A stretch of 55,321 bases of DNA from a virus (lineage: Duplodnaviria > Caudoviricetes). A program made the translations under genes and the position numbers. Below are positions 1-55,321 of this stretch, one piece after another. The DNA lies in IMG/VR virus record IMGVR_UViG_3300025000_000129, positions 1 to 55,321 of that record; one strand, given 5' to 3'. The notes under the pieces were generated by a model that was given only the letters and a program-made list of their open reading frames with translations, did not search any database and was not told where the DNA came from. Position 1 is the stretch's first letter. Each line of letters starts with the position of its first letter.

Positions 1-42
1 GTTACCCTAGATGGTGCAAAAGTCGCTGACCGGGGGGGTATG
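1..42 (-). other. Probable cos region (joins to 55270-55321)
   Basis: Non-coding GC-rich tract (minus strand CCCCCCCGG...GGGTAAC|GGTAGGAAG across the window junction), lying between the HNH-side genes and TerS as in HK97-type cos phages. Confidence 0.55.
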
Positions 43-411
43 TCACTTCATGATCCTCTTGGCATCATCACACAGCAGCCTGATCTCTTCAGCAAGCTTT
101 ACAGCGTCCTCAATACGCTGTTCAGGTTTCAGCGCTTTGCCAGCTGTATTTTCCTCTTGAAGCTTCTCAAGCACTTCAATCTGTTTATTTAATACTTCTT
201 TGTAGTCCATACCTAGCACCTTCCCTTTATTTATTTGTCTACGATATTTTATTATCTCTGCCTCAGTTGCCTCTCCAATTGGAGCTACTGGTCCATGGCA
301 TTCAGGACAATTCAACCCATCTTTATTGCCTATCAATACATGACCGCAGTCCATACATTTGAACTTACAGTATTTCATACCTTCATCCTCCATACTTCTC
401 AAACCACTCAT
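43..411 (-). CDS. Hypothetical protein with N-terminal Zn-ribbon (CxxC...CxxC); an internal RBS+ATG at ~210 suggests a second start
   Basis: ORF track; CMDC/CPEC motifs. Confidence 0.6.
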   Translation of the reverse strand: MSGLRSMEDEGMKYCKFKCMDCGHVLIGNKDGLNCPECHGPVAPIGEATEAEIIKYRRQINKGKVLGMDYKEVLNKQIEVLEKLQEENTAGKALKPEQRIEDAVKLAEEIRLLCDDAKRIMK

Positions 412-1072
412 CTATGTACTTACGCCATTCATCCTTCCTATATCGTCTATCCTCATCAGCCTCAAGCCGCTGCAAACATGTTTCCTTGCTCACATCGCAG
501 AACACCAACTCAGCCCCCAGATCATCCGCCAACCTCTCACGCTTGTACCTATCAGCATAGCCGCCAATAACCCAAGCACTGTTCCACTTGCCATATCGTG
601 TCTTGATATTATCTATCAGCAGATTGTGTATGCCTCTTACATTGCCTAACAGACAGTCAGGCTTATCATAGTCAGGCAGTCCAGATACAGCGGCATATAA
701 CTTATCCATATCAACCATGATGTCGCCTCGGCTAATCCGTTGTCTCACATAAGATGTCTTGCCAGATAAAGGTGGACCGAACACAATACAGACGCCCTTT
801 ACGCTGTGATGTCCGAACCTATTATGTATAGCATCATGGCAGTCATGGCATGCAAGCAATACATTATCAGGATTGAGGCTTATCATAGTATCGTGTACAT
901 TCTCAGGAGTTAACTCGATCTTATGATGGCCAATGATATCCAAGTGGTTGGCAATCAGCCTTCCGCACTTCTGGCAATAAGGACCGCGTTCAGCGATAAG
1001 AGATAATCGGAAGTTAATCCACAAATCACTTGCGTAAAATGTATTTAAAATACTATATCGCGCCATCACCAA
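383..1072 (-). CDS. HNH endonuclease fused to a P-loop (kinase/AAA-like) domain, terminase-associated
   Basis: CQKC...HH...N...CHDCH HNH motif followed by GPPLSGKT Walker A. Confidence 0.85.
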   Translation of the reverse strand: MVMARYSILNTFYASDLWINFRLSLIAERGPYCQKCGRLIANHLDIIGHHKIELTPENVHDTMISLNPDNVLLACHDCHDAIHNRFGHHSVKGVCIVFGPPLSGKTSYVRQRISRGDIMVDMDKLYAAVSGLPDYDKPDCLLGNVRGIHNLLIDNIKTRYGKWNSAWVIGGYADRYKRERLADDLGAELVFCDVSKETCLQRLEADEDRRYRKDEWRKYIDEWFEKYGG

Positions 1073-1863
1073 TTCCTCGTTTCATCCTGCTTTTTTTGGT
1101 GCTGGAAGCGGTCCTGCTCCAACTGTAGTTTCTTATTATCAAACTCTCTGCGGTACTTATTATCAGGATTCATGTCAAAATATTTAGCAAGGAAGTCAAG
1201 TGCCTTCTGTCTATCCTCCAGCTTAATCTTTGTGCCTTGCCTATTACTGCTTATCTCGCAGATAAGCCCACCGTCAACAACCTTGCTCTCCTTAAACACT
1301 ATGCCGTTTTCCTTGGTCATTACAATATTGCCGTCAATATTTTTGACAACCTCACCGTCTGACATAAGAGGCACATCATAACTTCCGAATGACATGAAGT
1401 CTGTCATATCTGCAAAGGCAATGCGCATGTAACGTTCCAATATGTCATCCTCGTTGAGCATTATGGATTCAGCTTTTAATTTCCGCAGTTTGTCAATCTC
1501 TGCCTTAACCTTGGCATTAACTAGCAGCTTTGAACCGTTTACGCTTGCTGTGTCGTAACTTCCCCCATATGCCTTGAGGTATGCCTGAGTTGCGTTTCTA
1601 TTGTTAACCCAGTAAAGGCAAAAAAGCTTTTGTTTCTCATTAAGCTCATCATTTTTCATAACTGATTCAATTATCTTTTTATCTACTGCTTCCGCTTTCC
1701 GTTTTGCCGGTTTCTTCTTTGCCGGTTTGCCGGTTTCCGCTTTTCCGTTTTTCTTAATACCCCAGTTCCTTAAAGTTCTATCTGATACCCCAACCTTTGA
1801 GGCGATGTCTTTTAATTTCATGCCCTGCTTCTGTAACTTTAATGCTTGCTCTCTTTGATCCAC
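1066..1863 (-). CDS. Terminase small subunit-like protein (SPP1 G1P/Terminase_2 type) with extra N-terminal HTH
   Basis: LNEKQKLFCLYW..NATQAYLKAY signature; N-terminal HTH (LKDIASKVGVSDRTLRNW). Confidence 0.8.
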   Translation of the reverse strand: MDQREQALKLQKQGMKLKDIASKVGVSDRTLRNWGIKKNGKAETGKPAKKKPAKRKAEAVDKKIIESVMKNDELNEKQKLFCLYWVNNRNATQAYLKAYGGSYDTASVNGSKLLVNAKVKAEIDKLRKLKAESIMLNEDDILERYMRIAFADMTDFMSFGSYDVPLMSDGEVVKNIDGNIVMTKENGIVFKESKVVDGGLICEISSNRQGTKIKLEDRQKALDFLAKYFDMNPDNKYRREFDNKKLQLEQDRFQHQKKQDETRNW

Positions 1864-2086
1864 ATCACCACCTCATTTATTGGACTGTAACTTTTTAAGG
1901 CAGCAGTAGAGCCCGGACATTCTTCGCGAGTGCCGGGCTCAATAAAATTGTGTGCTGCCTGATAAATTATTATAGGAGGATTGAAACTGCAAAAGAAAAG
2001 AACCGCTCGGATGAACGGTTTTTGCATAACTGTATCAACTATACACAGTATAACATATATGTATGTCGCATTACTGACATCTTTTA

Positions 2087-2530
2087 CTAAACCCTTAACC
2101 CTCTTTCCCTTGCAACCATCTTCCTTGCCTGTGCTAACCACCGGTATATCTGCCTATCTGAAGCCGGTATGTGGATTTCCGCTTGATGTACCCTGTCTTG
2201 TATGTCGCCCCGTTCAATGTCTTTCCAGCAATCCTTAAAGTATACCATCTCAATAGCCTGCAGGATGCTCTTATGCTCACATACATCCAGTGCATACAGT
2301 ACCTTGTCCACAGCCTCGATGTCTGCTAGTTCGGCGGCGTGCTCAGATATAACCTCTTCTTTTTTGATCAATTCCGATTCTGTCGGGCTGCATACACCTG
2401 AGCCTTTTGTGCGCTGCATATCCTCAATGAGATTCTTTATGTATTTATTTCTGCCACCTGACTTGGCGTAGAAACGGAAACATTCAGTGGTATAGTCTCT
2501 TATGTTGTCTTTTTTCATATGTGCCGTCAC
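2087..2530 (-). CDS. ArpU/RinA-like late transcriptional activator
   Basis: C-terminal sigma-region-4-like HTH (SDRQIYRWLAQAR); position at the end of the early operon, upstream of packaging genes. Confidence 0.65.
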   Translation of the reverse strand: MTAHMKKDNIRDYTTECFRFYAKSGGRNKYIKNLIEDMQRTKGSGVCSPTESELIKKEEVISEHAAELADIEAVDKVLYALDVCEHKSILQAIEMVYFKDCWKDIERGDIQDRVHQAEIHIPASDRQIYRWLAQARKMVARERGLRV

Positions 2531-2531
2531 C

Positions 2532-2843
2532 TCACTCTTTCGGATACCATGAAATTTCTAACTTGTCACTTGAAATTCCCGTTTCAAAACTTACCTTAAA
2601 ACCTTGTTCATTAAGTTCCTGCTCAAAAGCTTTTATATCTGCATAATTGCAATTCTCGGGAAACCTGTATTCTATCCGGTAACTGCCTTTATCTGCTGCG
2701 GTGCTTATTGCAAGATATGTTTTTTCTTTCGCTTCTTCAAATAGTTTATCCCTTGCCTCGCTTGCTTTTTTGATTGCCTGTTCTTTCGATATCTTGAAAT
2801 TCTCTATCAGCGGAAATGGTATACCGTGTTCTGTTTTGTTCAT
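2532..2843 (-). CDS. Hypothetical phage protein
   Basis: ORF track; RBS before MNKTEHG. Confidence 0.6.
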   Translation of the reverse strand: MNKTEHGIPFPLIENFKISKEQAIKKASEARDKLFEEAKEKTYLAISTAADKGSYRIEYRFPENCNYADIKAFEQELNEQGFKVSFETGISSDKLEISWYPKE

Positions 2844-2874
2844 TAGCGCCTCACCTTCCCCTCTTATCCTCTGT

Positions 2875-3138
2875 TTAATTGTCAAATACACTATCTCCCC
2901 AGTGCTGAAATATTACTTGTTGTAATGCTGCCGAAAATTCTTTCAACTTCTCCCATTGGTTAGGGTTATACTTTTTTAAATAGTCTCTGTGATTGTTCTG
3001 GAAAACAAGTTCATTTTGTGCTTCCAAGATTTTTGCATATTCCATCTTTGACAACTTTTCAGGCTTTTGAGATAAATTGAAGAACCCATTTTGAGGTTTA
3101 TAATTTGATATGATCGCTTCTGCTTCTTTGTTTGTCAT
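2875..3138 (-). CDS. Hypothetical protein
   Basis: ORF track with RBS; flanked by imperfect direct repeats. Confidence 0.65.
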   Translation of the reverse strand: MTNKEAEAIISNYKPQNGFFNLSQKPEKLSKMEYAKILEAQNELVFQNNHRDYLKKYNPNQWEKLKEFSAALQQVIFQHWGDSVFDN

Positions 3139-3155
3139 TACCTTTTGCTCCCCTT

Positions 3156-3476
3156 TTATCCTCTGTAATTGTGCAATTCATCAACAATAACCGTGCTAAT
3201 AATATTAACCCTGCCCTTACTTATCCTTGCCACCGTCTCAACTCCGTAATCCCTGCCGTTTGACAAGTCCACACCTATGATTAACTTGCTGTATACCTTC
3301 TTCAAATCTTTGAACGGCTTATAACGCTTGCTGTGACAGGCTCGCAGGATTCTGTCGAGCATCATGTATTTTCCATTTCGCCTGCTGGAATATAAAAGAT
3401 GCTTATTGAGGAATTTAAACCGTTCATGTATGTTTTTGGCTCTCTTTTTCTTTTGGCGTTTGTTCAAATTTCTCAC
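3156..3476 (-). CDS. Hypothetical basic protein
   Basis: ORF track; GAGGGG RBS at the GTG start. Confidence 0.6.
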   Translation of the reverse strand: MRNLNKRQKKKRAKNIHERFKFLNKHLLYSSRRNGKYMMLDRILRACHSKRYKPFKDLKKVYSKLIIGVDLSNGRDYGVETVARISKGRVNIISTVIVDELHNYRG

Positions 3477-3491
3477 CCCTCTTATCGTTTG

Positions 3492-3515
3492 TTTGGAATA
3501 TCTTGTTATTGCGAA
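3492..3515 (-). repeat. Putative recombinase site, 3' class: TTCGCAAT-AACAAGAT-ATTCCAAA
   Basis: Starts immediately after the TAA of 3516..3653; imperfect inverted arms around an 8-bp spacer. Confidence 0.7.
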
Positions 3516-3653
3516 TTAAAAATCGCCCTCTATAATCGCTTGTTCTCTGTCAAATTTATGTTCACAATCCTCACAAACAAAAAGTTCCTCATCACTATCA
3601 CTAACAAAACAAACACTTTCGCTCGAGCATTTGGGGCATATAACTTTAAGCAT
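3516..3653 (-). CDS. Small Zn-ribbon protein (cassette A1)
   Basis: MLKVICPKC...CEDC with GGAG RBS; trimmed from ORF 3516..3731. Confidence 0.6.
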   Translation of the reverse strand: MLKVICPKCSSESVCFVSDSDEELFVCEDCEHKFDREQAIIEGDF

Positions 3654-3825
3654 TTCTTTTATCTCCTTCACATATTTTTTTTTCAAACTTATCGCAAGCC
3701 ATTGTTTTCTTACAAACCTTGTAATATCCACTGTCTTTACATGTACACTTCAATATTTCTTCAAAAACGATTGATGAATACTGAACTGCATGCTTGCATT
3801 CACCGCACTTACTATGGTTTGACAT
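3646..3825 (-). CDS. Small Cys-rich protein, 59 aa, not in ORF track (cassette A1)
   Basis: Read manually: MSNHSKCGECKHAVQ...CDKFEKKICEGDKRNA; AGGAAG RBS. Confidence 0.55.
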   Translation of the reverse strand: MSNHSKCGECKHAVQYSSIVFEEILKCTCKDSGYYKVCKKTMACDKFEKKICEGDKRNA

Positions 3826-3837
3826 GTTGTCTCTTCC

Positions 3838-3877
3838 TTCGCATAATTTTATAAATGGTCTTTCCTTTTATTGCGCA
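3838..3877 (-). repeat. Compound putative recombinase site (3' site TGCGCAAT-AAAAGGAA-AGACCATT sharing an arm with 5' site AGACCATT-TATAAAAT-TATGCGAA)
   Basis: Fills the gap between the stop of 3879..4241 and the RBS of the next gene. Confidence 0.6.
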
Positions 3878-3878
3878 A

Positions 3879-4241
3879 TCAGGCATATGGCTGAATACTC
3901 ACAGTAATAACCTTTTCCCATTCGTAGGCATCAACTTTTGCTTTCGCCAATATATCAAGATTAACTTCATCGGAACAGCTACCTTCTCGCACTATCTCAT
4001 CCATTGCCTCTTCAACCAGTTCGTCATAGTCATTTGACTTACTGTACATACGTTCCCCGCCTTCATAGCACCATATTTCATTTATCTCTGGCATTCCCCA
4101 GCTTGCTATCCAGTAGCTAAAATCATCACTTGAAATACACTCGGTATCAACCATTGGCATAATCCTCAAATCTGGATTTGCCTGTACTAACTCAATAAAC
4201 TTTTTTATGTTTTCCTGTTGAACTTCCATTTCAGTTCTCAT
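3879..4241 (-). CDS. Hypothetical acidic phage protein (cassette A2)
   Basis: ORF track, RBS GGGAG. Confidence 0.75.
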   Translation of the reverse strand: MRTEMEVQQENIKKFIELVQANPDLRIMPMVDTECISSDDFSYWIASWGMPEINEIWCYEGGERMYSKSNDYDELVEEAMDEIVREGSCSDEVNLDILAKAKVDAYEWEKVITVSIQPYA

Positions 4242-4260
4242 AAATATACTCCCTTCATTC

Positions 4261-4284
4261 TTCGTATTGTTTATAAAGTTTGAA
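4261..4284 (-). repeat. Putative recombinase site, 5' class: TTCAAACT-TTATAAAC-AATACGAA
   Basis: Just upstream of the RBS of 3879..4241; inverted arms, TTATAAAn spacer. Confidence 0.65.
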
Positions 4285-4288
4285 CCTG

Positions 4289-5257
4289 TTATGCTGTTTC
4301 CTTTGCCTTGATTACCCTGTCAAGATACCACTGGGCTTTGCGAAGATCCTCAAGTCCGCCTTTATAACGATACCTGGATAAATACTTAAGCGCATTACCT
4401 ACGCAGAATCCCTCGAACATTTCTGTCGGCATTTTGTCCTGCAGGTAATCAATAACCTCTATTGTGCCTGTGGTATAATGCTTTGGATGATTAATGTTAT
4501 CAGCAGCTACCATCTCCATCATCTCGTCAACCTCAGCAGCTGTGTCGATCTTCTTTATTGATTCCTTGGCCTTTTGAACGACAGCTTCATTTGCTACACC
4601 TGCAATACCTGCAATCTCTGGATATTCCTCTGTTTCAATAACCGTTTCCACATGCTCTTCGTGGCTGTTGATGTCAGAAATCGCAAATTCATCCGCAATC
4701 ACTATATCCGTATTTGTTCCAATTAACTTTTCCTTCTTCACACCCTGTTTCTTCCCATTCAGCAACATTGTCACCTTTGCCATAATCATGCTCATTTTCA
4801 TTGCCGGATACGATTCTGCAAACTGTTCCGCTATCTCTTTTACCGTCATCCCTCTGCCCGTCATTTCCTTTACCGCTTCTTTCGTCATCTTACTCATTTC
4901 TTCACCCTCACCTTTCTTCTTCATCAAGTTTCTATAACAGGCAGCTCCCGTGCCTTTCCTGTACTCTTCCATACTGCAGCTTGTCTCTTCCCGTTCAACC
5001 TTCATCACGTCCACCATCGGCTTAAACCGTATTTCTATACTATCTTCCAACTGCAATCTATACCTGCGTTGCCTCAGGTCGATAATGTTTATTGTTTCAA
5101 TGTATCCGGTGTCCTTCCGCAGTCTGAGCATACGATCAGTGATTGCTTCCACAGAGAAGAGACCTATTCTTCGATAGCCACCGGGTTTACTTGTGGTACC
5201 TTTTTTGAATTTTAAAAGAAAAACCTTCGTTCCAACCTGTAAATCATTAGCGTTCAA
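4289..5257 (-). CDS. Protein with C-terminal DUF3310 (SaV-like) domain
   Basis: DNINHPKHYT.G.IEVIDY...GNALKYLSRY..KGG.EDL.KA.WYL signature; a possible internal start at MSKMTKE. Confidence 0.8.
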   Translation of the reverse strand: MNANDLQVGTKVFLLKFKKGTTSKPGGYRRIGLFSVEAITDRMLRLRKDTGYIETINIIDLRQRRYRLQLEDSIEIRFKPMVDVMKVEREETSCSMEEYRKGTGAACYRNLMKKKGEGEEMSKMTKEAVKEMTGRGMTVKEIAEQFAESYPAMKMSMIMAKVTMLLNGKKQGVKKEKLIGTNTDIVIADEFAISDINSHEEHVETVIETEEYPEIAGIAGVANEAVVQKAKESIKKIDTAAEVDEMMEMVAADNINHPKHYTTGTIEVIDYLQDKMPTEMFEGFCVGNALKYLSRYRYKGGLEDLRKAQWYLDRVIKAKETA

Positions 5258-5292
5258 TAAAATTCACCTCACTTTTGTACATTTAATCTCAC

Positions 5293-5745
5293 CTAAAATC
5301 TTGCTTGCCGCGCTTTGGTTATAGCCTTGTTAAATCTGTTTAACGAAAGCATCGGCATTATACATTGTGCCTGAATGTATGCATTGTTAAAATCCGGGCC
5401 TTCAGCGTCACATTTATGCTTTGCATACTCCAAGCCACTAAATATTAAACACCCCTTTGCGTCGCCTGGAGGGTTGTTGTCTAAATATCTAGCTTTTTCA
5501 ATACCAGTTTCGTCTTTTTCCAAACTGCCTTTTATTTCCACGTACCATTGTCGTTCAGGAAGATAAAAGTCTGGCAAATACCACCCGTATTCACCTAAAT
5601 CATAACCTTCAGGCTCGTACTCATATTCAATATTCAGTTCATCAAACAATACTGCCCATCTTGCTTCCAATCTGCTCCTAAAAAGATAACCATTGTACTG
5701 CGTTTGAATTGGTTTGATATCCATGCCCGTTTTCCTCTCTTTCAA
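5293..5745 (-). CDS. PD-(D/E)XK nuclease-family phage protein
   Basis: Y.GY.FRSRLEARWA..F...YEYEPEG...YLPDFYL...VEIKG. Confidence 0.8.
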   Translation of the reverse strand: MKERKTGMDIKPIQTQYNGYLFRSRLEARWAVLFDELNIEYEYEPEGYDLGEYGWYLPDFYLPERQWYVEIKGSLEKDETGIEKARYLDNNPPGDAKGCLIFSGLEYAKHKCDAEGPDFNNAYIQAQCIMPMLSLNRFNKAITKARQARF

Positions 5746-5750
5746 AATTT

Positions 5751-5957
5751 AGCTGTCACTCACCTCTAAGCCTTGATATATCTATCTTTAAACACTATTA
5801 TTTATTTCTTTGTGACAGCTGTGACAGCTAAAAGTAAAGAATACTATAGAAAGTAATATATAGGAAAAACTTTGAGATTAGGTGTCACAGCTGTCACTTT
5901 GTCTTAAATAAACTGCCCGAAGAGCCTGCCACAACCACATTACGAATGGTGACAGCT
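5751..5957. repeat. Putative replication origin with GTGACAGCT iterons in both orientations around AT-rich spacers
   Basis: AGCTGTCAC 5751 and 5889; GTGACAGCT 5812, 5821 and 5949; partial GGTGTCAC 5881; non-coding and downstream of the primase-helicase. Confidence 0.75.
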
Positions 5958-5961
5958 GAAT

Positions 5962-6330
5962 TCATTTCCAATCTGCAAATATGTTATGCATCAATGTTTC
6001 TCTGTTCATTTTTGGTTTGTATTTCTTAATTAATTTTAATTCATACTGACCATTTGTTAAGTTGCATGGTATTGCATTACAGTCAATAAACGAAAACCAT
6101 GAAACCGTACTGATAAAATCTTTTGTCTGAGGTTCTGTTCGACGCCTATGCTGTTGTAATCGAAGCTTTATATCAATCGATTTCCCGATATAAAGCAATT
6201 CCTTATTCGAGCCAAATAGAAAATAAATACCGGACTTTTGCCCAATTTTCTTCAAATTCTCTTTGGTAAACTCGGTTGTTTTCAGACCAACCATAACATC
6301 ATCAATCTCTTTAGTAACCATACATTGCAC
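5962..6330 (-). CDS. GIY-YIG nuclease domain protein
   Basis: SGIYFLF...LLYIGKS.DI..RL.QH...E..LI....P.MN. Confidence 0.85.
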   Translation of the reverse strand: MQCMVTKEIDDVMVGLKTTEFTKENLKKIGQKSGIYFLFGSNKELLYIGKSIDIKLRLQQHRRRTEPQTKDFISTVSWFSFIDCNAIPCNLTNGQYELKLIKKYKPKMNRETLMHNIFADWK

Positions 6331-6334
6331 TCCT

Positions 6335-8836
6335 TTATAATTTTGACCTCGTATATTTATCTAAGCCATCATCATCAATCCCATCGAGCACACTGCCTTG
6401 AGATGATTCGTATTTGTATTTGCTTGACCTATATTTACTGAAGCTGGCTGTGCTGGAATTTTCAATTAACCTTAACCCCCTCCACACACTCCCGCTGTTG
6501 GTGCGTTTTTTTTCAAATCCTTTCAGTGCTAATTCATCTGCAAAGTCTCTTGATCTCCTGACATAGCTTTCATTATTTGCAGCACACCAATTCTTGTAAG
6601 ACTCGAACAGATTTCCCCCTGTTTCCTCATACTCTCCCATTTCGCAGCATTCAAGAATAAAATTGCTTATCCAGTCCTCAGCATTTTTATACATATCTGT
6701 GGCTGTCTTGACAGATTCAGGTGCTATAATATTACAGCCGTTCGCAATGTATTTACTTGCCCCATCCACAATCCAGGAAAGAATAGCGTCACCATCTTCA
6801 TTGAATAGCACACTGGCATAATCTTTAATTTCTTTCTTACCATCGAATACTGCTTTGAATGGCACCACCGCAATTCTTCTCCAAGTACCTGCATCGGTAC
6901 TACCAACTTTAGGCAAATGATTTGTGGCGAAAATGAGCGTATGCCCGGGAATGAAGCTTCTCTGATTTTGATACATCTTTTTTTCAATTACCGGTGCCGT
7001 AGAAGACAATTTTTTAAGCACTTTAGAGGAAAGCCTTTTACCTTCCTCGCTTTCTTCAGCCCAAACAAATCTTTTGCCCTCAACGGAAATAGCGCCATTG
7101 CTCATTTGCTTACCATCTCGCTGCACCATTAAATCATCAGCATCTATGGTGCAGGCGTAATCTCCAAAAATTTTGTCCATACAGTTAAGAAAAGTTGTCT
7201 TGCCGTTCCTGCCTCCACCGTAGAATATACACATGCCTTCATAAAATACTTTTCCTATTGCCGCCATTCCGCACACCTGCTGAAAATAGTCTGCTAATTC
7301 ATCATCGTTACAGGTAATGTCCTTTAAAAATTGGTCAAACTTATTCATTGATTTCCCTGGAACATAGTTTGCATTAGCAATTTTGCTCATCTTATAGTTA
7401 GGATTGTGGGGTAATAATCGCTTTGTTCGAAGGTCGATTACGCCATTCTGGCAATTAAGCAAAAAGGCATCTGTATCTAGCTCGGATGCAGTTATTGGCA
7501 AATCTGACTTTGCAAGCTCTATCATAGCCTTTATACTCTTTTCGCTCTTGCCCTTGATGGTTTCTTTAAATTTTTGCTTTGCCATTTTTACCTGCTCTTC
7601 TCCTGCGGCATTTCCAACTTCCCTGGCGGCAATTGCAATCATTTCAGCGACGGTGTCTTTAGCCATGTTAACAACCTCCAACACTTCATCTGCTTTCCAG
7701 ATTTTTTGTTTCCACATCAGCCAGCTTTTTGTTTGAGCGCACCATAATAATTGACCTTTGTACTTTAAAGAAAACACCTTGCTTCGGCCTAGGTCACTGG
7801 TTGTATCCTCTGGAGGTTTTTCAACTACGCTACTAACAAGTGCATCAAGTCCATTATCAAATTCTGGTACTTCCTCCGGTATCTTATTTCTCCTTGGAAC
7901 GTGCGGAGTGTAAAAACTATTACACCCACTTATAGCCTCATCGATAGTCATTTGTGCATATGTTTTAGCGCCGCGTCTTTCGTCCCATTTTGGCCGCATC
8001 AGGCCTGATTGTCTGAACATCCTATCGATTGTAGTAAAGATCCCGCCAGAGTAAAATGCGAGCTTATTACAAAGTGATAGGTCTGCTTCGTTTTGTGATT
8101 TAAAGTAAGGCTTCCAGTTTCCATCAAACAAAGCACCAAATTTTGAACCTTCGTCTTCGTCCAAAATCTTATCAATTATTTCATCATCAGAAAGATAGCC
8201 TCCGCTAACAAAAACCGGCATTTCGTTAACGTTTTTAGTGGTTTTTGCATCGTTTTTGCCTGTTTTTTTAACATTTATGTACCTTTCGTGCACTGAAGCC
8301 AGTTCACCCGTCCGCTCCTCAATTGAGGTATGGGCATCATCCAGCGTATTCCCAGTTACAATAAAATACCTACCTGTGGAGTACATTTCCAAATCATCCT
8401 TGCGCCTGCCGCCCTCCGGTAGTTTGCCAGAGCAGATAATATGTATCCCGTTCCCGCTCTGACTATACTCTGTGTAGCTGTCCAGTGTGGCAATAATATC
8501 CTTCGCCCTCTCCGTCAGCTGCCCGTCTTCTCTGCAGTGATCTATGTCCACACCAACTATCCCATCACCGTTGAACATAAAGCCTATGCCGCAGACAGCA
8601 ATGTCCTTTATACTTCCCCTGACAGCTGCCTCAACTGCATCCTGATAAGTACCCCAGGTAGCAGGGTTATTGCTCATAGCCCTGCCACCAGTAGCGGGAT
8701 TAATCGGCATTTTTGCAGGATTATCAGGAGTCCCGTCCTTGTTAAAACGTTCCTCCCACCTCCAGCAAACCCACCTGTCCAACTCTTTTAATTCCCTTGG
8801 TATGTTGTCAAAGTTATTACGATTGTCAAAGTTCAT
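6335..8836 (-). CDS. Primase-polymerase / D5-like SF3 helicase (P4-family primase)
   Basis: N-terminal AEP motifs (GVDIDHC, EYSQSGNGIH), D5_N region, Walker A GGGRNGKTT, ATNHLP, WRR. Confidence 0.92.
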   Translation of the reverse strand: MNFDNRNNFDNIPRELKELDRWVCWRWEERFNKDGTPDNPAKMPINPATGGRAMSNNPATWGTYQDAVEAAVRGSIKDIAVCGIGFMFNGDGIVGVDIDHCREDGQLTERAKDIIATLDSYTEYSQSGNGIHIICSGKLPEGGRRKDDLEMYSTGRYFIVTGNTLDDAHTSIEERTGELASVHERYINVKKTGKNDAKTTKNVNEMPVFVSGGYLSDDEIIDKILDEDEGSKFGALFDGNWKPYFKSQNEADLSLCNKLAFYSGGIFTTIDRMFRQSGLMRPKWDERRGAKTYAQMTIDEAISGCNSFYTPHVPRRNKIPEEVPEFDNGLDALVSSVVEKPPEDTTSDLGRSKVFSLKYKGQLLWCAQTKSWLMWKQKIWKADEVLEVVNMAKDTVAEMIAIAAREVGNAAGEEQVKMAKQKFKETIKGKSEKSIKAMIELAKSDLPITASELDTDAFLLNCQNGVIDLRTKRLLPHNPNYKMSKIANANYVPGKSMNKFDQFLKDITCNDDELADYFQQVCGMAAIGKVFYEGMCIFYGGGRNGKTTFLNCMDKIFGDYACTIDADDLMVQRDGKQMSNGAISVEGKRFVWAEESEEGKRLSSKVLKKLSSTAPVIEKKMYQNQRSFIPGHTLIFATNHLPKVGSTDAGTWRRIAVVPFKAVFDGKKEIKDYASVLFNEDGDAILSWIVDGASKYIANGCNIIAPESVKTATDMYKNAEDWISNFILECCEMGEYEETGGNLFESYKNWCAANNESYVRRSRDFADELALKGFEKKRTNSGSVWRGLRLIENSSTASFSKYRSSKYKYESSQGSVLDGIDDDGLDKYTRSKL

Positions 8837-8857
8837 TTGTACGCCTCACCGCCCGCT

Positions 8858-9151
8858 CTAAAAAGGTATTTCCATGTGCTCCTTCAATTCTGCTTCCGTA
8901 GCCCCTGCCCGCTTAAGCAACTGCCAAACATCATTCAATGTCGCAAGTAGATTGAGATACATGGGTCCGTACTGCTCTTTTTGCTCTGCTGTTGCCGCAT
9001 CACTCTCCAACCAGTTCCCCATCTGTTCCTGCGTCCTTGCAAGCTCCGCTAACTTATCTAACGTGGCAAGCTTTTCATAGCCACCCAACTCAATCTTATA
9101 AGTATAATCATCTGCAACAACAACCTTGAAAACATGCTCCTGACCTGCCAT
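8858..9151 (-). CDS. Hypothetical protein
   Basis: ORF track, in operon between ssb and primase. Confidence 0.65.
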   Translation of the reverse strand: MAGQEHVFKVVVADDYTYKIELGGYEKLATLDKLAELARTQEQMGNWLESDAATAEQKEQYGPMYLNLLATLNDVWQLLKRAGATEAELKEHMEIPF

Positions 9152-9160
9152 AATTTACAC

Positions 9161-9706
9161 CTACTTTCCGAGCCATGGGAATTGCCCTTGTTGCGCCGGT
9201 TGACCTTGCTGCCCTTGCTGGCTTGCTGGCTGGCCTTGTTGCTGACCGTTTGCCCATGGTGCCGCTGCCGGCTGCTGTCCTGCTGGTTGCTGTGCTGCCT
9301 GTTGTCCCTGATTCTGCTGTCCTGCCCCCTTCGCCCAATCCGGTTCAGGTCCATTCTGTGGATTTGATTGAGCCCCAGCACTATCCCCATCCTTCTTGCT
9401 ATCCGCAAACCCGACCTGCTCTGCAACAATTTCCGTAACATAATGTTTGACCTGCTTGTCATCGTCCCAGCTTCTAGTCTGAATTCTTCCTTGTACCCAC
9501 ACCTGCTGCCCCTTCTTGAAATACTTTGAACAAAATTCTGAAGTCTTTCCCCATGCCACCACAGGAAGGAAATCCGCGTCCGGCTGCCCATCCTGCTTAA
9601 CTCTCCTGTTTACTGCCAGCGTGAAGCCTCCTACTGCTGTGTTATTGGCTGTGTACCTCTGCTCAACTTCTTTGCAAAGCCTACCTATTAACGTACAATT
9701 ATTCAT
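9161..9706 (-). CDS. ssb: Single-stranded DNA-binding protein with Gln-rich tail
   Basis: MN...LIGRL...FTLAVNR...ADF..VVAWGK..E...KG..V.V.GRIQTRSW. Confidence 0.95.
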   Translation of the reverse strand: MNNCTLIGRLCKEVEQRYTANNTAVGGFTLAVNRRVKQDGQPDADFLPVVAWGKTSEFCSKYFKKGQQVWVQGRIQTRSWDDDKQVKHYVTEIVAEQVGFADSKKDGDSAGAQSNPQNGPEPDWAKGAGQQNQGQQAAQQPAGQQPAAAPWANGQQQGQPASQQGQQGQPAQQGQFPWLGK

Positions 9707-9753
9707 GCCTTTCCGACCTCCTGTATTTTAAATATTTTGTTAACTTGCGTATT

Positions 9754-9777
9754 TGCATATGGTCCTTCTAGCGCGAA
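9754..9777 (-). repeat. Putative recombinase site, 3' class: TTCGCGCT-AGAAGGAC-CATATGCA
   Basis: Begins immediately after the TAG of 9778..10023. Confidence 0.5.
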
Positions 9778-10023
9778 CTAATAACCTGTTGTCTCACAAT
9801 CTCGCTGGTATGAACAACCATCGTCTTTTTCAGGCTCAAGGATATGCCCGTTGTAAATCCTTGTAAGACGTACATATTCATCGCGTTCAATTTCTCGTAT
9901 AGCTCCTGGTTGCTTAAAGTGGTCACGTATTTTTTCTGGCTCCGCAAGCGCTGCTGCCGAACCAGCTTTAGCCTCTACCAATAGTGTGTTTTTTGAATCG
10001 GGTAAATCAAAATATCTTCTCAT
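9778..10023 (-). CDS. Hypothetical protein (cassette B)
   Basis: MRRYFDLPDS start with AGGAG RBS; trimmed from ORF 9778..10098. Confidence 0.65.
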   Translation of the reverse strand: MRRYFDLPDSKNTLLVEAKAGSAAALAEPEKIRDHFKQPGAIREIERDEYVRLTRIYNGHILEPEKDDGCSYQRDCETTGY

Positions 10024-10039
10024 TTCAGTTTCAATCTCC

Positions 10040-10063
10040 TTCACATTATTTTTTATATTCTGC
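10040..10063 (-). repeat. Putative recombinase site, 5' class (degenerate): GCAGAATA-TAAAAAAT-AATGTGAA
   Basis: Abuts the RBS of 9778..10023; only the inner arm is well conserved. Confidence 0.4.
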
Positions 10064-11492
10064 TCTTCCTCACCTTCGGACCTCCCGATATTTCGCACCC
10101 CAGCCCCTGATACACCTTCACCCGTTCTCTAGCCCAGTTCTTACAAGCCGTAACCTTACCATCCCAAATGTCATAAACCACCGGCATTGTCTTCCCCTCA
10201 AACGGTCTCATAACCCGCCCCACTGCCTGCTGAATTGAAGTCCGGTCTCTGTGTGGTGTAATCAACACCAACTTATTCAGCCTCGGGATGTCAAGGCCGA
10301 GCTTTGCCAGCGCATATGTTGCAAACAAAAACTGATACTTTCCTCCCCTCATGCCATCTATAATATGTTCTCGCACCTTTTTCGGAGTCGTCCCGCTGAT
10401 AAATTCAGCGTTTTTGCCATTTGCGCGCAATGAAGAGAAAATCATCCCAAGATGTTCCAGACTGTCACCCAGCACCAAGCAATAATCCTCGGGCATAATA
10501 TTTGCTGTCAATGTTCTGTGAAGAATTCGCTGTCTGTCAGCATCCTCCCTCATCGCCCCATACATCTGCTGCACCGACAACATTTCCTTCTCCCCGTCCT
10601 CGTCCACAGACTGCTCATAGACAAAATCTGTCTCAATGAATTCAACCCTAGGTTTCATAACACTCAGCCGCGGATCGTCCTGCGCCACCTCGTAGAATTT
10701 AGGACCTATAACATGGAACATTGTGGAGATAAGGCCGTCTGATCTATGCTCTGAAGCTGTCAGCCCAAACCGATAAAAAGCAGGAAACTGAGATATAACA
10801 GACTCAAACATCCGGGCTTTTGCCGCGTCTTTAAATACCAGGTGCGCTTCATCGATTACAATGCACCCGAACTTATTTTTTATAGCTGTCAAGTCTCTTT
10901 TACTTAAAGTCTGCACCGTGGCAAATGTGATATGCGTCCCAATGCTCATATTCTGCCCCTGTATAACCCCTATCTGGTTCCCCTTAAGCCCCAAAAACTT
11001 CACTGCACTGTCCATGCTCTGCTGCAACAAATCCATTGTGTGGGTAATCCATAAAGTAGGCTGCATAACCTGCCCAATCATCCCCATACCGCAACATGTC
11101 TTACCACTCCCACACGGTGCAATAAACACCCCCTGCTGCCACTGCTCCGCCAATTCCGGTACGGGCTCCTGATAATCTCTCAGCTGTGGGCCAGCAGGAA
11201 ACTCAATCTCAGGCAGCTTAATGCGGCGATCATCCACCATGTTCCAACTCAGCCCCACCAAATTCCACAGCTGCGCAAAATAGCCTCTCGGCAGTATGTA
11301 CTCCGTGGAATTATTAACCTTCTTCTCGCTATAGAGCTTGATATATTCCGAGAAGAAACAATACCTGTTAAGTCCCATTCTCCGCTTCTTATCGAACTCT
11401 GGGTTTCTGATAGTCAACTCTGCCTTAATTTGCTTCAGTATCTCTTCCGGCACATCACGGAGCCGGATTACGCTATCTAATGTAAGTTTCAA
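10053..11492 (-). CDS. SF2 DEAH-box helicase (ResIII/UvsW-like)
   Basis: LRDYQ, APCGSGKT, DEAH, GLTAS, GLDIP, QAVGRVMR. Confidence 0.92.
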   Translation of the reverse strand: MKLTLDSVIRLRDVPEEILKQIKAELTIRNPEFDKKRRMGLNRYCFFSEYIKLYSEKKVNNSTEYILPRGYFAQLWNLVGLSWNMVDDRRIKLPEIEFPAGPQLRDYQEPVPELAEQWQQGVFIAPCGSGKTCCGMGMIGQVMQPTLWITHTMDLLQQSMDSAVKFLGLKGNQIGVIQGQNMSIGTHITFATVQTLSKRDLTAIKNKFGCIVIDEAHLVFKDAAKARMFESVISQFPAFYRFGLTASEHRSDGLISTMFHVIGPKFYEVAQDDPRLSVMKPRVEFIETDFVYEQSVDEDGEKEMLSVQQMYGAMREDADRQRILHRTLTANIMPEDYCLVLGDSLEHLGMIFSSLRANGKNAEFISGTTPKKVREHIIDGMRGGKYQFLFATYALAKLGLDIPRLNKLVLITPHRDRTSIQQAVGRVMRPFEGKTMPVVYDIWDGKVTACKNWARERVKVYQGLGCEISGGPKVRKSRI

Positions 11493-11494
11493 AG

Positions 11495-11782
11495 TTAGAC
11501 CTCCTTAAGTAATTCGGCAAGCTTACATCCTTCCTTGTGACCATCCTTACGCGTTGCATGGCATAATGGACACTTAGGTATTTGATAATGCTGACCGTAC
11601 CATTCAATTTGCTTCAGCATTGCTCTGTACGCCAGTGCGGTTTTAGCCGCTCTTGTCGTACAGTCTGTCATTCCGCCCTTTGTACCTAAGCACTCAACAC
11701 AATTATGGGCTTTACATGTTGCTACAGCTTCAAGTTCGTGCTTTTTCAATAGCAAGTTCCATCGCCCTCCTTCCAATTCCAT
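11495..11782 (-). CDS. Hypothetical Cys-rich protein
   Basis: ORF track; CPLC...H...C motif. Confidence 0.55.
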   Translation of the reverse strand: MELEGGRWNLLLKKHELEAVATCKAHNCVECLGTKGGMTDCTTRAAKTALAYRAMLKQIEWYGQHYQIPKCPLCHATRKDGHKEGCKLAELLKEV

Positions 11783-12231
11783 AACCCCTGCATCCCTTTA
11801 GCCGGCACCGGCACCGGTAGCGGCTGAACATCTTCCAGAATCCAAGCATAACGTCCGGGCGTGTAATCGCCGAAATGATATTCGTTGCCGTCTATGACCC
11901 TTCCAACATCCGTGATAGCCCATGACGTGTCTCTATTCTCGCTCCTTATCTTCTCGCACCCTACCAACTTCGCAGTAGCAACCACCTTCCCGAATGGCCC
12001 GACGCCATGCTCCAGATTATAAAGCCATGAGCCGGTATAAATATTAATCCCAAGCAGTTTTGCAAACTCTCTGCACAATATCCGGGCGAGTACCGGCATT
12101 GCCTTCGTGGCATGTATCGCAATCCTCTGCCCTATCAGATAATCCGGCGCTTTCCAACTTCGTGTCTCTATTTTCTTATGCCCGAGTGCTATCAGCATTG
12201 CCCACAAAGTCCATAATGATATCGCTTTCAT
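11746..12231 (-). CDS. ASCH-domain protein
   Basis: MKAISLW..WA.LIA.G.KKIETRSW...IAIHA...GRYAW.L..V......PAKG.QGLW. Confidence 0.88.
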   Translation of the reverse strand: MKAISLWTLWAMLIALGHKKIETRSWKAPDYLIGQRIAIHATKAMPVLARILCREFAKLLGINIYTGSWLYNLEHGVGPFGKVVATAKLVGCEKIRSENRDTSWAITDVGRVIDGNEYHFGDYTPGRYAWILEDVQPLPVPVPAKGMQGLWNWKEGDGTCY

Positions 12232-12932
12232 AACTCTTCTCCCTTCAGCCCCTCCGGCCATTCCTGTATCGAAAACTGCTCATATAACGGAGACTTCACA
12301 AACACTGGTACGCCTGCCGCCTTGCACTGGTCAATTATGCTCTGTACCCACTCCGGCTTCGGTGGCACTGCTCCGGCTCCAGTCTGTTGGCCGATAATAA
12401 CCCAATCAAGAAACTGAACATTTCGTAAAGTAATTTCATTTATTTCTCCTAGCAATGGTTCTATGGATAAAAACCTTTTCGCCCTCTTCTTTTGGTCGTC
12501 ACCTGTGGCACAAAACAGATCATACCCTTTGTTTTGCATATCATCCTGATTAGTCACAGTCGCCCCAAACCACATATTGCAGCGGTAATCGTTATAACTT
12601 CGGTAAATTTTTGAGTAATTGTAAGGGTTCTTCGTCAGGAACAAATATTGATGATAATCTGCTCTCTTACAAGCACTAAATACATTTTCTATCCACTCAT
12701 CCGGCACCCATTCCCCAAATAAATCACCTGCGCTCACAACAAATATCTTTGATGGCTTCTTTACTTTCCCTGGCTCATCCAATTTTTTAGGGTTAAACAT
12801 CGGCTCAAAGCTCTTGTTAAATCGATGATACATAGCCTTAGCGTAGCAGTATGGGCAACCATGCAGGCAGCCCGTGACCGGATTCCAAGTATAGTCACAC
12901 CATTCAATGCCGTCTTTACCTTGCTTGTTCAA
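12228..12932 (-). CDS. DUF5131 (phage Gp37/Gp68, radical-SAM-like) protein
   Basis: IEWCDYTWNPVTGC..GC.YCYA, LTK.P, FLSIEPLLG, DWVIIG, VPVFVK. Confidence 0.9.
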   Translation of the reverse strand: MNKQGKDGIEWCDYTWNPVTGCLHGCPYCYAKAMYHRFNKSFEPMFNPKKLDEPGKVKKPSKIFVVSAGDLFGEWVPDEWIENVFSACKRADYHQYLFLTKNPYNYSKIYRSYNDYRCNMWFGATVTNQDDMQNKGYDLFCATGDDQKKRAKRFLSIEPLLGEINEITLRNVQFLDWVIIGQQTGAGAVPPKPEWVQSIIDQCKAAGVPVFVKSPLYEQFSIQEWPEGLKGEEL

Positions 12933-12949
12933 ATTAACCCCCCCCTCCC

Positions 12950-13387
12950 TCACATCCATACCGATTCATCATCTGGTATGGTATCAAAATTAATATAATG
13001 CTCCTTAACCCAGTCAGGGACATCTCCACCCCATATACGTCTTATGTCCCCAGCAGTAAAGCCTACCACTCCTCCGCTTTGCTTTACGGCAATGTCAAAA
13101 GCCGCACGGATACTGCAGGTTATTTGTACAAAAAACCTATTCTCATCATACTCGCCGTTCTTTTCATTCCATTTCCTGTACTCGTCAAAAGAATTGTCCA
13201 CACTCTCACTGCAATCCGCACAGTCCCAGCATTCTATTTCTTTCCACGTTTCGTTACAATCCATTGCCTTAAAGAAGGACTCAACCTCCTTTGCAATTTT
13301 ATCCCGCCGTGCCTCTGTAGTATTCGGATAGTTTCCGGCCATCCTTGCTGAAAATTCCTTCCAACGGTCGTACTGTTCTTTTGTCAT
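12950..13387 (-). CDS. Hypothetical protein
   Basis: MTKEQYDRW start with RBS; trimmed from ORF 12950..13513. Confidence 0.65.
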   Translation of the reverse strand: MTKEQYDRWKEFSARMAGNYPNTTEARRDKIAKEVESFFKAMDCNETWKEIECWDCADCSESVDNSFDEYRKWNEKNGEYDENRFFVQITCSIRAAFDIAVKQSGGVVGFTAGDIRRIWGGDVPDWVKEHYINFDTIPDDESVWM

Positions 13388-14016
13388 CAACCCATCACCT
13401 TCCCCATCACCTTCATATCCCAACCCCCTGCCACCTTCGGCAGCTCCGGATAATCCAACATCCTGATACTCCCCCGACACCCGCTGCAAACTGCAGCACT
13501 TACGGCATACCATGGAATCAAAAACGCCCTCTTTTCATCTTTTAGCCACAACCCCACTACAAATGCGTGCCCCTTACCAATCAATCCCTCAAACTCATTC
13601 AGCGCATCCCGCTCATTGTCTGATATCCAGCTATAAGCTATAACCGGCTGTTCATCCGTAGTCTTGACCTCCAGCATGTACCCGCCAAACTGCCTACGTA
13701 CCGCAATAAAATCGCACTTTGTACCATTGCCCAGGTTAACCTGCTTCTGCCGCCAGAATCCGGATTTTCTGAGGGAAGAGCTGATAAGGCTCTCCCCCTT
13801 CTTTCCCAACTCCCTGTTATGGTTGTTCCGTTCCCTCTGTGTCATTGGCTTCTGCAGCTTCGTCAGGCTCTGTATCCTCTGACTCTCCGCTATCTCTTCC
13901 GGCGTCATCATCCATGGTGGTGTCTGTGGGATTGTATGCTTTGTCAACTGCTTGTCTGAATGCTTCCTCAACTGTTTCTCTGAAATGTCTGCTTTCAATC
14001 TTCCCATCCTCCCCAA
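13387..14016 (-). CDS. RecU/Holliday-junction-resolvase-like PD-(D/E)XK nuclease (true start probably downstream, ~13845)
   Basis: GKKGE...CDF...LEVKT motif. Confidence 0.65.
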   Translation of the reverse strand: MGRMGRLKADISEKQLRKHSDKQLTKHTIPQTPPWMMTPEEIAESQRIQSLTKLQKPMTQRERNNHNRELGKKGESLISSSLRKSGFWRQKQVNLGNGTKCDFIAVRRQFGGYMLEVKTTDEQPVIAYSWISDNERDALNEFEGLIGKGHAFVVGLWLKDEKRAFLIPWYAVSAAVCSGCRGSIRMLDYPELPKVAGGWDMKVMGKVMG

Positions 14017-14584
14017 ACTTCAGTAATGACAACACCGCCGGAATTTCAATTTTCTTTGTCACCATTGGGCAGATCATCACAACCCCGAAATCGTTGTACC
14101 AATAAATACCGCCATTGATATCCCCACTGAAGCATGGCCCTGTCGGCGTCCCTTCTCCCGCATCAAAGTCAACCTCACCCTTGTCAACCATGTCAAGGTA
14201 TTCCTGATTGACTCCGTATACCTGTCTGTCGGGCCCCTGTATCATCCTGATATCGTGATTTTCAGTAAGCATAATAGGAGTGACAACCAACTTCAAATAC
14301 AAATCAGTTCTTATGATATTTCTAAGGTAAAATTCATCCACAATCTTGTACTGCGGATCCTGCTTCTCCTTCTCAACCGTAAACATCTCGCCCGGCTTCG
14401 GCAGTGTCCCGGCCAACAGCATAACCACCGCCTTAATTTCATTTGATACATGCTGATTTTTAATCCACACCACCCAATGCCCCGACGAGATCAGCATCCC
14501 GTCATTGATATTGCCGATGTCCAAACGGTAGTTCTTGTAAGCCTCTTTGACCTGTTTTGTAAATCGTCCTAAGTGTAGAAACAT
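13817..14584 (-). CDS. Hypothetical protein with acidic tail
   Basis: ORF track; coupled to upstream gene. Confidence 0.7.
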   Translation of the reverse strand: MFLHLGRFTKQVKEAYKNYRLDIGNINDGMLISSGHWVVWIKNQHVSNEIKAVVMLLAGTLPKPGEMFTVEKEKQDPQYKIVDEFYLRNIIRTDLYLKLVVTPIMLTENHDIRMIQGPDRQVYGVNQEYLDMVDKGEVDFDAGEGTPTGPCFSGDINGGIYWYNDFGVVMICPMVTKKIEIPAVLSLLKFGEDGKIESRHFRETVEEAFRQAVDKAYNPTDTTMDDDAGRDSGESEDTEPDEAAEANDTEGTEQP

Positions 14585-14839
14585 TTATTTGGCCTCCCTT
14601 TCCGGCACTTCAGGCACCGGCATCCAGCATTTTATTGCTTTTGCCTTTATTACAGGCATTTCAGTGGGTTTTGTGTATGATGCATTTCCGGTATTATTTA
14701 CCGCCCACCATTCTGTGGTTAAATATTTGAACCTTGTAGCTGTGTAAACCTTACCGCCTGCACAAATCAAAACTTGCTTTTCAAGTTCAGGCATTCTTTC
14801 GGTGCATGGAATCCAAACTCCAAACTTATCCATTGTCAC
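14585..14839 (-). CDS. DUF551-like protein
   Basis: WIPCTERMPE...VL...WMPVPEVP. Confidence 0.75.
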   Translation of the reverse strand: MTMDKFGVWIPCTERMPELEKQVLICAGGKVYTATRFKYLTTEWWAVNNTGNASYTKPTEMPVIKAKAIKCWMPVPEVPEREAK

Positions 14840-17800
14840 AGTCTCCTCACTCTGCTCCCGTTCTCCGTCATTTCAACATATAACTGCTGCGGGAATCTAT
14901 TTTTCATGTCCTCATCGTGCGATATTGCCAGAATCCGCATTTCGGGATATTTATTGTGGATTGTTTCAAGTGCATTGCAGTACCCTTCAATGCCGTCCGC
15001 ATCTAAAAATACAGGCTCGTCCACAAATAACATCCCAAGTTGTAAACCTACTCTTGAAGCCTTTATCATTGCCAACGCAAAACTATTAGCCAGCGCACAG
15101 CGTACTTTTTGACCGCCCGATCTGCTGAGATAAGGTAAGGTTCCGTTGTCCACATCAATTATGATAATCTCCAGCGTTGCAATCTCCTTTGCTTTATTGG
15201 ATTTCAGCACCTTCTCCGTGACAAATTCCAGCCTCATCCTCCCACCGGTCATCTGCCCCAATATCTCATTTGCCGCTGCTTCAAGTTCCGGCACTATGTC
15301 CCTAATGATCTGATATGGAATGCCATCCTGAGAGAAGGCTTCTGAAAGAATCTGCAGCTGTGCCGCCTGTTTAGCCGCTGTGGATAGCTCAGCCTGTTTT
15401 GCCGTCAGCTGCGCCCTCTGTGTGGAAATGACTTCGAGTTTTGCATTGATATTGCCAATCTGCTGATTGAGTGTGGAAATATCGGACTCAATAACCTTTA
15501 TCGTTAGCTCATTATCCCTAATGGACTGCCTTAAAACCTCTCTATTATCCGTCAGCCTCTGCAGTTCCGCAATCCTATCGCTTGCCTTCCCGATAGCCAG
15601 AACCAATTCCGCCAAATCCGATCCTAACTGCTTGATCGCATCGCCCGTGGACTCCACAAACTGCTTAGCTTTCGGCAGCTGCATTTTCTGTTCTTCGAAG
15701 CGTAACAGCGAATTAACCCTGACTTTCAATTCAGCGTGCTTGCTGGTTTCTTGCTCTAATGCCGCAATTTCCACAGATAACAGTTTGAGCTCCTGATCAC
15801 AATTCGTTATTTTTAATATGAGCTCGGCATCCTGACCAACAAGCGCATCCGCTGTGGCACTGTCAGCCGCCATTTTAGATAGCCTATCCTTTGCCACTCT
15901 GAATGTCTTGGCTTCCTGAATAAGCGCATTATGGAAATCTCCGTCGTACTGCAAATTAACAATTTCAACGCTGATTTTGTCTGCAGCATCAACCAGACTT
16001 TCAATTCCTTTTTCTCTTTCAGGCCTGTACGCTTCCAGTTGTTCATTGATATTCTTAATACCGTCCTGAGCATCCCTTGCAGACTTAAGGAACTTGCATT
16101 TTGCATTTACCGAATCTATGCAGTTAGAATCTTTTAGCATTGCAGTCTGACTTTCAAGCCATTTGAGTTTATCCCCGAAGGAGGAAAGCGCCCTTTCCGT
16201 CTCGCGGTCATAAGTACGAGTTGAGGTATCGGCTTCAATTTCCAGCCGCTTGAGTTCCCTGTATTCTGCCGCCTTTTTTTCGCACTCTTCCAAATCCGCC
16301 TCAATTGTGTTCTCGTTAACAACCTTTTCGAGCCTCTCCTTGTCCTCAAGCCTCTTCTTGATTGTTGCCAGACTAATGGCAATTTCTTTACGCTTCAACT
16401 GCGCAAAACTGAACTCCAGGTTTGCCTTACCGCATTGAACATTCTTATCTTCCAGCATTGCAACCTTGCCATCCAGCGCCGCAATATCAAGCCTAGCCCT
16501 GTCAAGTTCAGCACACCTGTCAAGAATGTTCTGCTCACCCTGTAAAAACGTCTCAGTCTCAAATACCCTGTTTTCCAAATCAGCTTTCCGGTTTTTCTTC
16601 TCACTGTAGGAATCCGTCTTTACTTTCAGCTCCCGTTCCAGCTCTCCGGCCTCCCTGACGTAGCCATCCATTGCCGCAAGCTGAGCCTGATATCCTGCCA
16701 ACTCGGTTCTTGCTGCCTGTAAATCCTGTGTGGACACAGCCAGTGAAGTTTCAACCTGAGCCTTTTCGGTGTAGAGATCATCCTCAAAAGCAACGTCACT
16801 TTCCAGCTTTTCAATGTCGGTTTTTAATACCTTGATAGTTCGGTTAACATCGGTTAATTTTTCTTTTGCCAGCTTTTCCAGTTCGTCATAAATGCCTAAA
16901 TCTAATAAGCTTGCAAGCACGTTCATTCTGTCTTCTTTGCTGGCTTCCATGAATTTCCCGTATCTGTCTTGCATAATCAGTACACAGCTCTGAAACGTGT
17001 CGCAGTCCATGCCGAGAAGGTCTTTAATTTTCTGCTGTGTGTCGGTAAAGCGTTCGCAGGAATGGTCTTGGTATATCATACCTATAGGGATTCCATCCTC
17101 TTCATAACCTCCAGTCAGTTTCGCCAGCGCCAGTGTCGCCTTCCCACTTCTCTGCCTCGTCCTCGTCACTCTCCACAGATCATCACCCAGCTTGAATGTA
17201 AACGATATACTCCCCGACTTCTCCCCGTTCCGAATCCATCCAGTAAGCTCCTTTTCCCGGGTCTCTTCATACAGACAATCAGTAATGGCATCCATAAATA
17301 AACTGCTCTTTCCGCTGCCGTTCTTGCCGTTGACCATGGCAAAGAATATGTCCTCAAAAGAAAGCTTTTCTTCTGCATAGCTGCGGTAGTTGCGGACCTC
17401 GATTTCCACAGGCAGGAATAACCCGGAAGTGGTACCGATGGGAGAACTGGCTTGGGCCTCTTCAATGATTTCAAGTGCATATTCCTTAAGAATGGAATCA
17501 GGAGTTATTTTTTTTTCATTTAAATACCTGTTAAGACAATCCCCCACCGTCAGCTTCTCCGTCATTCTGTCCCGGTTCACTGCAGCCGTCACCTTCTCCG
17601 GTCTAATCTCCGACACATAATAAGCACCGGCAGCATACAGGTCACGTTCCAACTTCTTTTTGTCTAGGGCCTTTTCTGTTTCGCTGTCGCAGGTGTAGAG
17701 GACACGGACGACCTCTCCGCCAATCCCGCAATCACAGAAAAAGTTTTTGCCTGCAATATAATTACTTATAATTTCTTGATTACCTAAAAGCGTATGGAAC

Positions 17801-18639
17801 TCCCTGGCAGGTGTCTTTATAAACTCATAAAAATTAGTAATGCCACCATGGTTCAACTGTGTTATCCAAAACCCCTTCTCATGCCCTTCATCATTGAAAG
17901 TATTTGCATCTATCGAACCCGCATAATAAACCGGCTTGCTGCAAGCCATTACCCTCTGCGCCTTATGTATATGCCCCAAACAGACCAAATCAAAAGCAGA
18001 ATTATCCAGTGTATTAGTATCCAAAACAACCTCATTAGCCTGAAAAACATGCGTCCCATTGTCCAACTCGCAGCCCACAACCGTATGATGCGCCATAAGA
18101 ACCGATGGTATTGTGGAATTAACCTGAGCCGATAAGCCCTGCACAACGCTGGCCAATTGCTGAGTAAATACCTGATTCTCTTCCTCTGCTGACAGCCCTG
18201 GGAACTGAGCTCGGAAGTGTCCTTTGTCGAAGCCGGGCAGACCTGCTATTTGGATGGGACCGGACTTGGTTTGGATGATTGACATTTCAGGCAAAACGAA
18301 GAATGTAACATTATCATTGGTTAATGCAATTAATGCTCCGAATTGTCCTGGACCATCATGATTTGGTGTGCCGTAAAGAACCGTGACAGGAGCAATCTCT
18401 GATAGCTCGTTTAAATAATCAGCCGCTATTTGAACCTCTGTCAAGGCTCTTTCAGCCCACACCTTTGCAGTGTGAAATATATCGCCCGCAATTAATATAA
18501 TGTCCGGCTGCTCTGCCCTAGCTGTCTCAACCAAACGGTCAAGACAGCGCATAGTATTCTCCATCCTCTTCATTGGATCATCGCACTGAGGGCCTACATA
18601 AGCCCCCAGGTGCCAATCTGCGCTATGTAATATCTTCAT
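14836..18639 (-). CDS. SbcD (Mre11) metallophosphoesterase - SbcC (Rad50) ATPase fusion
   Basis: HSADWHLG, AGDIFH, NHD, GHIH; then GKNGSGKSS, Q-loop LIMQD, coiled coil with central Cys pair, RSGGQ signature, FVDE, ISHD. Confidence 0.93.
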   Translation of the reverse strand: MKILHSADWHLGAYVGPQCDDPMKRMENTMRCLDRLVETARAEQPDIILIAGDIFHTAKVWAERALTEVQIAADYLNELSEIAPVTVLYGTPNHDGPGQFGALIALTNDNVTFFVLPEMSIIQTKSGPIQIAGLPGFDKGHFRAQFPGLSAEEENQVFTQQLASVVQGLSAQVNSTIPSVLMAHHTVVGCELDNGTHVFQANEVVLDTNTLDNSAFDLVCLGHIHKAQRVMACSKPVYYAGSIDANTFNDEGHEKGFWITQLNHGGITNFYEFIKTPAREFHTLLGNQEIISNYIAGKNFFCDCGIGGEVVRVLYTCDSETEKALDKKKLERDLYAAGAYYVSEIRPEKVTAAVNRDRMTEKLTVGDCLNRYLNEKKITPDSILKEYALEIIEEAQASSPIGTTSGLFLPVEIEVRNYRSYAEEKLSFEDIFFAMVNGKNGSGKSSLFMDAITDCLYEETREKELTGWIRNGEKSGSISFTFKLGDDLWRVTRTRQRSGKATLALAKLTGGYEEDGIPIGMIYQDHSCERFTDTQQKIKDLLGMDCDTFQSCVLIMQDRYGKFMEASKEDRMNVLASLLDLGIYDELEKLAKEKLTDVNRTIKVLKTDIEKLESDVAFEDDLYTEKAQVETSLAVSTQDLQAARTELAGYQAQLAAMDGYVREAGELERELKVKTDSYSEKKNRKADLENRVFETETFLQGEQNILDRCAELDRARLDIAALDGKVAMLEDKNVQCGKANLEFSFAQLKRKEIAISLATIKKRLEDKERLEKVVNENTIEADLEECEKKAAEYRELKRLEIEADTSTRTYDRETERALSSFGDKLKWLESQTAMLKDSNCIDSVNAKCKFLKSARDAQDGIKNINEQLEAYRPEREKGIESLVDAADKISVEIVNLQYDGDFHNALIQEAKTFRVAKDRLSKMAADSATADALVGQDAELILKITNCDQELKLLSVEIAALEQETSKHAELKVRVNSLLRFEEQKMQLPKAKQFVESTGDAIKQLGSDLAELVLAIGKASDRIAELQRLTDNREVLRQSIRDNELTIKVIESDISTLNQQIGNINAKLEVISTQRAQLTAKQAELSTAAKQAAQLQILSEAFSQDGIPYQIIRDIVPELEAAANEILGQMTGGRMRLEFVTEKVLKSNKAKEIATLEIIIIDVDNGTLPYLSRSGGQKVRCALANSFALAMIKASRVGLQLGMLFVDEPVFLDADGIEGYCNALETIHNKYPEMRILAISHDEDMKNRFPQQLYVEMTENGSRVRRL

Positions 18640-18809
18640 GCCTGCTCACCTTCCTTGTATTCTTCATTCCAGCAAACCGCGCATTCGTCAGCGCCTGTGT
18701 CGCAGAATACCGTTTCTATGTCAAATAAATCTGACGGACATTTACCTTCTATGATTTCATCTTCTGTCAACTCCGGATGCAATTCCTTAGCCTTTTCTAA
18801 CCTCGTCAT
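18636..18809 (-). CDS. Small Cys-containing hypothetical protein, not in ORF track
   Basis: Read manually: MTRLEKAKELHPEL...CAVCWNEEYKEGEQA; ATGA overlaps at both ends. Confidence 0.55.
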   Translation of the reverse strand: MTRLEKAKELHPELTEDEIIEGKCPSDLFDIETVFCDTGADECAVCWNEEYKEGEQA

Positions 18810-19555
18810 GCCTCATTTCCCCCAATCTTAATCAAATGACTTGCTTCCAAATCCGCCGCATGCAGCGCCACAATAGCCGGGTACAACTCCATTGCATTGC
18901 TCAAATCCCGGTAATCATCTTTGGCTATGTAACCGCCCATATGCCACCGGATCATTGCTATTTCCTGATCAGTAAGCTGTATAAATCTGAGAAGAGTAAT
19001 GACGCTCTTTTCGCCATGCCCGACAGGAAATGAATCCTTGACCGAATACACAACCGGTATTTCTGGGAAAGGTTCTCCTAGTTTATTCTTTAGCCAATCA
19101 ATCAAAATCGTTGCAATTGCAGCTGGGACAGATCTCTTGAATTGCCCATCTTCAAGATACTTTAAAAGCGTCTCGGGCTTTTCTTTGATTGAACCGCTTT
19201 TCTGTGTCCAGAGGCTGCTAAGATAATCATATTGAGCCTTGCTGCACGGTTCGCCGCCTTCTTGGTAAAACCCTACCTTGCAGAGGTCATGACATAAAGC
19301 AGTAATTGCAATAGCTTCCTCCGACAATCCCAGACTGTAATACCTGTTCTTTTCCGTCAGTACATACCACACATGAAGCGAATGTTCAGCCAGCCCGCCA
19401 TCATATGCCCCGTGATACTTTGTAGATGCAGGAGCGGTGAAGAAATCGGAATCACTTAAAAAGGTTATTAAGCTTTCAATCTCTGCCCGGCCGGTATTTC
19501 TCAATATGTCGATAATCTGGGTCTTTTGGTCTTGAATTTGTTCAGCTGTTAACAT
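18806..19555 (-). CDS. HD-domain phosphohydrolase
   Basis: FFTAPASTKYHGAY.GGLAEHSL, ALCHDLCK, GHGEKS, IRWHMG, LHAAD. Confidence 0.9.
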   Translation of the reverse strand: MLTAEQIQDQKTQIIDILRNTGRAEIESLITFLSDSDFFTAPASTKYHGAYDGGLAEHSLHVWYVLTEKNRYYSLGLSEEAIAITALCHDLCKVGFYQEGGEPCSKAQYDYLSSLWTQKSGSIKEKPETLLKYLEDGQFKRSVPAAIATILIDWLKNKLGEPFPEIPVVYSVKDSFPVGHGEKSVITLLRFIQLTDQEIAMIRWHMGGYIAKDDYRDLSNAMELYPAIVALHAADLEASHLIKIGGNEA

Positions 19556-19558
19556 TGC

Positions 19559-20515
19559 CTACTTCCCGCCCTTCTTTGCCGCTGCCCTCGCTACCTGCTG
19601 ACATTTCGTACAAGCGATGACCCCAAACTCCGCCCTGCTCTTATCCGCGACATTTTTCGATACCTCGGCATTACAATCCGGATTGCTGCAATGGTACTTT
19701 TCTTCCTCCGGCGGATTATCCCAGGGTTTACCCTGCTCTTCCGGCTGTTCTGCTTCATAGTCATTGTCAATTATTTCACCTGTGGACATATCCACATCGC
19801 TGCGCCCTTCCGGTAATGCCTGCTGCGGAGCATTCAACATCAACCCACTGCCATACAACAAATTCGAACTTGCTATAGCCCCCGCAATCAATGCCTTTTT
19901 AACATCAGCATCCCGGGCATCTAGCACCGGGTAAATCACGATAAATGGCTTTTCCAGTTCTGCTAAACTGTAAGCACTCTTTATACTGAGTCCCTTTCGT
20001 ATACACCTACTAAGTGCCTTACTCTCCGCATGTTCATAAGCAAAAGCCTTTGTCTGCTTGATTTGCCCCTCTGAGGCATTGCCCATATTAGAGAAGTCCA
20101 GTTCCCTTGTAGCCTGTACCAATCTCCACCCTCCCGACAGTTCCGGGAACTTCACAATAATTCTGCAGGCTACATTTGCACTAGCAGGACAGCTTCCACA
20201 CTGCGGCGCTGTTCTGGTAGCCTTAACAATATCAATGCACTTGTCGCAGACTTTGGAGCGTACCCGGGATGAATCCACAATCTGACCATTAGCAGCTGTA
20301 AACAGCTTCATCAACGCCTTGTGGGTTAAAGCATACATTCCCTGTCCTGCACTCTTTTCCTGGTATATATCCTTGTCTGGTAGATTTGTGGACACCTTGA
20401 CCTGGTTAATTACCAATCTGTATATTGGATTGACTTCCTGAATTGACTGCACCGGCACCAGCAAATTGTATTGCTCCGGATTGAAGTCGTTTAAAATGTT
20501 ATAGCTCTGTTCCAT
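19559..20515 (-). CDS. Hypothetical protein, possible single-strand annealing/recombination protein with C-terminal Zn finger
   Basis: Position before HD/SbcCD; AESKA..R.IR motif; acidic linker 'VDMSTGEII' typical of phage SSAPs (inference). Confidence 0.45.
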   Translation of the reverse strand: MEQSYNILNDFNPEQYNLLVPVQSIQEVNPIYRLVINQVKVSTNLPDKDIYQEKSAGQGMYALTHKALMKLFTAANGQIVDSSRVRSKVCDKCIDIVKATRTAPQCGSCPASANVACRIIVKFPELSGGWRLVQATRELDFSNMGNASEGQIKQTKAFAYEHAESKALSRCIRKGLSIKSAYSLAELEKPFIVIYPVLDARDADVKKALIAGAIASSNLLYGSGLMLNAPQQALPEGRSDVDMSTGEIIDNDYEAEQPEEQGKPWDNPPEEEKYHCSNPDCNAEVSKNVADKSRAEFGVIACTKCQQVARAAAKKGGK

Positions 20516-20585
20516 TTGCTTTTTAACCCCTCTCATGTTATAGTGAAATTAGATATTTTTTCTTAGCCCCTTACCGGGCTTTTTC
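20516..20585 (+). ncRNA. Antisense sigma-A promoter overlapping an RBS, plus terminator; predicted ~35-nt sRNA
   Basis: TTGCTT(20516)-17bp-TATAGT(20539) with extended TG; hairpin AGCCC..GGGCT plus T-run at 20566-20585. Confidence 0.5.
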
Positions 20586-20738
20586 TTTTAGGTTCTCATT
20601 TTCTGCGGTCAGTTCTTGAATCTGGTTCTGCAGTGACAGTATGTAATCTTTTATTAGTGTGGATGATGATTCAATCAATGCTTCCACAGATTCAATGCTG
20701 TCAACGTAATCATTTGTTTTGAATAATGGGTGTGGCAT
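20571..20738 (-). CDS. Small coiled-coil hypothetical protein
   Basis: MPHPLFK start after AGGTGA RBS. Confidence 0.5.
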   Translation of the reverse strand: MPHPLFKTNDYVDSIESVEALIESSSTLIKDYILSLQNQIQELTAENENLKEKAR

Positions 20739-20739
20739 A

Positions 20740-20973
20740 TTAAGACTCACCTTCTTCAAAACTTTCGAAGCTTTTGCAGTCAAACAGTTCAAGTTTATTC
20801 TGCATTCCAACTTTCGCTTCCACTGTGGGCAAAACAATTTCACCCGGATTCTCGCAATAACCAGTTTCCACATCGTGGTGTTTACAGCAATCCCAATCGC
20901 ATTTAACCTTTGACACCTTCAACACTTCCCTTCTCTGTGCGCCTTCCTTAGTCCGTCCCTGCAAGCCCCGCAA
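20740..20973 (-). CDS. Small Cys-rich hypothetical protein
   Basis: ORF track. Confidence 0.5.
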   Translation of the reverse strand: MRGLQGRTKEGAQRREVLKVSKVKCDWDCCKHHDVETGYCENPGEIVLPTVEAKVGMQNKLELFDCKSFESFEEGES

Positions 20974-21182
20974 ATCTGTTTCCCGCCAAACGGCTTCAAA
21001 TCATCCGTACCGCCGCAAAATTCGCATTTCGTCTGAAACTTCCTTAAGATAATGTTTTCGCCGTCAACGAATATCTCCAGCCTGTCCACATCCTCAACGA
21101 TATTAAGTGACTTCCTCAGTTCCTTCGGTAATACTACTCTGCCCAGTTCATCTACTGGTCTTGTCATGCCTGTTGCTTTCAT
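20919..21182 (-). CDS. abrB: AbrB/MazE/SpoVT-family regulator with C-terminal Zn ribbon
   Basis: MKATGMTRPVDELGRVVLPKELRKSL...CEFCG...ICGAC. Confidence 0.92.
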   Translation of the reverse strand: MKATGMTRPVDELGRVVLPKELRKSLNIVEDVDRLEIFVDGENIILRKFQTKCEFCGGTDDLKPFGGKQICGACRDGLRKAHREGKC

Positions 21183-21196
21183 AATTCAATCCCCTC

Positions 21197-21388
21197 TCAT
21201 AATTTAATATTAATATGCCTCTCCGTGCTCCCCAGCGGCTTTGCCGCCTCCCGCTTTTTCTTCTCGTCCCACCTGTCAAGTGCCCCATTGACTATGTACA
21301 GGATGTACCCTGCCCCTCCGCCTATCATCATGCACAGGATTGTGATGACAAGCACTCTGATAAACGGGTGTAAATCGTGTAAAATCAT
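21197..21388 (-). CDS. Small membrane protein
   Basis: One hydrophobic helix; RBS. Confidence 0.6.
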   Translation of the reverse strand: MILHDLHPFIRVLVITILCMMIGGGAGYILYIVNGALDRWDEKKKREAAKPLGSTERHINIKL

Positions 21389-21508
21389 GGTGCGACCTCT
21401 CTATCCATTCGGCGGAACTTCTGACGGCAATTACGTTCATCCTTATGTTTCCATAGCCATTTCACACAGTGAAAGTAATATTTGATTAGCTTCATTTTGA
21501 CCCCCTCC

Positions 21509-21808
21509 TTACGCGTACATCTTGACAGGATGCCGCAAATTGTACTGGTATACTGCTCTGCGTTTCGGCTTGCTGAGTTTGGCGAGTTTGGTTGCTTTCC
21601 TGCGGCGTTCAATAGCGGCTTTCTTAATTGGATCTTTTGGATTGCGAATGCCAGGAATGATTTTGCATCCCTCAAACTTGCTGGAGTGAATCGGATTTGC
21701 ATACCTGTTCCCGGCTGCTGACATTGCGAAGATTGCGGCGATTAAACTTTTTATGCCTGATTTGCCTTGACCTGCGTGACCTACTGTACCTATGTTTGGT
21801 TTGTTCAT
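21509..21808 (-). CDS. Hypothetical basic protein
   Basis: MNKPNIG start with strong AGGAGGGG RBS; trimmed from ORF 21509..21931. Confidence 0.55.
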   Translation of the reverse strand: MNKPNIGTVGHAGQGKSGIKSLIAAIFAMSAAGNRYANPIHSSKFEGCKIIPGIRNPKDPIKKAAIERRRKATKLAKLSKPKRRAVYQYNLRHPVKMYA

Positions 21809-21846
21809 ACTCTTAACCCCTCCTATAAATTTATTAGCCTTTCGGC

Positions 21847-21910
21847 TGGTGGGGATGCTGGATTTGAACCAGTCCACGCCGCATTGTGCCGCGCTGTGCC
21901 TACTTCCCCA
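21847..21910 (-). ncRNA. Truncated tRNA-like element
   Basis: GGGGA...TCCCC acceptor-like stem, CTGG-TTCAAAT-CCAG T-arm, terminal ACCA; no canonical D-arm; 64 nt. Confidence 0.6.
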
Positions 21911-22000
21911 TGTAAAGCGGGCAAACCTCATTGATTAGCCCGCTTGTGTTATAATTTAATTTGCTGCTAGTACCGTATCGTGGACTAGTCCGGCACCTCG

Positions 22001-22138
22001 CTAGACAAAGCCGCTTAGGTATCCGGTAACCGTTGAGTTGTGTACCACTCCTGCCCGATCATCTGCTTTCAATCGGTACAGCGGTATCAGACGATATGAC
22101 AGTAATTCATACCAGGCATATCCTACAATTGGTTCCAT
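22001..22138 (-). CDS. 45-aa small ORF, not in ORF track
   Basis: MEPIVGYAWYELLSYRLIPLY...; GAAAGGGG RBS. Confidence 0.45.
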   Translation of the reverse strand: MEPIVGYAWYELLSYRLIPLYRLKADDRAGVVHNSTVTGYLSGFV

Positions 22139-22441
22139 CGTGCTTCCCCTTTCATATAAACTTAGTTAAACTTTGTCTTTTGTGCTGCTTAGAGGTTACA
22201 AATGAAAAATAGAATAATTATCAGCCCGCTTTATTTGCCGGGCGCATGGGCATCACTTCCCTTCCTGCCCTATATCCACTATCCGCCCATTCCGGACGGT
22301 AAAATATGTGCCTGTTAGCCTGTACCAGGTTGCGAACCAGCGTATGTCGGTTTGCTCATTTAAAACTTTCGATTTTTCAAGTGGCATGTGATAATCTCCT
22401 TTGTGATGGTCTTAACCATTTCGTTGATGTCAACAATATGG

Positions 22442-22465
22442 TGCGGAATATCTTTTTATTACGCA
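22442..22465 (-). repeat. Putative recombinase site, 3' class: TGCGTAAT-AAAAAGAT-ATTCCGCA
   Basis: Immediately after the TAA of the PAPS-reductase gene; arms 7/8 inverted. Confidence 0.75.
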
Positions 22466-23599
22466 TTAACCCAATAAACTCATTTGACCTCTGATCTGGT
22501 CTTCGAATTCGCGCCGATGTTCGGCTTCCTTTTTCTGTTGTTTCAGCTTCTTGTACTCGTTATACTTCTGACGGTATCTATAGCTGTCACCGAAAACGTT
22601 CCAAGCAGCCTTTACTAAATTCGGCTCAAATGGACGTATTTTCTCCAAATCCTCTACTGCTCTTGCTGATATAGAGCAACCACAGCAGCCTGTCCGCTTA
22701 AGTCCATATACCTCATATGCATCTGAATATCTAATGTTGTAATAGTCTTTGTACCATTGCTTGTCAGCATCTGACACGTAATATAGTGGCCTAAGTCTAA
22801 ATTGTCCGTCAGCTGTTTCCGAGAAGCACATAGACGTACTGTCTTTACGTGGTACAGACCGCATTCCACCTTCGTCCCTGCGTTCGCCTGTGATTACCAT
22901 ATCAAAATCCTTTTGTGCTGCATGAGCCACATGTTTTTTACAGTAATCACAGCACTTGTTACTAACCTTAAAGGGGATTGGATTTTCTTTGATAAAGTCC
23001 AGCATATATTTTGAGGAGTTTATAACCAGTTGAATATCAGGTCTTGGTTCTCCCTTGGAATTGCAGCAGCATAGGAAATTAATCGTTGTTTCGCATCCCG
23101 GATATCGTTTTTTAAGTTCAGCGCGTTTTGCCGCCTTATCCTCTGCATTTGCGTATTCATCAGCTATTGTCAGTGGAATATTTTTCTTTTGCACTCCCTC
23201 CAACCCAGCCGACATAATCTTTGATACAAAAGGCTGTCCATGTTCCCTTGTGGCAAGCACAATGTTCTTTTTTGGTTTATGCTCGGTAATTGTAATTCCG
23301 TATAGCTCTTCCATCTTGCTTACATGACGCTTTATTGCTTCCATCTCCAATCCGGTGTTAAAAAAACAGTATTGTACCTGTGGAAGATTAAATGTTTTAC
23401 GTGCTGTTTCAATGAGATGCAGCATAATGTCGCTATCGCTGCCGCCAGAATAAGAGCAAATCGCATTCGGATATTCAATCAACCTTTTGGCTATGATGCT
23501 TTTTATTGCCTCAAATTTGCGCGGCGCTTCAAAATCTGCGTACGGTGGTCTGTCTGTGTATACTCTACTTTTAAATTCTGTGTTCTTATTGGATCCCAT
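22466..23599 (-). CDS. Phosphoadenosine phosphosulfate (PAPS) reductase-family protein (cassette C1)
   Basis: SYSGGSDS PP-loop, FNTGLE, KCC..KK, GERRDEGG.R, RTGCCGC. Confidence 0.88.
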   Translation of the reverse strand: MGSNKNTEFKSRVYTDRPPYADFEAPRKFEAIKSIIAKRLIEYPNAICSYSGGSDSDIMLHLIETARKTFNLPQVQYCFFNTGLEMEAIKRHVSKMEELYGITITEHKPKKNIVLATREHGQPFVSKIMSAGLEGVQKKNIPLTIADEYANAEDKAAKRAELKKRYPGCETTINFLCCCNSKGEPRPDIQLVINSSKYMLDFIKENPIPFKVSNKCCDYCKKHVAHAAQKDFDMVITGERRDEGGMRSVPRKDSTSMCFSETADGQFRLRPLYYVSDADKQWYKDYYNIRYSDAYEVYGLKRTGCCGCSISARAVEDLEKIRPFEPNLVKAAWNVFGDSYRYRQKYNEYKKLKQQKKEAEHRREFEDQIRGQMSLLG

Positions 23600-23618
23600 A
23601 CCAAACCTCACTTTTTAT

Positions 23619-23659
23619 TGTGCAATATTTATAAATTTGGATTTTCTTGTTATTACAAA
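23619..23659 (-). repeat. Compound putative recombinase site (3' TTTGTAAT-AACAAGAA-AATCCAAA overlapping 5' ATCCAAAT-TTATAAAT-ATTGCACA)
   Basis: Fills the gap between the TAG of 23660..24214 and the RBS of the PAPS gene. Confidence 0.7.
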
Positions 23660-24214
23660 CTAAACAATATCCCAGTCAGTCTTCTCAAGTATTTCAAAAA
23701 GCTTTGAAACTTGCGGGCTTCTCCATGCCGTCATTGCGTAAGAATGAACTGTATCGTTATAGTGGTGCTTATTGTTTTGAATATGCTCTTTACACTCTCT
23801 ATTAGTGAGAAACATTGTATCTTGTACTATCTCTTCTCTGTTTCTGTAATTGCAGATTGAATATTGTCCAGAAGCGTATTCTTCAAGAAAGTCTTTGATT
23901 TCTGAAATGTCTGTTATAAAATATTCGTTTCCATCTTCGCAGAATATTTCAAGAAAACCGTTGTGGCATTCGCATTTTGTAATTATGTCAAACTCTTTCT
24001 TTATCCAGTCTGCTATATTTTCTATAACCCCTTCAAATACGCTTTCGGCTGCACTGGTATCATAAATGCAAATGCCATCTATGTTATCATCAACCCAATA
24101 ATCTTTAACGGTTTGCATAACTACCCAAAACCTTGGATTTGCTTGGCATACAGTATCTTGGGTTATCATTTCGTGTTGCAAGTTTTTTAAAAATTCTTTG
24201 TCTTCCTGATTCAT
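23660..24214 (-). CDS. Hypothetical phage protein (cassette C2)
   Basis: QD...QA.PRFWV...MFLT..E.K.HI..N.HHY....HSYAMTAWRSP conserved-looking phage family. Confidence 0.8.
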   Translation of the reverse strand: MNQEDKEFLKNLQHEMITQDTVCQANPRFWVVMQTVKDYWVDDNIDGICIYDTSAAESVFEGVIENIADWIKKEFDIITKCECHNGFLEIFCEDGNEYFITDISEIKDFLEEYASGQYSICNYRNREEIVQDTMFLTNRECKEHIQNNKHHYNDTVHSYAMTAWRSPQVSKLFEILEKTDWDIV

Positions 24215-24231
24215 AAAATCATTCCTTTCAT

Positions 24232-24255
24232 TTCGCCCTCTTTATAAACTCCGTC
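24232..24255 (-). repeat. Putative recombinase site, 5' class: GACGGAGT-TTATAAAG-AGGGCGAA
   Basis: Between the TAG of 24256..24801 and the RBS of 23660..24214. Confidence 0.6.
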
Positions 24256-24801
24256 CTACTCCACCTCCCACACTTCCAGCCATACCCTTCCAAACTCATT
24301 GCAACTTTTAGCACTTTTCATGTACAAATCCAACCGCCCCTCTGTAATGTCCTTACCGCAATCCATCACCGTGAAAACTCTGTCAAAGTAGGGGATATAC
24401 AACCGTGTGCCTATCGGATACTCTTTCAGCCATGCCGCAACATATCCGTTCTGCACATACTTACCTGATGCTGTTATGCCATATGTGGGGTCGCTCGGCT
24501 TCTTGCTGCAGGAACCTTCCCAATAGGCGGTACATTCCATTATGCGGCGGTTGCGCTCTGTACCTCTGCTTGTCTTGTCCTGTCCAAGCCGTTCCTGTGC
24601 CTCTTTTAACTGTGCCGATAATTCATCAACTTGCTTCATATACTGCCAGCATTTGGCGTGCAGGCTGTCTAGTTCGGTCTGTAGCGTGGTGTTTTGCTGT
24701 TGTGCGGCGTATAGTTCGTTTTCTGTTGTGATTAGGCTTATAAAAGTGTATAGGGTGACGATTAGGGCGATTATGTAAACAAATATTAATTTAGGTTTCA
24801 T
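24256..24801 (-). CDS. Membrane-anchored coiled-coil plus 3D (Asp-Asp-Asp) domain lytic-transglycosylase-like protein
   Basis: N-terminal TM; TAY...YGITASG...P.GT...V.DCG...RLDLY. Confidence 0.85.
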   Translation of the reverse strand: MKPKLIFVYIIALIVTLYTFISLITTENELYAAQQQNTTLQTELDSLHAKCWQYMKQVDELSAQLKEAQERLGQDKTSRGTERNRRIMECTAYWEGSCSKKPSDPTYGITASGKYVQNGYVAAWLKEYPIGTRLYIPYFDRVFTVMDCGKDITEGRLDLYMKSAKSCNEFGRVWLEVWEVE

Positions 24802-26533
24802 TGGGTGCCTCCAATACTTCTTTTATCCCTTCCAGCACATACTCCGGGCAGCATACCGCAACAGAGTTGCCAGCGGCTTTATAGCGCGGACTGTCTTTCA
24901 CCCTAATAGTTTGTACCCTGCCCTTTTTATTAGTGACCTGCCAGGTTATATCTGTCCATCCGTCCGGGTAGTCTTGAAGTCTTTCGCATTCTAGTGGAGT
25001 AAGTCTGCGGACTGAATAACCCACTCTGACCGGGTTTTGATAATTGAGCGATTGACCACCATTTTCTTTACTCTGGAGCGTTCCGGATAAATCGGCGTTC
25101 TCGTACATGTTCCGGCAATCTACAGCACACACCAAATTATAATGTTCATCCCCTGCCGGTCCTCCTGTACCTTTTGCCCATTTGCTGGATACTGTTCCCG
25201 CTATCCCGGAAGGCTGGCAGTTGATTTGCTGTTTTTCAACAATAGCTGGTACGTGCGCCGTAGAGCATAATGGGTGGCATGGATCCCCATACTTTGGGTT
25301 ATTACCGTTCTGCGGGCTAGTTATCTGAGTTGTGTCAAAAGGTAAAATAGATTGAACTACCGCCATACCTCCCTGATTACACGCTGGACTCCCTCCGTTT
25401 TGGTCAAGTGTTCTGCTTGTTTCGGCTTCGTATATGCCACTGTAGGGATTGCTTGACTTCATGCTGTTTGAAGCATCTGAGCATATGCCATAAGCTACTG
25501 CCGGCGTAACATCCTTCCTGAGTGTCGGACTTATTTCTTCCTCATAACCAATGCCTCTTGTTTTTGCTGATTGTTCCGGACAGAATCCAGCCGATTGAAT
25601 GAGGTATAATCCTGTTTTTGCTCCACCGCCTCCGCCTGTTCCTTTAAGTGTTACGGATACAGAAGGATTTATTTCAATTCTGTCTGATGTTCTTCCGAAA
25701 TCGAATGTGCTTGTCATTACGTGTGTTTCTGCACCACTTCTTAGCGTAGGACTTAATTCCTCAGAAGGACATAAATTCAAGGTTGCTGAGTTCTTTCCTG
25801 AAAACCCGATTGCCTTTCCAACGCCTCTTTCAGCATCCCCGGCAATTCCTTCCCTCGCTTCTCTGCCCTCCGCAAGATGCCTTGACAAGCCTTCGCGCTT
25901 AAAAAGTATTTCGGGTGCGGATTGTCCTCCAAAATCTGCGACAAGGAAGATTCTACGGCGTCTTTGGGGGACTCCCCAGTATTGAGCATCCAAGATGCGC
26001 CAGGCAATGCTGTAACCGTTTCCCATGATGCAGCCGCTAGTATTCCATTTATCTTTCGGAGGTCGAGGTATTGTAACGGTTTCATCTGCAATCCTGGCTG
26101 TTTCTTCGAGGACTGCCCGGAAATCTTCGCCTTTGTTGCTGCTGAATGCTCCGGGGACGTTTTCCCACACCATAAATCGAGGCCGAATATCGTTGCCTGT
26201 TCTGCCATTGCTCTTGTCAATTTCTCTCAACTCCCTCACAATTCGTATCTGTTCCATGAATAGCCCTGACCGTTCCCCCGCTAATCCTGCTCGTTTCCCA
26301 GCTACTGATAAGTCCTGACATGGACTACCGCCGGTTATAATGTCCACAGGCTCAAGGCTACTGCAATCTATCTTTGTAATGTCACCTACTTGCTTCATGT
26401 CCGGGAATCGAATAGCTGATACTTTTAATGGAAACGGTTCTATTTCGCTTGACCATATAGCTTTCATGCCGTTTCGCTGTCCTGCAAGCGGAAAGCCGGA
26501 TATGCCGTCAAACAGGCTTGCTAATGTTATCAT
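24791..26533 (-). CDS. C5-cytosine DNA methyltransferase with long variable region
   Basis: SLFDGISG (I), GGSPCQD (IV), WENVPG (VI), PQRRRRIF (VIII), RRLTPLECERLQ (IX), GNSV (X). Confidence 0.95.
   Translation of the reverse strand: MITLASLFDGISGFPLAGQRNGMKAIWSSEIEPFPLKVSAIRFPDMKQVGDITKIDCSSLEPVDIITGGSPCQDLSVAGKRAGLAGERSGLFMEQIRIVRELREIDKSNGRTGNDIRPRFMVWENVPGAFSSNKGEDFRAVLEETARIADETVTIPRPPKDKWNTSGCIMGNGYSIAWRILDAQYWGVPQRRRRIFLVADFGGQSAPEILFKREGLSRHLAEGREAREGIAGDAERGVGKAIGFSGKNSATLNLCPSEELSPTLRSGAETHVMTSTFDFGRTSDRIEINPSVSVTLKGTGGGGGAKTGLYLIQSAGFCPEQSAKTRGIGYEEEISPTLRKDVTPAVAYGICSDASNSMKSSNPYSGIYEAETSRTLDQNGGSPACNQGGMAVVQSILPFDTTQITSPQNGNNPKYGDPCHPLCSTAHVPAIVEKQQINCQPSGIAGTVSSKWAKGTGGPAGDEHYNLVCAVDCRNMYENADLSGTLQSKENGGQSLNYQNPVRVGYSVRRLTPLECERLQDYPDGWTDITWQVTNKKGRVQTIRVKDSPRYKAAGNSVAVCCPEYVLEGIKEVLEAPNET
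25777..26220 (-). CDS. Nested alternative-frame ORF within the C5 MTase (putative small subunit)
   Basis: 147 codons open in another frame; C-terminus SLSQILE..P.PKYFLS.KAC.GILRRA..RGK.LP resembles the post-motif-VIII segment of C5 MTases. Confidence 0.6.
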   Translation of the reverse strand: MTRAMAEQATIFGLDLWCGKTSPEHSAATKAKISGQSSKKQPGLQMKPLQYLDLRKINGILAAASWETVTALPGASWMLNTGESPKDAVESSLSQILEDNPHPKYFLSAKACQGILRRAEKRGKELPGMLKEALERQSGFQERTQQP

Positions 26534-26595
26534 ATAATCTGCCTCCCCCTCCCTTATCTCCCCACACCGCAGCCCTGTCGGTGTCTCGGCGTGTT

Positions 26596-27351
26596 CTAAA
26601 ACATGCTGACTTGTGCCATTACTGCGTTTAACCTTGCTTGTGCTGCTTCGTAGTAGTCCTTGTCAATCTCAAAGCCTATGTAATTTCTTTTTGTGTTATA
26701 GCAAGCAACGGCAGTTGTTCCGCTGCCCATGCAATTATCTAAAACGATTTCGCCTTCGTTGGTATAGGTTTTTATGAGATATTCAAAGAGTGCTACAGGC
26801 TTTTGTGTTGGGTGCAAGGATGAGTTTTGGGTATCTGTCGAAAATACTTGTATGCTTCTCGGATACCTTTCTGTTGATTCATACAAATAATCATTCTTCA
26901 TTTCGCCATACACGTCCGTTTGTAAATGCTTAGCCCTGAATGATTTTTTTAAAATATGCCCTTGGGTTTTTTGAGGATTATATGTACATTGGTTTTTGTA
27001 GAAAACGCTTACAATTTCGTGGTTTCTCATTGGCTGCCGTTTCGCATTAAGAAAACCTGTTCCTTTAACCTTGTCCCAAATCCAATCATACTTGAACAGC
27101 TTGATATTGCTAAGCCTTAACATACTACTAAATGGTTCGCAACCAGTTAATACAATAGCGCCGTTTTCTTTTATAACTCTCTCGTACTGTTTCCATAGAG
27201 GTTCAAAAGGAATTATTGTATCCCATTTACATTGAGTAGTGCCGTAAGGAAGGTCACAGAGAATCATGTCAATACTGCAGGTTTTTATCTCCTTCATACC
27301 TTCCATGCAGTCCATGTTGTAAAGTTTGTTTAAATCCAACGCATTTATCAC
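26596..27351 (-). CDS. N6-A/N4-C DNA methyltransferase (beta class)
   Basis: DLPYG catalytic motif, HPTQKPV, VLDNCMGSGTT. Confidence 0.93.
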   Translation of the reverse strand: MINALDLNKLYNMDCMEGMKEIKTCSIDMILCDLPYGTTQCKWDTIIPFEPLWKQYERVIKENGAIVLTGCEPFSSMLRLSNIKLFKYDWIWDKVKGTGFLNAKRQPMRNHEIVSVFYKNQCTYNPQKTQGHILKKSFRAKHLQTDVYGEMKNDYLYESTERYPRSIQVFSTDTQNSSLHPTQKPVALFEYLIKTYTNEGEIVLDNCMGSGTTAVACYNTKRNYIGFEIDKDYYEAAQARLNAVMAQVSMF

Positions 27352-27352
27352 C

Positions 27353-27793
27353 TCAGATACTTACTAAAATAAAATCGTGTCCGCAATCGTTGCAATGCCC
27401 ATTCCACCTATCGCCGCACTCTTCCATTTCGCCGTCTTCATTTTCATAAAAATCATCCTCAAGCGTAATGTTTTCGCTTTTACACTTAGGGCACTCAGTA
27501 TCTTTGATTTTAATAGATCGCCATTGTGACGGTGGGTCTGAACTTAATACGCAAGTCTCGCATGCATCACTTCCTGCATTACTGCAGTTACAACATTCCT
27601 TAATGTCAGGTCTATATGTATAGCTGTTCAATTTGTCAAATATCTTGTTATTTATCGCAACAAGCCGTTTGGCATTGTGTATTAAAAAATCCATATTGCC
27701 AGCGAATTTCAAGCCAAACATGTCATATACACATGCCATATCGCAATAATTTTTAGGCTCTTCTAAAATTTTATCGCCTAACACATAAACCAC
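27353..27793 (-). CDS. Hypothetical Cys-rich (Zn-finger) protein
   Basis: Several CxxC pairs. Confidence 0.65.
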   Translation of the reverse strand: MVYVLGDKILEEPKNYCDMACVYDMFGLKFAGNMDFLIHNAKRLVAINNKIFDKLNSYTYRPDIKECCNCSNAGSDACETCVLSSDPPSQWRSIKIKDTECPKCKSENITLEDDFYENEDGEMEECGDRWNGHCNDCGHDFILVSI

Positions 27794-27795
27794 CC

Positions 27796-27960
27796 CTATA
27801 TTTCAATTTCCCTTTGCATAAAAGATTCTATTTCGCCACCGCATATCGGGCATTGTATTTCGCCAACATCAAAATCATCCACATTATCTAAATTTGCATC
27901 TAGTATAATAATGTTTTTGCCGCATCCACATTGGTATATGTCTACCGTTTGCATAATCAT
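27796..27960 (-). CDS. Small Zn-ribbon protein
   Basis: MIMQTV..CGCG...CPICG; AGGGGG RBS. Confidence 0.55.
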   Translation of the reverse strand: MIMQTVDIYQCGCGKNIIILDANLDNVDDFDVGEIQCPICGGEIESFMQREIEI

Positions 27961-28120
27961 TTTAATTCCCCCTTCACTTATTATTTTCGCTTCCACCGTT
28001 TGCAGCACGTTTCCATCGTGCATCGGTGCCCGGCTATGCAATTGTCAAGGATCAGTCTGTCCCTCGAATAGGGACAGGTAATAAGCCCTCCGAAGAGGGT
28101 GAACATTAACGTAAAATTAT

Positions 28121-28783
28121 TTATATTGTGTAAAATCTTGCTTCGCGCGTTCTGTACTTGCCTATTCCACAAGCAACCATTCTGCGCCCGAACATGGTTT
28201 GAGATACCGGAACATGCCCTTCGCATTCACACCAATTCAAGTAATCTTGATAAACCACTGCAGCCTTTATGATGCCGTGCAGCTTTGTGTTTTCGAAGTA
28301 ATTGCCAATGTGGGAATTGATGTTGTTCGGAGCCGGAAGTTCAATATTGATTCCTGCATAGGAGAATATTTCTCTGATTATCGGTAAGCGGCTCCTGTCT
28401 GTTGTGCGTACCATTCTGGCAATTTCCAGCGCCTGGTCCGCTGTGAGGTGTGGCTTGCCATAAGAAGCTCGTTCCATTTCATCAAATTTATTAATGTATG
28501 TAGCGGAAAATAGAACACCCCTCTTGCCCGTCATTTTGTTGGCTACAAGATCGCAGCCTTTGCGGGTTAAGAAGTAGCAGGGTCTTTTTTCTCCCTTACC
28601 ATCAATATAGGTGCTTGGAGCAAAGAAATCGAACGAGCGGAAATCTCCGCCGGTTAAAAATTCCTCGTATTTACGGATGCTTTCAAGCAAGTCCTTATGT
28701 TGCTTGCTTACCATCCCAGCGACTTCCCGGCTCTCGATTGCAAATTGCCCTTTGTGGGTAACTACAGTTAGGCCTTTCATCAT
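28121..28783 (-). CDS. Rha-family phage regulatory/antirepressor protein
   Basis: ESREVA.MV.K.HKDLL.SIR...CY.LTRKGC.LVANKMTG..GVLF.ATYI..F..ME. Confidence 0.9.
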   Translation of the reverse strand: MMKGLTVVTHKGQFAIESREVAGMVSKQHKDLLESIRKYEEFLTGGDFRSFDFFAPSTYIDGKGEKRPCYFLTRKGCDLVANKMTGKRGVLFSATYINKFDEMERASYGKPHLTADQALEIARMVRTTDRSRLPIIREIFSYAGINIELPAPNNINSHIGNYFENTKLHGIIKAAVVYQDYLNWCECEGHVPVSQTMFGRRMVACGIGKYRTREARFYTI

Positions 28784-28845
28784 TAGCTTGTCCTCCTATT
28801 TAGGTAAATAAGATAAATGAACATTTGCGATTCTAGGAGCATGAA

Positions 28846-29199
28846 TTAGGCCGGCTTGGTTACATTTGTAACCACTTCGTCAAAAAAAATGTACTTAAAC
28901 CAATCAGAGATATGTCCCCACCTTGCGGACCATTCCTTTTCCCACTCGCTGCCGAATTTAGATTTAAGATAGCTCTGCTCTGTGGAAATCACAAAACCAA
29001 TAATTGCATAAGCTTCTTCAATATTAAATAAAGCAACTGTGCCGTGGTCGGTAATTTTCCGATTGATTTTTTGATGAACTGTTGGATAACTTTTCCCGGT
29101 GGACTCAGCAATGTTTCCTATTGTAAGACCGTGGCGTTTCATGAAACTGCGAAGATTTGGATAATGAACAGTGTTTAGAAAAGTATCTTGATTGAACAT
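28846..29199 (-). CDS. Cro-like HTH regulator (first lytic gene)
   Basis: YPNLR..M...GLTI..IA...GKSY.TV.QKIN; divergent from the repressor. Confidence 0.7.
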   Translation of the reverse strand: MFNQDTFLNTVHYPNLRSFMKRHGLTIGNIAESTGKSYPTVHQKINRKITDHGTVALFNIEEAYAIIGFVISTEQSYLKSKFGSEWEKEWSARWGHISDWFKYIFFDEVVTNVTKPA

Positions 29200-29329
29200 A
29201 TTAGCACCTCACTTTTTGTATCGTAACTCTCTATGAACTGGTTACGTTTGAGACCATTATAACATACTGGATATCATTGTCAATAGCCTGTCTAAAAAAA
29301 TATTTACAAAATGGTTACAATCGTTTACA
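28857..29329. promoter_or_regulatory. Genetic switch operators TGGTTAC-N4-GTAACCA
   Basis: Perfect palindrome 28857-28874; variants 29239-29256 and 29312-29329 in the divergent promoter region. Confidence 0.65.
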
Positions 29330-29372
29330 ATGTATATATTAAGAAACATGTAGTAATTGGAGGAATAAAACT

Positions 29373-29594
29373 GTGAACATTAAGGGAATTTTTGGGACAA
29401 GGGTTAAAGAGCTAAGAGAAGAAAACGGGTACGGGTTAAGAGAACTTGCGGCAATGCTTGAAATTTCTCATTCTGCACTTATTAACTATGAAAAGGGTGA
29501 AAGAACTGCAGATATTGAAATATGTAAAAAGGTTGCTGATATTTTCCATGTATCCGGTGATTACTTATTGGGGATATCGAACGAAAGAAGGTAA
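29373..29594 (+). CDS. XRE-family (CI-like) repressor, HTH only
   Basis: FG.RVKELREE.G...ELA..L.IS...L.NYE.G.R...VSGDYLLG. Confidence 0.9.
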   Translation: MNIKGIFGTRVKELREENGYGLRELAAMLEISHSALINYEKGERTADIEICKKVADIFHVSGDYLLGISNERR

Positions 29595-29599
29595 ATACT

Positions 29600-30889
29600 A
29601 TGGCAAAATCGAGAAACCCGAAAGGGTTAGGGCATTACTATAAAAAAGATGGGCTGTTCTGCTGGAAGTATGTAAGGGATGGAAAGCCGCTTTACAGATC
29701 ACATAAGACAGAAAAAGGCCTTCAGGCAAAAGTTAAAAAGGTAATCGGCCTTGCTGTCTGCAATGACAAAACGAAAGTATCAAAATATTTTGAAACCTGG
29801 CTCGATGAATTCGTGCAAGCTATGAATAAAAAAGCCACTTATGATCAGTATGGTTTTATATATAAAATTCATATCAAACCCGTAATAGGTGATTATAATA
29901 TGTCTTCTATTACAACCACCGACATCCAAAAAGTAATTCTTGCAATGAATAAAAAAAAGTACGAGAAAAAAGATAAAGATGGTAAAGTAATAGAAACAAA
30001 AATAGGGACCTCCACAAAAACAATGAAGCACGCTAAAACCGTTATGAACGGAGCTTTCACAAGAGCATTTAAAATTGATAAGATCATACCGGAAAACCCC
30101 GTAAAAGACATTCTAATACCGGACAAGCAGCCTAAAAAAAGAAAGACACTGAATACTGATGAACTGGCAAGTTTCCTCACATCATTGCAAGGCTCTCGCT
30201 GGTTGTGGTCCGTAAAATTTGCCCTTGTGACAGGTGTAAGACGCGGAGAACTGCTTGCCTTGAAATGGGCTAATATAGATTGGGATAATAACAGAATAAT
30301 AATAGAAGAATCGGACAGCACATCAGGCCTTGGTGACACCAAAAGCGCAAGGGTTCATTACGTCCCACTGTCTCAATTTGGTAAGGTTTATTTGGACAAG
30401 CAAGTAGCTATGCTTTTAAAGGAAGGCAACAAGGTTACATTTAAAGAAACAGGCGAACAAATGGATCCAAAGGAATTAAAGAAGACGGACCGCTTGATAT
30501 TCCCCAAAGAAACTGGAGAAATGGTCAAACCCAATACCTATTATCATATGATAGTAAGGTATGCCAAAAAATCCGATATAAAGGTTCATCCGCATTGCTT
30601 CAGGCACACGTTTGTATACAATATGAGAAATAAGATGTCGCTGAAAGAGCTACAGGATGCACTAGGCCATGATGAATCTACAACTACATTAGATATATAC
30701 GGCGATATGATCAACGACACAACCGATGCTGTGGCCTCTAAAATCGATATGGTATACACCGGAGTGGAGGTAAATATTGCGAATAGACAAGCTGAAAACT
30801 TAGCAGAAAAAGAGGCTGAAAAAGAAGCAAAAGAACAGGCTGAAGAGTGCAAAATAATTGATATGTTTTCACGCAAAAAAGCAAATTAA
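29600..30889 (+). CDS. int: Phage tyrosine integrase
   Basis: TGVRRGELLAL, K, HCFRHT, LGH...TTLDIY; adjacent to attP. Confidence 0.95.
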   Translation: MAKSRNPKGLGHYYKKDGLFCWKYVRDGKPLYRSHKTEKGLQAKVKKVIGLAVCNDKTKVSKYFETWLDEFVQAMNKKATYDQYGFIYKIHIKPVIGDYNMSSITTTDIQKVILAMNKKKYEKKDKDGKVIETKIGTSTKTMKHAKTVMNGAFTRAFKIDKIIPENPVKDILIPDKQPKKRKTLNTDELASFLTSLQGSRWLWSVKFALVTGVRRGELLALKWANIDWDNNRIIIEESDSTSGLGDTKSARVHYVPLSQFGKVYLDKQVAMLLKEGNKVTFKETGEQMDPKELKKTDRLIFPKETGEMVKPNTYYHMIVRYAKKSDIKVHPHCFRHTFVYNMRNKMSLKELQDALGHDESTTTLDIYGDMINDTTDAVASKIDMVYTGVEVNIANRQAENLAEKEAEKEAKEQAEECKIIDMFSRKKAN

Positions 30890-31024
30890 CACCCACTTAA
30901 AACCTACTTGATAATACTAAAAAGGTCTTTATAAACGGTAATTAGAAAGGATGGTAAAACAGATTCAAAGCTTAGAATTATAACGGTTTCAAGATATTTT
31001 ATAAAGGTAACTTTTGCCGAAGTA

Positions 31025-31075
31025 ACTTGGTTCGGGACCAAGAGGCCGTGGGTTCAAATCCCGCTACTCCGACCA
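31025..31075 (+). other. attP core = 3' two-thirds of tRNA-Pro(CGG)
   Basis: CTTGG-TTCGGGA-CCAAG anticodon arm, GGTTCAAATCC T-arm, ends ACCA; the 5' part is absent. Confidence 0.9.
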
Positions 31076-31077
31076 GT

Positions 31078-31116
31078 AAAATAGCGGGTTTCAAGGAATT
31101 GATTCCCGCTATTTTT
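31078..31116. terminator. Bidirectional intrinsic terminator
   Basis: AAAATAGCGGG...CCCGCTATTTTT. Confidence 0.8.
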
Positions 31117-31137
31117 GTATCAACACCTACTTAAAAC

Positions 31138-31386
31138 CTACTTAACATTCAAAATGCCTATTCCATCAATAAAACCCTGCTTGTATAAAAGAACCTCGCG
31201 ATTTGCAGAGGCTTTAATGATTTCTTGCTCAATTTCATTGTATTCCTTTAGTTGTTGTGGAGTAAAACTTTCCTTTAATTTTTTCTCTAAACGTATAATT
31301 TTATCATTTGCTATCCGGTACATTTCATTGTTTAGTAAAATTTCGTCACATCTTTTGCAAATAGCCTCGTTAATCAGATTGTCCAT
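31138..31386 (-). CDS. Small helical hypothetical protein, predicted SOS-regulated
   Basis: MDNLINE start after AGGAG; ends LYKQGFIDGIGI. Confidence 0.7.
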   Translation of the reverse strand: MDNLINEAICKRCDEILLNNEMYRIANDKIIRLEKKLKESFTPQQLKEYNEIEQEIIKASANREVLLYKQGFIDGIGILNVK

Positions 31387-31416
31387 AACATTTCTCCTTC
31401 TGCTCTTCAATTTCGT

Positions 31417-31430
31417 CGAACACCAGTTCT
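31417..31430. promoter_or_regulatory. LexA (Cheo/SOS) box
   Basis: CGAAC-ACCA-GTTCT matches the Bacillota GAAC-N4-GTTC motif, ~30 bp upstream of the start codon. Confidence 0.7.
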
Positions 31431-31551
31431 ATTTTACATTTAAAGTATACTACTTCACGCTGGTAAATCAAGCCCAAAATTTCCAATCTTGTACTTGACT
31501 TTTCCAACGCACTACATGTTGTGTTCCCATATATTGTATCGCGATAAACCG

Positions 31552-31580
31552 ATTATATCACTGCCGGCAAAATCTGTCAA
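31552..31580 (-). promoter_or_regulatory. Consensus sigma-A promoter
   Basis: TTGACA-17bp-TATAAT with extended TG. Confidence 0.85.
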
Positions 31581-31878
31581 TCCCCAAAACCCTTGATACG
31601 GCTGGGTTATAGTGGTGTAAAGTGGTTGGAAGTGGAGAACCTTCATCATCTGTGGATAATTTAACACCCCTTTTCATTCTACATTTTTAATACACGGTTT
31701 ACAATAATTGTTACCGCATTGTAACTAAAGATGAATATAATGCACTAGGTATAATGTACCATATCTTCCACCACCGTTCATTGTTTACATAATCTTATTA
31801 TACTTATCCTGTAGTGTAATTTCAATCTTAGAATGAGAATTTTGTCCACAAGTCCAAAAACATGTTAAAATTACCCTT

Positions 31879-32103
31879 ATGTTTAAGATACATTTAAGAA
31901 GACTATTGAGTGAAATAGACTGGAACATATCGGAGCTGTATCGTGCCACAGGTGGAGATGATGATGGTGTATGCTATAATACCCTGCTTGCCTATTATCA
32001 TGAGTACATTAAGCGAGTCAATATAAGAGATCTCATTAAAATCTGTGATGCCCTCCATTGTAATCTGGATGAGCTAATTGAGTATAAAGCAAATAAAAAA
32101 TAA
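31879..32103 (+). CDS. Cro/C1-type HTH (HTH_26-like) regulator, probably leaderless
   Basis: L..ICDALHCNLDELIEY; TGnTAAAAT ends 7 nt before ATG; no SD. Confidence 0.8.
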   Translation: MFKIHLRRLLSEIDWNISELYRATGGDDDGVCYNTLLAYYHEYIKRVNIRDLIKICDALHCNLDELIEYKANKK

Positions 32104-32161
32104 TTGTAAAATGTAAAATAATGCTATAATATTGAAGTAAAAGTTGAAAGGTACTGTTATT

Positions 32162-32908
32162 ATGAAAAAATTATTATCCGGTATTCTTATTGGTATGATC
32201 ATCGCTACAGCTTTTGGAGTATTCGCCGCAACTTTAGGAAACGCCTATTTTAATTCTCAGGTAAAATTAATGGTAAATGGCAAGGCAGTCACCACAGATA
32301 TTTTATCAGCTACAATTGCCGGTGAAACCAACGGTAAAAACTATGTATCTGCAAGGGATCTGGCAGAGGCATTGGGTGCAACAGTAACGTGGGACGGAGC
32401 AACTAAAACCGTTAAAGTGGCTTCTGCAACAGATTCTAAACCTACATCTACAGGCTATTCATATTCTAACCCTGCTCCTATGGCCACAATGCAAACTCTT
32501 ACTAAAAAAGACTTATTGCAAACTTATTCAGTAGATACTAAAATCACACAAGTTATAAGGGGCGCAGAAGCGTGGACTATGGTCCAAAATGCTAATATGT
32601 TTAATAGCCCTGCACCCGAAGGATATGAGTATTTACTAACTAAGATATATTTAAAAGTAAATGATATAAATGACGGAGAACAATACAACTTATCCGATTA
32701 CAATTATACTTTAGTTTCTTCTGACGGCAAAGACTACGAACACTCTATGGAAGTTGCTCCAGAGCCTTTACTCTCGGCAAATCTCTACAAGGGTGCATCG
32801 AATGAAGGTTGGGCTATATTTACAGTAAAAACGACAGATTTAAACCCAAAGATAGCGTTTGGCCGAGATTATAACGGGTCAGGTGGACTTTGGTTTAAAG
32901 TTAATTAA
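32162..32908 (+). CDS. Secreted/surface protein: signal peptide, copper-amine-oxidase-N (stalk)-like domain, DUF4352-like Ig domain (moron)
   Basis: MKKLLSGILIG signal; YVSARDLAEALGATVTWDG.TKTV; YS.SNPAP...LYKGASNEGW..F. Confidence 0.75.
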   Translation: MKKLLSGILIGMIIATAFGVFAATLGNAYFNSQVKLMVNGKAVTTDILSATIAGETNGKNYVSARDLAEALGATVTWDGATKTVKVASATDSKPTSTGYSYSNPAPMATMQTLTKKDLLQTYSVDTKITQVIRGAEAWTMVQNANMFNSPAPEGYEYLLTKIYLKVNDINDGEQYNLSDYNYTLVSSDGKDYEHSMEVAPEPLLSANLYKGASNEGWAIFTVKTTDLNPKIAFGRDYNGSGGLWFKVN

Positions 32909-33025
32909 AGGAAAATAGTTGATTTTTGTAAAATTATGTTATATTATGTAATTACTCTATAAACTTGTTTTTATATGACCCGCCCGGTTGTCCGCCGGGT
33001 TATTTTTTTATGATATAATATTCCT

Positions 33026-33235
33026 ATGAGAGTATTTACGATTGAAACAATTGAAGACTGGAATAAGCTATCTGCAAAGCTTCGTGAAAGAGGGTACAAG
33101 CCATGGCAATACCAGTATGGGCATTGGTGTCCTGAAGGGCTACATGTGTGGTTTATGAAGCCGGAGAAGGAGGATATTGAGGTGGTAACACACTCTGAGG
33201 AAGTAAGCAAGGCTATATATAAGTTTGAGCCTTAA
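33026..33235 (+). CDS. Hypothetical protein, probably leaderless
   Basis: ORF track; TGnTATAAT at 33011-33019 directly before ATG. Confidence 0.65.
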   Translation: MRVFTIETIEDWNKLSAKLRERGYKPWQYQYGHWCPEGLHVWFMKPEKEDIEVVTHSEEVSKAIYKFEP

Positions 33236-33299
33236 TAAAAAGCACAAAAAAATAAACCCCTCTTTCGAGGGGCAAGGAGGAAGGCCGGAGGTCAACCTG

Positions 33300-33632
33300 C
33301 TATCGTAAATTCTGAGAGTTATCAACTTTACCGTTATCCAAATAGTCCTTTGCTAATGTATACCATTCCTGTAACTTTTCTCTTATGCTCCTGGGAGAGA
33401 CAAACAGCCTGAGCCATGCCGGGACTAGATCAAAATATAGCTTCTCGAATACCGCTTCAAACTTCTTTTGCCCTTCACCGTCTGCAAATATCCGTTCCGC
33501 TGCGAGCATTAAGGCATAAGCCTGTTCGCGGAGTTTTGTCCACTGCTTAGTGATAACGAGGTAAATGTCATACCCCACAAACAGCATCAACAGCAGTATT
33601 ACTAACCAATTTGCCATAAAAAATTCCTTCAT
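33300..33632 (-). CDS. Holin-like membrane protein (LL-H type)
   Basis: N-terminal TM; AE...G.G.KK; follows endolysin. Confidence 0.65.
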   Translation of the reverse strand: MKEFFMANWLVILLLMLFVGYDIYLVITKQWTKLREQAYALMLAAERIFADGEGQKKFEAVFEKLYFDLVPAWLRLFVSPRSIREKLQEWYTLAKDYLDNGKVDNSQNLR

Positions 33633-33641
33633 TTCTTCACC

Positions 33642-34334
33642 TTATCCTTTCTTTATATAGTCAACCGTTTTACGTATTAACCAATAAATGTCCTTATCTA
33701 CCAATCCCTTTTTAACCCACTTTGCAACATCGACCACGATGCCTTTATTATTTAAGCATTCCACAAGCTCCTGTATGGTCGGCTCTGTTGCAACATATGT
33801 TATGTATGGCAGCTTCCCGTGCTTCACCCACATACGGTTATTCATACTAGGATTCGTGCCGATATTTTGACAGGCGGATACTTGCACCTTGTTGTCCCAT
33901 TTAGGTGTACATTCAATTACCTTACCGACACCGATATATATACCGATATGTCCAGGCATCCAGACAGCTTCCCCGATCTCAATGCCTGCAAAGTTTGTTG
34001 ATACACCAGAGCATTTAGCAATCATACCGTCAGCATTTATGTCAGGAACGCCACTAGATTTATATTTTGCTCCGCCGTATGTCTTAGTCAGATTGCCAGA
34101 CCAACCCCACAAGATACCTTTAATTACATTTACGCAGTCAAATGCAAAATAGCCCTTATCAATCAACTTGCGGAGCTCTGTTTGCTTTGCTGTCGTGTAC
34201 CAGGATGGCAGCTGCTTTGTTTTATTGGCGATCAGCGTTTCTGTCACAGGAGCGCCAAAGCAGCCTAACATGTATACAGTTTTGTAATTGTCAATAATGT
34301 CCTGCAACTTTTCAACCAGTTCTTTATTGGTCAA
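33642..34334 (-). CDS. Endolysin, NlpC/P60-like amidase/peptidase
   Basis: FDCVN.IKGILWGW catalytic Cys; GHIGIYIG.G.VIECT; TTG start with GGAGG RBS. Confidence 0.85.
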   Translation of the reverse strand: MTNKELVEKLQDIIDNYKTVYMLGCFGAPVTETLIANKTKQLPSWYTTAKQTELRKLIDKGYFAFDCVNVIKGILWGWSGNLTKTYGGAKYKSSGVPDINADGMIAKCSGVSTNFAGIEIGEAVWMPGHIGIYIGVGKVIECTPKWDNKVQVSACQNIGTNPSMNNRMWVKHGKLPYITYVATEPTIQELVECLNNKGIVVDVAKWVKKGLVDKDIYWLIRKTVDYIKKG

Positions 34335-34812
34335 TATTCTCCTCCTCCTTTTCCAATGCTTCATTACTTTTCTTCTTCACCCAAAATAATAGTGGTTTTA
34401 GGTAATCAGCTCCGGCATCAATTAAATTTTCAATATTGCTGGCAAACTCTCTAAAAAACAGAAATGAATATACCACTGTAGCTACAATATTGCTGATATA
34501 CGGTATGTCCACAAGCCTCATGGAGAGACCGGCGAGGATTTGGATTACCAGATAGGCTATTATTTTATCCCTTGTCTTTGCGTACATAGCCTGAGAGTTC
34601 CACGCCTTACTAATAAAAGCTTTCCGGATTCCGCCGGATTTCTTGAAAATAACGTACCACCTGGTTAAGCAGTCCAGCACCACTGCAATCCATAAGGCTG
34701 CTGTCCATGCTATAAAGGATTCCTCCGGCAGTATAAGCCATGTGCCGCACGCCCAAATTAAGGCGGTAACCGGCTTGACCGTTTCCAATACCTTGTAAAA
34801 CAGTTCATTCAT
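34324..34812 (-). CDS. Phage holin (holin_4_1 family)
   Basis: Multiple TMs; LD.LT, E..SNIENL..AG. Confidence 0.85.
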   Translation of the reverse strand: MNELFYKVLETVKPVTALIWACGTWLILPEESFIAWTAALWIAVVLDCLTRWYVIFKKSGGIRKAFISKAWNSQAMYAKTRDKIIAYLVIQILAGLSMRLVDIPYISNIVATVVYSFLFFREFASNIENLIDAGADYLKPLLFWVKKKSNEALEKEEENIDQ

Positions 34813-34890
34813 CTTGCACCTCCCGTATTTTTATTGTAAAATTATGTGACCTTCCCTTGATGGCTCCCGCAGCTTGGGGGAAGGTATGAA

Positions 34891-34924
34891 AAAGCCCCGT
34901 TGGATTACAGTCCTTAGGGGCTTT
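34891..34924. terminator. Terminator after the recombinase gene
   Basis: AAAGCCCC...GGGGCTTT. Confidence 0.65.
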
Positions 34925-34929
34925 AGGAT

Positions 34930-35919
34930 TTATGCTATGTTTTTCCTATGAATCATTTGTATATCTTCCTTATCCATTTGTGCGTAAATTTGAGTCGTTA
35001 CTGGGCTTTCATGGCCGAGCAACCTTTGCACCGCTGCCAGGCTTGCACCATTTCTAAGTAGGTTCGTTGCCATGGTATGCCTTAAAATATGAGGGTGAAT
35101 GTTCTTGGAGATACCGGCCCTGACGCCCAATTCTTTTATGATATCCTCAAAAGATTTTCCGCTTAGCCGATTATGTGGAAGCTTGCTGGCCACAAATAAC
35201 CCAGAGTTTGAATCGGTTCTCGTCTGAAGATAGTTTTTGAGAAATAGAATGGCTCTCGCACTGATATAAACCTCTCTTTCCTTGCTACCTTTTCCGATCA
35301 CAACACATGACTTATTTATCCAGTTGATATCATCACGATTCAATTTGTGCACCTCATCCAAACGGCAACCAGTAGAGTAAAAGAATTCAATGATAGCTTT
35401 TTCTCTTTCTGTTTTGCATGCATAGCGCAATAGCTCCAACTCTTCATCGGTGAGGGCTTTTCTCAAACTTTTCTTTACCTTTGTAGATTTGATATTCCAC
35501 ATTGGATTCTTCGGGATATAATCTTGGCCTGTCATCCACGAAAAGAACGATTTCAAAGTAGTAACAACCGTTGAAAGTGTGCTGTTCTGAATACCGGTTT
35601 GAGAATAATGCGCTAGGTACATCCGGATATCAATATCTGTTATCGCATCAACGTCCTTGCAAACAATCGTTGAAAACCTATTCAGTATGAGGAAATAGTT
35701 TTTGATTGTTTTTGGTGACATGCCGTCTATCCTTCTGGCGGCCAGATATAATCCAACTCTACTTGGTAGATTGTGTCGCAGAGCTAATGCAGTACATTCT
35801 GCTGTAATCGTGCAATGCTGCATTTCCTCTTGCATAATCAGCTGTAGTTTTCTAACTGTTTCCATATCCAGAAAACCTGAAGCCCTGTCCAACACCTTGA
35901 TAATAATTTCTTCTCTCAA
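34930..35919 (-). CDS. XerC/D-like tyrosine recombinase (second recombinase, without an arm-binding domain)
   Basis: SAM-like N-domain (G.S.KTI..Y); TGCRLDEV, GKGSKER, HILRHTMAT, LGH....TTQIY. Confidence 0.95.
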   Translation of the reverse strand: MREEIIIKVLDRASGFLDMETVRKLQLIMQEEMQHCTITAECTALALRHNLPSRVGLYLAARRIDGMSPKTIKNYFLILNRFSTIVCKDVDAITDIDIRMYLAHYSQTGIQNSTLSTVVTTLKSFFSWMTGQDYIPKNPMWNIKSTKVKKSLRKALTDEELELLRYACKTEREKAIIEFFYSTGCRLDEVHKLNRDDINWINKSCVVIGKGSKEREVYISARAILFLKNYLQTRTDSNSGLFVASKLPHNRLSGKSFEDIIKELGVRAGISKNIHPHILRHTMATNLLRNGASLAAVQRLLGHESPVTTQIYAQMDKEDIQMIHRKNIA

Positions 35920-35934
35920 TTAAAACGCCTCCTA

Positions 35935-36039
35935 TTGATACACAGGAGGCATAATGTTATAATGTTTATGCAAAGCACTTACCCCCCTGTGTAGGGGTCT
36001 GTGTGAAGGAGTTTCCGGTTGGCGCCGGGGGCTCCTTTT
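35935..36039 (+). ncRNA. Antisense sRNA (~70 nt, ~35970-36039) to the recombinase leader, with promoter and terminator
   Basis: TTGATA(35935)-17bp-TATAAT(35958) with extended TG; hairpin ACCCC..GGGGT; terminator AAGGAG..CCGG-TTGGCG-CCGG..CTCCTTTT. Confidence 0.7.
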
Positions 36040-36147
36040 GCTATATATAGATTTATAGCGGTAGACCTTACAAATATTGTATAGTATTCATGGGTCTATA
36101 GCTATAAGACGCATGGACTATTTGCATAGGACTTAGGGCCTAGTTAC

Positions 36148-36171
36148 GTTAACATTTTATCCTATTGCGAA
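36148..36171 (-). repeat. Putative recombinase site, 3' class: TTCGCAAT-AGGATAAA-ATGTTAAC
   Basis: Immediately after the TAA of 36172..37461; the 13-mer TATTGCGAATTAA is identical to 3507-3519. Confidence 0.7.
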
Positions 36172-37461
36172 TTAATCTAAGTTATATTCCTCATAAGCAT
36201 CGTCACTTACTGATAGCCCATCAATATAAATTGTGCGTGATGTTGCTCCGCTAAGTACTATCATTTCTGCAAATAGTGTAGCACCTATAGAGCCTTTTGG
36301 AGCAACAAACGTGCCAGTAAACCTTTGATAGCTTGTCGTTAAAGCTGTTTCTGTGTGTGTTAATTCAACTACGCTTAATGGATTACCTTCTCTTATCGCT
36401 CCGCCAGTTTTTATTGTTATTTTACTTCTAGTGTTCGCATCTCCGTCACCTTTTGCCCACCATGTAACACGATAAGTCTTACCGCCTTCAATATTTATAG
36501 CTCTTTGAGTTTGCTCGGCAGGAGTTATACCAACACCGTCCCAAATTAGTCTGATAGTATATGTATCCACAAATGGGGATATTGTAGTGAGTCCAGATGA
36601 ACCCTGTCTGCTTCCGGTTTCTACCCACCCCGAACCTATACCTATGCTACCTTCGTGGAGTAAATTATGTTTTTTTATGACTTTCCCAGGGTCAACAACA
36701 GGTATTTTCATATCGTTAAAATATTTCATCACTCGTTGATAACTTGCTACATCAATACCCCATACATCAGCGGTGTCACTAATGTTATGGAATAATATTG
36801 GTACATGATAACCCAATCTCAAAGCATCGAGCAAGGCTTTGCAAAAATTATTAAATCGTGTATCAGTCATTCCGTTGGCATCAACATTCCTAAATTCAAG
36901 ACTTGATGTTACAGCAAACCTAGTTTGCCCAGGCACTGTACCACTTACTGAGTTAGCGTCTTGCATGTCCCTAATATATGGGTGCAGTAAATACGCATAT
37001 TTTCTGGCCGCTTGCGAATATCCATGTCCCGGAGCAATAAAAGGTATTTCGGTGTTTGGGTTATTTGGTGCTTTCACCGCTGGATTTTGCAGTCCAAAAC
37101 CCCAAGTATAACGTAGAGTTTTATATGCCGCTTCAATTGCGGCTTTAGCTGTTGCATCGGTAGCGCCAAGATCATGTGTTTTGGAGTGATTCCCGATTAT
37201 CCACAAGCCCGAGTCATACATCTCTGTAAGCTGTGCCAATGTTAAAAAGCCTGCTGTGTTTATCCAGTCAGTGACAATACAGGCCACGCCAAGATAACCA
37301 TATTTGATATGCTCGGGGTGTGCATATGTATGCCAACCAGCAAATCCATCATCATACCAAAGTGATATGCTGCCACCGCCTATATAGTTCTGTTTCTTCG
37401 CAATTGATGCCAAGTTTGCGGTATTTTCCTTTATCTTTTTCCTTGCATATCCGTCCGTCAT
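36172..37461 (-). CDS. Polysaccharide deacetylase (NodB) plus CBM4/9-like protein with short N-terminal leader; probable virion/tail-associated
   Basis: SLWYDDG, GNHSKTH, ILFHNI; C-terminal GKTYRVTWWAK...YQRFTGTFVAP...IYIDGLSV. Confidence 0.8.
   Translation of the reverse strand: MTDGYARKKIKENTANLASIAKKQNYIGGGSISLWYDDGFAGWHTYAHPEHIKYGYLGVACIVTDWINTAGFLTLAQLTEMYDSGLWIIGNHSKTHDLGATDATAKAAIEAAYKTLRYTWGFGLQNPAVKAPNNPNTEIPFIAPGHGYSQAARKYAYLLHPYIRDMQDANSVSGTVPGQTRFAVTSSLEFRNVDANGMTDTRFNNFCKALLDALRLGYHVPILFHNISDTADVWGIDVASYQRVMKYFNDMKIPVVDPGKVIKKHNLLHEGSIGIGSGWVETGSRQGSSGLTTISPFVDTYTIRLIWDGVGITPAEQTQRAINIEGGKTYRVTWWAKGDGDANTRSKITIKTGGAIREGNPLSVVELTHTETALTTSYQRFTGTFVAPKGSIGATLFAEMIVLSGATSRTIYIDGLSVSDDAYEEYNLD
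37397..37420 (-). repeat. Putative recombinase site, 5' class, inside the coding sequence: CGCAAACT-TGGCATCA-ATTGCGAA (encodes ANLASIA)
   Basis: Inner arm is the exact inverted copy of 36164-36171. Confidence 0.7.
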
Positions 37462-37473
37462 ATCAATTCCTCC

Positions 37474-37671
37474 TTAGTGATTCCATGTTGTGCCGTCATA
37501 TACCCACCAATCAACTATTGTGCCTGCACCGTCTACCTCTGTAAATTCCGAAAGAGGTAAAACATCATCGTCCAAATGTTGGATTGATTTTGTTGGTTTT
37601 GCATCTGTGGATAATCCTATAAATTCGCTGGGCGTAGCCTTGTTAAATCTGTACTTTTCTTTTACTGCCAT
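37474..37671 (-). CDS. Small tail-fibre-like protein
   Basis: FIGLSTDAKPT...E.D....W.YDGTTW motif typical of tail-fibre segments. Confidence 0.6.
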   Translation of the reverse strand: MAVKEKYRFNKATPSEFIGLSTDAKPTKSIQHLDDDVLPLSEFTEVDGAGTIVDWWVYDGTTWNH

Positions 37672-37697
37672 TATTTTCACGCTCCTTTGTAATATTT

Positions 37698-37736
37698 AAA
37701 AGGGCGTTGGAGTTGTTCTCTCCGGCGCCCTCTTAG
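37698..37736. terminator. Intrinsic terminator
   Basis: AAAAGGGCG-TTGGAG...CTCCGG-CGCCCTCTT. Confidence 0.65.
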
Positions 37737-37753
37737 AGTTGTGTTGTGGGTGT

Positions 37754-37915
37754 TTACTTTCTTAGCTGTTTTAGCCTCTCGTCCAGTCTAACGCGTGCCA
37801 ATGCATATATGGCTGTTTCAATAGTTGTAATAGAGCTGCCCTCCTTCTCCATCAATTTAATATATTTTTTGTATAGTTTAATATCTTCTAAAGATAACTC
37901 AATTGTAAATTTCAT
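37754..37915 (-). CDS. 53-aa RHH-like small protein, not in ORF track
   Basis: MKFTIELSLEDIKLYKKYIKLMEKEG...; follows pilin 2 with GGGTGA RBS. Confidence 0.5.
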   Translation of the reverse strand: MKFTIELSLEDIKLYKKYIKLMEKEGSSITTIETAIYALARVRLDERLKQLRK

Positions 37916-37916
37916 A

Positions 37917-38297
37917 TCAATTCACCCGATTGTCCGCCATATTATAAACGTGTCCGGTACTAAAATAAATCTGCGCCCCACTCTCCAACAACCCCTTATC
38001 CTGCAAAAACTTCAATATCGCCGTCACACTGTCGCCCTGCTTGATAGGCTGTGGACAATTGATGCTGGTCTGACCGACTAAATTATCATAATTATTGCTG
38101 GCGCAATGTAGAGCGATACAGTTGTTCATGGTGGCGATGCTTGACTGGTCTGCCGCGATCTTCGCTTGGTCTTTCATTCCGGATACCTTCGGCACCAGAA
38201 TTGCTGCTAAAATCACCAGAATACATACGCAAACTACTAATTCGATTAATGTAAATCCCTTCCTACTGTTCCTTGAAACCTTCCGCATTTTTAACAT
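37917..38297 (-). CDS. Type IV pilin-like protein 2
   Basis: Basic leader, RKG|FTLIELVVCVCILVILAAILVP class III signal with E5. Confidence 0.9.
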   Translation of the reverse strand: MLKMRKVSRNSRKGFTLIELVVCVCILVILAAILVPKVSGMKDQAKIAADQSSIATMNNCIALHCASNNYDNLVGQTSINCPQPIKQGDSVTAILKFLQDKGLLESGAQIYFSTGHVYNMADNRVN

Positions 38298-38417
38298 TTC
38301 AACTACCTCCATAAATTTATTTATTTGTCATAAGTATATATTTATCATAAAGCATTGTCAATATATATTTGCAATAAATATATAAATATGATAATATTAT
38401 TTTTAGGAGGTGGTCTT

Positions 38418-38567
38418 ATGCGTATTACTGTCACAACAACGATCGAAAAGGAACTTATTATTGAGGCAAAGGTCATGGCTGCAAGGCAAGAAAAAAACCT
38501 CAACGATATTATCGAAGAAGCTCTCACCGAATATCTTAAAAAACCCCATGAAAAAAGCCCCACTTAG
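38418..38567 (+). CDS. Ribbon-helix-helix (CopG/Omega-like) regulator
   Basis: MRITVTTTIEKELIIEAKVMAA...NLNDIIEEAL.EYL; AGGAGG RBS. Confidence 0.8.
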   Translation: MRITVTTTIEKELIIEAKVMAARQEKNLNDIIEEALTEYLKKPHEKSPT

Positions 38568-38588
38568 GGGCTTTTACTTTTATTACCT

Positions 38589-38903
38589 TTATATTTTTAC
38601 TACCTGTGCTATCCAATTAAAATGTAGTAATAGTATCCACAGTTTTACTGCAAACATAACGCCAAGCCCGTACCCTATCCATCTAATTTTATGCTGCACC
38701 TTATATACCAGCAACAAGAGCAATCCCACGCCCAGCACAACTAGCACTGCCGCCAGTTCGGGGCTTGCGTGAAATAGTTGCTGTAGTAGAGGGTTAGCCT
38801 CCTCAATTACGCCATCCTTTACGCCTAGCGTGGTAAATATCGCATCGGCTATGGTCATTATAAATATTGCAACGTAAATCCATGCTTTCATAAAATCACC
38901 CAT
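38589..38903 (-). CDS. DUF5658-like membrane protein
   Basis: DAIFT..GV..G..EEANPLL; three TMs. Confidence 0.75.
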   Translation of the reverse strand: MGDFMKAWIYVAIFIMTIADAIFTTLGVKDGVIEEANPLLQQLFHASPELAAVLVVLGVGLLLLLVYKVQHKIRWIGYGLGVMFAVKLWILLLHFNWIAQVVKI

Positions 38904-38969
38904 ACTTATATATGCAGATTTTGGGTAAAATAAAAGAGAGTGGTTAGCCCTCTTTGGAATATTATTGTG

Positions 38970-39362
38970 TTATGGGGTTATTACGGCCGTATCACCGGTT
39001 AAACGTCTCGAGGTAAAACCTCCTGTCGCAGTGGTATAAACAAAGCCACCATCAGCCTCCAAAACAAATGTGCCTGTTACTTTTGACATATTTGTTACGG
39101 CGGTTACAGCCGCAGCATCAATTGGATAGTTAGCAAGAGCTACAGTGATAGGTGTAAGACTTTCTGCGGCGATTCCATCAATGGCAGTAGCAACTTGCTT
39201 ACCGTCAACTATAGCCTGCGTTGCCCTCGCCTTATCTTGGAATCCTGAAAACTTAGGTATAATTATCGCCGCTAAGATTCCCATAATTGCGATAACCACA
39301 ATTAATTCGATCAGTGTAAAGCCCTTTTTCTTTCGCATTTGTTTTTGCATAAACATTAACAT
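38970..39362 (-). CDS. Type IV major-pilin-like protein 1
   Basis: KKKG|FTLIELIVVIAIMGILAAIIIPKF; own promoter-like TTGTAA..TGCTATTAT upstream and terminator 38932-38955. Confidence 0.93.
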   Translation of the reverse strand: MLMFMQKQMRKKKGFTLIELIVVIAIMGILAAIIIPKFSGFQDKARATQAIVDGKQVATAIDGIAAESLTPITVALANYPIDAAAVTAVTNMSKVTGTFVLEADGGFVYTTATGGFTSRRLTGDTAVITP

Positions 39363-39501
39363 TCTCAGACCTCCTAAAAAAATAAATTATGCTATTAATA
39401 ATAGCACATTTTTACATTTTTACAAGGCTTGTATGAAAATATTCTGTTTACAATGGGATAGGTGGCGTGGTAAAATTGCATTGGAACATTAAACTTACCT
39501 T

Positions 39502-39543
39502 AAATCCCCCCACCGTAGGCTTCACTGCGGAGGGGGGATTTTT
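39502..39543. terminator. Terminator ending the tail operon
   Basis: AAATCCCCCC...GGGGGGATTT. Confidence 0.8.
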
Positions 39544-39547
39544 GTTA

Positions 39548-42439
39548 TTATGGGGTTGTTTTGGCGAAATAGACAGATGTCATGCCAGATTGAGCATACA
39601 CATCGTTATTGGCTTCTATAAATTCATTTGCAACATGCTCAGCAGTGTTTTCCGCTACGTTCCATTGTCCGGTTGAGTTATTAAAACTTCTCCATTTTAA
39701 CGTTCCAGACGTTGCGTATACAGTTGATGCATCCCCCCATTGTGGATTTTCACTATAATTTAAATAATAAAATGTTGAAAATCTTGTTATTGATTGATAT
39801 GGATACGTACTTAATTCCGCACCTAAAGGACTATCTGGGAATCCACTCCACCCTTGATACAATACCGCCGCTTCCTCCGTCGTCCCACTCCCCACCACTC
39901 CACTACTATAATAATCCGTCCCCTCCACTGTATGCACAGCGAATATCTTATAATAGTACGTTGTCGAAGCCGTCAATCCTGTATCATTATAACTTGTGCC
40001 TGTGTTGTTGTATATTAATGTAGCATTTGCAGCGCACCATGCCCTGTCACCCGTTATAGCTGCGCTGTGACGGTAAATCTCAATCCCTGTGAAATATTCG
40101 CTTGTCGGATTAGTCCATGCCATATCAATCTCTGTATCGCTAATAACCGTAGCCGTAAACCCTGTCACATTGTTCAATGATGGCATAGGGTCAACAAATA
40201 CCTGCACAATCATTTTGCTCTGCCCGATTGCCACTGTCCCGCTGTTCGCATCTGTGACCAACTTTACCGCAATAGTCTTTGTACCTGCTGCTATGCCTTT
40301 TTTATCGTCACAAAAACTAAATGTAAACACATTGGCTGAATTGCAGTATAACGTAGGTTGCATGGTCAAGGCCACACCATCCACATAGATTTTGCCCGTA
40401 AGATTCGCCGCACCAGTGGCAATGGTTACTTTGCAGCTAAAGTTTATTATCGCTTTGCTTCTGCTGCTAAATGCAATGTCCTTCGTGCATACTACCGCTT
40501 CTGTGGTGCTCACAGTGACTTCTGCGGCGTTGGTGGCACTGTAGTAGTTATTTGATGTATCCCCCAGAAACTCTATCCCATTCTCGCCGTTCCTTATGTC
40601 CTGCACCACTCCTGCACTCGTTATATACCGCATAACTCTGCCGATGGTGTCCTTAAAGTCAAATCCTCTACCGTATTCAGGATGTTCAGCATTGCCCACA
40701 CCTGCGCCCCAAATCATAATAGGCGTCTGCACTCCATCTACTTCATCAAAGTAAATTTCAAGCTTTACAAGTTCATCATAGACGTACACATAAACCGGCC
40801 ACTCCGTAACCTCCAGCGTAGTCCCTGTATGGGTATCGTCTATCCAGTACACCGCTGAACCGTTCCTGTCGGTCAACTGTATATGGTCTGAATGTGTTGC
40901 CGCAAATAGCACACTGCTTAGCCCTACCTCATTATACACATCTGCATTAGCCTGCAATATCGTCGTATAACTGTAATTTGTAGCATCCGAAACATATTCC
41001 CACACCGTGCCATTAAGCTGATACATTTTGCCTGCTACGCTCGTTTTAAGCTGCGCGTCGCCGCTGAAATAGTAGTACCACGCGGCTGTGGATACGATAA
41101 GGCGTGTTGCTGCTCCTGCTGAGAATATGCACTGGTAAGGGTAGTCTGCGGTGTCTACTGGACTTTCGGGGTAAGTTGTCCATGTTTGCTCCGGCTTGTA
41201 GGATGCTGTTATCCACTGGAAATGCTGGTCAAAGATTTTCTGGTAGTTTACGTCGGCTGTGTTGGCTGCAAGATAGTTGGCTACTTTGTCGGAGGTGTCC
41301 AATGAGTCAACGGTGAGTTCGGCTATGGTGCCGCGGGTGGCGTAGAGGTTTTGGGTGATTATAGTGTTTGAGATTACAATGTCAATGTTGGCTTTAATGG
41401 CGTTGATTACATTTGCTGTGAGTTCGCCATCAAATAGCAATTTAGCCGCGCCGGTTTCGGGGTCGATGTAAATGTATAGCTTATCCGTCCAATTACTCCC
41501 GCTTCCGTCCCCGATTTGCCACGCTCCACCTGTGGCGTTAAAATAGCTTCTAGCCTTTTTATCACTCCTGATATTTTCAAAGCCAAATTCCGGTCCTATC
41601 CTTGTGCCGTTATATATCTTGTCCTTAATAACTGTGGATGTCTCTATCCTGTAGGCATCATCAGCCAATCCGGGGACAAAATTGCCTATCTCGAAACTGA
41701 CATCATCCGGGTGGTATAGGTCTGTTGTGATGCTTACCACACGGAGCTCTGTGTCAATACCGAGCGTAGTATAATTTAGCGTTACTACATCACCCAGGGC
41801 AATTGCCATTGGTCTGACAAGGTTACACTCATAGCATACTAACGGATTCCCCAGGGCATCCTTATCTCGTTTGCTGTAGGAGATTGATATAACCTCAATG
41901 TTACGATCAATCAATAAATCTTTGGCAACTGCTGATCCTCGCTGCGTTCTTATGCCGATAGTAAATTGGTTGAATTCAACTTCACCGCCAAGGTACGCTA
42001 CAAACTCCATGAGCAGAGCACGGCGGGATTTTGCTTCCTGCGCTGAGTAGGTTACTTCTGTGGTAAAATCCACAGTACCAACTGTAAAGCCAGTACCTGC
42101 TAATAACGCCGTCAATATAGCTGTCGGTGTGCCGGTTTGAGTGAAATACTCCAGGTTATATTCCGGTTCGTTCAGCCTGTAACTGACATGCTCACATCCC
42201 ACACTGGCGGCTAATTCTCCATTGCTCGCCTGAGCTTTTTTGTAGGCGATAATGTCAAAATAGTCGCTGTCAACCTCTGCTATGTTGTCGCCGGTGATAA
42301 GACTTCCACAGGCGGCAAGTGGAGCAGTAAAGTTGAAAATGTTATCGCTGTTTATTTTCTCGGTCCTGGGGGCCGTATAGGTGTCCATGATGGTTCCCAG
42401 TTCAACATGTGAGCTGTTTAATATTTTTATCCTACCCAT
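39548..42439 (-). CDS. Tail tip / Tal-like hub with fibronectin-III and a duplicated putative receptor-binding module
   Basis: N-terminal prophage-tail (EKIN, EHVSY.L, LGDVV); FN3 (YNDTGLTASTTYYYKIFA); internal repeat. Confidence 0.8.
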   Translation of the reverse strand: MGRIKILNSSHVELGTIMDTYTAPRTEKINSDNIFNFTAPLAACGSLITGDNIAEVDSDYFDIIAYKKAQASNGELAASVGCEHVSYRLNEPEYNLEYFTQTGTPTAILTALLAGTGFTVGTVDFTTEVTYSAQEAKSRRALLMEFVAYLGGEVEFNQFTIGIRTQRGSAVAKDLLIDRNIEVISISYSKRDKDALGNPLVCYECNLVRPMAIALGDVVTLNYTTLGIDTELRVVSITTDLYHPDDVSFEIGNFVPGLADDAYRIETSTVIKDKIYNGTRIGPEFGFENIRSDKKARSYFNATGGAWQIGDGSGSNWTDKLYIYIDPETGAAKLLFDGELTANVINAIKANIDIVISNTIITQNLYATRGTIAELTVDSLDTSDKVANYLAANTADVNYQKIFDQHFQWITASYKPEQTWTTYPESPVDTADYPYQCIFSAGAATRLIVSTAAWYYYFSGDAQLKTSVAGKMYQLNGTVWEYVSDATNYSYTTILQANADVYNEVGLSSVLFAATHSDHIQLTDRNGSAVYWIDDTHTGTTLEVTEWPVYVYVYDELVKLEIYFDEVDGVQTPIMIWGAGVGNAEHPEYGRGFDFKDTIGRVMRYITSAGVVQDIRNGENGIEFLGDTSNNYYSATNAAEVTVSTTEAVVCTKDIAFSSRSKAIINFSCKVTIATGAANLTGKIYVDGVALTMQPTLYCNSANVFTFSFCDDKKGIAAGTKTIAVKLVTDANSGTVAIGQSKMIVQVFVDPMPSLNNVTGFTATVISDTEIDMAWTNPTSEYFTGIEIYRHSAAITGDRAWCAANATLIYNNTGTSYNDTGLTASTTYYYKIFAVHTVEGTDYYSSGVVGSGTTEEAAVLYQGWSGFPDSPLGAELSTYPYQSITRFSTFYYLNYSENPQWGDASTVYATSGTLKWRSFNNSTGQWNVAENTAEHVANEFIEANNDVYAQSGMTSVYFAKTTP

Positions 42440-44619
42440 ACAGGCACCCCCTGTGCTCTGGATCTTGATTTATTGCCGCTGGACTGTATCCGCCCTGTGG
42501 ACTTCGTTATGATCTGACCATCAAGCGATACGGGCACATTTACTATAGTTGTACCGCTTGTAGCTCCTGCGCCTGACACTGAACCGCTCACATTTAGGCT
42601 CGTTGTCAGTTCTTTATTTATCCCGTTCATTGCCGCATTGACCTGCTTTGCGCTTGCTGTAATGCCTTCTGCCATACCTGCACCCATCATTTTGCCTACC
42701 TGGTCACGCATGACAGTGGATGGTGATTTGATGCCGAGGAAGTCCTTTGCGTTTTTAAGAGCACCTTTTGCAGCATTAACAACAGAATTTGCAAGGTTCT
42801 TTGCTGCGTTTTTCACGCCATTAATTATACCGGTAATTATGTTTCCGCCAAGTTCGCCCCATTTGATACCCTTAAAGGCTTCACCCAGAGACTTGAACAG
42901 CTTCGGCACTACCGCAATGAGTGTTGGGATGGATTGAATTATTCCGGCCACCAGAGCAACAATGATCTGTATCGATGCAACGATCAGCAATGGTAGATTT
43001 TCGATGACTGCCTTCACAAGAGCGTCTATGATTTCGGGCACCCTTTCAATCAGCTTTGGCAGGGCTTTTACGAGTCCCTGAGCTAATGCCACAATTATTT
43101 TTATTGCTGCGTTTATCAGCTGTGGAAGATTATCAAGCAAAGTATCAACCAATGCGAGTATAATACCTATTGCAGCGTCGATTAGGTTCGGGAGAGTTGC
43201 CACAATGCCGTCTATAAGCATCATCAGCGCACTTATTCCCGCCGTAATTAACATGGGTCCGTTATCCGATAGCACTTGTACCAATGTGTCAAGTAGTTGG
43301 ACTGTAGCACCTATAAGTGGTGGTAGTACCTGTGGAATAGCTGTAACAAGCGTACTAGCCAGACCACCTATTATATTGGTTGCCATGGTAGCAAGTCCCG
43401 GCAATGCGTCGGTAGCTTTGTTTAATAGCCCGCTTATGCCGTCAGAGATTGCTTTCCCTGCTCCTGCAAAATCACCTGTTTTTATTGCGTTCGTGATCGA
43501 TGGAATTATCTTAGTGACTGAGCCAACAACCTCCGTTATAGCTGGCATTACTGCCACGCCTGCGGTTGTTGCCATGCCCTTCATGCTGGCTTCCATGGTC
43601 TGCATCATATCGTCAAATTTACCTGCTTGCTGGACGGCATCATCACCGAGTACGGCGCCGACATTGTGTGCTTCTTGCCCGAGCCGGTTTAATTCTTCTG
43701 AACCAGCTTTGATAAGTGGATTCAGTTCCATGGCTGATTTGCCGAATAACTGGAGCGATAATGCGTCCCGGTCTGTTTCATTAGCCACATTGCCGAGAGC
43801 GTCAATGGTTTCAGTCCACACTGTTTTAGAGTCACGGAGAGAGCCGTCTTGATTCTTTATTTCTATGCCTAATTTTTTAAAAGAATCTTCTGAAAGTTTT
43901 GTACCGTTTCTGGCGGCGTCCATGCTTTTAGTGAGTTTTGCCATGGATCCGGTCATAACTTCAAGATCCACATCAACAAAACGAGATGCATACTGCATTT
44001 CCTGCAATCGTTCTGTTGTTATGCCTGTTTTATTTGACAGCGTTATAAGATCGTCAGCGGCTTTTCCTGCATCCTTGGCCAGCTTGAAAGCACCAAGAGC
44101 GGCACCGGCTGCGGCCGTTCCTACTGTGGCAATTCCAGCAATAGCAGCTTTACCGACTGCACCGCCTACATTTTTTAATCCTGTTCCGATTTTACCCAGT
44201 GCACCGTCGAACTTGCCTGTCTTTTCGGTAGCCTGATCGGTTTCCTTGCCGAAATTATCAAGGGCTGAGCTGCAGTTTTTAAGTTCGAGCTCATTTTTAT
44301 TCAGGGCTGCATTCTCTTTATTTATCCACACCTGCATGTCTTGGGCCGCTTTGCTGTCTGCGCCTTTTTCGGCTGCAATGCGTTTATATTCGTCTGTCAG
44401 GCCGGCTATTTTCTTTTTCTGCAGGTCGGTGATTTCGTTGAGTGACTTAATTTTAGCATGCAAACCGTCTGAGCTTGCGCCCCAATCTTCCATTCCGGCG
44501 GCTGCAGCTTTAAAGCCTGTATCAATTACACGGATTTGTCTGTTGAGGTCGCTTATGCCTTGTTTAAAGTTCGTGGTATCCAGACCAACCTTGCCGCTAA
44601 GATCGTTTTCTCCTGCCAA
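42427..44619 (-). CDS. Tape measure protein
   Basis: Ala/Gly-rich helical protein; amphipathic repeats; LGIKSPS.VMRDQVG; TTG start with RBS. Confidence 0.92.
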   Translation of the reverse strand: MAGENDLSGKVGLDTTNFKQGISDLNRQIRVIDTGFKAAAAGMEDWGASSDGLHAKIKSLNEITDLQKKKIAGLTDEYKRIAAEKGADSKAAQDMQVWINKENAALNKNELELKNCSSALDNFGKETDQATEKTGKFDGALGKIGTGLKNVGGAVGKAAIAGIATVGTAAAGAALGAFKLAKDAGKAADDLITLSNKTGITTERLQEMQYASRFVDVDLEVMTGSMAKLTKSMDAARNGTKLSEDSFKKLGIEIKNQDGSLRDSKTVWTETIDALGNVANETDRDALSLQLFGKSAMELNPLIKAGSEELNRLGQEAHNVGAVLGDDAVQQAGKFDDMMQTMEASMKGMATTAGVAVMPAITEVVGSVTKIIPSITNAIKTGDFAGAGKAISDGISGLLNKATDALPGLATMATNIIGGLASTLVTAIPQVLPPLIGATVQLLDTLVQVLSDNGPMLITAGISALMMLIDGIVATLPNLIDAAIGIILALVDTLLDNLPQLINAAIKIIVALAQGLVKALPKLIERVPEIIDALVKAVIENLPLLIVASIQIIVALVAGIIQSIPTLIAVVPKLFKSLGEAFKGIKWGELGGNIITGIINGVKNAAKNLANSVVNAAKGALKNAKDFLGIKSPSTVMRDQVGKMMGAGMAEGITASAKQVNAAMNGINKELTTSLNVSGSVSGAGATSGTTIVNVPVSLDGQIITKSTGRIQSSGNKSRSRAQGVPVWVG

Positions 44620-44633
44620 TGTACTCACCTGCC

Positions 44634-44897
44634 TTATAGCCATGATGGGGCTTTTTCTGCCCGTTTGTATGTCTTACCATTGATTACTCTTGTGTTCGGA
44701 TCGGCTGATTCTTTGAAAAATAAGAAATCCATGAGGGTCTCAAGATTTGTTTCGTCTATGTCCTTAGGGATCCATCCCCATTCCTTTGCACATCTTTTAT
44801 ATAGTGACATCAAAGCATGTTCTGCGTCTATATCTTCATCATCGGGCGGGGAGTTGACACCGCCGCCCTTGGTCAGTTTTTTTGAATTACCCCACAT
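44634..44897 (-). CDS. Tail assembly chaperone, frameshift (gpT-like) part
   Basis: -1 frame after the slippery site; GWIPKDIDE motif. Confidence 0.75.
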   Translation of the reverse strand: MWGNSKKLTKGGGVNSPPDDEDIDAEHALMSLYKRCAKEWGWIPKDIDETNLETLMDFLFFKESADPNTRVINGKTYKRAEKAPSWL

Positions 44898-45208
44898 ATG
44901 CCTGAGATAATGGCATTAATCTGCTCGTCAATTTCTTCATCGTCGAGAGCTTTTTCAAGTTCGTCTGCGGTAAACTTGCCACCATACATCTCGCATATAA
45001 GCCATGCTTTACGTTCTTTGAGTTCAAACAGTTCAGTCAACAGTTCGTCTATTGCTTCGATATCCTCGCTGTTGTCCTGTACTTCCTTACCTTTTTTGCC
45101 GAGTGCCAGAGTTTCCTTCTGTATTTTTAACGCTTCCTTCGATAGAAAGGTTGTAATTTTCCCAGTTGTGTAGGTCTTGTCATTGAGTTTTAATATTAAT
45201 ACTTTCAT
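44873..45208 (-). CDS. Tail assembly chaperone (gpG-like)
   Basis: Between MTP and TMP; ends CAA AAA AAC TGA. Confidence 0.85.
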   Translation of the reverse strand: MKVLILKLNDKTYTTGKITTFLSKEALKIQKETLALGKKGKEVQDNSEDIEAIDELLTELFELKERKAWLICEMYGGKFTADELEKALDDEEIDEQINAIISGICGVIQKN

Positions 45209-45268
45209 AATTGTTTCCTCCCCAAAATTAAAATAAAATTAAAAGGCGGCTGTTACACCGCCCATTAA

Positions 45269-46171
45269 TTATGCTGCTGTTCCGAAATTCATTGCTACTG
45301 CTGTGAGTGCCTGACCGTAGATGTCCACAACTCCATTGACTGCCACAATGTAGGTTGATCCTGCATCGAGGTTGGCTGTCGGGTTGAAGGTCAGAATCTT
45401 GCCAGCTGCATCCCATGTCTTGGCTCCGGCTACAAGAGTACCGTCTGCCTTGATTACCGTGATAGCCTCGGTGTCAATCTTGTTGTTGAATGTTATTACG
45501 ATATCGGCTGTTACTACAACATTGGCTGCGGCATCAGCGGGAACTATTGAGGAAAGGGCTATTGCTGCAGGTGCGCCCACTGAAGCTGGGGTCTGTACCT
45601 GATCGAACCAACCTGTCGGCACAAAGGCTGTGTCGGCTGTGTCCGCAAATACACGCTTAAGTGACATTGTTTCCGCACCTACAGTAAATTCAAAGGTTGT
45701 TGTGACTGCCGTGAATGTTAACGTGTAGGTCTTTACATCTACATCATTGGATTTGCTTGTAGCTTCTTCGGCTCCGCCTGAGAATGTGCCTTTGAGATAC
45801 CAGTAGTACCGATATCCGTCAGCACCCATGTCATACCTGAAGCCTATTGCAAGGTTAGGCGGGTTTGCTTTGCCTGCATCGTATACTCTGCCGCTTGCTG
45901 CATCGTAAGCCTTACCAAGCAGGTAGGCAGCTTTCTGAGCGGGGACATTTGAAACAATAATCTTCAGCGCTGTTTTGCCTTCTGTGACATAGTTGTTTTT
46001 GGCTTTGTTGTCATAGTAGGTCGTTTTATTTGCTACTTCCGGCTCTCCTGCTATTTCAGCCGCCGGTGCCAGATAGACAGGCGCACCGGCTGTGTAGACC
46101 AGTGCTGTATCTGCTGTGATTTCGGCATAGTGTAAATTATCTACGCCTACAAATTCGCCATATTCATCCAT
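45269..46171 (-). CDS. Major tail protein (phi13 family) with C-terminal Big_5 Ig-like domain
   Basis: VGVDNLHYA, YRYYWYLKGTF; SIVPADAA..V.....ITFN...LTFNP...L.....Y.V.V..V.D..G. Confidence 0.9.
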   Translation of the reverse strand: MDEYGEFVGVDNLHYAEITADTALVYTAGAPVYLAPAAEIAGEPEVANKTTYYDNKAKNNYVTEGKTALKIIVSNVPAQKAAYLLGKAYDAASGRVYDAGKANPPNLAIGFRYDMGADGYRYYWYLKGTFSGGAEEATSKSNDVDVKTYTLTFTAVTTTFEFTVGAETMSLKRVFADTADTAFVPTGWFDQVQTPASVGAPAAIALSSIVPADAAANVVVTADIVITFNNKIDTEAITVIKADGTLVAGAKTWDAAGKILTFNPTANLDAGSTYIVAVNGVVDIYGQALTAVAMNFGTAA

Positions 46172-46174
46172 TTG

Positions 46175-46540
46175 TTATACCTCTCTTTCATAAAATTGAT
46201 AAACACTCCGGTACCCATAATGTCCGGTGTTTTCGTTGTACGGCATATCGCCACCGCCCGCACGTAGGAAGCCGCCTGGAAGCATAACGGATTTTAAAAG
46301 TGTGTCTGCTTGCTGTTTAATTGCTGGCTTCTTAGAGTACAAAACTAATTGCACTCTGTGTGTCGTGCTGGTTGGCAAGTTGTCAGCGTGGGTATTGTTA
46401 GGGGAATCCAAAAGATAGTAGGTTATGTGAGTCTCGGGAAGCACGGCGTCAGCCGCATATGTTCCCTGTTCCTTGACAGGGTAGCCGAGAGGCGCTAAAG
46501 TGTCGCATGCCAGCTTATATATGTTAGTCAATCGGCACAC
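46175..46540 (-). CDS. Tail terminator/completion protein
   Basis: Position and size; YNENTGHY. Confidence 0.7.
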   Translation of the reverse strand: MCRLTNIYKLACDTLAPLGYPVKEQGTYAADAVLPETHITYYLLDSPNNTHADNLPTSTTHRVQLVLYSKKPAIKQQADTLLKSVMLPGGFLRAGGGDMPYNENTGHYGYRSVYQFYEREV

Positions 46541-46970
46541 CCTCTTTCATTAAAACTTCTTTTTGAATTTTTTTAACCTTATTTCTGTTGTTCCAAAATG
46601 CAGGGCTTATGAACGGGTCAGGAAATCCAGGGGAATGGCTGTCGCCGTACTCCTGGAATACCCCCTCGATGGCTTCCGGATGCTCTTTTAGATTAACGCC
46701 CACCTGAGAATAGATGTAATTGCCATCTTTCTTTGCTGGGGTCGCTTCTATGGCATCGTAAACCTCGCCGGTTCGTTTATGCCGTGCTGCTCCGGCTTTC
46801 ATGTCGTCAACAATAGGTTTTACAGATTCGTCAATAGCCTTTGCAACAGCTTCATCGACATTCCGGCCAGCTCGTTCGACTTTTTTGAGGTATTCATCAA
46901 AGCCAGTTAAATTTATCCCGGCTCCGAGTGCTGTTTTGCCGTATGTGCCGTAGCTCCATTGTCTAGCCAT
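46524..46970 (-). CDS. HK97 gp10-like neck protein
   Basis: GFDEY..K...EYG.....PFISPA. Confidence 0.8.
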   Translation of the reverse strand: MARQWSYGTYGKTALGAGINLTGFDEYLKKVERAGRNVDEAVAKAIDESVKPIVDDMKAGAARHKRTGEVYDAIEATPAKKDGNYIYSQVGVNLKEHPEAIEGVFQEYGDSHSPGFPDPFISPAFWNNRNKVKKIQKEVLMKEGVPID

Positions 46971-47437
46971 TAGGCATTCACCGTCCTGCGCACCTTCAAG
47001 ATCATGAATTGGTTTCGCATCTCAACGTTCTCGATGTTCGTAACCTCATAGGCTGGCTTGTTTGCGGTGTGGGCATCAATCTGCGTTTGCAAGTCTGCCA
47101 GAATTTCCGCATCAGGTTCTACTTTATCAGCCTCGATTTGATAAGCTGCATTGAGACCGTCCATTGTAGTCTGCCAAGGGTTAAGCATACCTTCAGGCAT
47201 TACCCTGTCCTTTTCAGTGATATCTGGACGGTACCACATTGTTAATTCTGCTGTATCCATGACAGTCAGGCTTCCTGACTGCACATTCTCTGTTCCGCCT
47301 TTACCCTTCCAGTTGCAAAAGTCAAGCGCCGGGTCTGCGTCCACATAGGATATGTCTGAGGCTCCGTTTACGTCTGTGGAGGTGCGGTGCTGCAAGCGGA
47401 TTGGGGTTGCCATTTGCTGAATATTAGGCTTAAACAT
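46970..47437 (-). CDS. Head closure (SPP1 gp16-like) protein with internal helical insertion
   Basis: WKGKGG.E, T.WYRPDIT..DR, YEV..IENVEMRNQF. Confidence 0.75.
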   Translation of the reverse strand: MFKPNIQQMATPIRLQHRTSTDVNGASDISYVDADPALDFCNWKGKGGTENVQSGSLTVMDTAELTMWYRPDITEKDRVMPEGMLNPWQTTMDGLNAAYQIEADKVEPDAEILADLQTQIDAHTANKPAYEVTNIENVEMRNQFMILKVRRTVNA

Positions 47438-47441
47438 ATCA

Positions 47442-48002
47442 TCACCCCGCTGTCGTGAATTGAATCACTGTGTACTTAAGCTTGCGACCGGAATCGTCTG
47501 TTATGCTGTCAATTACGATTGCATATTGTGTGGATGCATCCAGATTGCTGTCCGGTGCAATGGTCAGTATCTTTTTTGTGAGGTCCAAGGTTATGGTAAT
47601 TGGAATCTCTGCCAATGTGCACACTTTAACCAGTTTAATACTGTAGGCGCTGATCATGTTATTGAGTGTCAGTGTCGGGGTTACATCCACAGCTGCCCCC
47701 GTTGCTCCATTGAGCGGAACGCTGACTATCGCAGGTTTTGAGCTTGTCATTGCAAGCTGTGTCAGCAATATGTGGAAGGCTGCACTGAACTTTACCTCAC
47801 CGCTTGACAGATTCCACAGGTCGGTTACGCCAACAGTAAGAGTAGCTATGCCGAGACTGCTTTCAAGCTGGGCGATTGTAACTCCGCCGCCCAGCATGTA
47901 TTGTTTTGCAGCTAAGACTTTAGGCAACAAGGCATTGTCGGTAAATGTTCCGCTGATAGTCATACCAGCTTTTACAGCGGTAAGCAGTTCGGCATCAGTC
48001 AT
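47442..48002 (-). CDS. Head-tail connector (gp6-like) fused to a Big_5 Ig-like domain
   Basis: LL..VK...I.G...D..L...GV.DLW; then SVP.NGATG..V...LTIAP...L...TQY. Confidence 0.75.
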   Translation of the reverse strand: MTDAELLTAVKAGMTISGTFTDNALLPKVLAAKQYMLGGGVTIAQLESSLGIATLTVGVTDLWNLSSGEVKFSAAFHILLTQLAMTSSKPAIVSVPLNGATGAAVDVTPTLTLNNMISAYSIKLVKVCTLAEIPITITLDLTKKILTIAPDSNLDASTQYAIVIDSITDDSGRKLKYTVIQFTTAG

Positions 48003-48016
48003 TTATGCCTCACCCC

Positions 48017-48985
48017 TTATACTACAAAATAAGCATCAACCGCATGTCCATCAAGAGCACTATTCAAGTCAATTGTGTTTCCCTCAAGCAATGTTGCCGA
48101 CACCGCTACTGTGGGCTCTGTGGCCTCGACAACGTTATTGAGGAACGTGTGAGCGGTAAGCAGTGTATTGTGTGCCAATTCATAAGGCAAGCCGAGCTTA
48201 TCACCGAATCCAATTGCGGTAGTTGCTCCGAGCCCATCATGCGCAGGAATATCCACAAGAGTGATTTCATCGAATGCCAAACTGCCAACGACCGTACCTG
48301 GGGTATTAACGGTGAATACCGGAAGTTGTTCCTCGATGCTCGCTCCGTTTCTTTTTCCGTACACTGTCACGCGAATGGCTTTAATATCACCGGCAGTACC
48401 ACCAGCGGTTGCTGTGGCATTACGCGCGCAAGGCGGATCTGTGAGTTCTGTTGAAATAGAGTCAACCGGGGAAAGTCCACCGGAGAAATATACCGATCCA
48501 GCTTCACCTGTTGCTATGGCTGCTGTATCCCAATTTCCACCAGCTACACAAGTGACTGCTGCAAGTGATACCGTGCCGAGTGATGTCAACGCCCTAATTG
48601 CCGTCTGGATGTTGGCTGCTGCATTTTTGGCCGCCGTAGTGTTAGCCAGTGCAATGTTAATGGCTTTTGTTGCATCAGTTTTGGTTACAGCCAGTGTATC
48701 ATTTCCGGCTGTGGTCAGGATAACTTTAAGCTCGTTAGCAAGAGCACCCTCAGACGCCGGAATGGTGATTGTCAATATATCGGTTACGGCTGAAGCGGCT
48801 TTGATTACTGCTGTAGCTGCAACATTAATTGCGGGACAAGCTTTGGCGGCGTGTATGCCGTCTGTGTCTGCTGCTATGGCTTCCTCTGCTGTCCAGTTTA
48901 GGTGAGCGATAAAACCTCTGTCAACAGATATGCCATCGACATCTGTCTGTATTTTCTGACCTCTCTTATGATTAAATGGATACAT
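48017..48985 (-). CDS. Ala/Thr-rich structural protein, probable capsid decoration/head fibre
   Basis: Directly after the MCP; beta-rich composition. Confidence 0.55.
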   Translation of the reverse strand: MYPFNHKRGQKIQTDVDGISVDRGFIAHLNWTAEEAIAADTDGIHAAKACPAINVAATAVIKAASAVTDILTITIPASEGALANELKVILTTAGNDTLAVTKTDATKAINIALANTTAAKNAAANIQTAIRALTSLGTVSLAAVTCVAGGNWDTAAIATGEAGSVYFSGGLSPVDSISTELTDPPCARNATATAGGTAGDIKAIRVTVYGKRNGASIEEQLPVFTVNTPGTVVGSLAFDEITLVDIPAHDGLGATTAIGFGDKLGLPYELAHNTLLTAHTFLNNVVEATEPTVAVSATLLEGNTIDLNSALDGHAVDAYFVV

Positions 48986-49069
48986 ATTTATTCTCCCTTC
49001 TATCCGCTTAAAAACACGAAATAGTAAGAAGCCCGGGAGTTAATCCGGGCTCTCTGTTATACGCCCTGG

Positions 49070-50356
49070 TTATGCGCCCTTCTTTACAATAACTACGCCG
49101 TTCGGGTCAATGAGCTTGCCGTCAGCTATAAGTATAGCTTTGTCAATCCACTCATTGGTGTCATGGTCGAAGTACCTGAACATGGTCATCTGCATGTTGC
49201 TGTTGAAGCCATAGTTTTTGAGGTTGCAATATACAGCAACAACATCTGTAACGGCTGCGGTGTCGTAAGGAGCTATGATATCATCTTCGACTTCAATAAC
49301 TTCCTTGCCGCCGAATCTCTCCTGAGGTCCATCGGTTATACCGTAGTTGATTCTACCCACAGGCTGACCGTTTGCATCAACCATGCCGTCAATGTAGCCT
49401 TCAAAAGTTCCGGAAGCCATGAAGAATGCAGCACCGGCTTTATAGGCAAGAGGCATTTTAGCGAATACTTTCTTCTTCCAGCTGTCCCACGCTGCGAACT
49501 CTGCGGATGTAAGGGTAACTATCTGAGCTGCGGGAACTCTTGTATCTACAGTGATTCCAAGAGGACTTGTTCCGCCAGCACCTGCCATTACGGCCAGGTC
49601 GATTGCCTTGATCATTGCTTCCACAATCAAGTCGGTGATAGTGTTTTCAAAGCCGGTAAGGGTTGTAGTTTCAGCCAGCAGAGATGTGGAAACCTTGCAT
49701 TCCAGGCCGTAATAGCTGAACGCAATACTGGTATTTGCGGTGACTTTCTTCTTGTCGGAGGTTGCTGATTCGCCTATCCATGTTGCAGTCGGCGCGAGGG
49801 AGAGGATTGGTATTGTTACGCCACCTCTTATAGCAAGTTTCCTTACCCTTGCGAATACCTGACCATATACGGTTATCTTTTTGATAACTTCGTTTAGGAT
49901 CGTGCTGGGAATCACGGCTGTTACTTCTGAAACTGTAGTCATTGCATCAAGTCTGAGTTCAGGGGTAACCTTGCCGGTTTTTGCAAAATTCATGAACGCG
50001 GTTCTGTATTCCACTGTGCCGTATACATCTTCCGGTTCAGCTGTTCTTTGTGCAGGCTGTACTACAGGTCCTACACCGTAAGTGCCAAGAGGATTCATCT
50101 GTCCCTGGGGAGTTGCGCCTCTGTTTTCGCCTGCTGCTGGAGCGGCGGGGCGCGTCATGGATGCTGCGCCGGGAGTGGGATCATCAACTATTGCATCGAT
50201 CATGCTTCTGAGTTCTGCAATTTCGGCGTTCAATGTGTCGAGTTCAGCATTGATGCTTCTAAGTTCTACCACTTCCGTAGCCGCATTTGATCTGGTAATA
50301 AGTTCTGCTTTCCTAGCCTCTTTTGCGGCCAGCATTTTTTTAAGTTTTTCTTTCAT
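49070..50356 (-). CDS. HK97-fold major capsid protein with delta domain
   Basis: Coiled-coil N-terminus; EYR.AF, VIPSTI..E, ATWIGE, DGKL.DP. Confidence 0.93.
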   Translation of the reverse strand: MKEKLKKMLAAKEARKAELITRSNAATEVVELRSINAELDTLNAEIAELRSMIDAIVDDPTPGAASMTRPAAPAAGENRGATPQGQMNPLGTYGVGPVVQPAQRTAEPEDVYGTVEYRTAFMNFAKTGKVTPELRLDAMTTVSEVTAVIPSTILNEVIKKITVYGQVFARVRKLAIRGGVTIPILSLAPTATWIGESATSDKKKVTANTSIAFSYYGLECKVSTSLLAETTTLTGFENTITDLIVEAMIKAIDLAVMAGAGGTSPLGITVDTRVPAAQIVTLTSAEFAAWDSWKKKVFAKMPLAYKAGAAFFMASGTFEGYIDGMVDANGQPVGRINYGITDGPQERFGGKEVIEVEDDIIAPYDTAAVTDVVAVYCNLKNYGFNSNMQMTMFRYFDHDTNEWIDKAILIADGKLIDPNGVVIVKKGA

Positions 50357-50366
50357 GTTTTCACCT

Positions 50367-51032
50367 TTAACCTTTCGATTTAATTTGGTTTCTGAGTTTC
50401 AATACTTCCAGCTCGTTGGTACTGTTTGTTACCTTTGACCGCGCATTCTCCAATGCTGCTTTATCCACACTGTCCAGTGCTTCGTCACGGGCTGCCGTTA
50501 TGTTAGTCTCCTCATACTGAGGTGACCATAGCGCTGATAATTCGAAGATCCTTTTGAACTTATAAATCTCTCTTGTGGGAAGGTTACTGTCCAGATTGAG
50601 CCATTTTTCCTCTTTGACAGTAAAAGAAAAGGACATTCCTGAAACGTCCTGCCTCTTTACTGCGGAATATAAAGACCTTGCTTCCGCATTGTTTTCCACG
50701 TCAAGTTTTGCCCTGAAACTTAATCCTTTTTCATTGATAATGAGCTGCATTGTGGAATTAGTGTTGTTGTTCCGGCTTCTTGCCAGTGGGATTGCCCTGC
50801 CATTGTGATGGATAAAAAGCGGTACATCTTTCAAATCAGCACCGTCAAGGGCTCCGCGTTTTATAACTTCAATAAACCACCCGCCCACATTTGTTTCGAC
50901 TTCATACGGTATTGCAAAACCTTCAATTATTGCACCAGGTTCGTCAGCGGTTGGATCTACCGCTCTGATTTCCTGAATTTCGTAGTATCTTTTAATTTCA
51001 TCGTCTCTTTGCTCTATAGCATGTTTTGCCAC
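50367..51032 (-). CDS. HK97-family prohead protease
   Basis: IEGFA, F.E.I..GA, HHN...PLAR, GMSFSF, ELSA...PQY. Confidence 0.93.
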   Translation of the reverse strand: MAKHAIEQRDDEIKRYYEIQEIRAVDPTADEPGAIIEGFAIPYEVETNVGGWFIEVIKRGALDGADLKDVPLFIHHNGRAIPLARSRNNNTNSTMQLIINEKGLSFRAKLDVENNAEARSLYSAVKRQDVSGMSFSFTVKEEKWLNLDSNLPTREIYKFKRIFELSALWSPQYEETNITAARDEALDSVDKAALENARSKVTNSTNELEVLKLRNQIKSKG

Positions 51033-51033
51033 T

Positions 51034-52281
51034 TCATTTACCTCCTTGATTTGATTGTGTGCCTTTTGCCTGTTTCAATTGATATTCATTTGCCAGCGTT
51101 ACATCGATATAATTAAGCGACATTGTGCGCCTTGATCCTGTTCCATCTTCCAGCGGAGGATAGCCAAGTACGGCAAGCTTCTGGTCGTCGCTCAATAACC
51201 CTTGTTCGCCGGTTGTCTTTAAGAGTTCGAGCTTCGATTTGGTGCTCAGGTACATCATCAGTCGATGATAGAACACCATTTCATTGCCCACATCAAGCTC
51301 ACGCGGGGTGAATAATGTGCTTGAAAATGCCTGCCCAAGTCTGATTAATATAGGCTCAAGCGTTTTCTCGTAAAATGATTGATACAGATCATCGGTGTAA
51401 TCACCTGAAAGAATCGGCATTGAAACACCATACCAGTTTAATACCTTGTCCTGGAGGAATTGCATTGTGTCTTTTTCAATTAGCTTTGGGTCTATGGTCA
51501 ACGGGGTAAGGTCGCCCTTGAGATCTGTGGTTACTATTGCGCTATCTCCACCTGCTATTGCTTTCTCAAGCCGTTGCCGTTCTGCTATCTGCAGGTCATT
51601 ATCCATCATGGTATTGATTTTTGCCACGACTTTGATACTGAGGCTTGTTTTAATGGCCTTTCCTATACCCTGTAGCGCAATGTCGTTTATCTCCAGCACC
51701 TTCAAGAGGGCTGCGTTGTCTGGTTGACCGTTTAAGCCACCGCCCATGATATCGTTGACAGAAAACTTCTTGCGCAAGTGGATGATCTCGGAATAAGCTA
51801 TGGTGTAGTTTTGGCCGTTGGAGAAGTACAGTTTTACGAACAACTTACCGGTTTCGTCCTGCATGAATTCCACAGTTGTAGGATTGAGTGGGTAAAACCC
51901 TGTGAAATATTTCTGCGGAGTGCCCCTGACATCATAAGCGAGATCATATGTGGGGTAAATAAAGCAGTTGTAATTCATCATCAGCTGCCAGGTGATCTTC
52001 TCCAAAAATTCGCTTGTGGTCATAAGCTCATTTGGTTTAAATTTGAACAGCCTGTTAATGCTGCTTTTCGGCGATTTCTGCATGTTATTACTATCTGTTA
52101 GTATGTGACGCGGATGGAGTTTGCTAATCTCAGTTGCTATGCAGTCAATACACATTTGCACCACGTCGGACACGTAGATGTTCTGTCCGAACTGACTAAA
52201 TACAGGGGTAAAGCCGTTCATCATCTGGGCGTATTGCAGCTGCTTGCTCTGGTTGTTTTTTACCAAGCTTTGTAATAGCAT
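51034..52281 (-). CDS. HK97-family portal protein
   Basis: CIDCIATEISKL, KPNELMT..EF, EIIHLR. Confidence 0.93.
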   Translation of the reverse strand: MLLQSLVKNNQSKQLQYAQMMNGFTPVFSQFGQNIYVSDVVQMCIDCIATEISKLHPRHILTDSNNMQKSPKSSINRLFKFKPNELMTTSEFLEKITWQLMMNYNCFIYPTYDLAYDVRGTPQKYFTGFYPLNPTTVEFMQDETGKLFVKLYFSNGQNYTIAYSEIIHLRKKFSVNDIMGGGLNGQPDNAALLKVLEINDIALQGIGKAIKTSLSIKVVAKINTMMDNDLQIAERQRLEKAIAGGDSAIVTTDLKGDLTPLTIDPKLIEKDTMQFLQDKVLNWYGVSMPILSGDYTDDLYQSFYEKTLEPILIRLGQAFSSTLFTPRELDVGNEMVFYHRLMMYLSTKSKLELLKTTGEQGLLSDDQKLAVLGYPPLEDGTGSRRTMSLNYIDVTLANEYQLKQAKGTQSNQGGK

Positions 52282-52287
52282 TCTTTA

Positions 52288-52434
52288 TCACCTTCTTTTT
52301 GCAAAAAAATAAGCGAATGCTATGAAGCAAGCGCCCAAAACAATAAACCCGGCCGGGACATAAATCATAAACACGCCATACGATAAAAGCGACATCCCAA
52401 TTGTAAGAAAAATGTCGTCAATGTATTTTTTCAA
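52288..52434 (-). CDS. 48-aa membrane protein (DUF1056-like), not in ORF track
   Basis: MKKYIDDIFLTIGMSLLSYGVFMIYVPAGFIVLG...; typical pre-portal gene. Confidence 0.65.
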   Translation of the reverse strand: MKKYIDDIFLTIGMSLLSYGVFMIYVPAGFIVLGACFIAFAYFFAKRR

Positions 52435-52982
52435 GTTATCACCTCACTATTGAGTTGAACAATGTTAAATGGACTTCTTACGCCAGCACTGAATTCTTCT
52501 GCTGCTTGGAGAGCTTGCGTTATTCTGTCAGTTGGGCTTTTGCCTTGTGTGGAGTATAGAGAGCCGAGCGCATAACCTTGCCCACATCCGCACGCATTAT
52601 ATGGGGCTCGTGCTTCTGCAACTTGAAAATCAGATTCAATGCAGAACAATCTGCCTTTATATCCAACAAGAAAGGTTCCGCCTGTGTCCTCACCGTTTTC
52701 AACCTTCGCATACCCACCCTGTTTTAAACATGTTCTTACAGCATCCACAAAGTCAGTCACCATGTAGGCAAATACGTCCTGCTTTTCCTTTATGGCAGGT
52801 GGGGCGAAACTATATCTCAGGAGCTGCCCCATGCGGAAAGATGAGGTGAAACCAATAATAAAATCACCGTTGATAAACACTTTACTGTCAGCCCGCCTTT
52901 GTATTTCGTATCCAGCTACACTGGCGCTATCGGCTCCCATATAAATTGTCCCATTATCAATAAGTCCTGCAATACAAGTCAA
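52431..52982 (-). CDS. Ntn-hydrolase (HslV/proteasome-beta-like) peptidase
   Basis: M-T-CIAG...MGADS, KVF, ACGCG..YALGSL. Confidence 0.8.
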   Translation of the reverse strand: MTCIAGLIDNGTIYMGADSASVAGYEIQRRADSKVFINGDFIIGFTSSFRMGQLLRYSFAPPAIKEKQDVFAYMVTDFVDAVRTCLKQGGYAKVENGEDTGGTFLVGYKGRLFCIESDFQVAEARAPYNACGCGQGYALGSLYSTQGKSPTDRITQALQAAEEFSAGVRSPFNIVQLNSEVIT

Positions 52983-53001
52983 ACGTATATCACCTCACTA
53001 T

Positions 53002-54750
53002 TTATGCTGCTTTTCTCTTTACAAGCTCAAGAAATTCTGTCCTGTTGTCGATGTAGACTCTGTAAGCTATCATCATGGTCACACTGCCATCAATTTTCTT
53101 TTCGTCTTTGCCTTGAATTTTAACGGCCATGCATTCCATTTTTTTGTTTACGATCATTGCTGTATTCTCAAGGCAATACTTGTCAATCTCATGGTCGTTG
53201 TATACAACAAGGTTGCCTTTGAGATCTTTTTCCAGCAATGTCATGGGTTCAGTCATTGGACCGTAATCCTGTTTCACTCTTACACAGTCAAACCCATAAT
53301 CTTCTGTCATTTCCTTTACCCAATAAACAGCAGACCAATTGTCATAGCCAACCTTGTAAAATCTAATTCCGTAATCCTTATACAGCTTTACAAACCATGC
53401 GGTAACAAGCCGGAAATCGTTCTCATTAGCCAACTCATCATCTGCTTTGGGAGTGATGGTTATGAGTCCAAGCCTTACCCACTCACGGTATTTTGCCTCT
53501 TCCTCTTTGGGCAGATTGTCAAGCTTGGATTCAGGAATGAAGTATTGCTGCAACATGTATTTTTTATTGCTTCCGGGTTTCATCAGGAACGCTCTGGCGC
53601 TTGCAAGGTCGCCGGTCTTGGATAAGTCCACAGCTCCTATTGCAAAGCAGTTCCGGAAGTCCTCAATGTTGAACTTCTCTTTATTCTCAATATCTTCAGC
53701 CATTAACCATGCAGAAGCATTGTTCATTTTTATGTTAAAATCCTTACTGAGAACCAACACTCTTGTCTTTTTGCTGGTCTGTGCTTCTGCTATCATCTGT
53801 CGCAGGTAGCTCCATTTTTTAATAACGCCAAGTCCAGGATTACTTTTATACCATGACTTTTCATCCTGCCAGATTTCTGTTTCATTGTCTTGGGTGTAGA
53901 GCCATATGAGCCAGCGCGGGCGGTCGAGTTCTCCATCTAAAACTTTTCGGGCATCCTTGAGCCTGTCGTCAAGGTACCCGTCATTGACAACACCCTCCGT
54001 AGTAATCTCTCCATAGATTGGTTCATCCTGCGTGGAGAGTGATTGTCTGATAGGCATTGTGGCGGTGTTGTCTTTCATTTCGTGGATTTCGTCCACAGAT
54101 CCTACGGCAATATTACGGCCTTCTTTTGCTCCGGTCTTTGCGGAGATCTTCCGGATGCTGCCTTTATTTTTGTAAGAGAATTTGCCCTTCATTTTTTTAT
54201 TTTTCGGATTGCCGTAGAATATGCCTTTTATGTTTTTGCGGGTGACCTTCTCTATTTTCGGGCTTTCTTCCCGCATGTTGTTGATGGCGTCAAACATTAA
54301 CCCGGCCTGCTCATAGTCGTTGCTGGAACAGAGGATCTTTATTCCTTTTGGACCGCAGAAGAATTCAGCAAGGTCTTGAGCTGCAACAAAGGGAGTTTTC
54401 CCGCATTTCCTGGCTATTAGAAGCAAGTATTCTTGATAAAGCCTCACCCAACGGCCTACTTCATTATCGTATATTTTGAAGCTATAAAACGCTTCCAGAA
54501 ATGCTTTTTGGAAGAGCATTAAAATAAAAGGCTTCCCGGCGAAGGGAGCCTCAAAGTGTTTGCATTCTGATTCTATGAACTTAATACGTTTGTGGGCATC
54601 TTGCATCTCAAAGTGGATGTCCGGACTGTTAAAGTTGCTCAGGAGAATATCCAACATCTGCATGAGCTCATGGCCGATGATGATTTCGCCTATCTTGCAT
54701 TTGTGGATATACTCAAGCAGCCAGGAGCGGGTGCCGTTATGTTCGAACAT
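53002..54750 (-). CDS. terL: Terminase large subunit (Terminase_1, cos type)
   Basis: IARKCGKT, VDEIH, KSNPGLG, AVDLS...DL, YDNW, KIDG. Confidence 0.95.
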   Translation of the reverse strand: MFEHNGTRSWLLEYIHKCKIGEIIIGHELMQMLDILLSNFNSPDIHFEMQDAHKRIKFIESECKHFEAPFAGKPFILMLFQKAFLEAFYSFKIYDNEVGRWVRLYQEYLLLIARKCGKTPFVAAQDLAEFFCGPKGIKILCSSNDYEQAGLMFDAINNMREESPKIEKVTRKNIKGIFYGNPKNKKMKGKFSYKNKGSIRKISAKTGAKEGRNIAVGSVDEIHEMKDNTATMPIRQSLSTQDEPIYGEITTEGVVNDGYLDDRLKDARKVLDGELDRPRWLIWLYTQDNETEIWQDEKSWYKSNPGLGVIKKWSYLRQMIAEAQTSKKTRVLVLSKDFNIKMNNASAWLMAEDIENKEKFNIEDFRNCFAIGAVDLSKTGDLASARAFLMKPGSNKKYMLQQYFIPESKLDNLPKEEEAKYREWVRLGLITITPKADDELANENDFRLVTAWFVKLYKDYGIRFYKVGYDNWSAVYWVKEMTEDYGFDCVRVKQDYGPMTEPMTLLEKDLKGNLVVYNDHEIDKYCLENTAMIVNKKMECMAVKIQGKDEKKIDGSVTMMIAYRVYIDNRTEFLELVKRKAA

Positions 54751-54934
54751 TAGGCATCAACTCAATTTCATCGATACTGCGCCATTCGTCACAGTAGTCG
54801 GTAGTTATTGTTATATCTTTCCCACTAGGCTTTCCGAGTGGGAAGAATATGCCACTTACCCTATGCATCTCCCTTGTACCTTTATCTATAGCAAAAATCT
54901 CTTTCGAGATATAAAGTATCATACCTATCATCAA
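54737..54934 (-). CDS. Hypothetical protein between TerS and TerL
   Basis: ORF track; GGAG RBS. Confidence 0.5.
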   Translation of the reverse strand: MMIGMILYISKEIFAIDKGTREMHRVSGIFFPLGKPSGKDITITTDYCDEWRSIDEIELMPNVRT

Positions 54935-54937
54935 CTC

Positions 54938-55267
54938 CTAATCCTCATATTCATCTAGCCCGTCATCCTCTTCGACGGTGTTTTTGAGCCTTATTATATT
55001 CAACTTATTTACAATATTTGAATACGCCTCGCTCAGTCTGGCATACTCTTTTACTGCTGGAACTTGTTTTTGTAATTCAGGGAAATCCTTGTGAACCTTT
55101 ATCGTCCCGGAAGCTTCAATAGCCTCTTCCAACTCCACACACATGGAATGTAAAAAAGCCGCCTTCCGGATTAGACCGTCAGCAGCTTTGCGCGTGGAAT
55201 CGTCAGTTTCAGCGAAGAGCTCAGTCCATCTCGCAAGTTCTTTCGCAAGTTCCTCTTGTTTCGGCAT
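54938..55267 (-). CDS. terS: Terminase small subunit (P27-like)
   Basis: LI.KAAFL....ELEE.I...G......QK..PA.K.Y; acidic DDGLDEY end; upstream of terL. Confidence 0.75.
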   Translation of the reverse strand: MPKQEELAKELARWTELFAETDDSTRKAADGLIRKAAFLHSMCVELEEAIEASGTIKVHKDFPELQKQVPAVKEYARLSEAYSNIVNKLNIIRLKNTVEEDDGLDEYED

Positions 55268-55321
55268 TTTATTAAAAACCTCCAGAGAATTTCAAATTTT
55301 TCAGTGTGTGTGCTTCCTACC

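What the first reader, a model, noticed from the sequence alone, without database searches (positions are those of the whole stretch)
3492..37420. Genome-wide family of heterospecific 8-8-8 recombination sites bracketing gene cassettes: candidate phage cassette-exchange system driven by the XerC/D-like recombinase
Seen in sequence (minus strand): six 3' sites start 0-1 nt after a stop codon. They are TTCGCAAT-AACAAGAT-ATTCCAAA (3492-3515), TGCGCAAT-AAAAGGAA-AGACCATT (3854-3877), TTCGCGCT-AGAAGGAC-CATATGCA (9754-9777), TGCGTAAT-AAAAAGAT-ATTCCGCA (22442-22465), TTTGTAAT-AACAAGAA-AATCCAAA (23636-23659) and TTCGCAAT-AGGATAAA-ATGTTAAC (36148-36171). Six 5' sites end just before an RBS or lie in frame. 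They are AGACCATT-TATAAAAT-TATGCGAA (3838-3861), TTCAAACT-TTATAAAC-AATACGAA (4261-4284), GCAGAATA-TAAAAAAT-AATGTGAA (10040-10063), ATCCAAAT-TTATAAAT-ATTGCACA (23619-23642), GACGGAGT-TTATAAAG-AGGGCGAA (24232-24255) and CGCAAACT-TGGCATCA-ATTGCGAA (37397-37420). The cassette-facing arms are best conserved. The 3' spacers are purine-rich and the early-region 5' spacers are TTATAAAn-like. Established: tyrosine recombinases (Cre, Flp, XerCD) use inverted arms around a 6-8 bp spacer and need spacer identity; two different spacers flanking a segment favour exchange over excision or inversion, as in engineered RMCE, and pdif modules and integron cassettes are natural analogues. Inference: the recombinase at 34930-35919, which is not needed for integration because int/attP exist, swaps or inserts promoterless accessory cassettes between co-resident phage genomes. 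I know of no description of such a system in Bacillota phages. Sites were found by eye and some are degenerate.
Basis: partly seen in the sequence, partly recalled or inferred. Interest (0 to 1): 0.92.

Follow-up and report, generated by a model that had tools for sequence, protein, structure and literature searches.

The report
Post-stop-codon repeat marking phage gene slots
Four of the twelve claimed sites are a real 24-base repeat that sits right after stop codons and borders swappable accessory genes in a small group of groundwater phages, but nothing ties it to the Xer-like recombinase, so it looks like an ordinary intergenic linker element and not a new cassette-exchange machine.

Summary
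All 12 claimed 24-mers are in the sequence as written. They are not one genome-wide family. The core arm TTCGCAAT is not enriched: 56 matches against 67 expected. PWMs built from the six 3' and six 5' sites find no further member at the training threshold.

Only four 3' sites (3492, 3854, 22442, 23636) form a true repeat, scoring 28-33 bits against 13.8 for the next best hit. It is a 24-nt imperfect dyad, TKYGYAAT-AAMAAGAW-AWTCCRMA. A PWM from these four finds 10 hits in seven other records. Nine of the 10 lie at an ORF stop, against 7% background.

At 22.3-24.3 kb the repeat and a TTTATAAA box border a slot that holds different genes in relatives G001, G006 and G007. The breakpoints scatter over about 27 nt. 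Two relatives keep only the right arm. Many other gene-boundary joints carry no motif.

All five motif-bearing relatives lack a homologue of the 329-aa recombinase. That recombinase is a self-contained moron.

Best reading: a PeSL-like intercistronic linker or regulatory element at module boundaries. Interest is low to moderate.

The parts
3492..3515 (-). 24-nt dyad repeat, copy w1, directly after the TAA stop of ORF 3516-3731 and followed by the RBS of ORF 3156-3476
   Evidence: 33.4 bits; leave-one-out rank 2 of 110,596; 6 of 8 arm positions complementary
3854..3877 (-). 24-nt repeat, copy w2, 1 nt after the TGA stop of ORF 3879-4241 and followed at once by TTTATAAA
   Evidence: 28.3 bits; leave-one-out rank 7; arms not complementary (2 of 8)
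22442..22465 (-). 24-nt repeat, copy w4, directly after the TAA stop of the PAPS-reductase-like gene; conserved at the same place in L011/G001, L077/G002 and L014/G003
   Evidence: 7 of 8 arm positions complementary
23636..23659 (-). 24-nt repeat, copy w5, directly after the TAG stop of ORF 23660-24214 and followed at once by TTTATAAA
   Evidence: absent from G001 together with its gene
24241..24248 (.). TTTATAAA box after the stop of the conserved 181-aa gene; point where the window, G001 copy 1 and G001 copy 2 diverge
23628..23635 (.). TTTATAAA box after copy w5; forms an 8-bp direct repeat with 24241-24248 around the gene 23660-24214 plus its repeat
4270..4277 (.). TTTATAAA box upstream of ORF 3879-4241, preceded by a right-arm-like GTTCAAAC
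3848..3855 (.). TTTATAAA box after copy w2; forms a direct repeat with 4270-4277 around ORF 3879-4241 plus its repeat
23660..24214 (-). 184-aa cargo gene (phrog_3205, unknown function); missing from G001 as one unit together with copy w5
22466..23611 (-). PAPS-reductase-like cargo gene (381 aa)
3879..4241 (-). 120-aa cargo gene bracketed by TTTATAAA boxes; no relative found for comparison
3516..3731 (-). 71-aa ORF followed by copy w1
24256..24801 (-). Conserved 181-aa gene forming the upstream flank of the variable slot (77-84% identity in G001, G006, G007)
22253..22387 (-). Conserved 44-aa gene X forming the downstream flank of the slot; preceded by the repeat or by its right arm plus CAAAGGAG in the window, G001 (two copies), G006 and G007
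22406..22441 (-). 36-nt insertion between copy w4 and the RBS of gene X. Contigs of runs X1 and X3 carry 9 other letters in place of 22392-22440, and G001 likewise lacks the insertion.
   Evidence: (table 5c)
34930..35919 (-). XerA/XerC/XerD-like tyrosine recombinase (329 aa) with a full R..K..HxxR..H..Y set; a self-contained moron, not linked to the repeat
   Evidence: absent from the motif-bearing relatives
36148..36171 (-). Claimed 3' site 6: not a member of the repeat family (leave-one-out rank 88), but it marks the left end of the homology between the window and G005 upstream of the recombinase gene
9754..9777 (-). Claimed 3' site 3: at background level (leave-one-out rank 102)
37397..37420 (-). 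Claimed 5' site 6 inside the fibre-like gene: at background level (leave-one-out rank 746)

Best explanation
The real feature is a short conserved intercistronic element of a small clade of temperate phages from groundwater metagenomes.

Anatomy (shown):
- It is a 24-nt imperfect dyad, TKYGYAAT-AAMAAGAW-AWTCCRMA.
- It fills the gap between a stop codon and the next gene's ribosome-binding site in the early operon.
- It is always in the direction of transcription.
- It is sometimes followed by a TTTATAAA box.
- It is repeated behind unrelated accessory genes.
- It lies at module boundaries where relatives carry different cargo.

Function and mechanism (inferred):
- It is a cis-acting expression signal. 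Whether it is a protein-binding site on DNA or a signal on the mRNA is unresolved.
- Because it is one of the few stretches shared between otherwise unrelated gene modules, ordinary homology- or microhomology-driven recombination between co-infecting relatives tends to join modules there. This is what is described for PeSL cassettes of T4-type phages.

The XerC/D-like recombinase is an independent moron with its own promoter-like box, leader and terminator. It has no demonstrable link to these sites.
For: - Four window copies stand far above background.
- A PWM from these four finds 10 hits of at least 16 bits in 7 other records. Nine of the 10 have an ORF stop within +/-6 nt and 7 of the 10 start directly after the stop. 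The background is 7.1% of positions. Eleven further hits of 12-16 bits were not evaluated.
- All hits that lie at a stop are on the coding strand.
- The slot between the 181-aa gene and gene X holds five different contents: the 184-aa gene plus PAPS reductase in the window, PAPS reductase in G001 copy 2, gene B in G001 copy 1, and other genes in G006 and G007. The divergence starts in the intergenic elements.
- In G001, sites 15120 and 60947 share the upstream gene, and sites 15120 and 57693 share the downstream gene, with the switch at the repeat.
- The composite of repeat plus TTTATAAA recurs in the window (twice) and in G006.
- No sigma-70-type promoter or terminator is called at the repeat on the coding strand.
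- PeSL precedent: abstracts of PMC2839356 and PMC4122927.
Against: - The function of the element is untested. RNA folds of the copies are no better than shuffles (z from -0.7 to +0.4), so an RNA hairpin is not supported by energy.
- The arms do covary (covariation score 0.251 against 0.127 +/- 0.037; 1 of 500 shuffles reaches it). A plain protein-binding site does not predict this.
- The shared stretches are only 8-24 nt, which is short for classical homologous recombination.
- The 8-bp TTTATAAA direct repeats around two single genes look like the footprint of a precise insertion.
- Only one locus could be compared with relatives. For the 3.4-4.3 kb pair no relative was found.
- The G001 record holds two syntenic early regions. 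Its 'two alleles' may therefore be two strains joined by assembly.
Confidence: 0.55

Rival explanations
1. The 329-aa XerC/D-like recombinase recombines heterospecific 8-8-8 sites (3' type and 5' type) and so exchanges promoterless cassettes between co-resident phages.
For: - The recombinase is intact, with the full catalytic set read and Pfam/NCBIfam matches.
- It is not needed for integration, because int (29600-30889) and an attP with a tRNA 3' fragment exist.
- Some breakpoints fall at the flagged sites.
Against: - In 5 of 5 motif-bearing relatives no homologue was found. A PF00589 scan finds exactly one tyrosine recombinase in each of G001, G003 and G006, and none in G002 and G007.
- Recombinase-bearing G004 and G005 have 0 motif hits of at least 12 bits, though both are fragments.
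- The 5' sites have no inverted arms, and no two spacers are identical within a class.
- Four of the 12 sites are at or near background.
- Breakpoints at the 5' site lie at 24241, 24232 and 24258 in three relatives.
Confidence: 0.03
2. The repeat, with TTTATAAA as the crossover core, is a true site-specific recombination site of cassette type. Functionally it would be like integron attC: a folded imperfect palindrome at the 3' end of each cassette. The recombinase would be another enzyme, either each phage's own integrase or a host Xer enzyme.
For: - The repeat sits at the 3' end of ORFs with a dyad whose arms covary.
- Twice in the window a single gene plus its repeat is flanked by 8-bp TTTATAAA direct repeats. 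One of these units is exactly absent from G001, with the junction in the shared TTTATAAA.
- G006 has the same composite of repeat plus TTTATAAA.
- G001, G003 and G006 each encode one tyrosine recombinase.
- attC sites have been reported in phage genomes (abstract of PMC9892861).
Against: - G006 and G007 carry only the right arm upstream of gene X.
- The G001 15120 repeat is not a chimera of the arms of its two partner alleles.
- Breakpoints are scattered.
- The elements are dispersed and do not form an array next to an integrase.
- No circular or strand-changing joint appears among the 15 listed contig joints. Contigs would hardly show such joints.
- The Xer-like protein scores 93.5 bits against a cut-off of 265 for integron integrase.
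- The arms are only 8 bp.
Confidence: 0.1
3. The repeat is purely a cis-regulatory site and plays no part in recombination. It could be an operator or stoperator-like roadblock for a phage DNA-binding protein, or an mRNA processing or translation signal. Junctions coincide with it only because selection keeps recombinants that join at gene boundaries.
For: - Many joints between related contigs lie at gene boundaries without any motif. Examples are 24813->26537 (the whole methyltransferase gene) and 27332->28082. Of the 15 listed joints, 12 touch no claimed site.
- Conserved non-coding islands without the motif also recur as alignment ends, for example 27984-28102 and 21804-21869.
- Copies have a uniform orientation with transcription, as stoperators do (abstract of PMC9283540 as seen in the listing).
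Against: - There is no copy in the repressor/early-promoter switch region 29200-29372; the best nearby hit is 7.6 bits inside a gene. This argues against a classic immunity operator.
- There are only 4 copies, against the numerous sites described for stoperators.
- The exact TTTATAAA duplication around single genes is not explained.
Confidence: 0.25
4. The four-site family is a chance product of A+T-rich intergenic composition.
For: A degenerate 21-nt pattern finds about 80 unrelated A-rich matches in metagenomes.
Against: The four copies score 28-33 bits against at most 13.8 elsewhere. They are recovered independently in relatives at stop codons: 9 of 10 hits against 7% background.
Confidence: 0.02

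Closest known systems
PeSL (promoter-early stem-loop) regulatory cassettes of T4-type phages (Arbiol et al. 2010, PMC2839356; Comeau et al. 2014, PMC4122927; abstracts read)
   Same: Both are short conserved intergenic motifs, repeated in the plastic part of the genome and flanking non-essential ORFs. Insertions, deletions and replacements between close relatives map to them.
   Different: PeSLs are composed of a strong sigma-70-like promoter plus a terminator stem-loop. Here no promoter or terminator is called on the coding strand, the element is only 24 nt, and there are few copies (4). Mini-circles were shown for PeSLs and could not be tested here.
Stoperators of cluster A mycobacteriophages (PMC9283540, PMC6550527; seen as search listing and start of abstracts only)
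   Same: Both are short asymmetric sites spread through the phage genome. The statement that stoperators lie in short intergenic gaps next to stop and start codons, oriented with transcription, is recalled and comes from no call.
   Different: Stoperators are numerous and match the operator at the early promoter. Here there are 4 copies and none in the switch region. No repressor binding has been tested.
Integron attC sites and cassettes, including those reported in phage genomes (PMC9892861, abstract read)
   Same: Both are imperfect palindromes at the 3' end of a promoterless ORF, with arm covariation rather than strict sequence conservation, and both show single-gene presence or absence.
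   Different: There is no integron integrase (93.5 bits against a cut-off of 265). There is no attI and no array. The element is 24 nt, whereas attC length is recalled as roughly 60-140 nt. Breakpoints are not at one fixed position.
Tyrosine-recombinase core sites (loxP, FRT, dif, pdif modules)
   Same: The 8-8-8 layout, with partly inverted arms in 3 of the 4 real copies.
   Different: The arms are shorter than the 11-13 bp recalled for lox, FRT and dif. The spacers are not identical. The supposed cognate recombinase does not co-occur. The 5' class has no inverted arms.

Membership tests
Tyrosine-recombinase core site (lox/FRT/dif type) | Two inverted recombinase-binding arms around a 6-8 bp crossover region | tested here: inconclusive
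   3 of 6 claimed 3' sites have at least 6 of 8 complementary arm positions (background 0.4%). The other three have 2-3. All six 5' sites have 2-5 of 8, which is background-like.
Tyrosine-recombinase core site (lox/FRT/dif type) | Identical crossover (spacer) sequence in the sites that recombine with each other | tested here: not met
   No two of the six 3' spacers and no two of the six 5' spacers are identical. Only the shifted 8-mer TTTATAAA is shared, by four 5'-side boxes.
Tyrosine-recombinase core site (lox/FRT/dif type) | Co-occurrence of the sites with the cognate recombinase | tested here: not met
   No homologue of the 329-aa recombinase was found in 5 of 5 motif-bearing relatives. 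There are 0 motif hits in the two recombinase-bearing fragments. Three of the five relatives are 60-73% complete, so absence is firm only for G001 (100%) and likely for G006 (terminal repeats).
Tyrosine-recombinase core site (lox/FRT/dif type) | Recombinant junctions at a fixed position inside the spacer, giving chimeric arms | tested here: not met
   5'-side breakpoints against the window lie at 24241 (G001), 24232 (G006) and 24258 (G007). G006 and G007 keep only a right arm. The G001 15120 repeat is not a chimera of the 60947 and 57693 arms.
Tyrosine-recombinase core site (lox/FRT/dif type) | Binding and strand exchange by the enzyme | not testable with these tools
   This needs EMSA and recombination assays.
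Integron (intI, attI, attC cassettes) | Integron-type integrase | tested here: not met
   TIGR02249 scores 93.5 bits against a cut-off of 265, and NF011946 scores 52.6 against 435. The best family is the XerA type, NF040815, at 235.9 bits against a cut-off of 220.
Integron (intI, attI, attC cassettes) | Array of cassettes, each ending in an attC, next to intI/attI | tested here: not met
   The copies lie in two pairs at 3.5-3.9 kb and 22.4-23.7 kb, which is 11-31 kb from the recombinase gene and 6-26 kb from int.
PeSL regulatory cassette | Sigma-70-like early promoter within the motif | tested here: not met
   No coding-strand promoter-like site is called at any of the four copies. A consensus scan is a weak test.
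PeSL regulatory cassette | Stem-loop that terminates transcription | tested here: not met
   No terminator-like site is called at the copies. Fold energies are not better than shuffles.
PeSL regulatory cassette | Indels and replacements between close relatives map to the motif | tested here: met
   Shown at the slot 22.3-24.3 kb and at three G001 sites. Only one window locus had comparators.
PeSL regulatory cassette | Mini-circles formed by exchange between neighbouring copies | not testable with these tools
   Only assembled contigs of the runs were available, and no such joint is listed.
Stoperator (repressor roadblock sites) | Many copies that match the operator of the early lytic promoter | tested here: not met
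   There are 4 copies. No hit above 7.6 bits lies near the switch region 29200-29372.
Stoperator (repressor roadblock sites) | One orientation relative to transcription, in short intergenic gaps | tested here: met
   4 of 4 window copies and 9 of 10 hits in relatives lie on the coding strand at a stop codon.

The most novel reading that the evidence does not exclude
The 24-nt covarying dyad at the 3' end of accessory ORFs, together with the palindromic TTTATAAA core that is duplicated around single genes, is a miniature attC-like cassette system of phage early regions. Circular [RBS-ORF-dyad] units would be inserted and excised at TTTATAAA by a recombinase that every member phage has (its integrase) or borrows from the host (Xer). 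The evidence does not exclude this. One exact single-gene indel has its junction in TTTATAAA. The same bracket appears twice in the window and once in G006. The arm covariation is beyond 499 of 500 shuffles.
Probability: 0.1. Interest if true: 0.8.

Novelty: new variant of a known kind. Interest (0 to 1): 0.3.

Why it matters
How unrelated accessory genes get into and out of the same slot in phage genomes is a long-standing question. Short conserved linker elements are one documented answer (PeSLs in T4-type phages). A second, structurally different linker in temperate phages from groundwater would extend that idea to another phage group. This one is a promoter-less 24-nt dyad placed exactly after stop codons. 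It would also give a concrete, testable boundary signal for finding swappable genes in metagenomic phage genomes.

The claim that would have been highly novel, a dedicated Xer-driven cassette-exchange machine, is not supported.

Tried and rejected
Sequence searches that found no true relative:
- The exact 18-mer of the repeat in viral contigs gave 4 loci, all unrelated coding matches.
- The degenerate 21-nt pattern in viral contigs gave 5 stretches, of which only the G001 record is a true relative.
- The same pattern in metagenome contigs gave 90 stretches, 80 examined. Eight of the 80 have a stop 0-1 nt before the match. The rest are A-rich chance matches.
- Megablast of 1-12000 and 20000-30000 against the phage collection gave no match.
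- The kinase 4289-5257 in viral contigs had no relative.
- The primase gave only one distant locus, L010 (43% identity), with no motif hit. The 3.4-4.3 kb pair therefore has no comparator.
- The recombinase in genome contigs had no close relative.

Functional readings tested and not supported:
- Promoter reading of the repeat plus TATAAA: the spacing from a TTG-like hexamer to TATAAA is 19 nt by my own count, and no coding-strand promoter is called.
- Stable RNA hairpin: not supported by energy.
- DnaA-box, IHF, Spo0A and LexA resemblances were considered from recalled consensus sequences only. None fits all copies, and none was tested with a tool.
- Tail-fibre inversion between the 8-bp TTCGCAAT copies at 36164 and 37397: the 8-mer is at chance level and there is no alternative ORF on the other strand.

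Other checks:
- Rfam found nothing in the whole window or in 21700-22500. ARAGORN found no tRNA.
- Contigs of runs X1 and X3 laid on 20500-40000 list no strand-changing joint and no circular cassette joint. The runs are assembled contigs, so this says nothing about rare forms.
- The joint 22457->37856 (one X3 contig, side 27) falls under the tool's own warning for short sides and was not used.
- Supplementary files of the papers were not opened. They may hold PeSL and attC site lists that bear on the comparisons.

Full report
WHAT THE WINDOW IS. The window is a whole IMG/VR virus record of 55,321 bp, rated 100% complete and linear.

Genes run almost entirely on the minus strand:
- Near 55 kb lies a 582-aa ORF (53002-54750). 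I take it to be the large terminase from its size and position only; it was not scanned.
- Tail genes follow, then a fibre-like protein with a carbohydrate-binding domain (36172-37461).
- Next are the 329-aa Xer-like tyrosine recombinase (34930-35919), a holin (34324-34812) and an endolysin-like gene (33642-34364).
- After some plus-strand cargo come the integrase (29600-30889, plus strand) and a small plus-strand HTH repressor-like gene (29373-29594).
- From 29.2 kb down to 1 lies the minus-strand early region: Rha, two DNA methyltransferases, a PAPS-reductase-like gene, a fused SbcD/SbcC-like protein, a helicase, SSB, a primase and a nucleotide kinase.

A tRNA 3' fragment (31044-31075) lies between two 25-nt direct repeats (30885-30909 and 31119-31143) just downstream of int.

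Runs that hold this DNA are labelled groundwater metagenome. The host is not known. The nearest named homologues of the recombinase are from Clostridia, about 48% identity.

CHECK OF THE OBSERVATION. All 12 24-mers are present exactly as written on the minus strand. They do not form one family.
- The best-conserved arm, TTCGCAAT, with up to one mismatch, occurs 56 times against 67.2 +/- 7.7 expected.
- PWMs built from the six 3' and the six 5' sites recover only their own training sites at the lowest training score: 6 hits in the window against 0.01-0.02 in resampled sequence. At 12 bits there are 3 and 6 non-training hits, against resample means of 2.1 and 4.0 total hits. There are no hidden further members, so 'genome-wide' does not hold.
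- Leave-one-out scoring separates the sites. Four 3' sites (3492, 3854, 22442, 23636) rank 2-7 of 110,596 windows. The sites at 9754 and 36148 rank 102 and 88. Five 5' sites rank 8-95. The in-frame site at 37397 ranks 746.
- A PWM from the four good sites scores them at 28.3-33.4 bits and nothing else in the window above 13.8.
- Three of these four have 6-7 of 8 complementary arm positions, against a background of 0.4% of windows. The 5' sites have 2-5 of 8, which is background-like. No two spacers within either class are identical.

THE REAL ELEMENT. The four copies define a 24-nt imperfect dyad, TKYGYAAT-AAMAAGAW-AWTCCRMA. To test it without circularity I scanned seven other records (G001-G007) with the PWM built from the window's four copies only.
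- Ten hits reach 16 bits. Eleven further hits of 12-16 bits in these records were not evaluated.
- Nine of the 10 have the stop of an ORF of at least 40 codons within +/-6 nt of the motif start. Seven of the 10 start directly after the stop triplet.
- The background for such a position is 7.1%.
- All nine lie on the coding strand.
- The copies follow unrelated genes. In the window these are a 71-aa ORF, a 120-aa ORF, the PAPS-reductase-like gene and a 184-aa gene of phrog_3205. In G001, G006 and G007 they follow other genes.
- Among 71 loci encoding PAPS-reductase homologues, three (L011, L014, L077) start with TTCGYAAT directly after the stop. The element is therefore confined to a narrow lineage.
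- Pattern scans of the viral and metagenome collections found only the G001 record as a further true carrier.

In ten aligned copies the two arms covary. The covariation score is 0.251 against 0.127 +/- 0.037, reached by 1 of 500 shuffles. Of all cells, 74% are paired against 65.5%. The tool warns that related sequences can exceed shuffles. RNA folding of five copies is no better than shuffled sequence, and only the 22442 copy adopts the expected hairpin. No promoter-like or terminator-like site is called on the coding strand at the copies.

THE 5' SIDE.
- It occurs 7 times against 2.7 expected; 1 of 100 shuffles reaches 7.
- Four copies lie in early intergenic gaps (3848, 4270, 23628, 24241). 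Two lie in the attP arm and one lies inside a gene.
- The 'arms' to its right (..GCGAA..ACGAA..GTGAA) run straight into GGAG-type ribosome-binding sites.
- The same layout, TTTATAAA followed 6-10 nt later by GAAGGAG, recurs upstream of other genes in G001 and G006.
- Twice in the window a single gene plus its 24-nt repeat is flanked by TTTATAAA on both sides (24241...23628 and 4270...3848). G006 has the same composite of repeat plus TTTATAAA.

DO BREAKPOINTS FALL AT THE SITES? Only the 22.3-24.3 kb locus has comparators. The upstream 181-aa gene (24256-24801) and the downstream 44-aa gene X (22253-22387) are conserved at 77-90% identity in G001 (two copies), G006 and G007. What lies between them differs:
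- the window has the 184-aa gene plus PAPS reductase;
- G001 copy 2 has PAPS reductase only;
- G001 copy 1 has a small gene B;
- G006 and G007 have other genes.

Against G001, the 184-aa gene and its repeat are missing as a unit. Both G001 copies and the window diverge immediately after the shared TTTATAAA.

Four observations weigh against a precise crossover:
- The 5' breakpoint against G006 lies 9 nt further on, at 24232. Against G007 it lies at the stop codon, 24258.
- Upstream of gene X, G006 and G007 keep only a right-arm-like stretch plus CAAAGGAG, with no left arm or spacer.
- In G001, sites 15120 and 60947 share the upstream gene, and sites 15120 and 57693 share the downstream gene. 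Yet the 15120 repeat has its own covarying arms (TGCGGAT../..ATCCGCA) and is not a left/right chimera of the other two.
- Contigs of related strains in two runs show many further joints at gene boundaries that carry no motif. One skips the whole methyltransferase gene (24813->26537); another is 27332->28082. Of the 15 listed joints, 12 touch no claimed site, and 5 more were not shown.

One caveat applies to G001. The record contains two syntenic early regions, 2.3-15.5 kb and 49-61 kb. Its two 'alleles' may be two strains joined by the assembly.

THE RECOMBINASE.
- The 329-aa protein has a full-length Phage_integrase domain and both SAM-like N-terminal domains.
- It passes the XerA-type NCBIfam model at 235.9 bits against a cut-off of 220. 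It fails the integron-integrase model at 93.5 bits against 265.
- It shows the R..K..HxxR..H..Y set in its sequence. The sequence is; the motif assignment is from my knowledge of the family.
- It is a self-contained unit with a TATAAAT box, a roughly 250-nt leader, a hairpin that pairs with the RBS (35927-35950) and a terminator (34889-34924).
That site is therefore probably the edge of this moron. It has no second copy in the window.

The decisive test is co-occurrence. No homologue of the recombinase was found in G001 (rated 100% complete), G006 (terminal repeats), G002, G003 or G007 (60-73% complete). A Pfam PF00589 scan finds exactly one tyrosine recombinase in each of G001, G003 and G006, and none in G002 and G007. 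The two fragments that carry the recombinase, G004 (5.5 kb) and G005 (20 kb), have no motif hit of 12 bits or more.

MOST LIKELY MECHANISM.
Shown:
- a lineage-specific 24-nt dyad placed between stop codon and RBS, oriented with transcription;
- its repetition behind unrelated accessory genes;
- its position at module boundaries.

Inferred:
- It is a cis-acting expression signal, acting on DNA or on mRNA.
- Like PeSLs of T4-type phages, it offers a short shared sequence at which otherwise unrelated modules are joined by general recombination. In T4-type phages, indels and replacements between close relatives map to small conserved regulatory cassettes, and exchanges between neighbouring cassettes yield mini-circles (abstracts of PMC2839356 and PMC4122927).
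- It differs from PeSLs in having neither promoter nor terminator.
- It resembles stoperators in position and orientation (PMC9283540, listing and start of abstract), but it has few copies and none at the switch region.

A site-specific, attC-like reading with another recombinase is not excluded. I put it at about 0.1. Its support is the covarying dyad, the 8-bp direct repeats around single genes and one exact single-gene indel. Integron components have been reported in phages (abstract of PMC9892861).

NOVELTY AND VERDICT. I searched the paper library with terms for intergenic repeats, mosaic prophages and recombination hotspots and for attC, bacteriophage genome, gene cassette and tyrosine recombinase. 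Neither listing showed a description of this element. The concept of linker repeats at mosaic boundaries is established. I rate the finding a new variant of a known kind and of low to moderate interest (0.3). The cassette-boundary idea is partly supported. The Xer-driven heterospecific exchange mechanism is not supported.

Noticed in passing
window 35960-35974 and 39344-39358: A perfect 15-nt inverted repeat. One arm lies 41 nt upstream of the Xer-like recombinase start. The other lies in codons 2-6 of the leader of a type IV pilin-like gene (38970-39362). Together they enclose 3.4 kb holding the fibre-like gene and two pilin-like genes. Any such repeat within 6 kb is expected about 0.18 times per window (7 of 40 resamples have at least one). 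This could be an invertible segment served by the recombinase. Contigs of X1 and X3 span both arms in the reference orientation only, and G005 does not conserve the arm.
   Followed up: partly
window 30885-31143: The attP region: a tRNA 3' fragment with CCA (31044-31075) between two 25-nt direct repeats (30885-30909 and 31119-31143). Two copies of TTTATAAA followed by GGTAA or CGGTAA lie in the arm. An X3 contig runs on into unlike sequence at 31076, which would be consistent with a host junction.
   Followed up: partly
window 34889-36147: The recombinase gene is a moron. It has a conserved TATAAAT box, a roughly 250-nt leader, a hairpin GCCTCCT...AGGAGGC that sequesters the RBS (35927-35950) before a TTG start, and an intrinsic terminator (34889-34924).
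   Followed up: partly
L008 / G004:343-1671: The 77%-identical homologue of the recombinase is split in two pieces (residues 1-283 and 275-329) by about 330 nt inserted at the place matching window 35081. The nature of the insert was not examined.
   Followed up: no
window 21847-21875 (-): A tRNA-like T-arm plus acceptor 3' end with CCA. ARAGORN and Rfam find nothing there. It lies at the edge of a 323-nt segment (21848-22170) that one X3 contig skips.
   Followed up: partly
window 5746-5961: A 216-nt non-coding gap with five GCTGTCAC/GTGACAGC repeats and a perfect 15-nt inverted repeat (5812/5883). It is a candidate origin or regulatory region between the early genes.
   Followed up: no
window 37917-38312 and 38970-39362: Two paralogous type IV pilin-like genes (phrog_3433 'pilin'). 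A GFTLIELI prepilin motif is seen in the 38970-39362 copy, and the 37917-38312 copy shares an 83%-identical 29-nt stretch at that place. Both lie between the tail and fibre-like genes.
   Followed up: no
window 14836-18639: A single 1267-aa ORF matches SbcD (N-terminal 256 aa) and SbcC/Rad50 (rest). It is a fused nuclease-ATPase in the early region.
   Followed up: no
window 2858-2876, 3150-3168, 3476-3494: Three copies of a 19-nt leader (minus strand AAACAGAGGATAAGAGGGG-like) precede three consecutive small genes. The third copy directly follows repeat copy w1.
   Followed up: no
G001 (L086-L089) 2291-15471 and 48982-61128: The 61-kb record rated 100% complete contains two syntenic, mosaic-related early regions (73-92% identity in patches, plus one 41-nt identical stretch). 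It is either two related phages in tandem or two strains joined by assembly.
   Followed up: partly
window 24791-26533: The 580-aa DNA methyltransferase gene is skipped as a whole by related contigs (joints 24813->26537 and 24818->26553) and is absent from G001. There is no 24-nt repeat or TTTATAAA at its borders.
   Followed up: partly

Follow-up and report, generated by a model that had tools for sequence, protein, structure and literature searches.

The question raised by this locus is whether the body of a tail-region gene is a module that is exchanged behind a constant leader and, if so, what exchanges it. The window, by which we mean the whole stretch of 55,321 nucleotides that was analysed, is a complete virus record with the gene order terminase, tail, lysis, and its lysogeny integrase is a separate gene elsewhere in the window. 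The sequence-only reading had described a short leader fused to a NodB deacetylase and a CBM, with the body enclosed by inverted 8-mers and a recombinase gene close by. From comparison with related phages, we consider it probable that the gene encodes an accessory receptor-binding-type tail protein in a hypervariable slot, and that in relatives the cassette between two junctions, J1 and J2, is swapped. The features to which the argument refers are listed below.

37474-37671, minus strand: gene for a 65-aa small protein, upstream of the leader gene; a conserved partner gene.
36172-37461, minus strand: gene for the 429-aa protein with leader, CE4/NodB deacetylase and CBM4 (open reading frame; homologues; profile).
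37399-37461, minus strand: leader, codons 1-21, a predicted low-confidence helix; common to locus L006, and varying between alleles.
37397-37404, minus strand: junction J1, the 8-mer ATTGCGAA in codons 20-22, where similarity to the L006 leader ends.
36676-37377, minus strand: NodB/CE4 domain, approximately residues 29-262 (invariant residues; PgaB/BpsB matches).
36175-36675, minus strand: CBM4/9-like beta-sandwich, approximately residues 263-429 (Foldseek; weak Pfam CBM_4_9).
36143-36175, minus strand: junction element J2, starting with TTAATTCGCAAT and overlapping the stop codon; left edge of the recombinase-upstream block (alignment A5).
35920-36060, minus strand: conserved structured non-coding block with four hairpins (82% nucleotide identity to L006; fold; consensus structure).
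34930-35919, minus strand: Xer-like tyrosine recombinase, 329 aa (Phage_integrase, 4.4e-38; NF040815, 235.9 bits).
33642-34812, minus strand: genes for holin and endolysin, immediately after the recombinase (Phage_holin_4_1; phrog_3513 endolysin).

Judged by sequence comparison, the body is a CE4/NodB deacetylase joined to a CBM4 module. This part of the sequence-only reading stands through the relatives and not through the window protein itself, which falls below the Pfam thresholds: its CBM_4_9 score is 23.6 bits (cutoff 25.9), and no PF01522 match was obtained at E<=0.01. PF01522 is present in all 10 of the homologues scanned, with 23.3 bits (cutoff 23.1) in P0002, which is 63% identical to the window protein, and 57.3 bits in P0003, which is 40% identical; the CBM_4_9 (PF02018) scores are 34.9 bits in P0002 and 35.1 bits in P0009. 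When a profile of five family members was compared with the PDB, it matched the PgaB/BpsB deacetylases at 1.9e-13 and CBM4-2 (3jxs) at 5e-10. Residues D37, D38, H92, H96 and H225 are invariant in alignment A2, and WYDDG, HSKTH and LFH are conserved; we take these Asp-Asp, His-x-x-x-His and Leu-x-His motifs to be the catalytic and metal-binding motifs of CE4, although the third motif shows no obvious Arg. The closest solved relatives by profile, the PgaB/BpsB poly-beta-1,6-GlcNAc N-deacetylases (5bu6, 4u10, 4f9d), have these motifs in common with the window body. They are periplasmic biofilm enzymes and not phage proteins, and the window protein reaches 18.8 bits on TIGR03938 vs 321.9.

The AlphaFold model of the 429-aa protein is mediocre, with a mean pLDDT of 67; residues 1-28 are below 50, with a helix at 4-21. 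Its best Foldseek matches are CBM4-2 (E 1.8e-9, TM to target 0.57) and the C-terminal domains of phage tailspikes, all the matches listed being to the CBM part, and thus both a fold match (Foldseek) and a family match (profile) were found for the CBM4/9 module. It was also found that the protein has few close relatives: 422 representative proteins match it at E<=1e-3 and 2 at E<=1e-30, while a word search of 5.8 billion proteins returned 2 hits. Scans of the collections gave no relatives for the 429-aa protein (alone or as alignment A2), for the 65-aa protein (alone or as alignment A1), for the 28-aa leader alignment or for the tail-protein query.

The sequence-only reading had proposed to look for unrelated C-terminal domains fused at the LASIA/LADIA-type codons, and one locus, L006, shows such a fusion. 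There, a small gene with the motif LSTDxKPT is followed by a gene whose 293-aa product starts with the same leader and continues into an unrelated body, the change falling at codons 21/22. The two N-termini read KKNTEDLASIT in L006 and KENTANLASIA in the window. The run at J1 is present in L006 with two differences and diverges after CGAA, and both the protein and the DNA similarity end right after the 8-mer. The match covers about 11 residues; when 337 ORF N-termini were compared with the window leader, that of L006 ranked first, with a score reached in 4 of 5000 shuffles. Residues 1-40, used as the query of a word-based search, retrieved nothing but the 99% allele, P0001 (1 hit among 2 candidates). 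All 3 of its differences over 429 residues are at the N-terminus, at residues 14, 16 and 21. A diversity-generating retroelement acting on the leader was rejected, as the window has no repeat of the leader and the differences are N-terminal.

The converse arrangement, the same body behind different N-termini, was found four times: P0002 has 77 aa in front of the body, P0003 has 25 aa, P0007 has what we read as a signal peptide, and P0009 has this deacetylase and CBM behind an Mtd_N domain. The homology of the body begins at window residues 27-29. The earlier idea of a constant leader with exchangeable bodies is thus supported by one locus and by four other N-termini; a standing of the two 8-mers as a functional inverted pair is not.

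On the other side of the body, a conserved block of about 250 nt upstream of the recombinase begins at J2, at the stop codon. Its opening reads TTAnnTCGCAAT in L007, L008, L009 and the window; in L006 this opening occurs three times. The J2 motif sits exactly at the stop codon of upstream genes that are unrelated to each other. In a leave-one-locus-out PWM search, J2 was the top match in the window, scoring 21.6 compared with a shuffle maximum of 16.4. In L006 the three direct J2-like copies come after successive small genes, two of them outscoring every shuffle, and an inverted copy matching at 11/12 positions comes after a Zn-ribbon gene. The window has one J2-like copy at the slot and a second, TAATTCGCAATA, 33 kb away and directly after the stop codon of a Zn-ribbon ORF. 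As a genome-wide repeat the J2 12-mer was rejected: with one mismatch allowed, it is not commoner in the whole records of the relatives than its reversed control, and the single additional exact copy falls within a coding ORF, the translation of which we read as terminase-like. The non-coding part of the block folds with z-scores of -4.9 on one strand and -4.1 on the other, and in the consensus structure its last hairpin sequesters the RBS of the recombinase. A terminator-like site lies at 35952-35925, and no Rfam family reached its gathering score. Taken on sequence comparison, both 8-mers lie on real module junctions, J1 and J2.

The clearest replacement is seen between L008 and L009, whose flanks are 99.75-99.8% identical while the cassettes between the fibre-gene junction and J2 differ. 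The 5 mismatches in the 2002-nt right flank are all confined to the opening 12 nt of J2, which places the crossover inside J2. The left junction of L008, at the breakpoint, resembles its own J2 at 22/34 positions, a value within the range of shuffle maxima (mean 20.1, maximum 24). The window, L008, TPELB_ph1 and phiCp-D all keep a tail or variable gene followed by the recombinase and the holin, and in cultured Clostridia phages a tail gene is again followed by recombinase, holin and endolysin. Cassette replacement is therefore, at the level of compared sequences, a supported evolutionary pattern.

The picture that we favour is as follows. The virus would be a temperate siphophage, probably infecting Clostridia, and the protein would begin with some 21 leader residues, continue through a short linker and end in the CE4/NodB deacetylase/CBM4 body. 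The leader may dock the protein on the tail, and the body may bind and deacetylate a cell-surface polysaccharide during adsorption. The slot would lie between the tail genes and a conserved module of recombinase, holin and endolysin; related phages would keep the flanks and replace the stretch between the two junctions, J1 keeping the frame behind a leader or the N-terminal domain of a fibre, and J2 overlapping the stop codon with its motif. Exchange would presumably occur by recombination between co-infecting or resident phages at the short conserved junction sequences, and not by inversion at the 8-mers. Three proteins point to the tail: P0009 with its Mtd_N domain ahead of the body; gp35 of Gordonia phage Orchid, annotated as a minor tail protein and carrying PF01522; and an 819-aa 'polysaccharide deacetylase' of phiCp-D, which takes the corresponding place ahead of a homologue of the recombinase. 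A promoter-like site at 38361-38333, upstream of a pilin-like gene, means that the 429-aa gene could instead belong to a moron operon and not to the virion. No GC anomaly was found over the gene.

Three other explanations were weighed against this one. According to the first, the 8-mers are the arms of a switch in which the recombinase flips the 1.2-kb body and turns the gene off and on, and this we regard as highly improbable. Its appeal lies in the arrangement. The 8-mer TTCGCAAT at 36164-36171 directly follows the TAA stop codon (36172-36174) and is the exact inverted copy of ATTGCGAA in the leader, both being where the sequence-only reading had put them, and the tyrosine recombinase gene adjoins, as it had also noted, with its start at 35919, 252 nt beyond the stop codon. 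In TPELB_ph1, moreover, a 10-bp inverted repeat surrounds the upstream gene, with one copy in codons 2-5 and the other 42 nt after its stop codon; since about ten loci were examined, one such 10-mer is not surprising (we estimate 0.03 expected per locus). Against this, the pair occurs at chance frequency and is not confirmed as anything beyond it. Within 36072-37561 (1.49 kb) there are 25 exact 8-mer inverted pairs, or 27 with palindromes included, compared with 24.9 +/- 6.1 in 200 shuffles. The same geometry, defined as an 8-mer inverted repeat between the first 100 nt of a gene and the 50 nt after its stop codon, was found in 4 of the 57 non-overlapping ORFs that are 100 aa or longer (expected 0.061 per gene, about 3.5 in all). 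When the whole intergenic region was searched, an 8-mer hit for the window turned up in 196 of 500 shuffles. The match between the two arms ends after 8 nt, and no inverted repeats of at least 12 nt flank the gene. Inversion in silico yields a product of 22 residues and then a stop, without an alternative module; the opposite strand has no usable ORF, in agreement with the sequence-only reading (longest open stretch 99 codons, 15-25 stops per frame). Neither repeats beyond chance nor an alternative coding or regulated element in the flipped state was thus found. Logan contigs from two runs/samples that span both arms have only the reference orientation, X1 record 5 covering 35419-37452 with 0 differences; as these data are contigs only, they would not show rare forms. 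With 47 and 34 bits, the tyrosine-invertase models stay far under their cutoffs of 221 and 222. A general rule of inverted repeats at recombinase loci was also tried and rejected, with an 8-mer hit in 6 of 10 loci and in 27-81% of the trials with shuffled controls. In Mu Gin, P1 Cin, the Rci shufflons and intragenic invertons, the repeats are longer and specific, and alternative coding segments lie on the opposite strand. The window resembles these systems in that a recombinase adjoins a tail or adhesin gene with a constant N-terminal part, but it has neither such repeats nor such segments.

The remaining two explanations concern who makes the exchange and whether there is a slot at all. It is possible, although on balance unlikely, that the recombinase acts on J2 and the in-frame J1 to excise, insert and swap bodies and small accessory genes in an integron- or RMCE-like manner. 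The recombinase adjoins the variable slot in 8/8 loci with visible upstream sequence (the window, L005, L006, L007, L008, L009, TPELB_ph1 and phiCp-D), and its gene in the window is intact and of the Xer family, above the NF040815 cutoff of 220 bits, while the XerC/XerD equivalog models stay below theirs (204 vs 330-335). The opening of the upstream block with J2 at the stop codon of unrelated genes, the direct and inverted copies in L006, the L008/L009 crossover inside J2, the J2-like left junction of L008 and the second TAATTCGCAATA after a stop codon all point the same way. On the opposite side, no rearranged molecule was seen in the contigs. The window J1 is not J2-like, being absent from the top 8 PWM matches and the top 34-mer matches, and the shuffle range of the 22/34 likeness, the reversed control of the one-mismatch 12-mer and the exact copy inside the terminase-like ORF weigh here as well. 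The models of IntI-type integron integrases are not reached either (TIGR02249, 93.5 bits vs 265; NF011946, 52.6 vs 435), and an integron was rejected on these scores; a search by eye for a dif-like site with two 11-bp arms around a 6-8-bp spacer gave no convincing one. A role in regulating the recombinase gene itself would fit the upstream block just as well, as would an attachment or resolution site; phiCp-D also encodes ParM. We accordingly hold catalysis of the exchange by the recombinase to be doubtful. The same low probability goes to the wider proposal that in Clostridia-type phages (sipho-, myo- and podo-like) an Xer-like recombinase may cut and paste bodies and small accessory genes between phages, and we can only tentatively speak of a possible virus-encoded, integron-like host-range cassette system with the motif that overlaps the last tail gene's stop codon and the in-frame motif as its substrates. 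Quite improbable, in our view, is the plainest alternative, an ordinary phage gene whose apparent junctions are no more than the gene borders at which conserved blocks stop, and whose leader resemblance comes from a widespread fibre-linker motif. Mosaic boundaries in phages often fall at gene ends, and the leader match is as short as given above. In the phiCp-D deacetylase, residues 217-228, immediately ahead of the NodB domain, form a leader-like stretch, ANASSIYKDKNG, so the 'leader' may be part of the domain's own N-terminal extension. This explanation has to meet the first rank of the L006 N-terminus after a syntenic small gene, the recent replacement between the near-identical flanks of L008 and L009, and the recurrence of the J2 motif both after unrelated genes and three times within L006. 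We therefore retain the swapping of cassettes between J1 and J2 by recombination among phages as the probable reading.

Phages change host mainly by exchanging receptor-binding modules, and this exchange is normally credited to undirected recombination. Here, a variable slot with defined junction motifs and, beside it, a conserved, intact tyrosine recombinase is found across distantly related phages, two of them cultured. If the recombinase acts on the motifs, the locus would be a case of programmed host-range change and a natural scaffold for studying module exchange. Otherwise, it adds a rare family of tail-associated CE4 deacetylases with CBM, and a clear case of the short-leader architecture beyond Gram-negative hosts.

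The small gene upstream accompanies the leader. Its 65-aa protein has three homologues with 76-86% identity, and its LSTDxKPT motif is common to a 54-aa ORF of L006 and to the N-terminus of a 169-aa ORF of L005; among the scanned loci, it was found in the window and these two only. No match was obtained by tblastn against cultured phages, and the lone metagenome locus retrieved with this query, L002, was a spurious match. Acetoanaerobium phage ANDSL2_ph1 likewise encodes a small protein behind its tail gene, but no similarity was seen between the two. In the ESM Atlas, the scores of 0.85-0.86 equal the chance level, and the lead given there, a tail fibre assembly N-terminal domain, is unconfirmed.

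When compared with known systems, the nearest in architecture are the receptor-binding proteins of Klebsiella and K1E/K1-5/SP6 phages, in which a conserved N-terminal peptide of 7-29 aa per group carries diverse enzymatic bodies (Latka 2019, PMC6872550). The same body may stand behind an anchor or a peptide there, and exchange was inferred from comparative genomics (PMC6872550). The likeness is the short N-terminal peptide fused to exchangeable enzymatic bodies. The bodies there are depolymerases of Gram-negative podo- and myophages, whereas the window has a CE4 deacetylase with a CBM in a Clostridia-type siphophage; a neighbouring conserved recombinase or junction motif, as seen in the window, did not come up in the part of that paper drawn on here.

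Orchid gp35 (KU998253.1) is 40% identical to the window protein over 68 residues. Its NodB domain is at 236-350 with a weak CBM-like match (E 0.011) N-terminal to it, i.e. in the opposite domain order, and the host is an actinobacterium. Closer in gene order are Clostridium phage phiCp-D gp25-gp28 (MW478291.1) and Terrisporobacter phage TPELB_ph1 CDS0022-0026 (PP197244.1), which have the same succession of last tail gene, Xer-like 'integrase', holin and endolysin as the window. A full-text literature search by the name of phiCp-D or by the gene arrangement found no study of its recombinase. The 'integrases' of the two phages are 38-40% identical to the window recombinase. Just ahead of the recombinase start there, we read an RBS-containing hairpin in the sequence. 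The J2 motif is not conserved at this distance. The 819-aa deacetylase of phiCp-D has a long N-terminal part with NodB at approximately residues 230-300, and is only 31% identical to the window protein over 83 residues.

The virus record is complete (CheckV completeness 100; 55,321 bp), and the minus strand carries the majority of its genes. Terminase, portal, capsid, tail tube and tape-measure genes follow one another in that order and lead to the gene of a 963-aa tail protein; then come two prepilin-type genes with a DUF5658 gene, two ORFs of 53 and 65 aa, and the 429-aa gene (36172-37461, minus strand). Downstream of the latter lie a 329-aa tyrosine recombinase (34930-35919, minus strand), a holin and an endolysin, and the remainder of the window holds replication and methylase genes. 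The closest cultured tail proteins belong to Acetoanaerobium and Coprococcus phages, and window DNA was found in four runs, all from one groundwater study. The following features also belong to this arrangement; the prepilin-type genes (N_methyl, GspG/ComGC-like) and the DUF5658 membrane-protein gene are inside the tail module, where 38313-38400 is an AT-rich region with divergent promoter-like sites.

29600-30889, plus strand: lysogeny integrase, separate
37917-38312 and 38970-39362, minus strand: prepilin-type genes, between the 963-aa tail protein and the 429-aa gene
38589-38903, minus strand: DUF5658 gene, in the same interval

Judged by its relatives, the body of the 429-aa protein is a NodB deacetylase plus a carbohydrate-binding module (CBM). 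In the window protein itself, Pfam gave only a sub-threshold match to CBM_4_9. An exhaustive HMMER search returned 422 representatives with E<=1e-3, 7 at 1e-10 and 2 at 1e-30, and PF01522 was present in all 10 homologues scanned from the 150 listed. A five-member alignment has no variation in the Asp-Asp, His-His and His columns, and its profile matches PgaB/BpsB at 1.9e-13 and CBM4-2 at 5e-10. The AlphaFold model has a mean pLDDT of 67, with residues 1-28 below 50, and its listed Foldseek matches are CBM4/16/22 modules and phage tailspike C-terminal domains. Gp35 of Gordonia phage Orchid, a minor tail protein, has its domains the other way round from the window protein: a weak CBM-like match (E 0.011) falls in the N-terminal half and the NodB domain in the C-terminal half.

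In the comparison of homologues this body behaves as a unit. The alignment to P0002 (63% identity) begins at residue 29, with the 77-residue N-terminus of P0002 being unrelated, and those to P0003, P0007 and P0009 begin at residues 27-29. The N-terminus is a 25-residue leader in P0003 and an Mtd_N domain in P0009, while that of P0007 reads as a signal peptide. P0001, a 99% allele, differs from the window protein only at residues 14, 16 and 21; by chance, all three would fall among residues 1-28 of the 429 with a probability of about 3e-4.

The sequence-only reading proposed that a constant leader of the 429-aa gene receives exchangeable bodies, and that homologues should carry unrelated domains fused at an 8-mer in codons 20-22 (J1, 37397-37404). 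Such a fusion was found once, in locus L006. Its recombinase is 88% identical to that of the window over the 107 residues visible, and an SU10-type adaptor gene is present. A 54-aa ORF of L006 shares the motif LSTDxKPT with the window 65-aa protein (E 7e-4). An ORF of 293 aa starts within it and opens with an N-terminus that matches the window leader, but the remainder of its product is unrelated to the window body and gave no match to a Pfam or PHROG family. Of 337 ATG-ORFs from 14 loci, none comes closer to the leader: the score is 39, where the mean is 15.9 (sd 3.9) and the second-best ORF reaches 30, and only 4 of 5000 leader shuffles score as high. In the DNA, the similarity extends across the J1 8-mer, which contains one difference, and breaks off right behind it. 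No further occurrence of the LSTDxKPT and leader motifs was found in six-frame translations of the loci compared.

The same reading held that the body lies between inverted arms, J1 and an exact inverted copy directly after the stop codon (36164-36171). All its statements on the sequence were correct on checking, including that the opposite strand is closed to an alternative ORF, but the pair does not exceed chance: the 1.49 kb around the gene contain 25 exact inverted 8-mer pairs, or 27 with palindromes against 24.9 +/- 6.1 in shuffles. Of 57 window ORFs, 4 have an 8-mer inverted repeat linking their first 100 nt to the 50 nt after the stop, with about 3.5 expected. We found no inverted repeat of at least 12 nt flanking the gene and none of note near the recombinase when the whole window was searched. 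The repeat is coincidental as a repeat. An in-silico flip of the segment gives 22 residues and then a stop. Both arms are crossed by contigs of two samples, all in the reference orientation, and no strand-changing joint was listed among these contigs, which cannot show rare forms. In cultured phage TPELB_ph1 (L017) the gene upstream of the recombinase has a perfect palindrome with 8-bp arms and an 8-nt spacer right behind its stop, and a 10-bp inverted repeat joins its codons 2-5 to a position 42 nt past the stop (sites at L017 3987-3996 and 5717-5767); either may be due to chance.

Relatives were collected from IMG/VR by a recombinase query and not by the feature under test; 11 loci were confirmed among 217 pattern matches, comprising L005, L006 (identical to L010), L007, L008, L009 and more distant loci. 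By DNA alignment, the window, L006, L007 and L008 have a conserved non-coding block of about 250 nt upstream of the recombinase, with the motif TTAnnTCGCAAT (J2) at its left edge. J2 contains the stop codon of an unrelated upstream gene in the window, L008 and L009, and begins at the base following the stop in L007. L006 has three direct copies, two after successive small genes, and, right behind a Zn-ribbon gene, an inverted copy that matches at 11 of 12 positions. With a position weight matrix built by leaving out the target locus, J2 ranks first in the window (21.6 against a shuffle maximum of 16.4) and L009 (20.9 against 16.0), and two L006 copies rank first and second (17.4 and 15.2 against 13.3); it is first but not above shuffles in L007 (15.3 against 15.8) and L008 (15.2 against 18.7). 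From these comparisons we judge the stop-codon junction motif to be a real conserved element. The second-best window match scores 16.4, equal to the shuffle maximum. It is a second exact TAATTCGCAATA, at 3507-3518 (minus strand), and again comes right behind a stop codon, here that of a 71-aa Zn-ribbon ORF (3516-3731, minus strand); it is 33 kb from the other copy and has the same orientation. A Zn-ribbon gene also sits within the L006 array.

Either strand of the block folds strongly, and a conserved hairpin at its end holds the recombinase ribosome-binding site; the hairpins are conserved in L006, L007 and L008.

35925-35963 and 35964-36050: terminator-like hairpin with the AGGAGG ribosome-binding site of the recombinase, immediately ahead of the TTG start codon; promoter-like site and GC hairpin of the other strand

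Read along that other strand, the promoter-like site (35935-35963, 11 of 12 positions) leads into a strong GC hairpin with a T-run, and a small antisense RNA of roughly 70 nt might be made from it.

A recent replacement is visible between L008 and L009. On the left they share 492 nt of a BppU_N-type fibre gene at 99.8% identity, and on the right 2002 nt, from J2 through the recombinase, at 99.75%. Between these flanks L008 has 3.2 kb (fibre C-terminus, reverse transcriptase and small ORFs) and L009 has 0.76 kb (two small ORFs and a different fibre C-terminus). The reading frame is kept at the left breakpoint, which follows ...NAHKAES; the junction and the module downstream of it are the same in a second L008 gene whose N-terminal part differs. 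Since all five right-flank mismatches are in the first 12 nt of J2, its left half travels with the cassette. Other features of L008, labelled by reading of translations, are as follows.

L008 150-1894: insertion with a resolvase-like and a TnpB-like ORF
L008 2018-5157: reverse transcriptase adjoining the BppU_N-type fibre gene, which together may be a diversity-generating retroelement
L008 9433-10686: beta-helix-type gene, the second gene sharing the C-terminal module with the BppU_N-type fibre

Whether the recombinase drives this exchange was weighed from its position and its sites. It adjoins the variable slot in all 8 loci with visible upstream sequence, and in cultured phages TPELB_ph1 and phiCp-D it lies between the last tail gene and the holin, the gene upstream of it in phiCp-D being annotated as polysaccharide deacetylase. 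However, the window J1 is not J2-like, and between the L008 left junction and the J2 of that locus 22 of 34 positions agree, a value that lies among the maxima of the shuffles, though the junction is at the breakpoint. In the relatives' records the 12-mer with one mismatch is no commoner than its reversed control; the recombinase fits neither integron-integrase nor invertase models, and the conserved block could be its own regulatory region or another kind of site. On these points, we consider recombinase-driven cassette exchange unlikely and inversion between the 8-mers highly improbable.

Of the sequence-only reading, what the comparison bears out as a pattern among related sequences is a leader that stays constant, bodies that are replaced and a recombinase next to them. 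Among known systems, phages of Klebsiella and of the K1-5 type are reported to carry enzymatic bodies that can be exchanged behind a short, conserved N-terminal peptide (PMC6872550). Our literature search (phage tails with polysaccharide deacetylase; phiCp-D; tyrosine recombinase, tail fibre, holin and inversion in Clostridium prophages) returned no paper describing a Clostridia-phage recombinase between tail genes and holin as acting on tail genes. The accessible part of a paper on genome-wide inversions mentions tail fibres only for proteobacterial prophages (PMC5903667).

In L005 the recombinase gene is interrupted by about 330 nt (L005 4638-4968) at a position matching window 35081, and its two parts have 72% and 80% DNA identity to the window gene. 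A second variant of the window gene (35066-35800) is present in sequencing runs X1 and X3, where its depth is close to that of the window sequence. In one contig there are 44 differences in 734 nt, and it stops aligning to the window beyond about 35800-35925.
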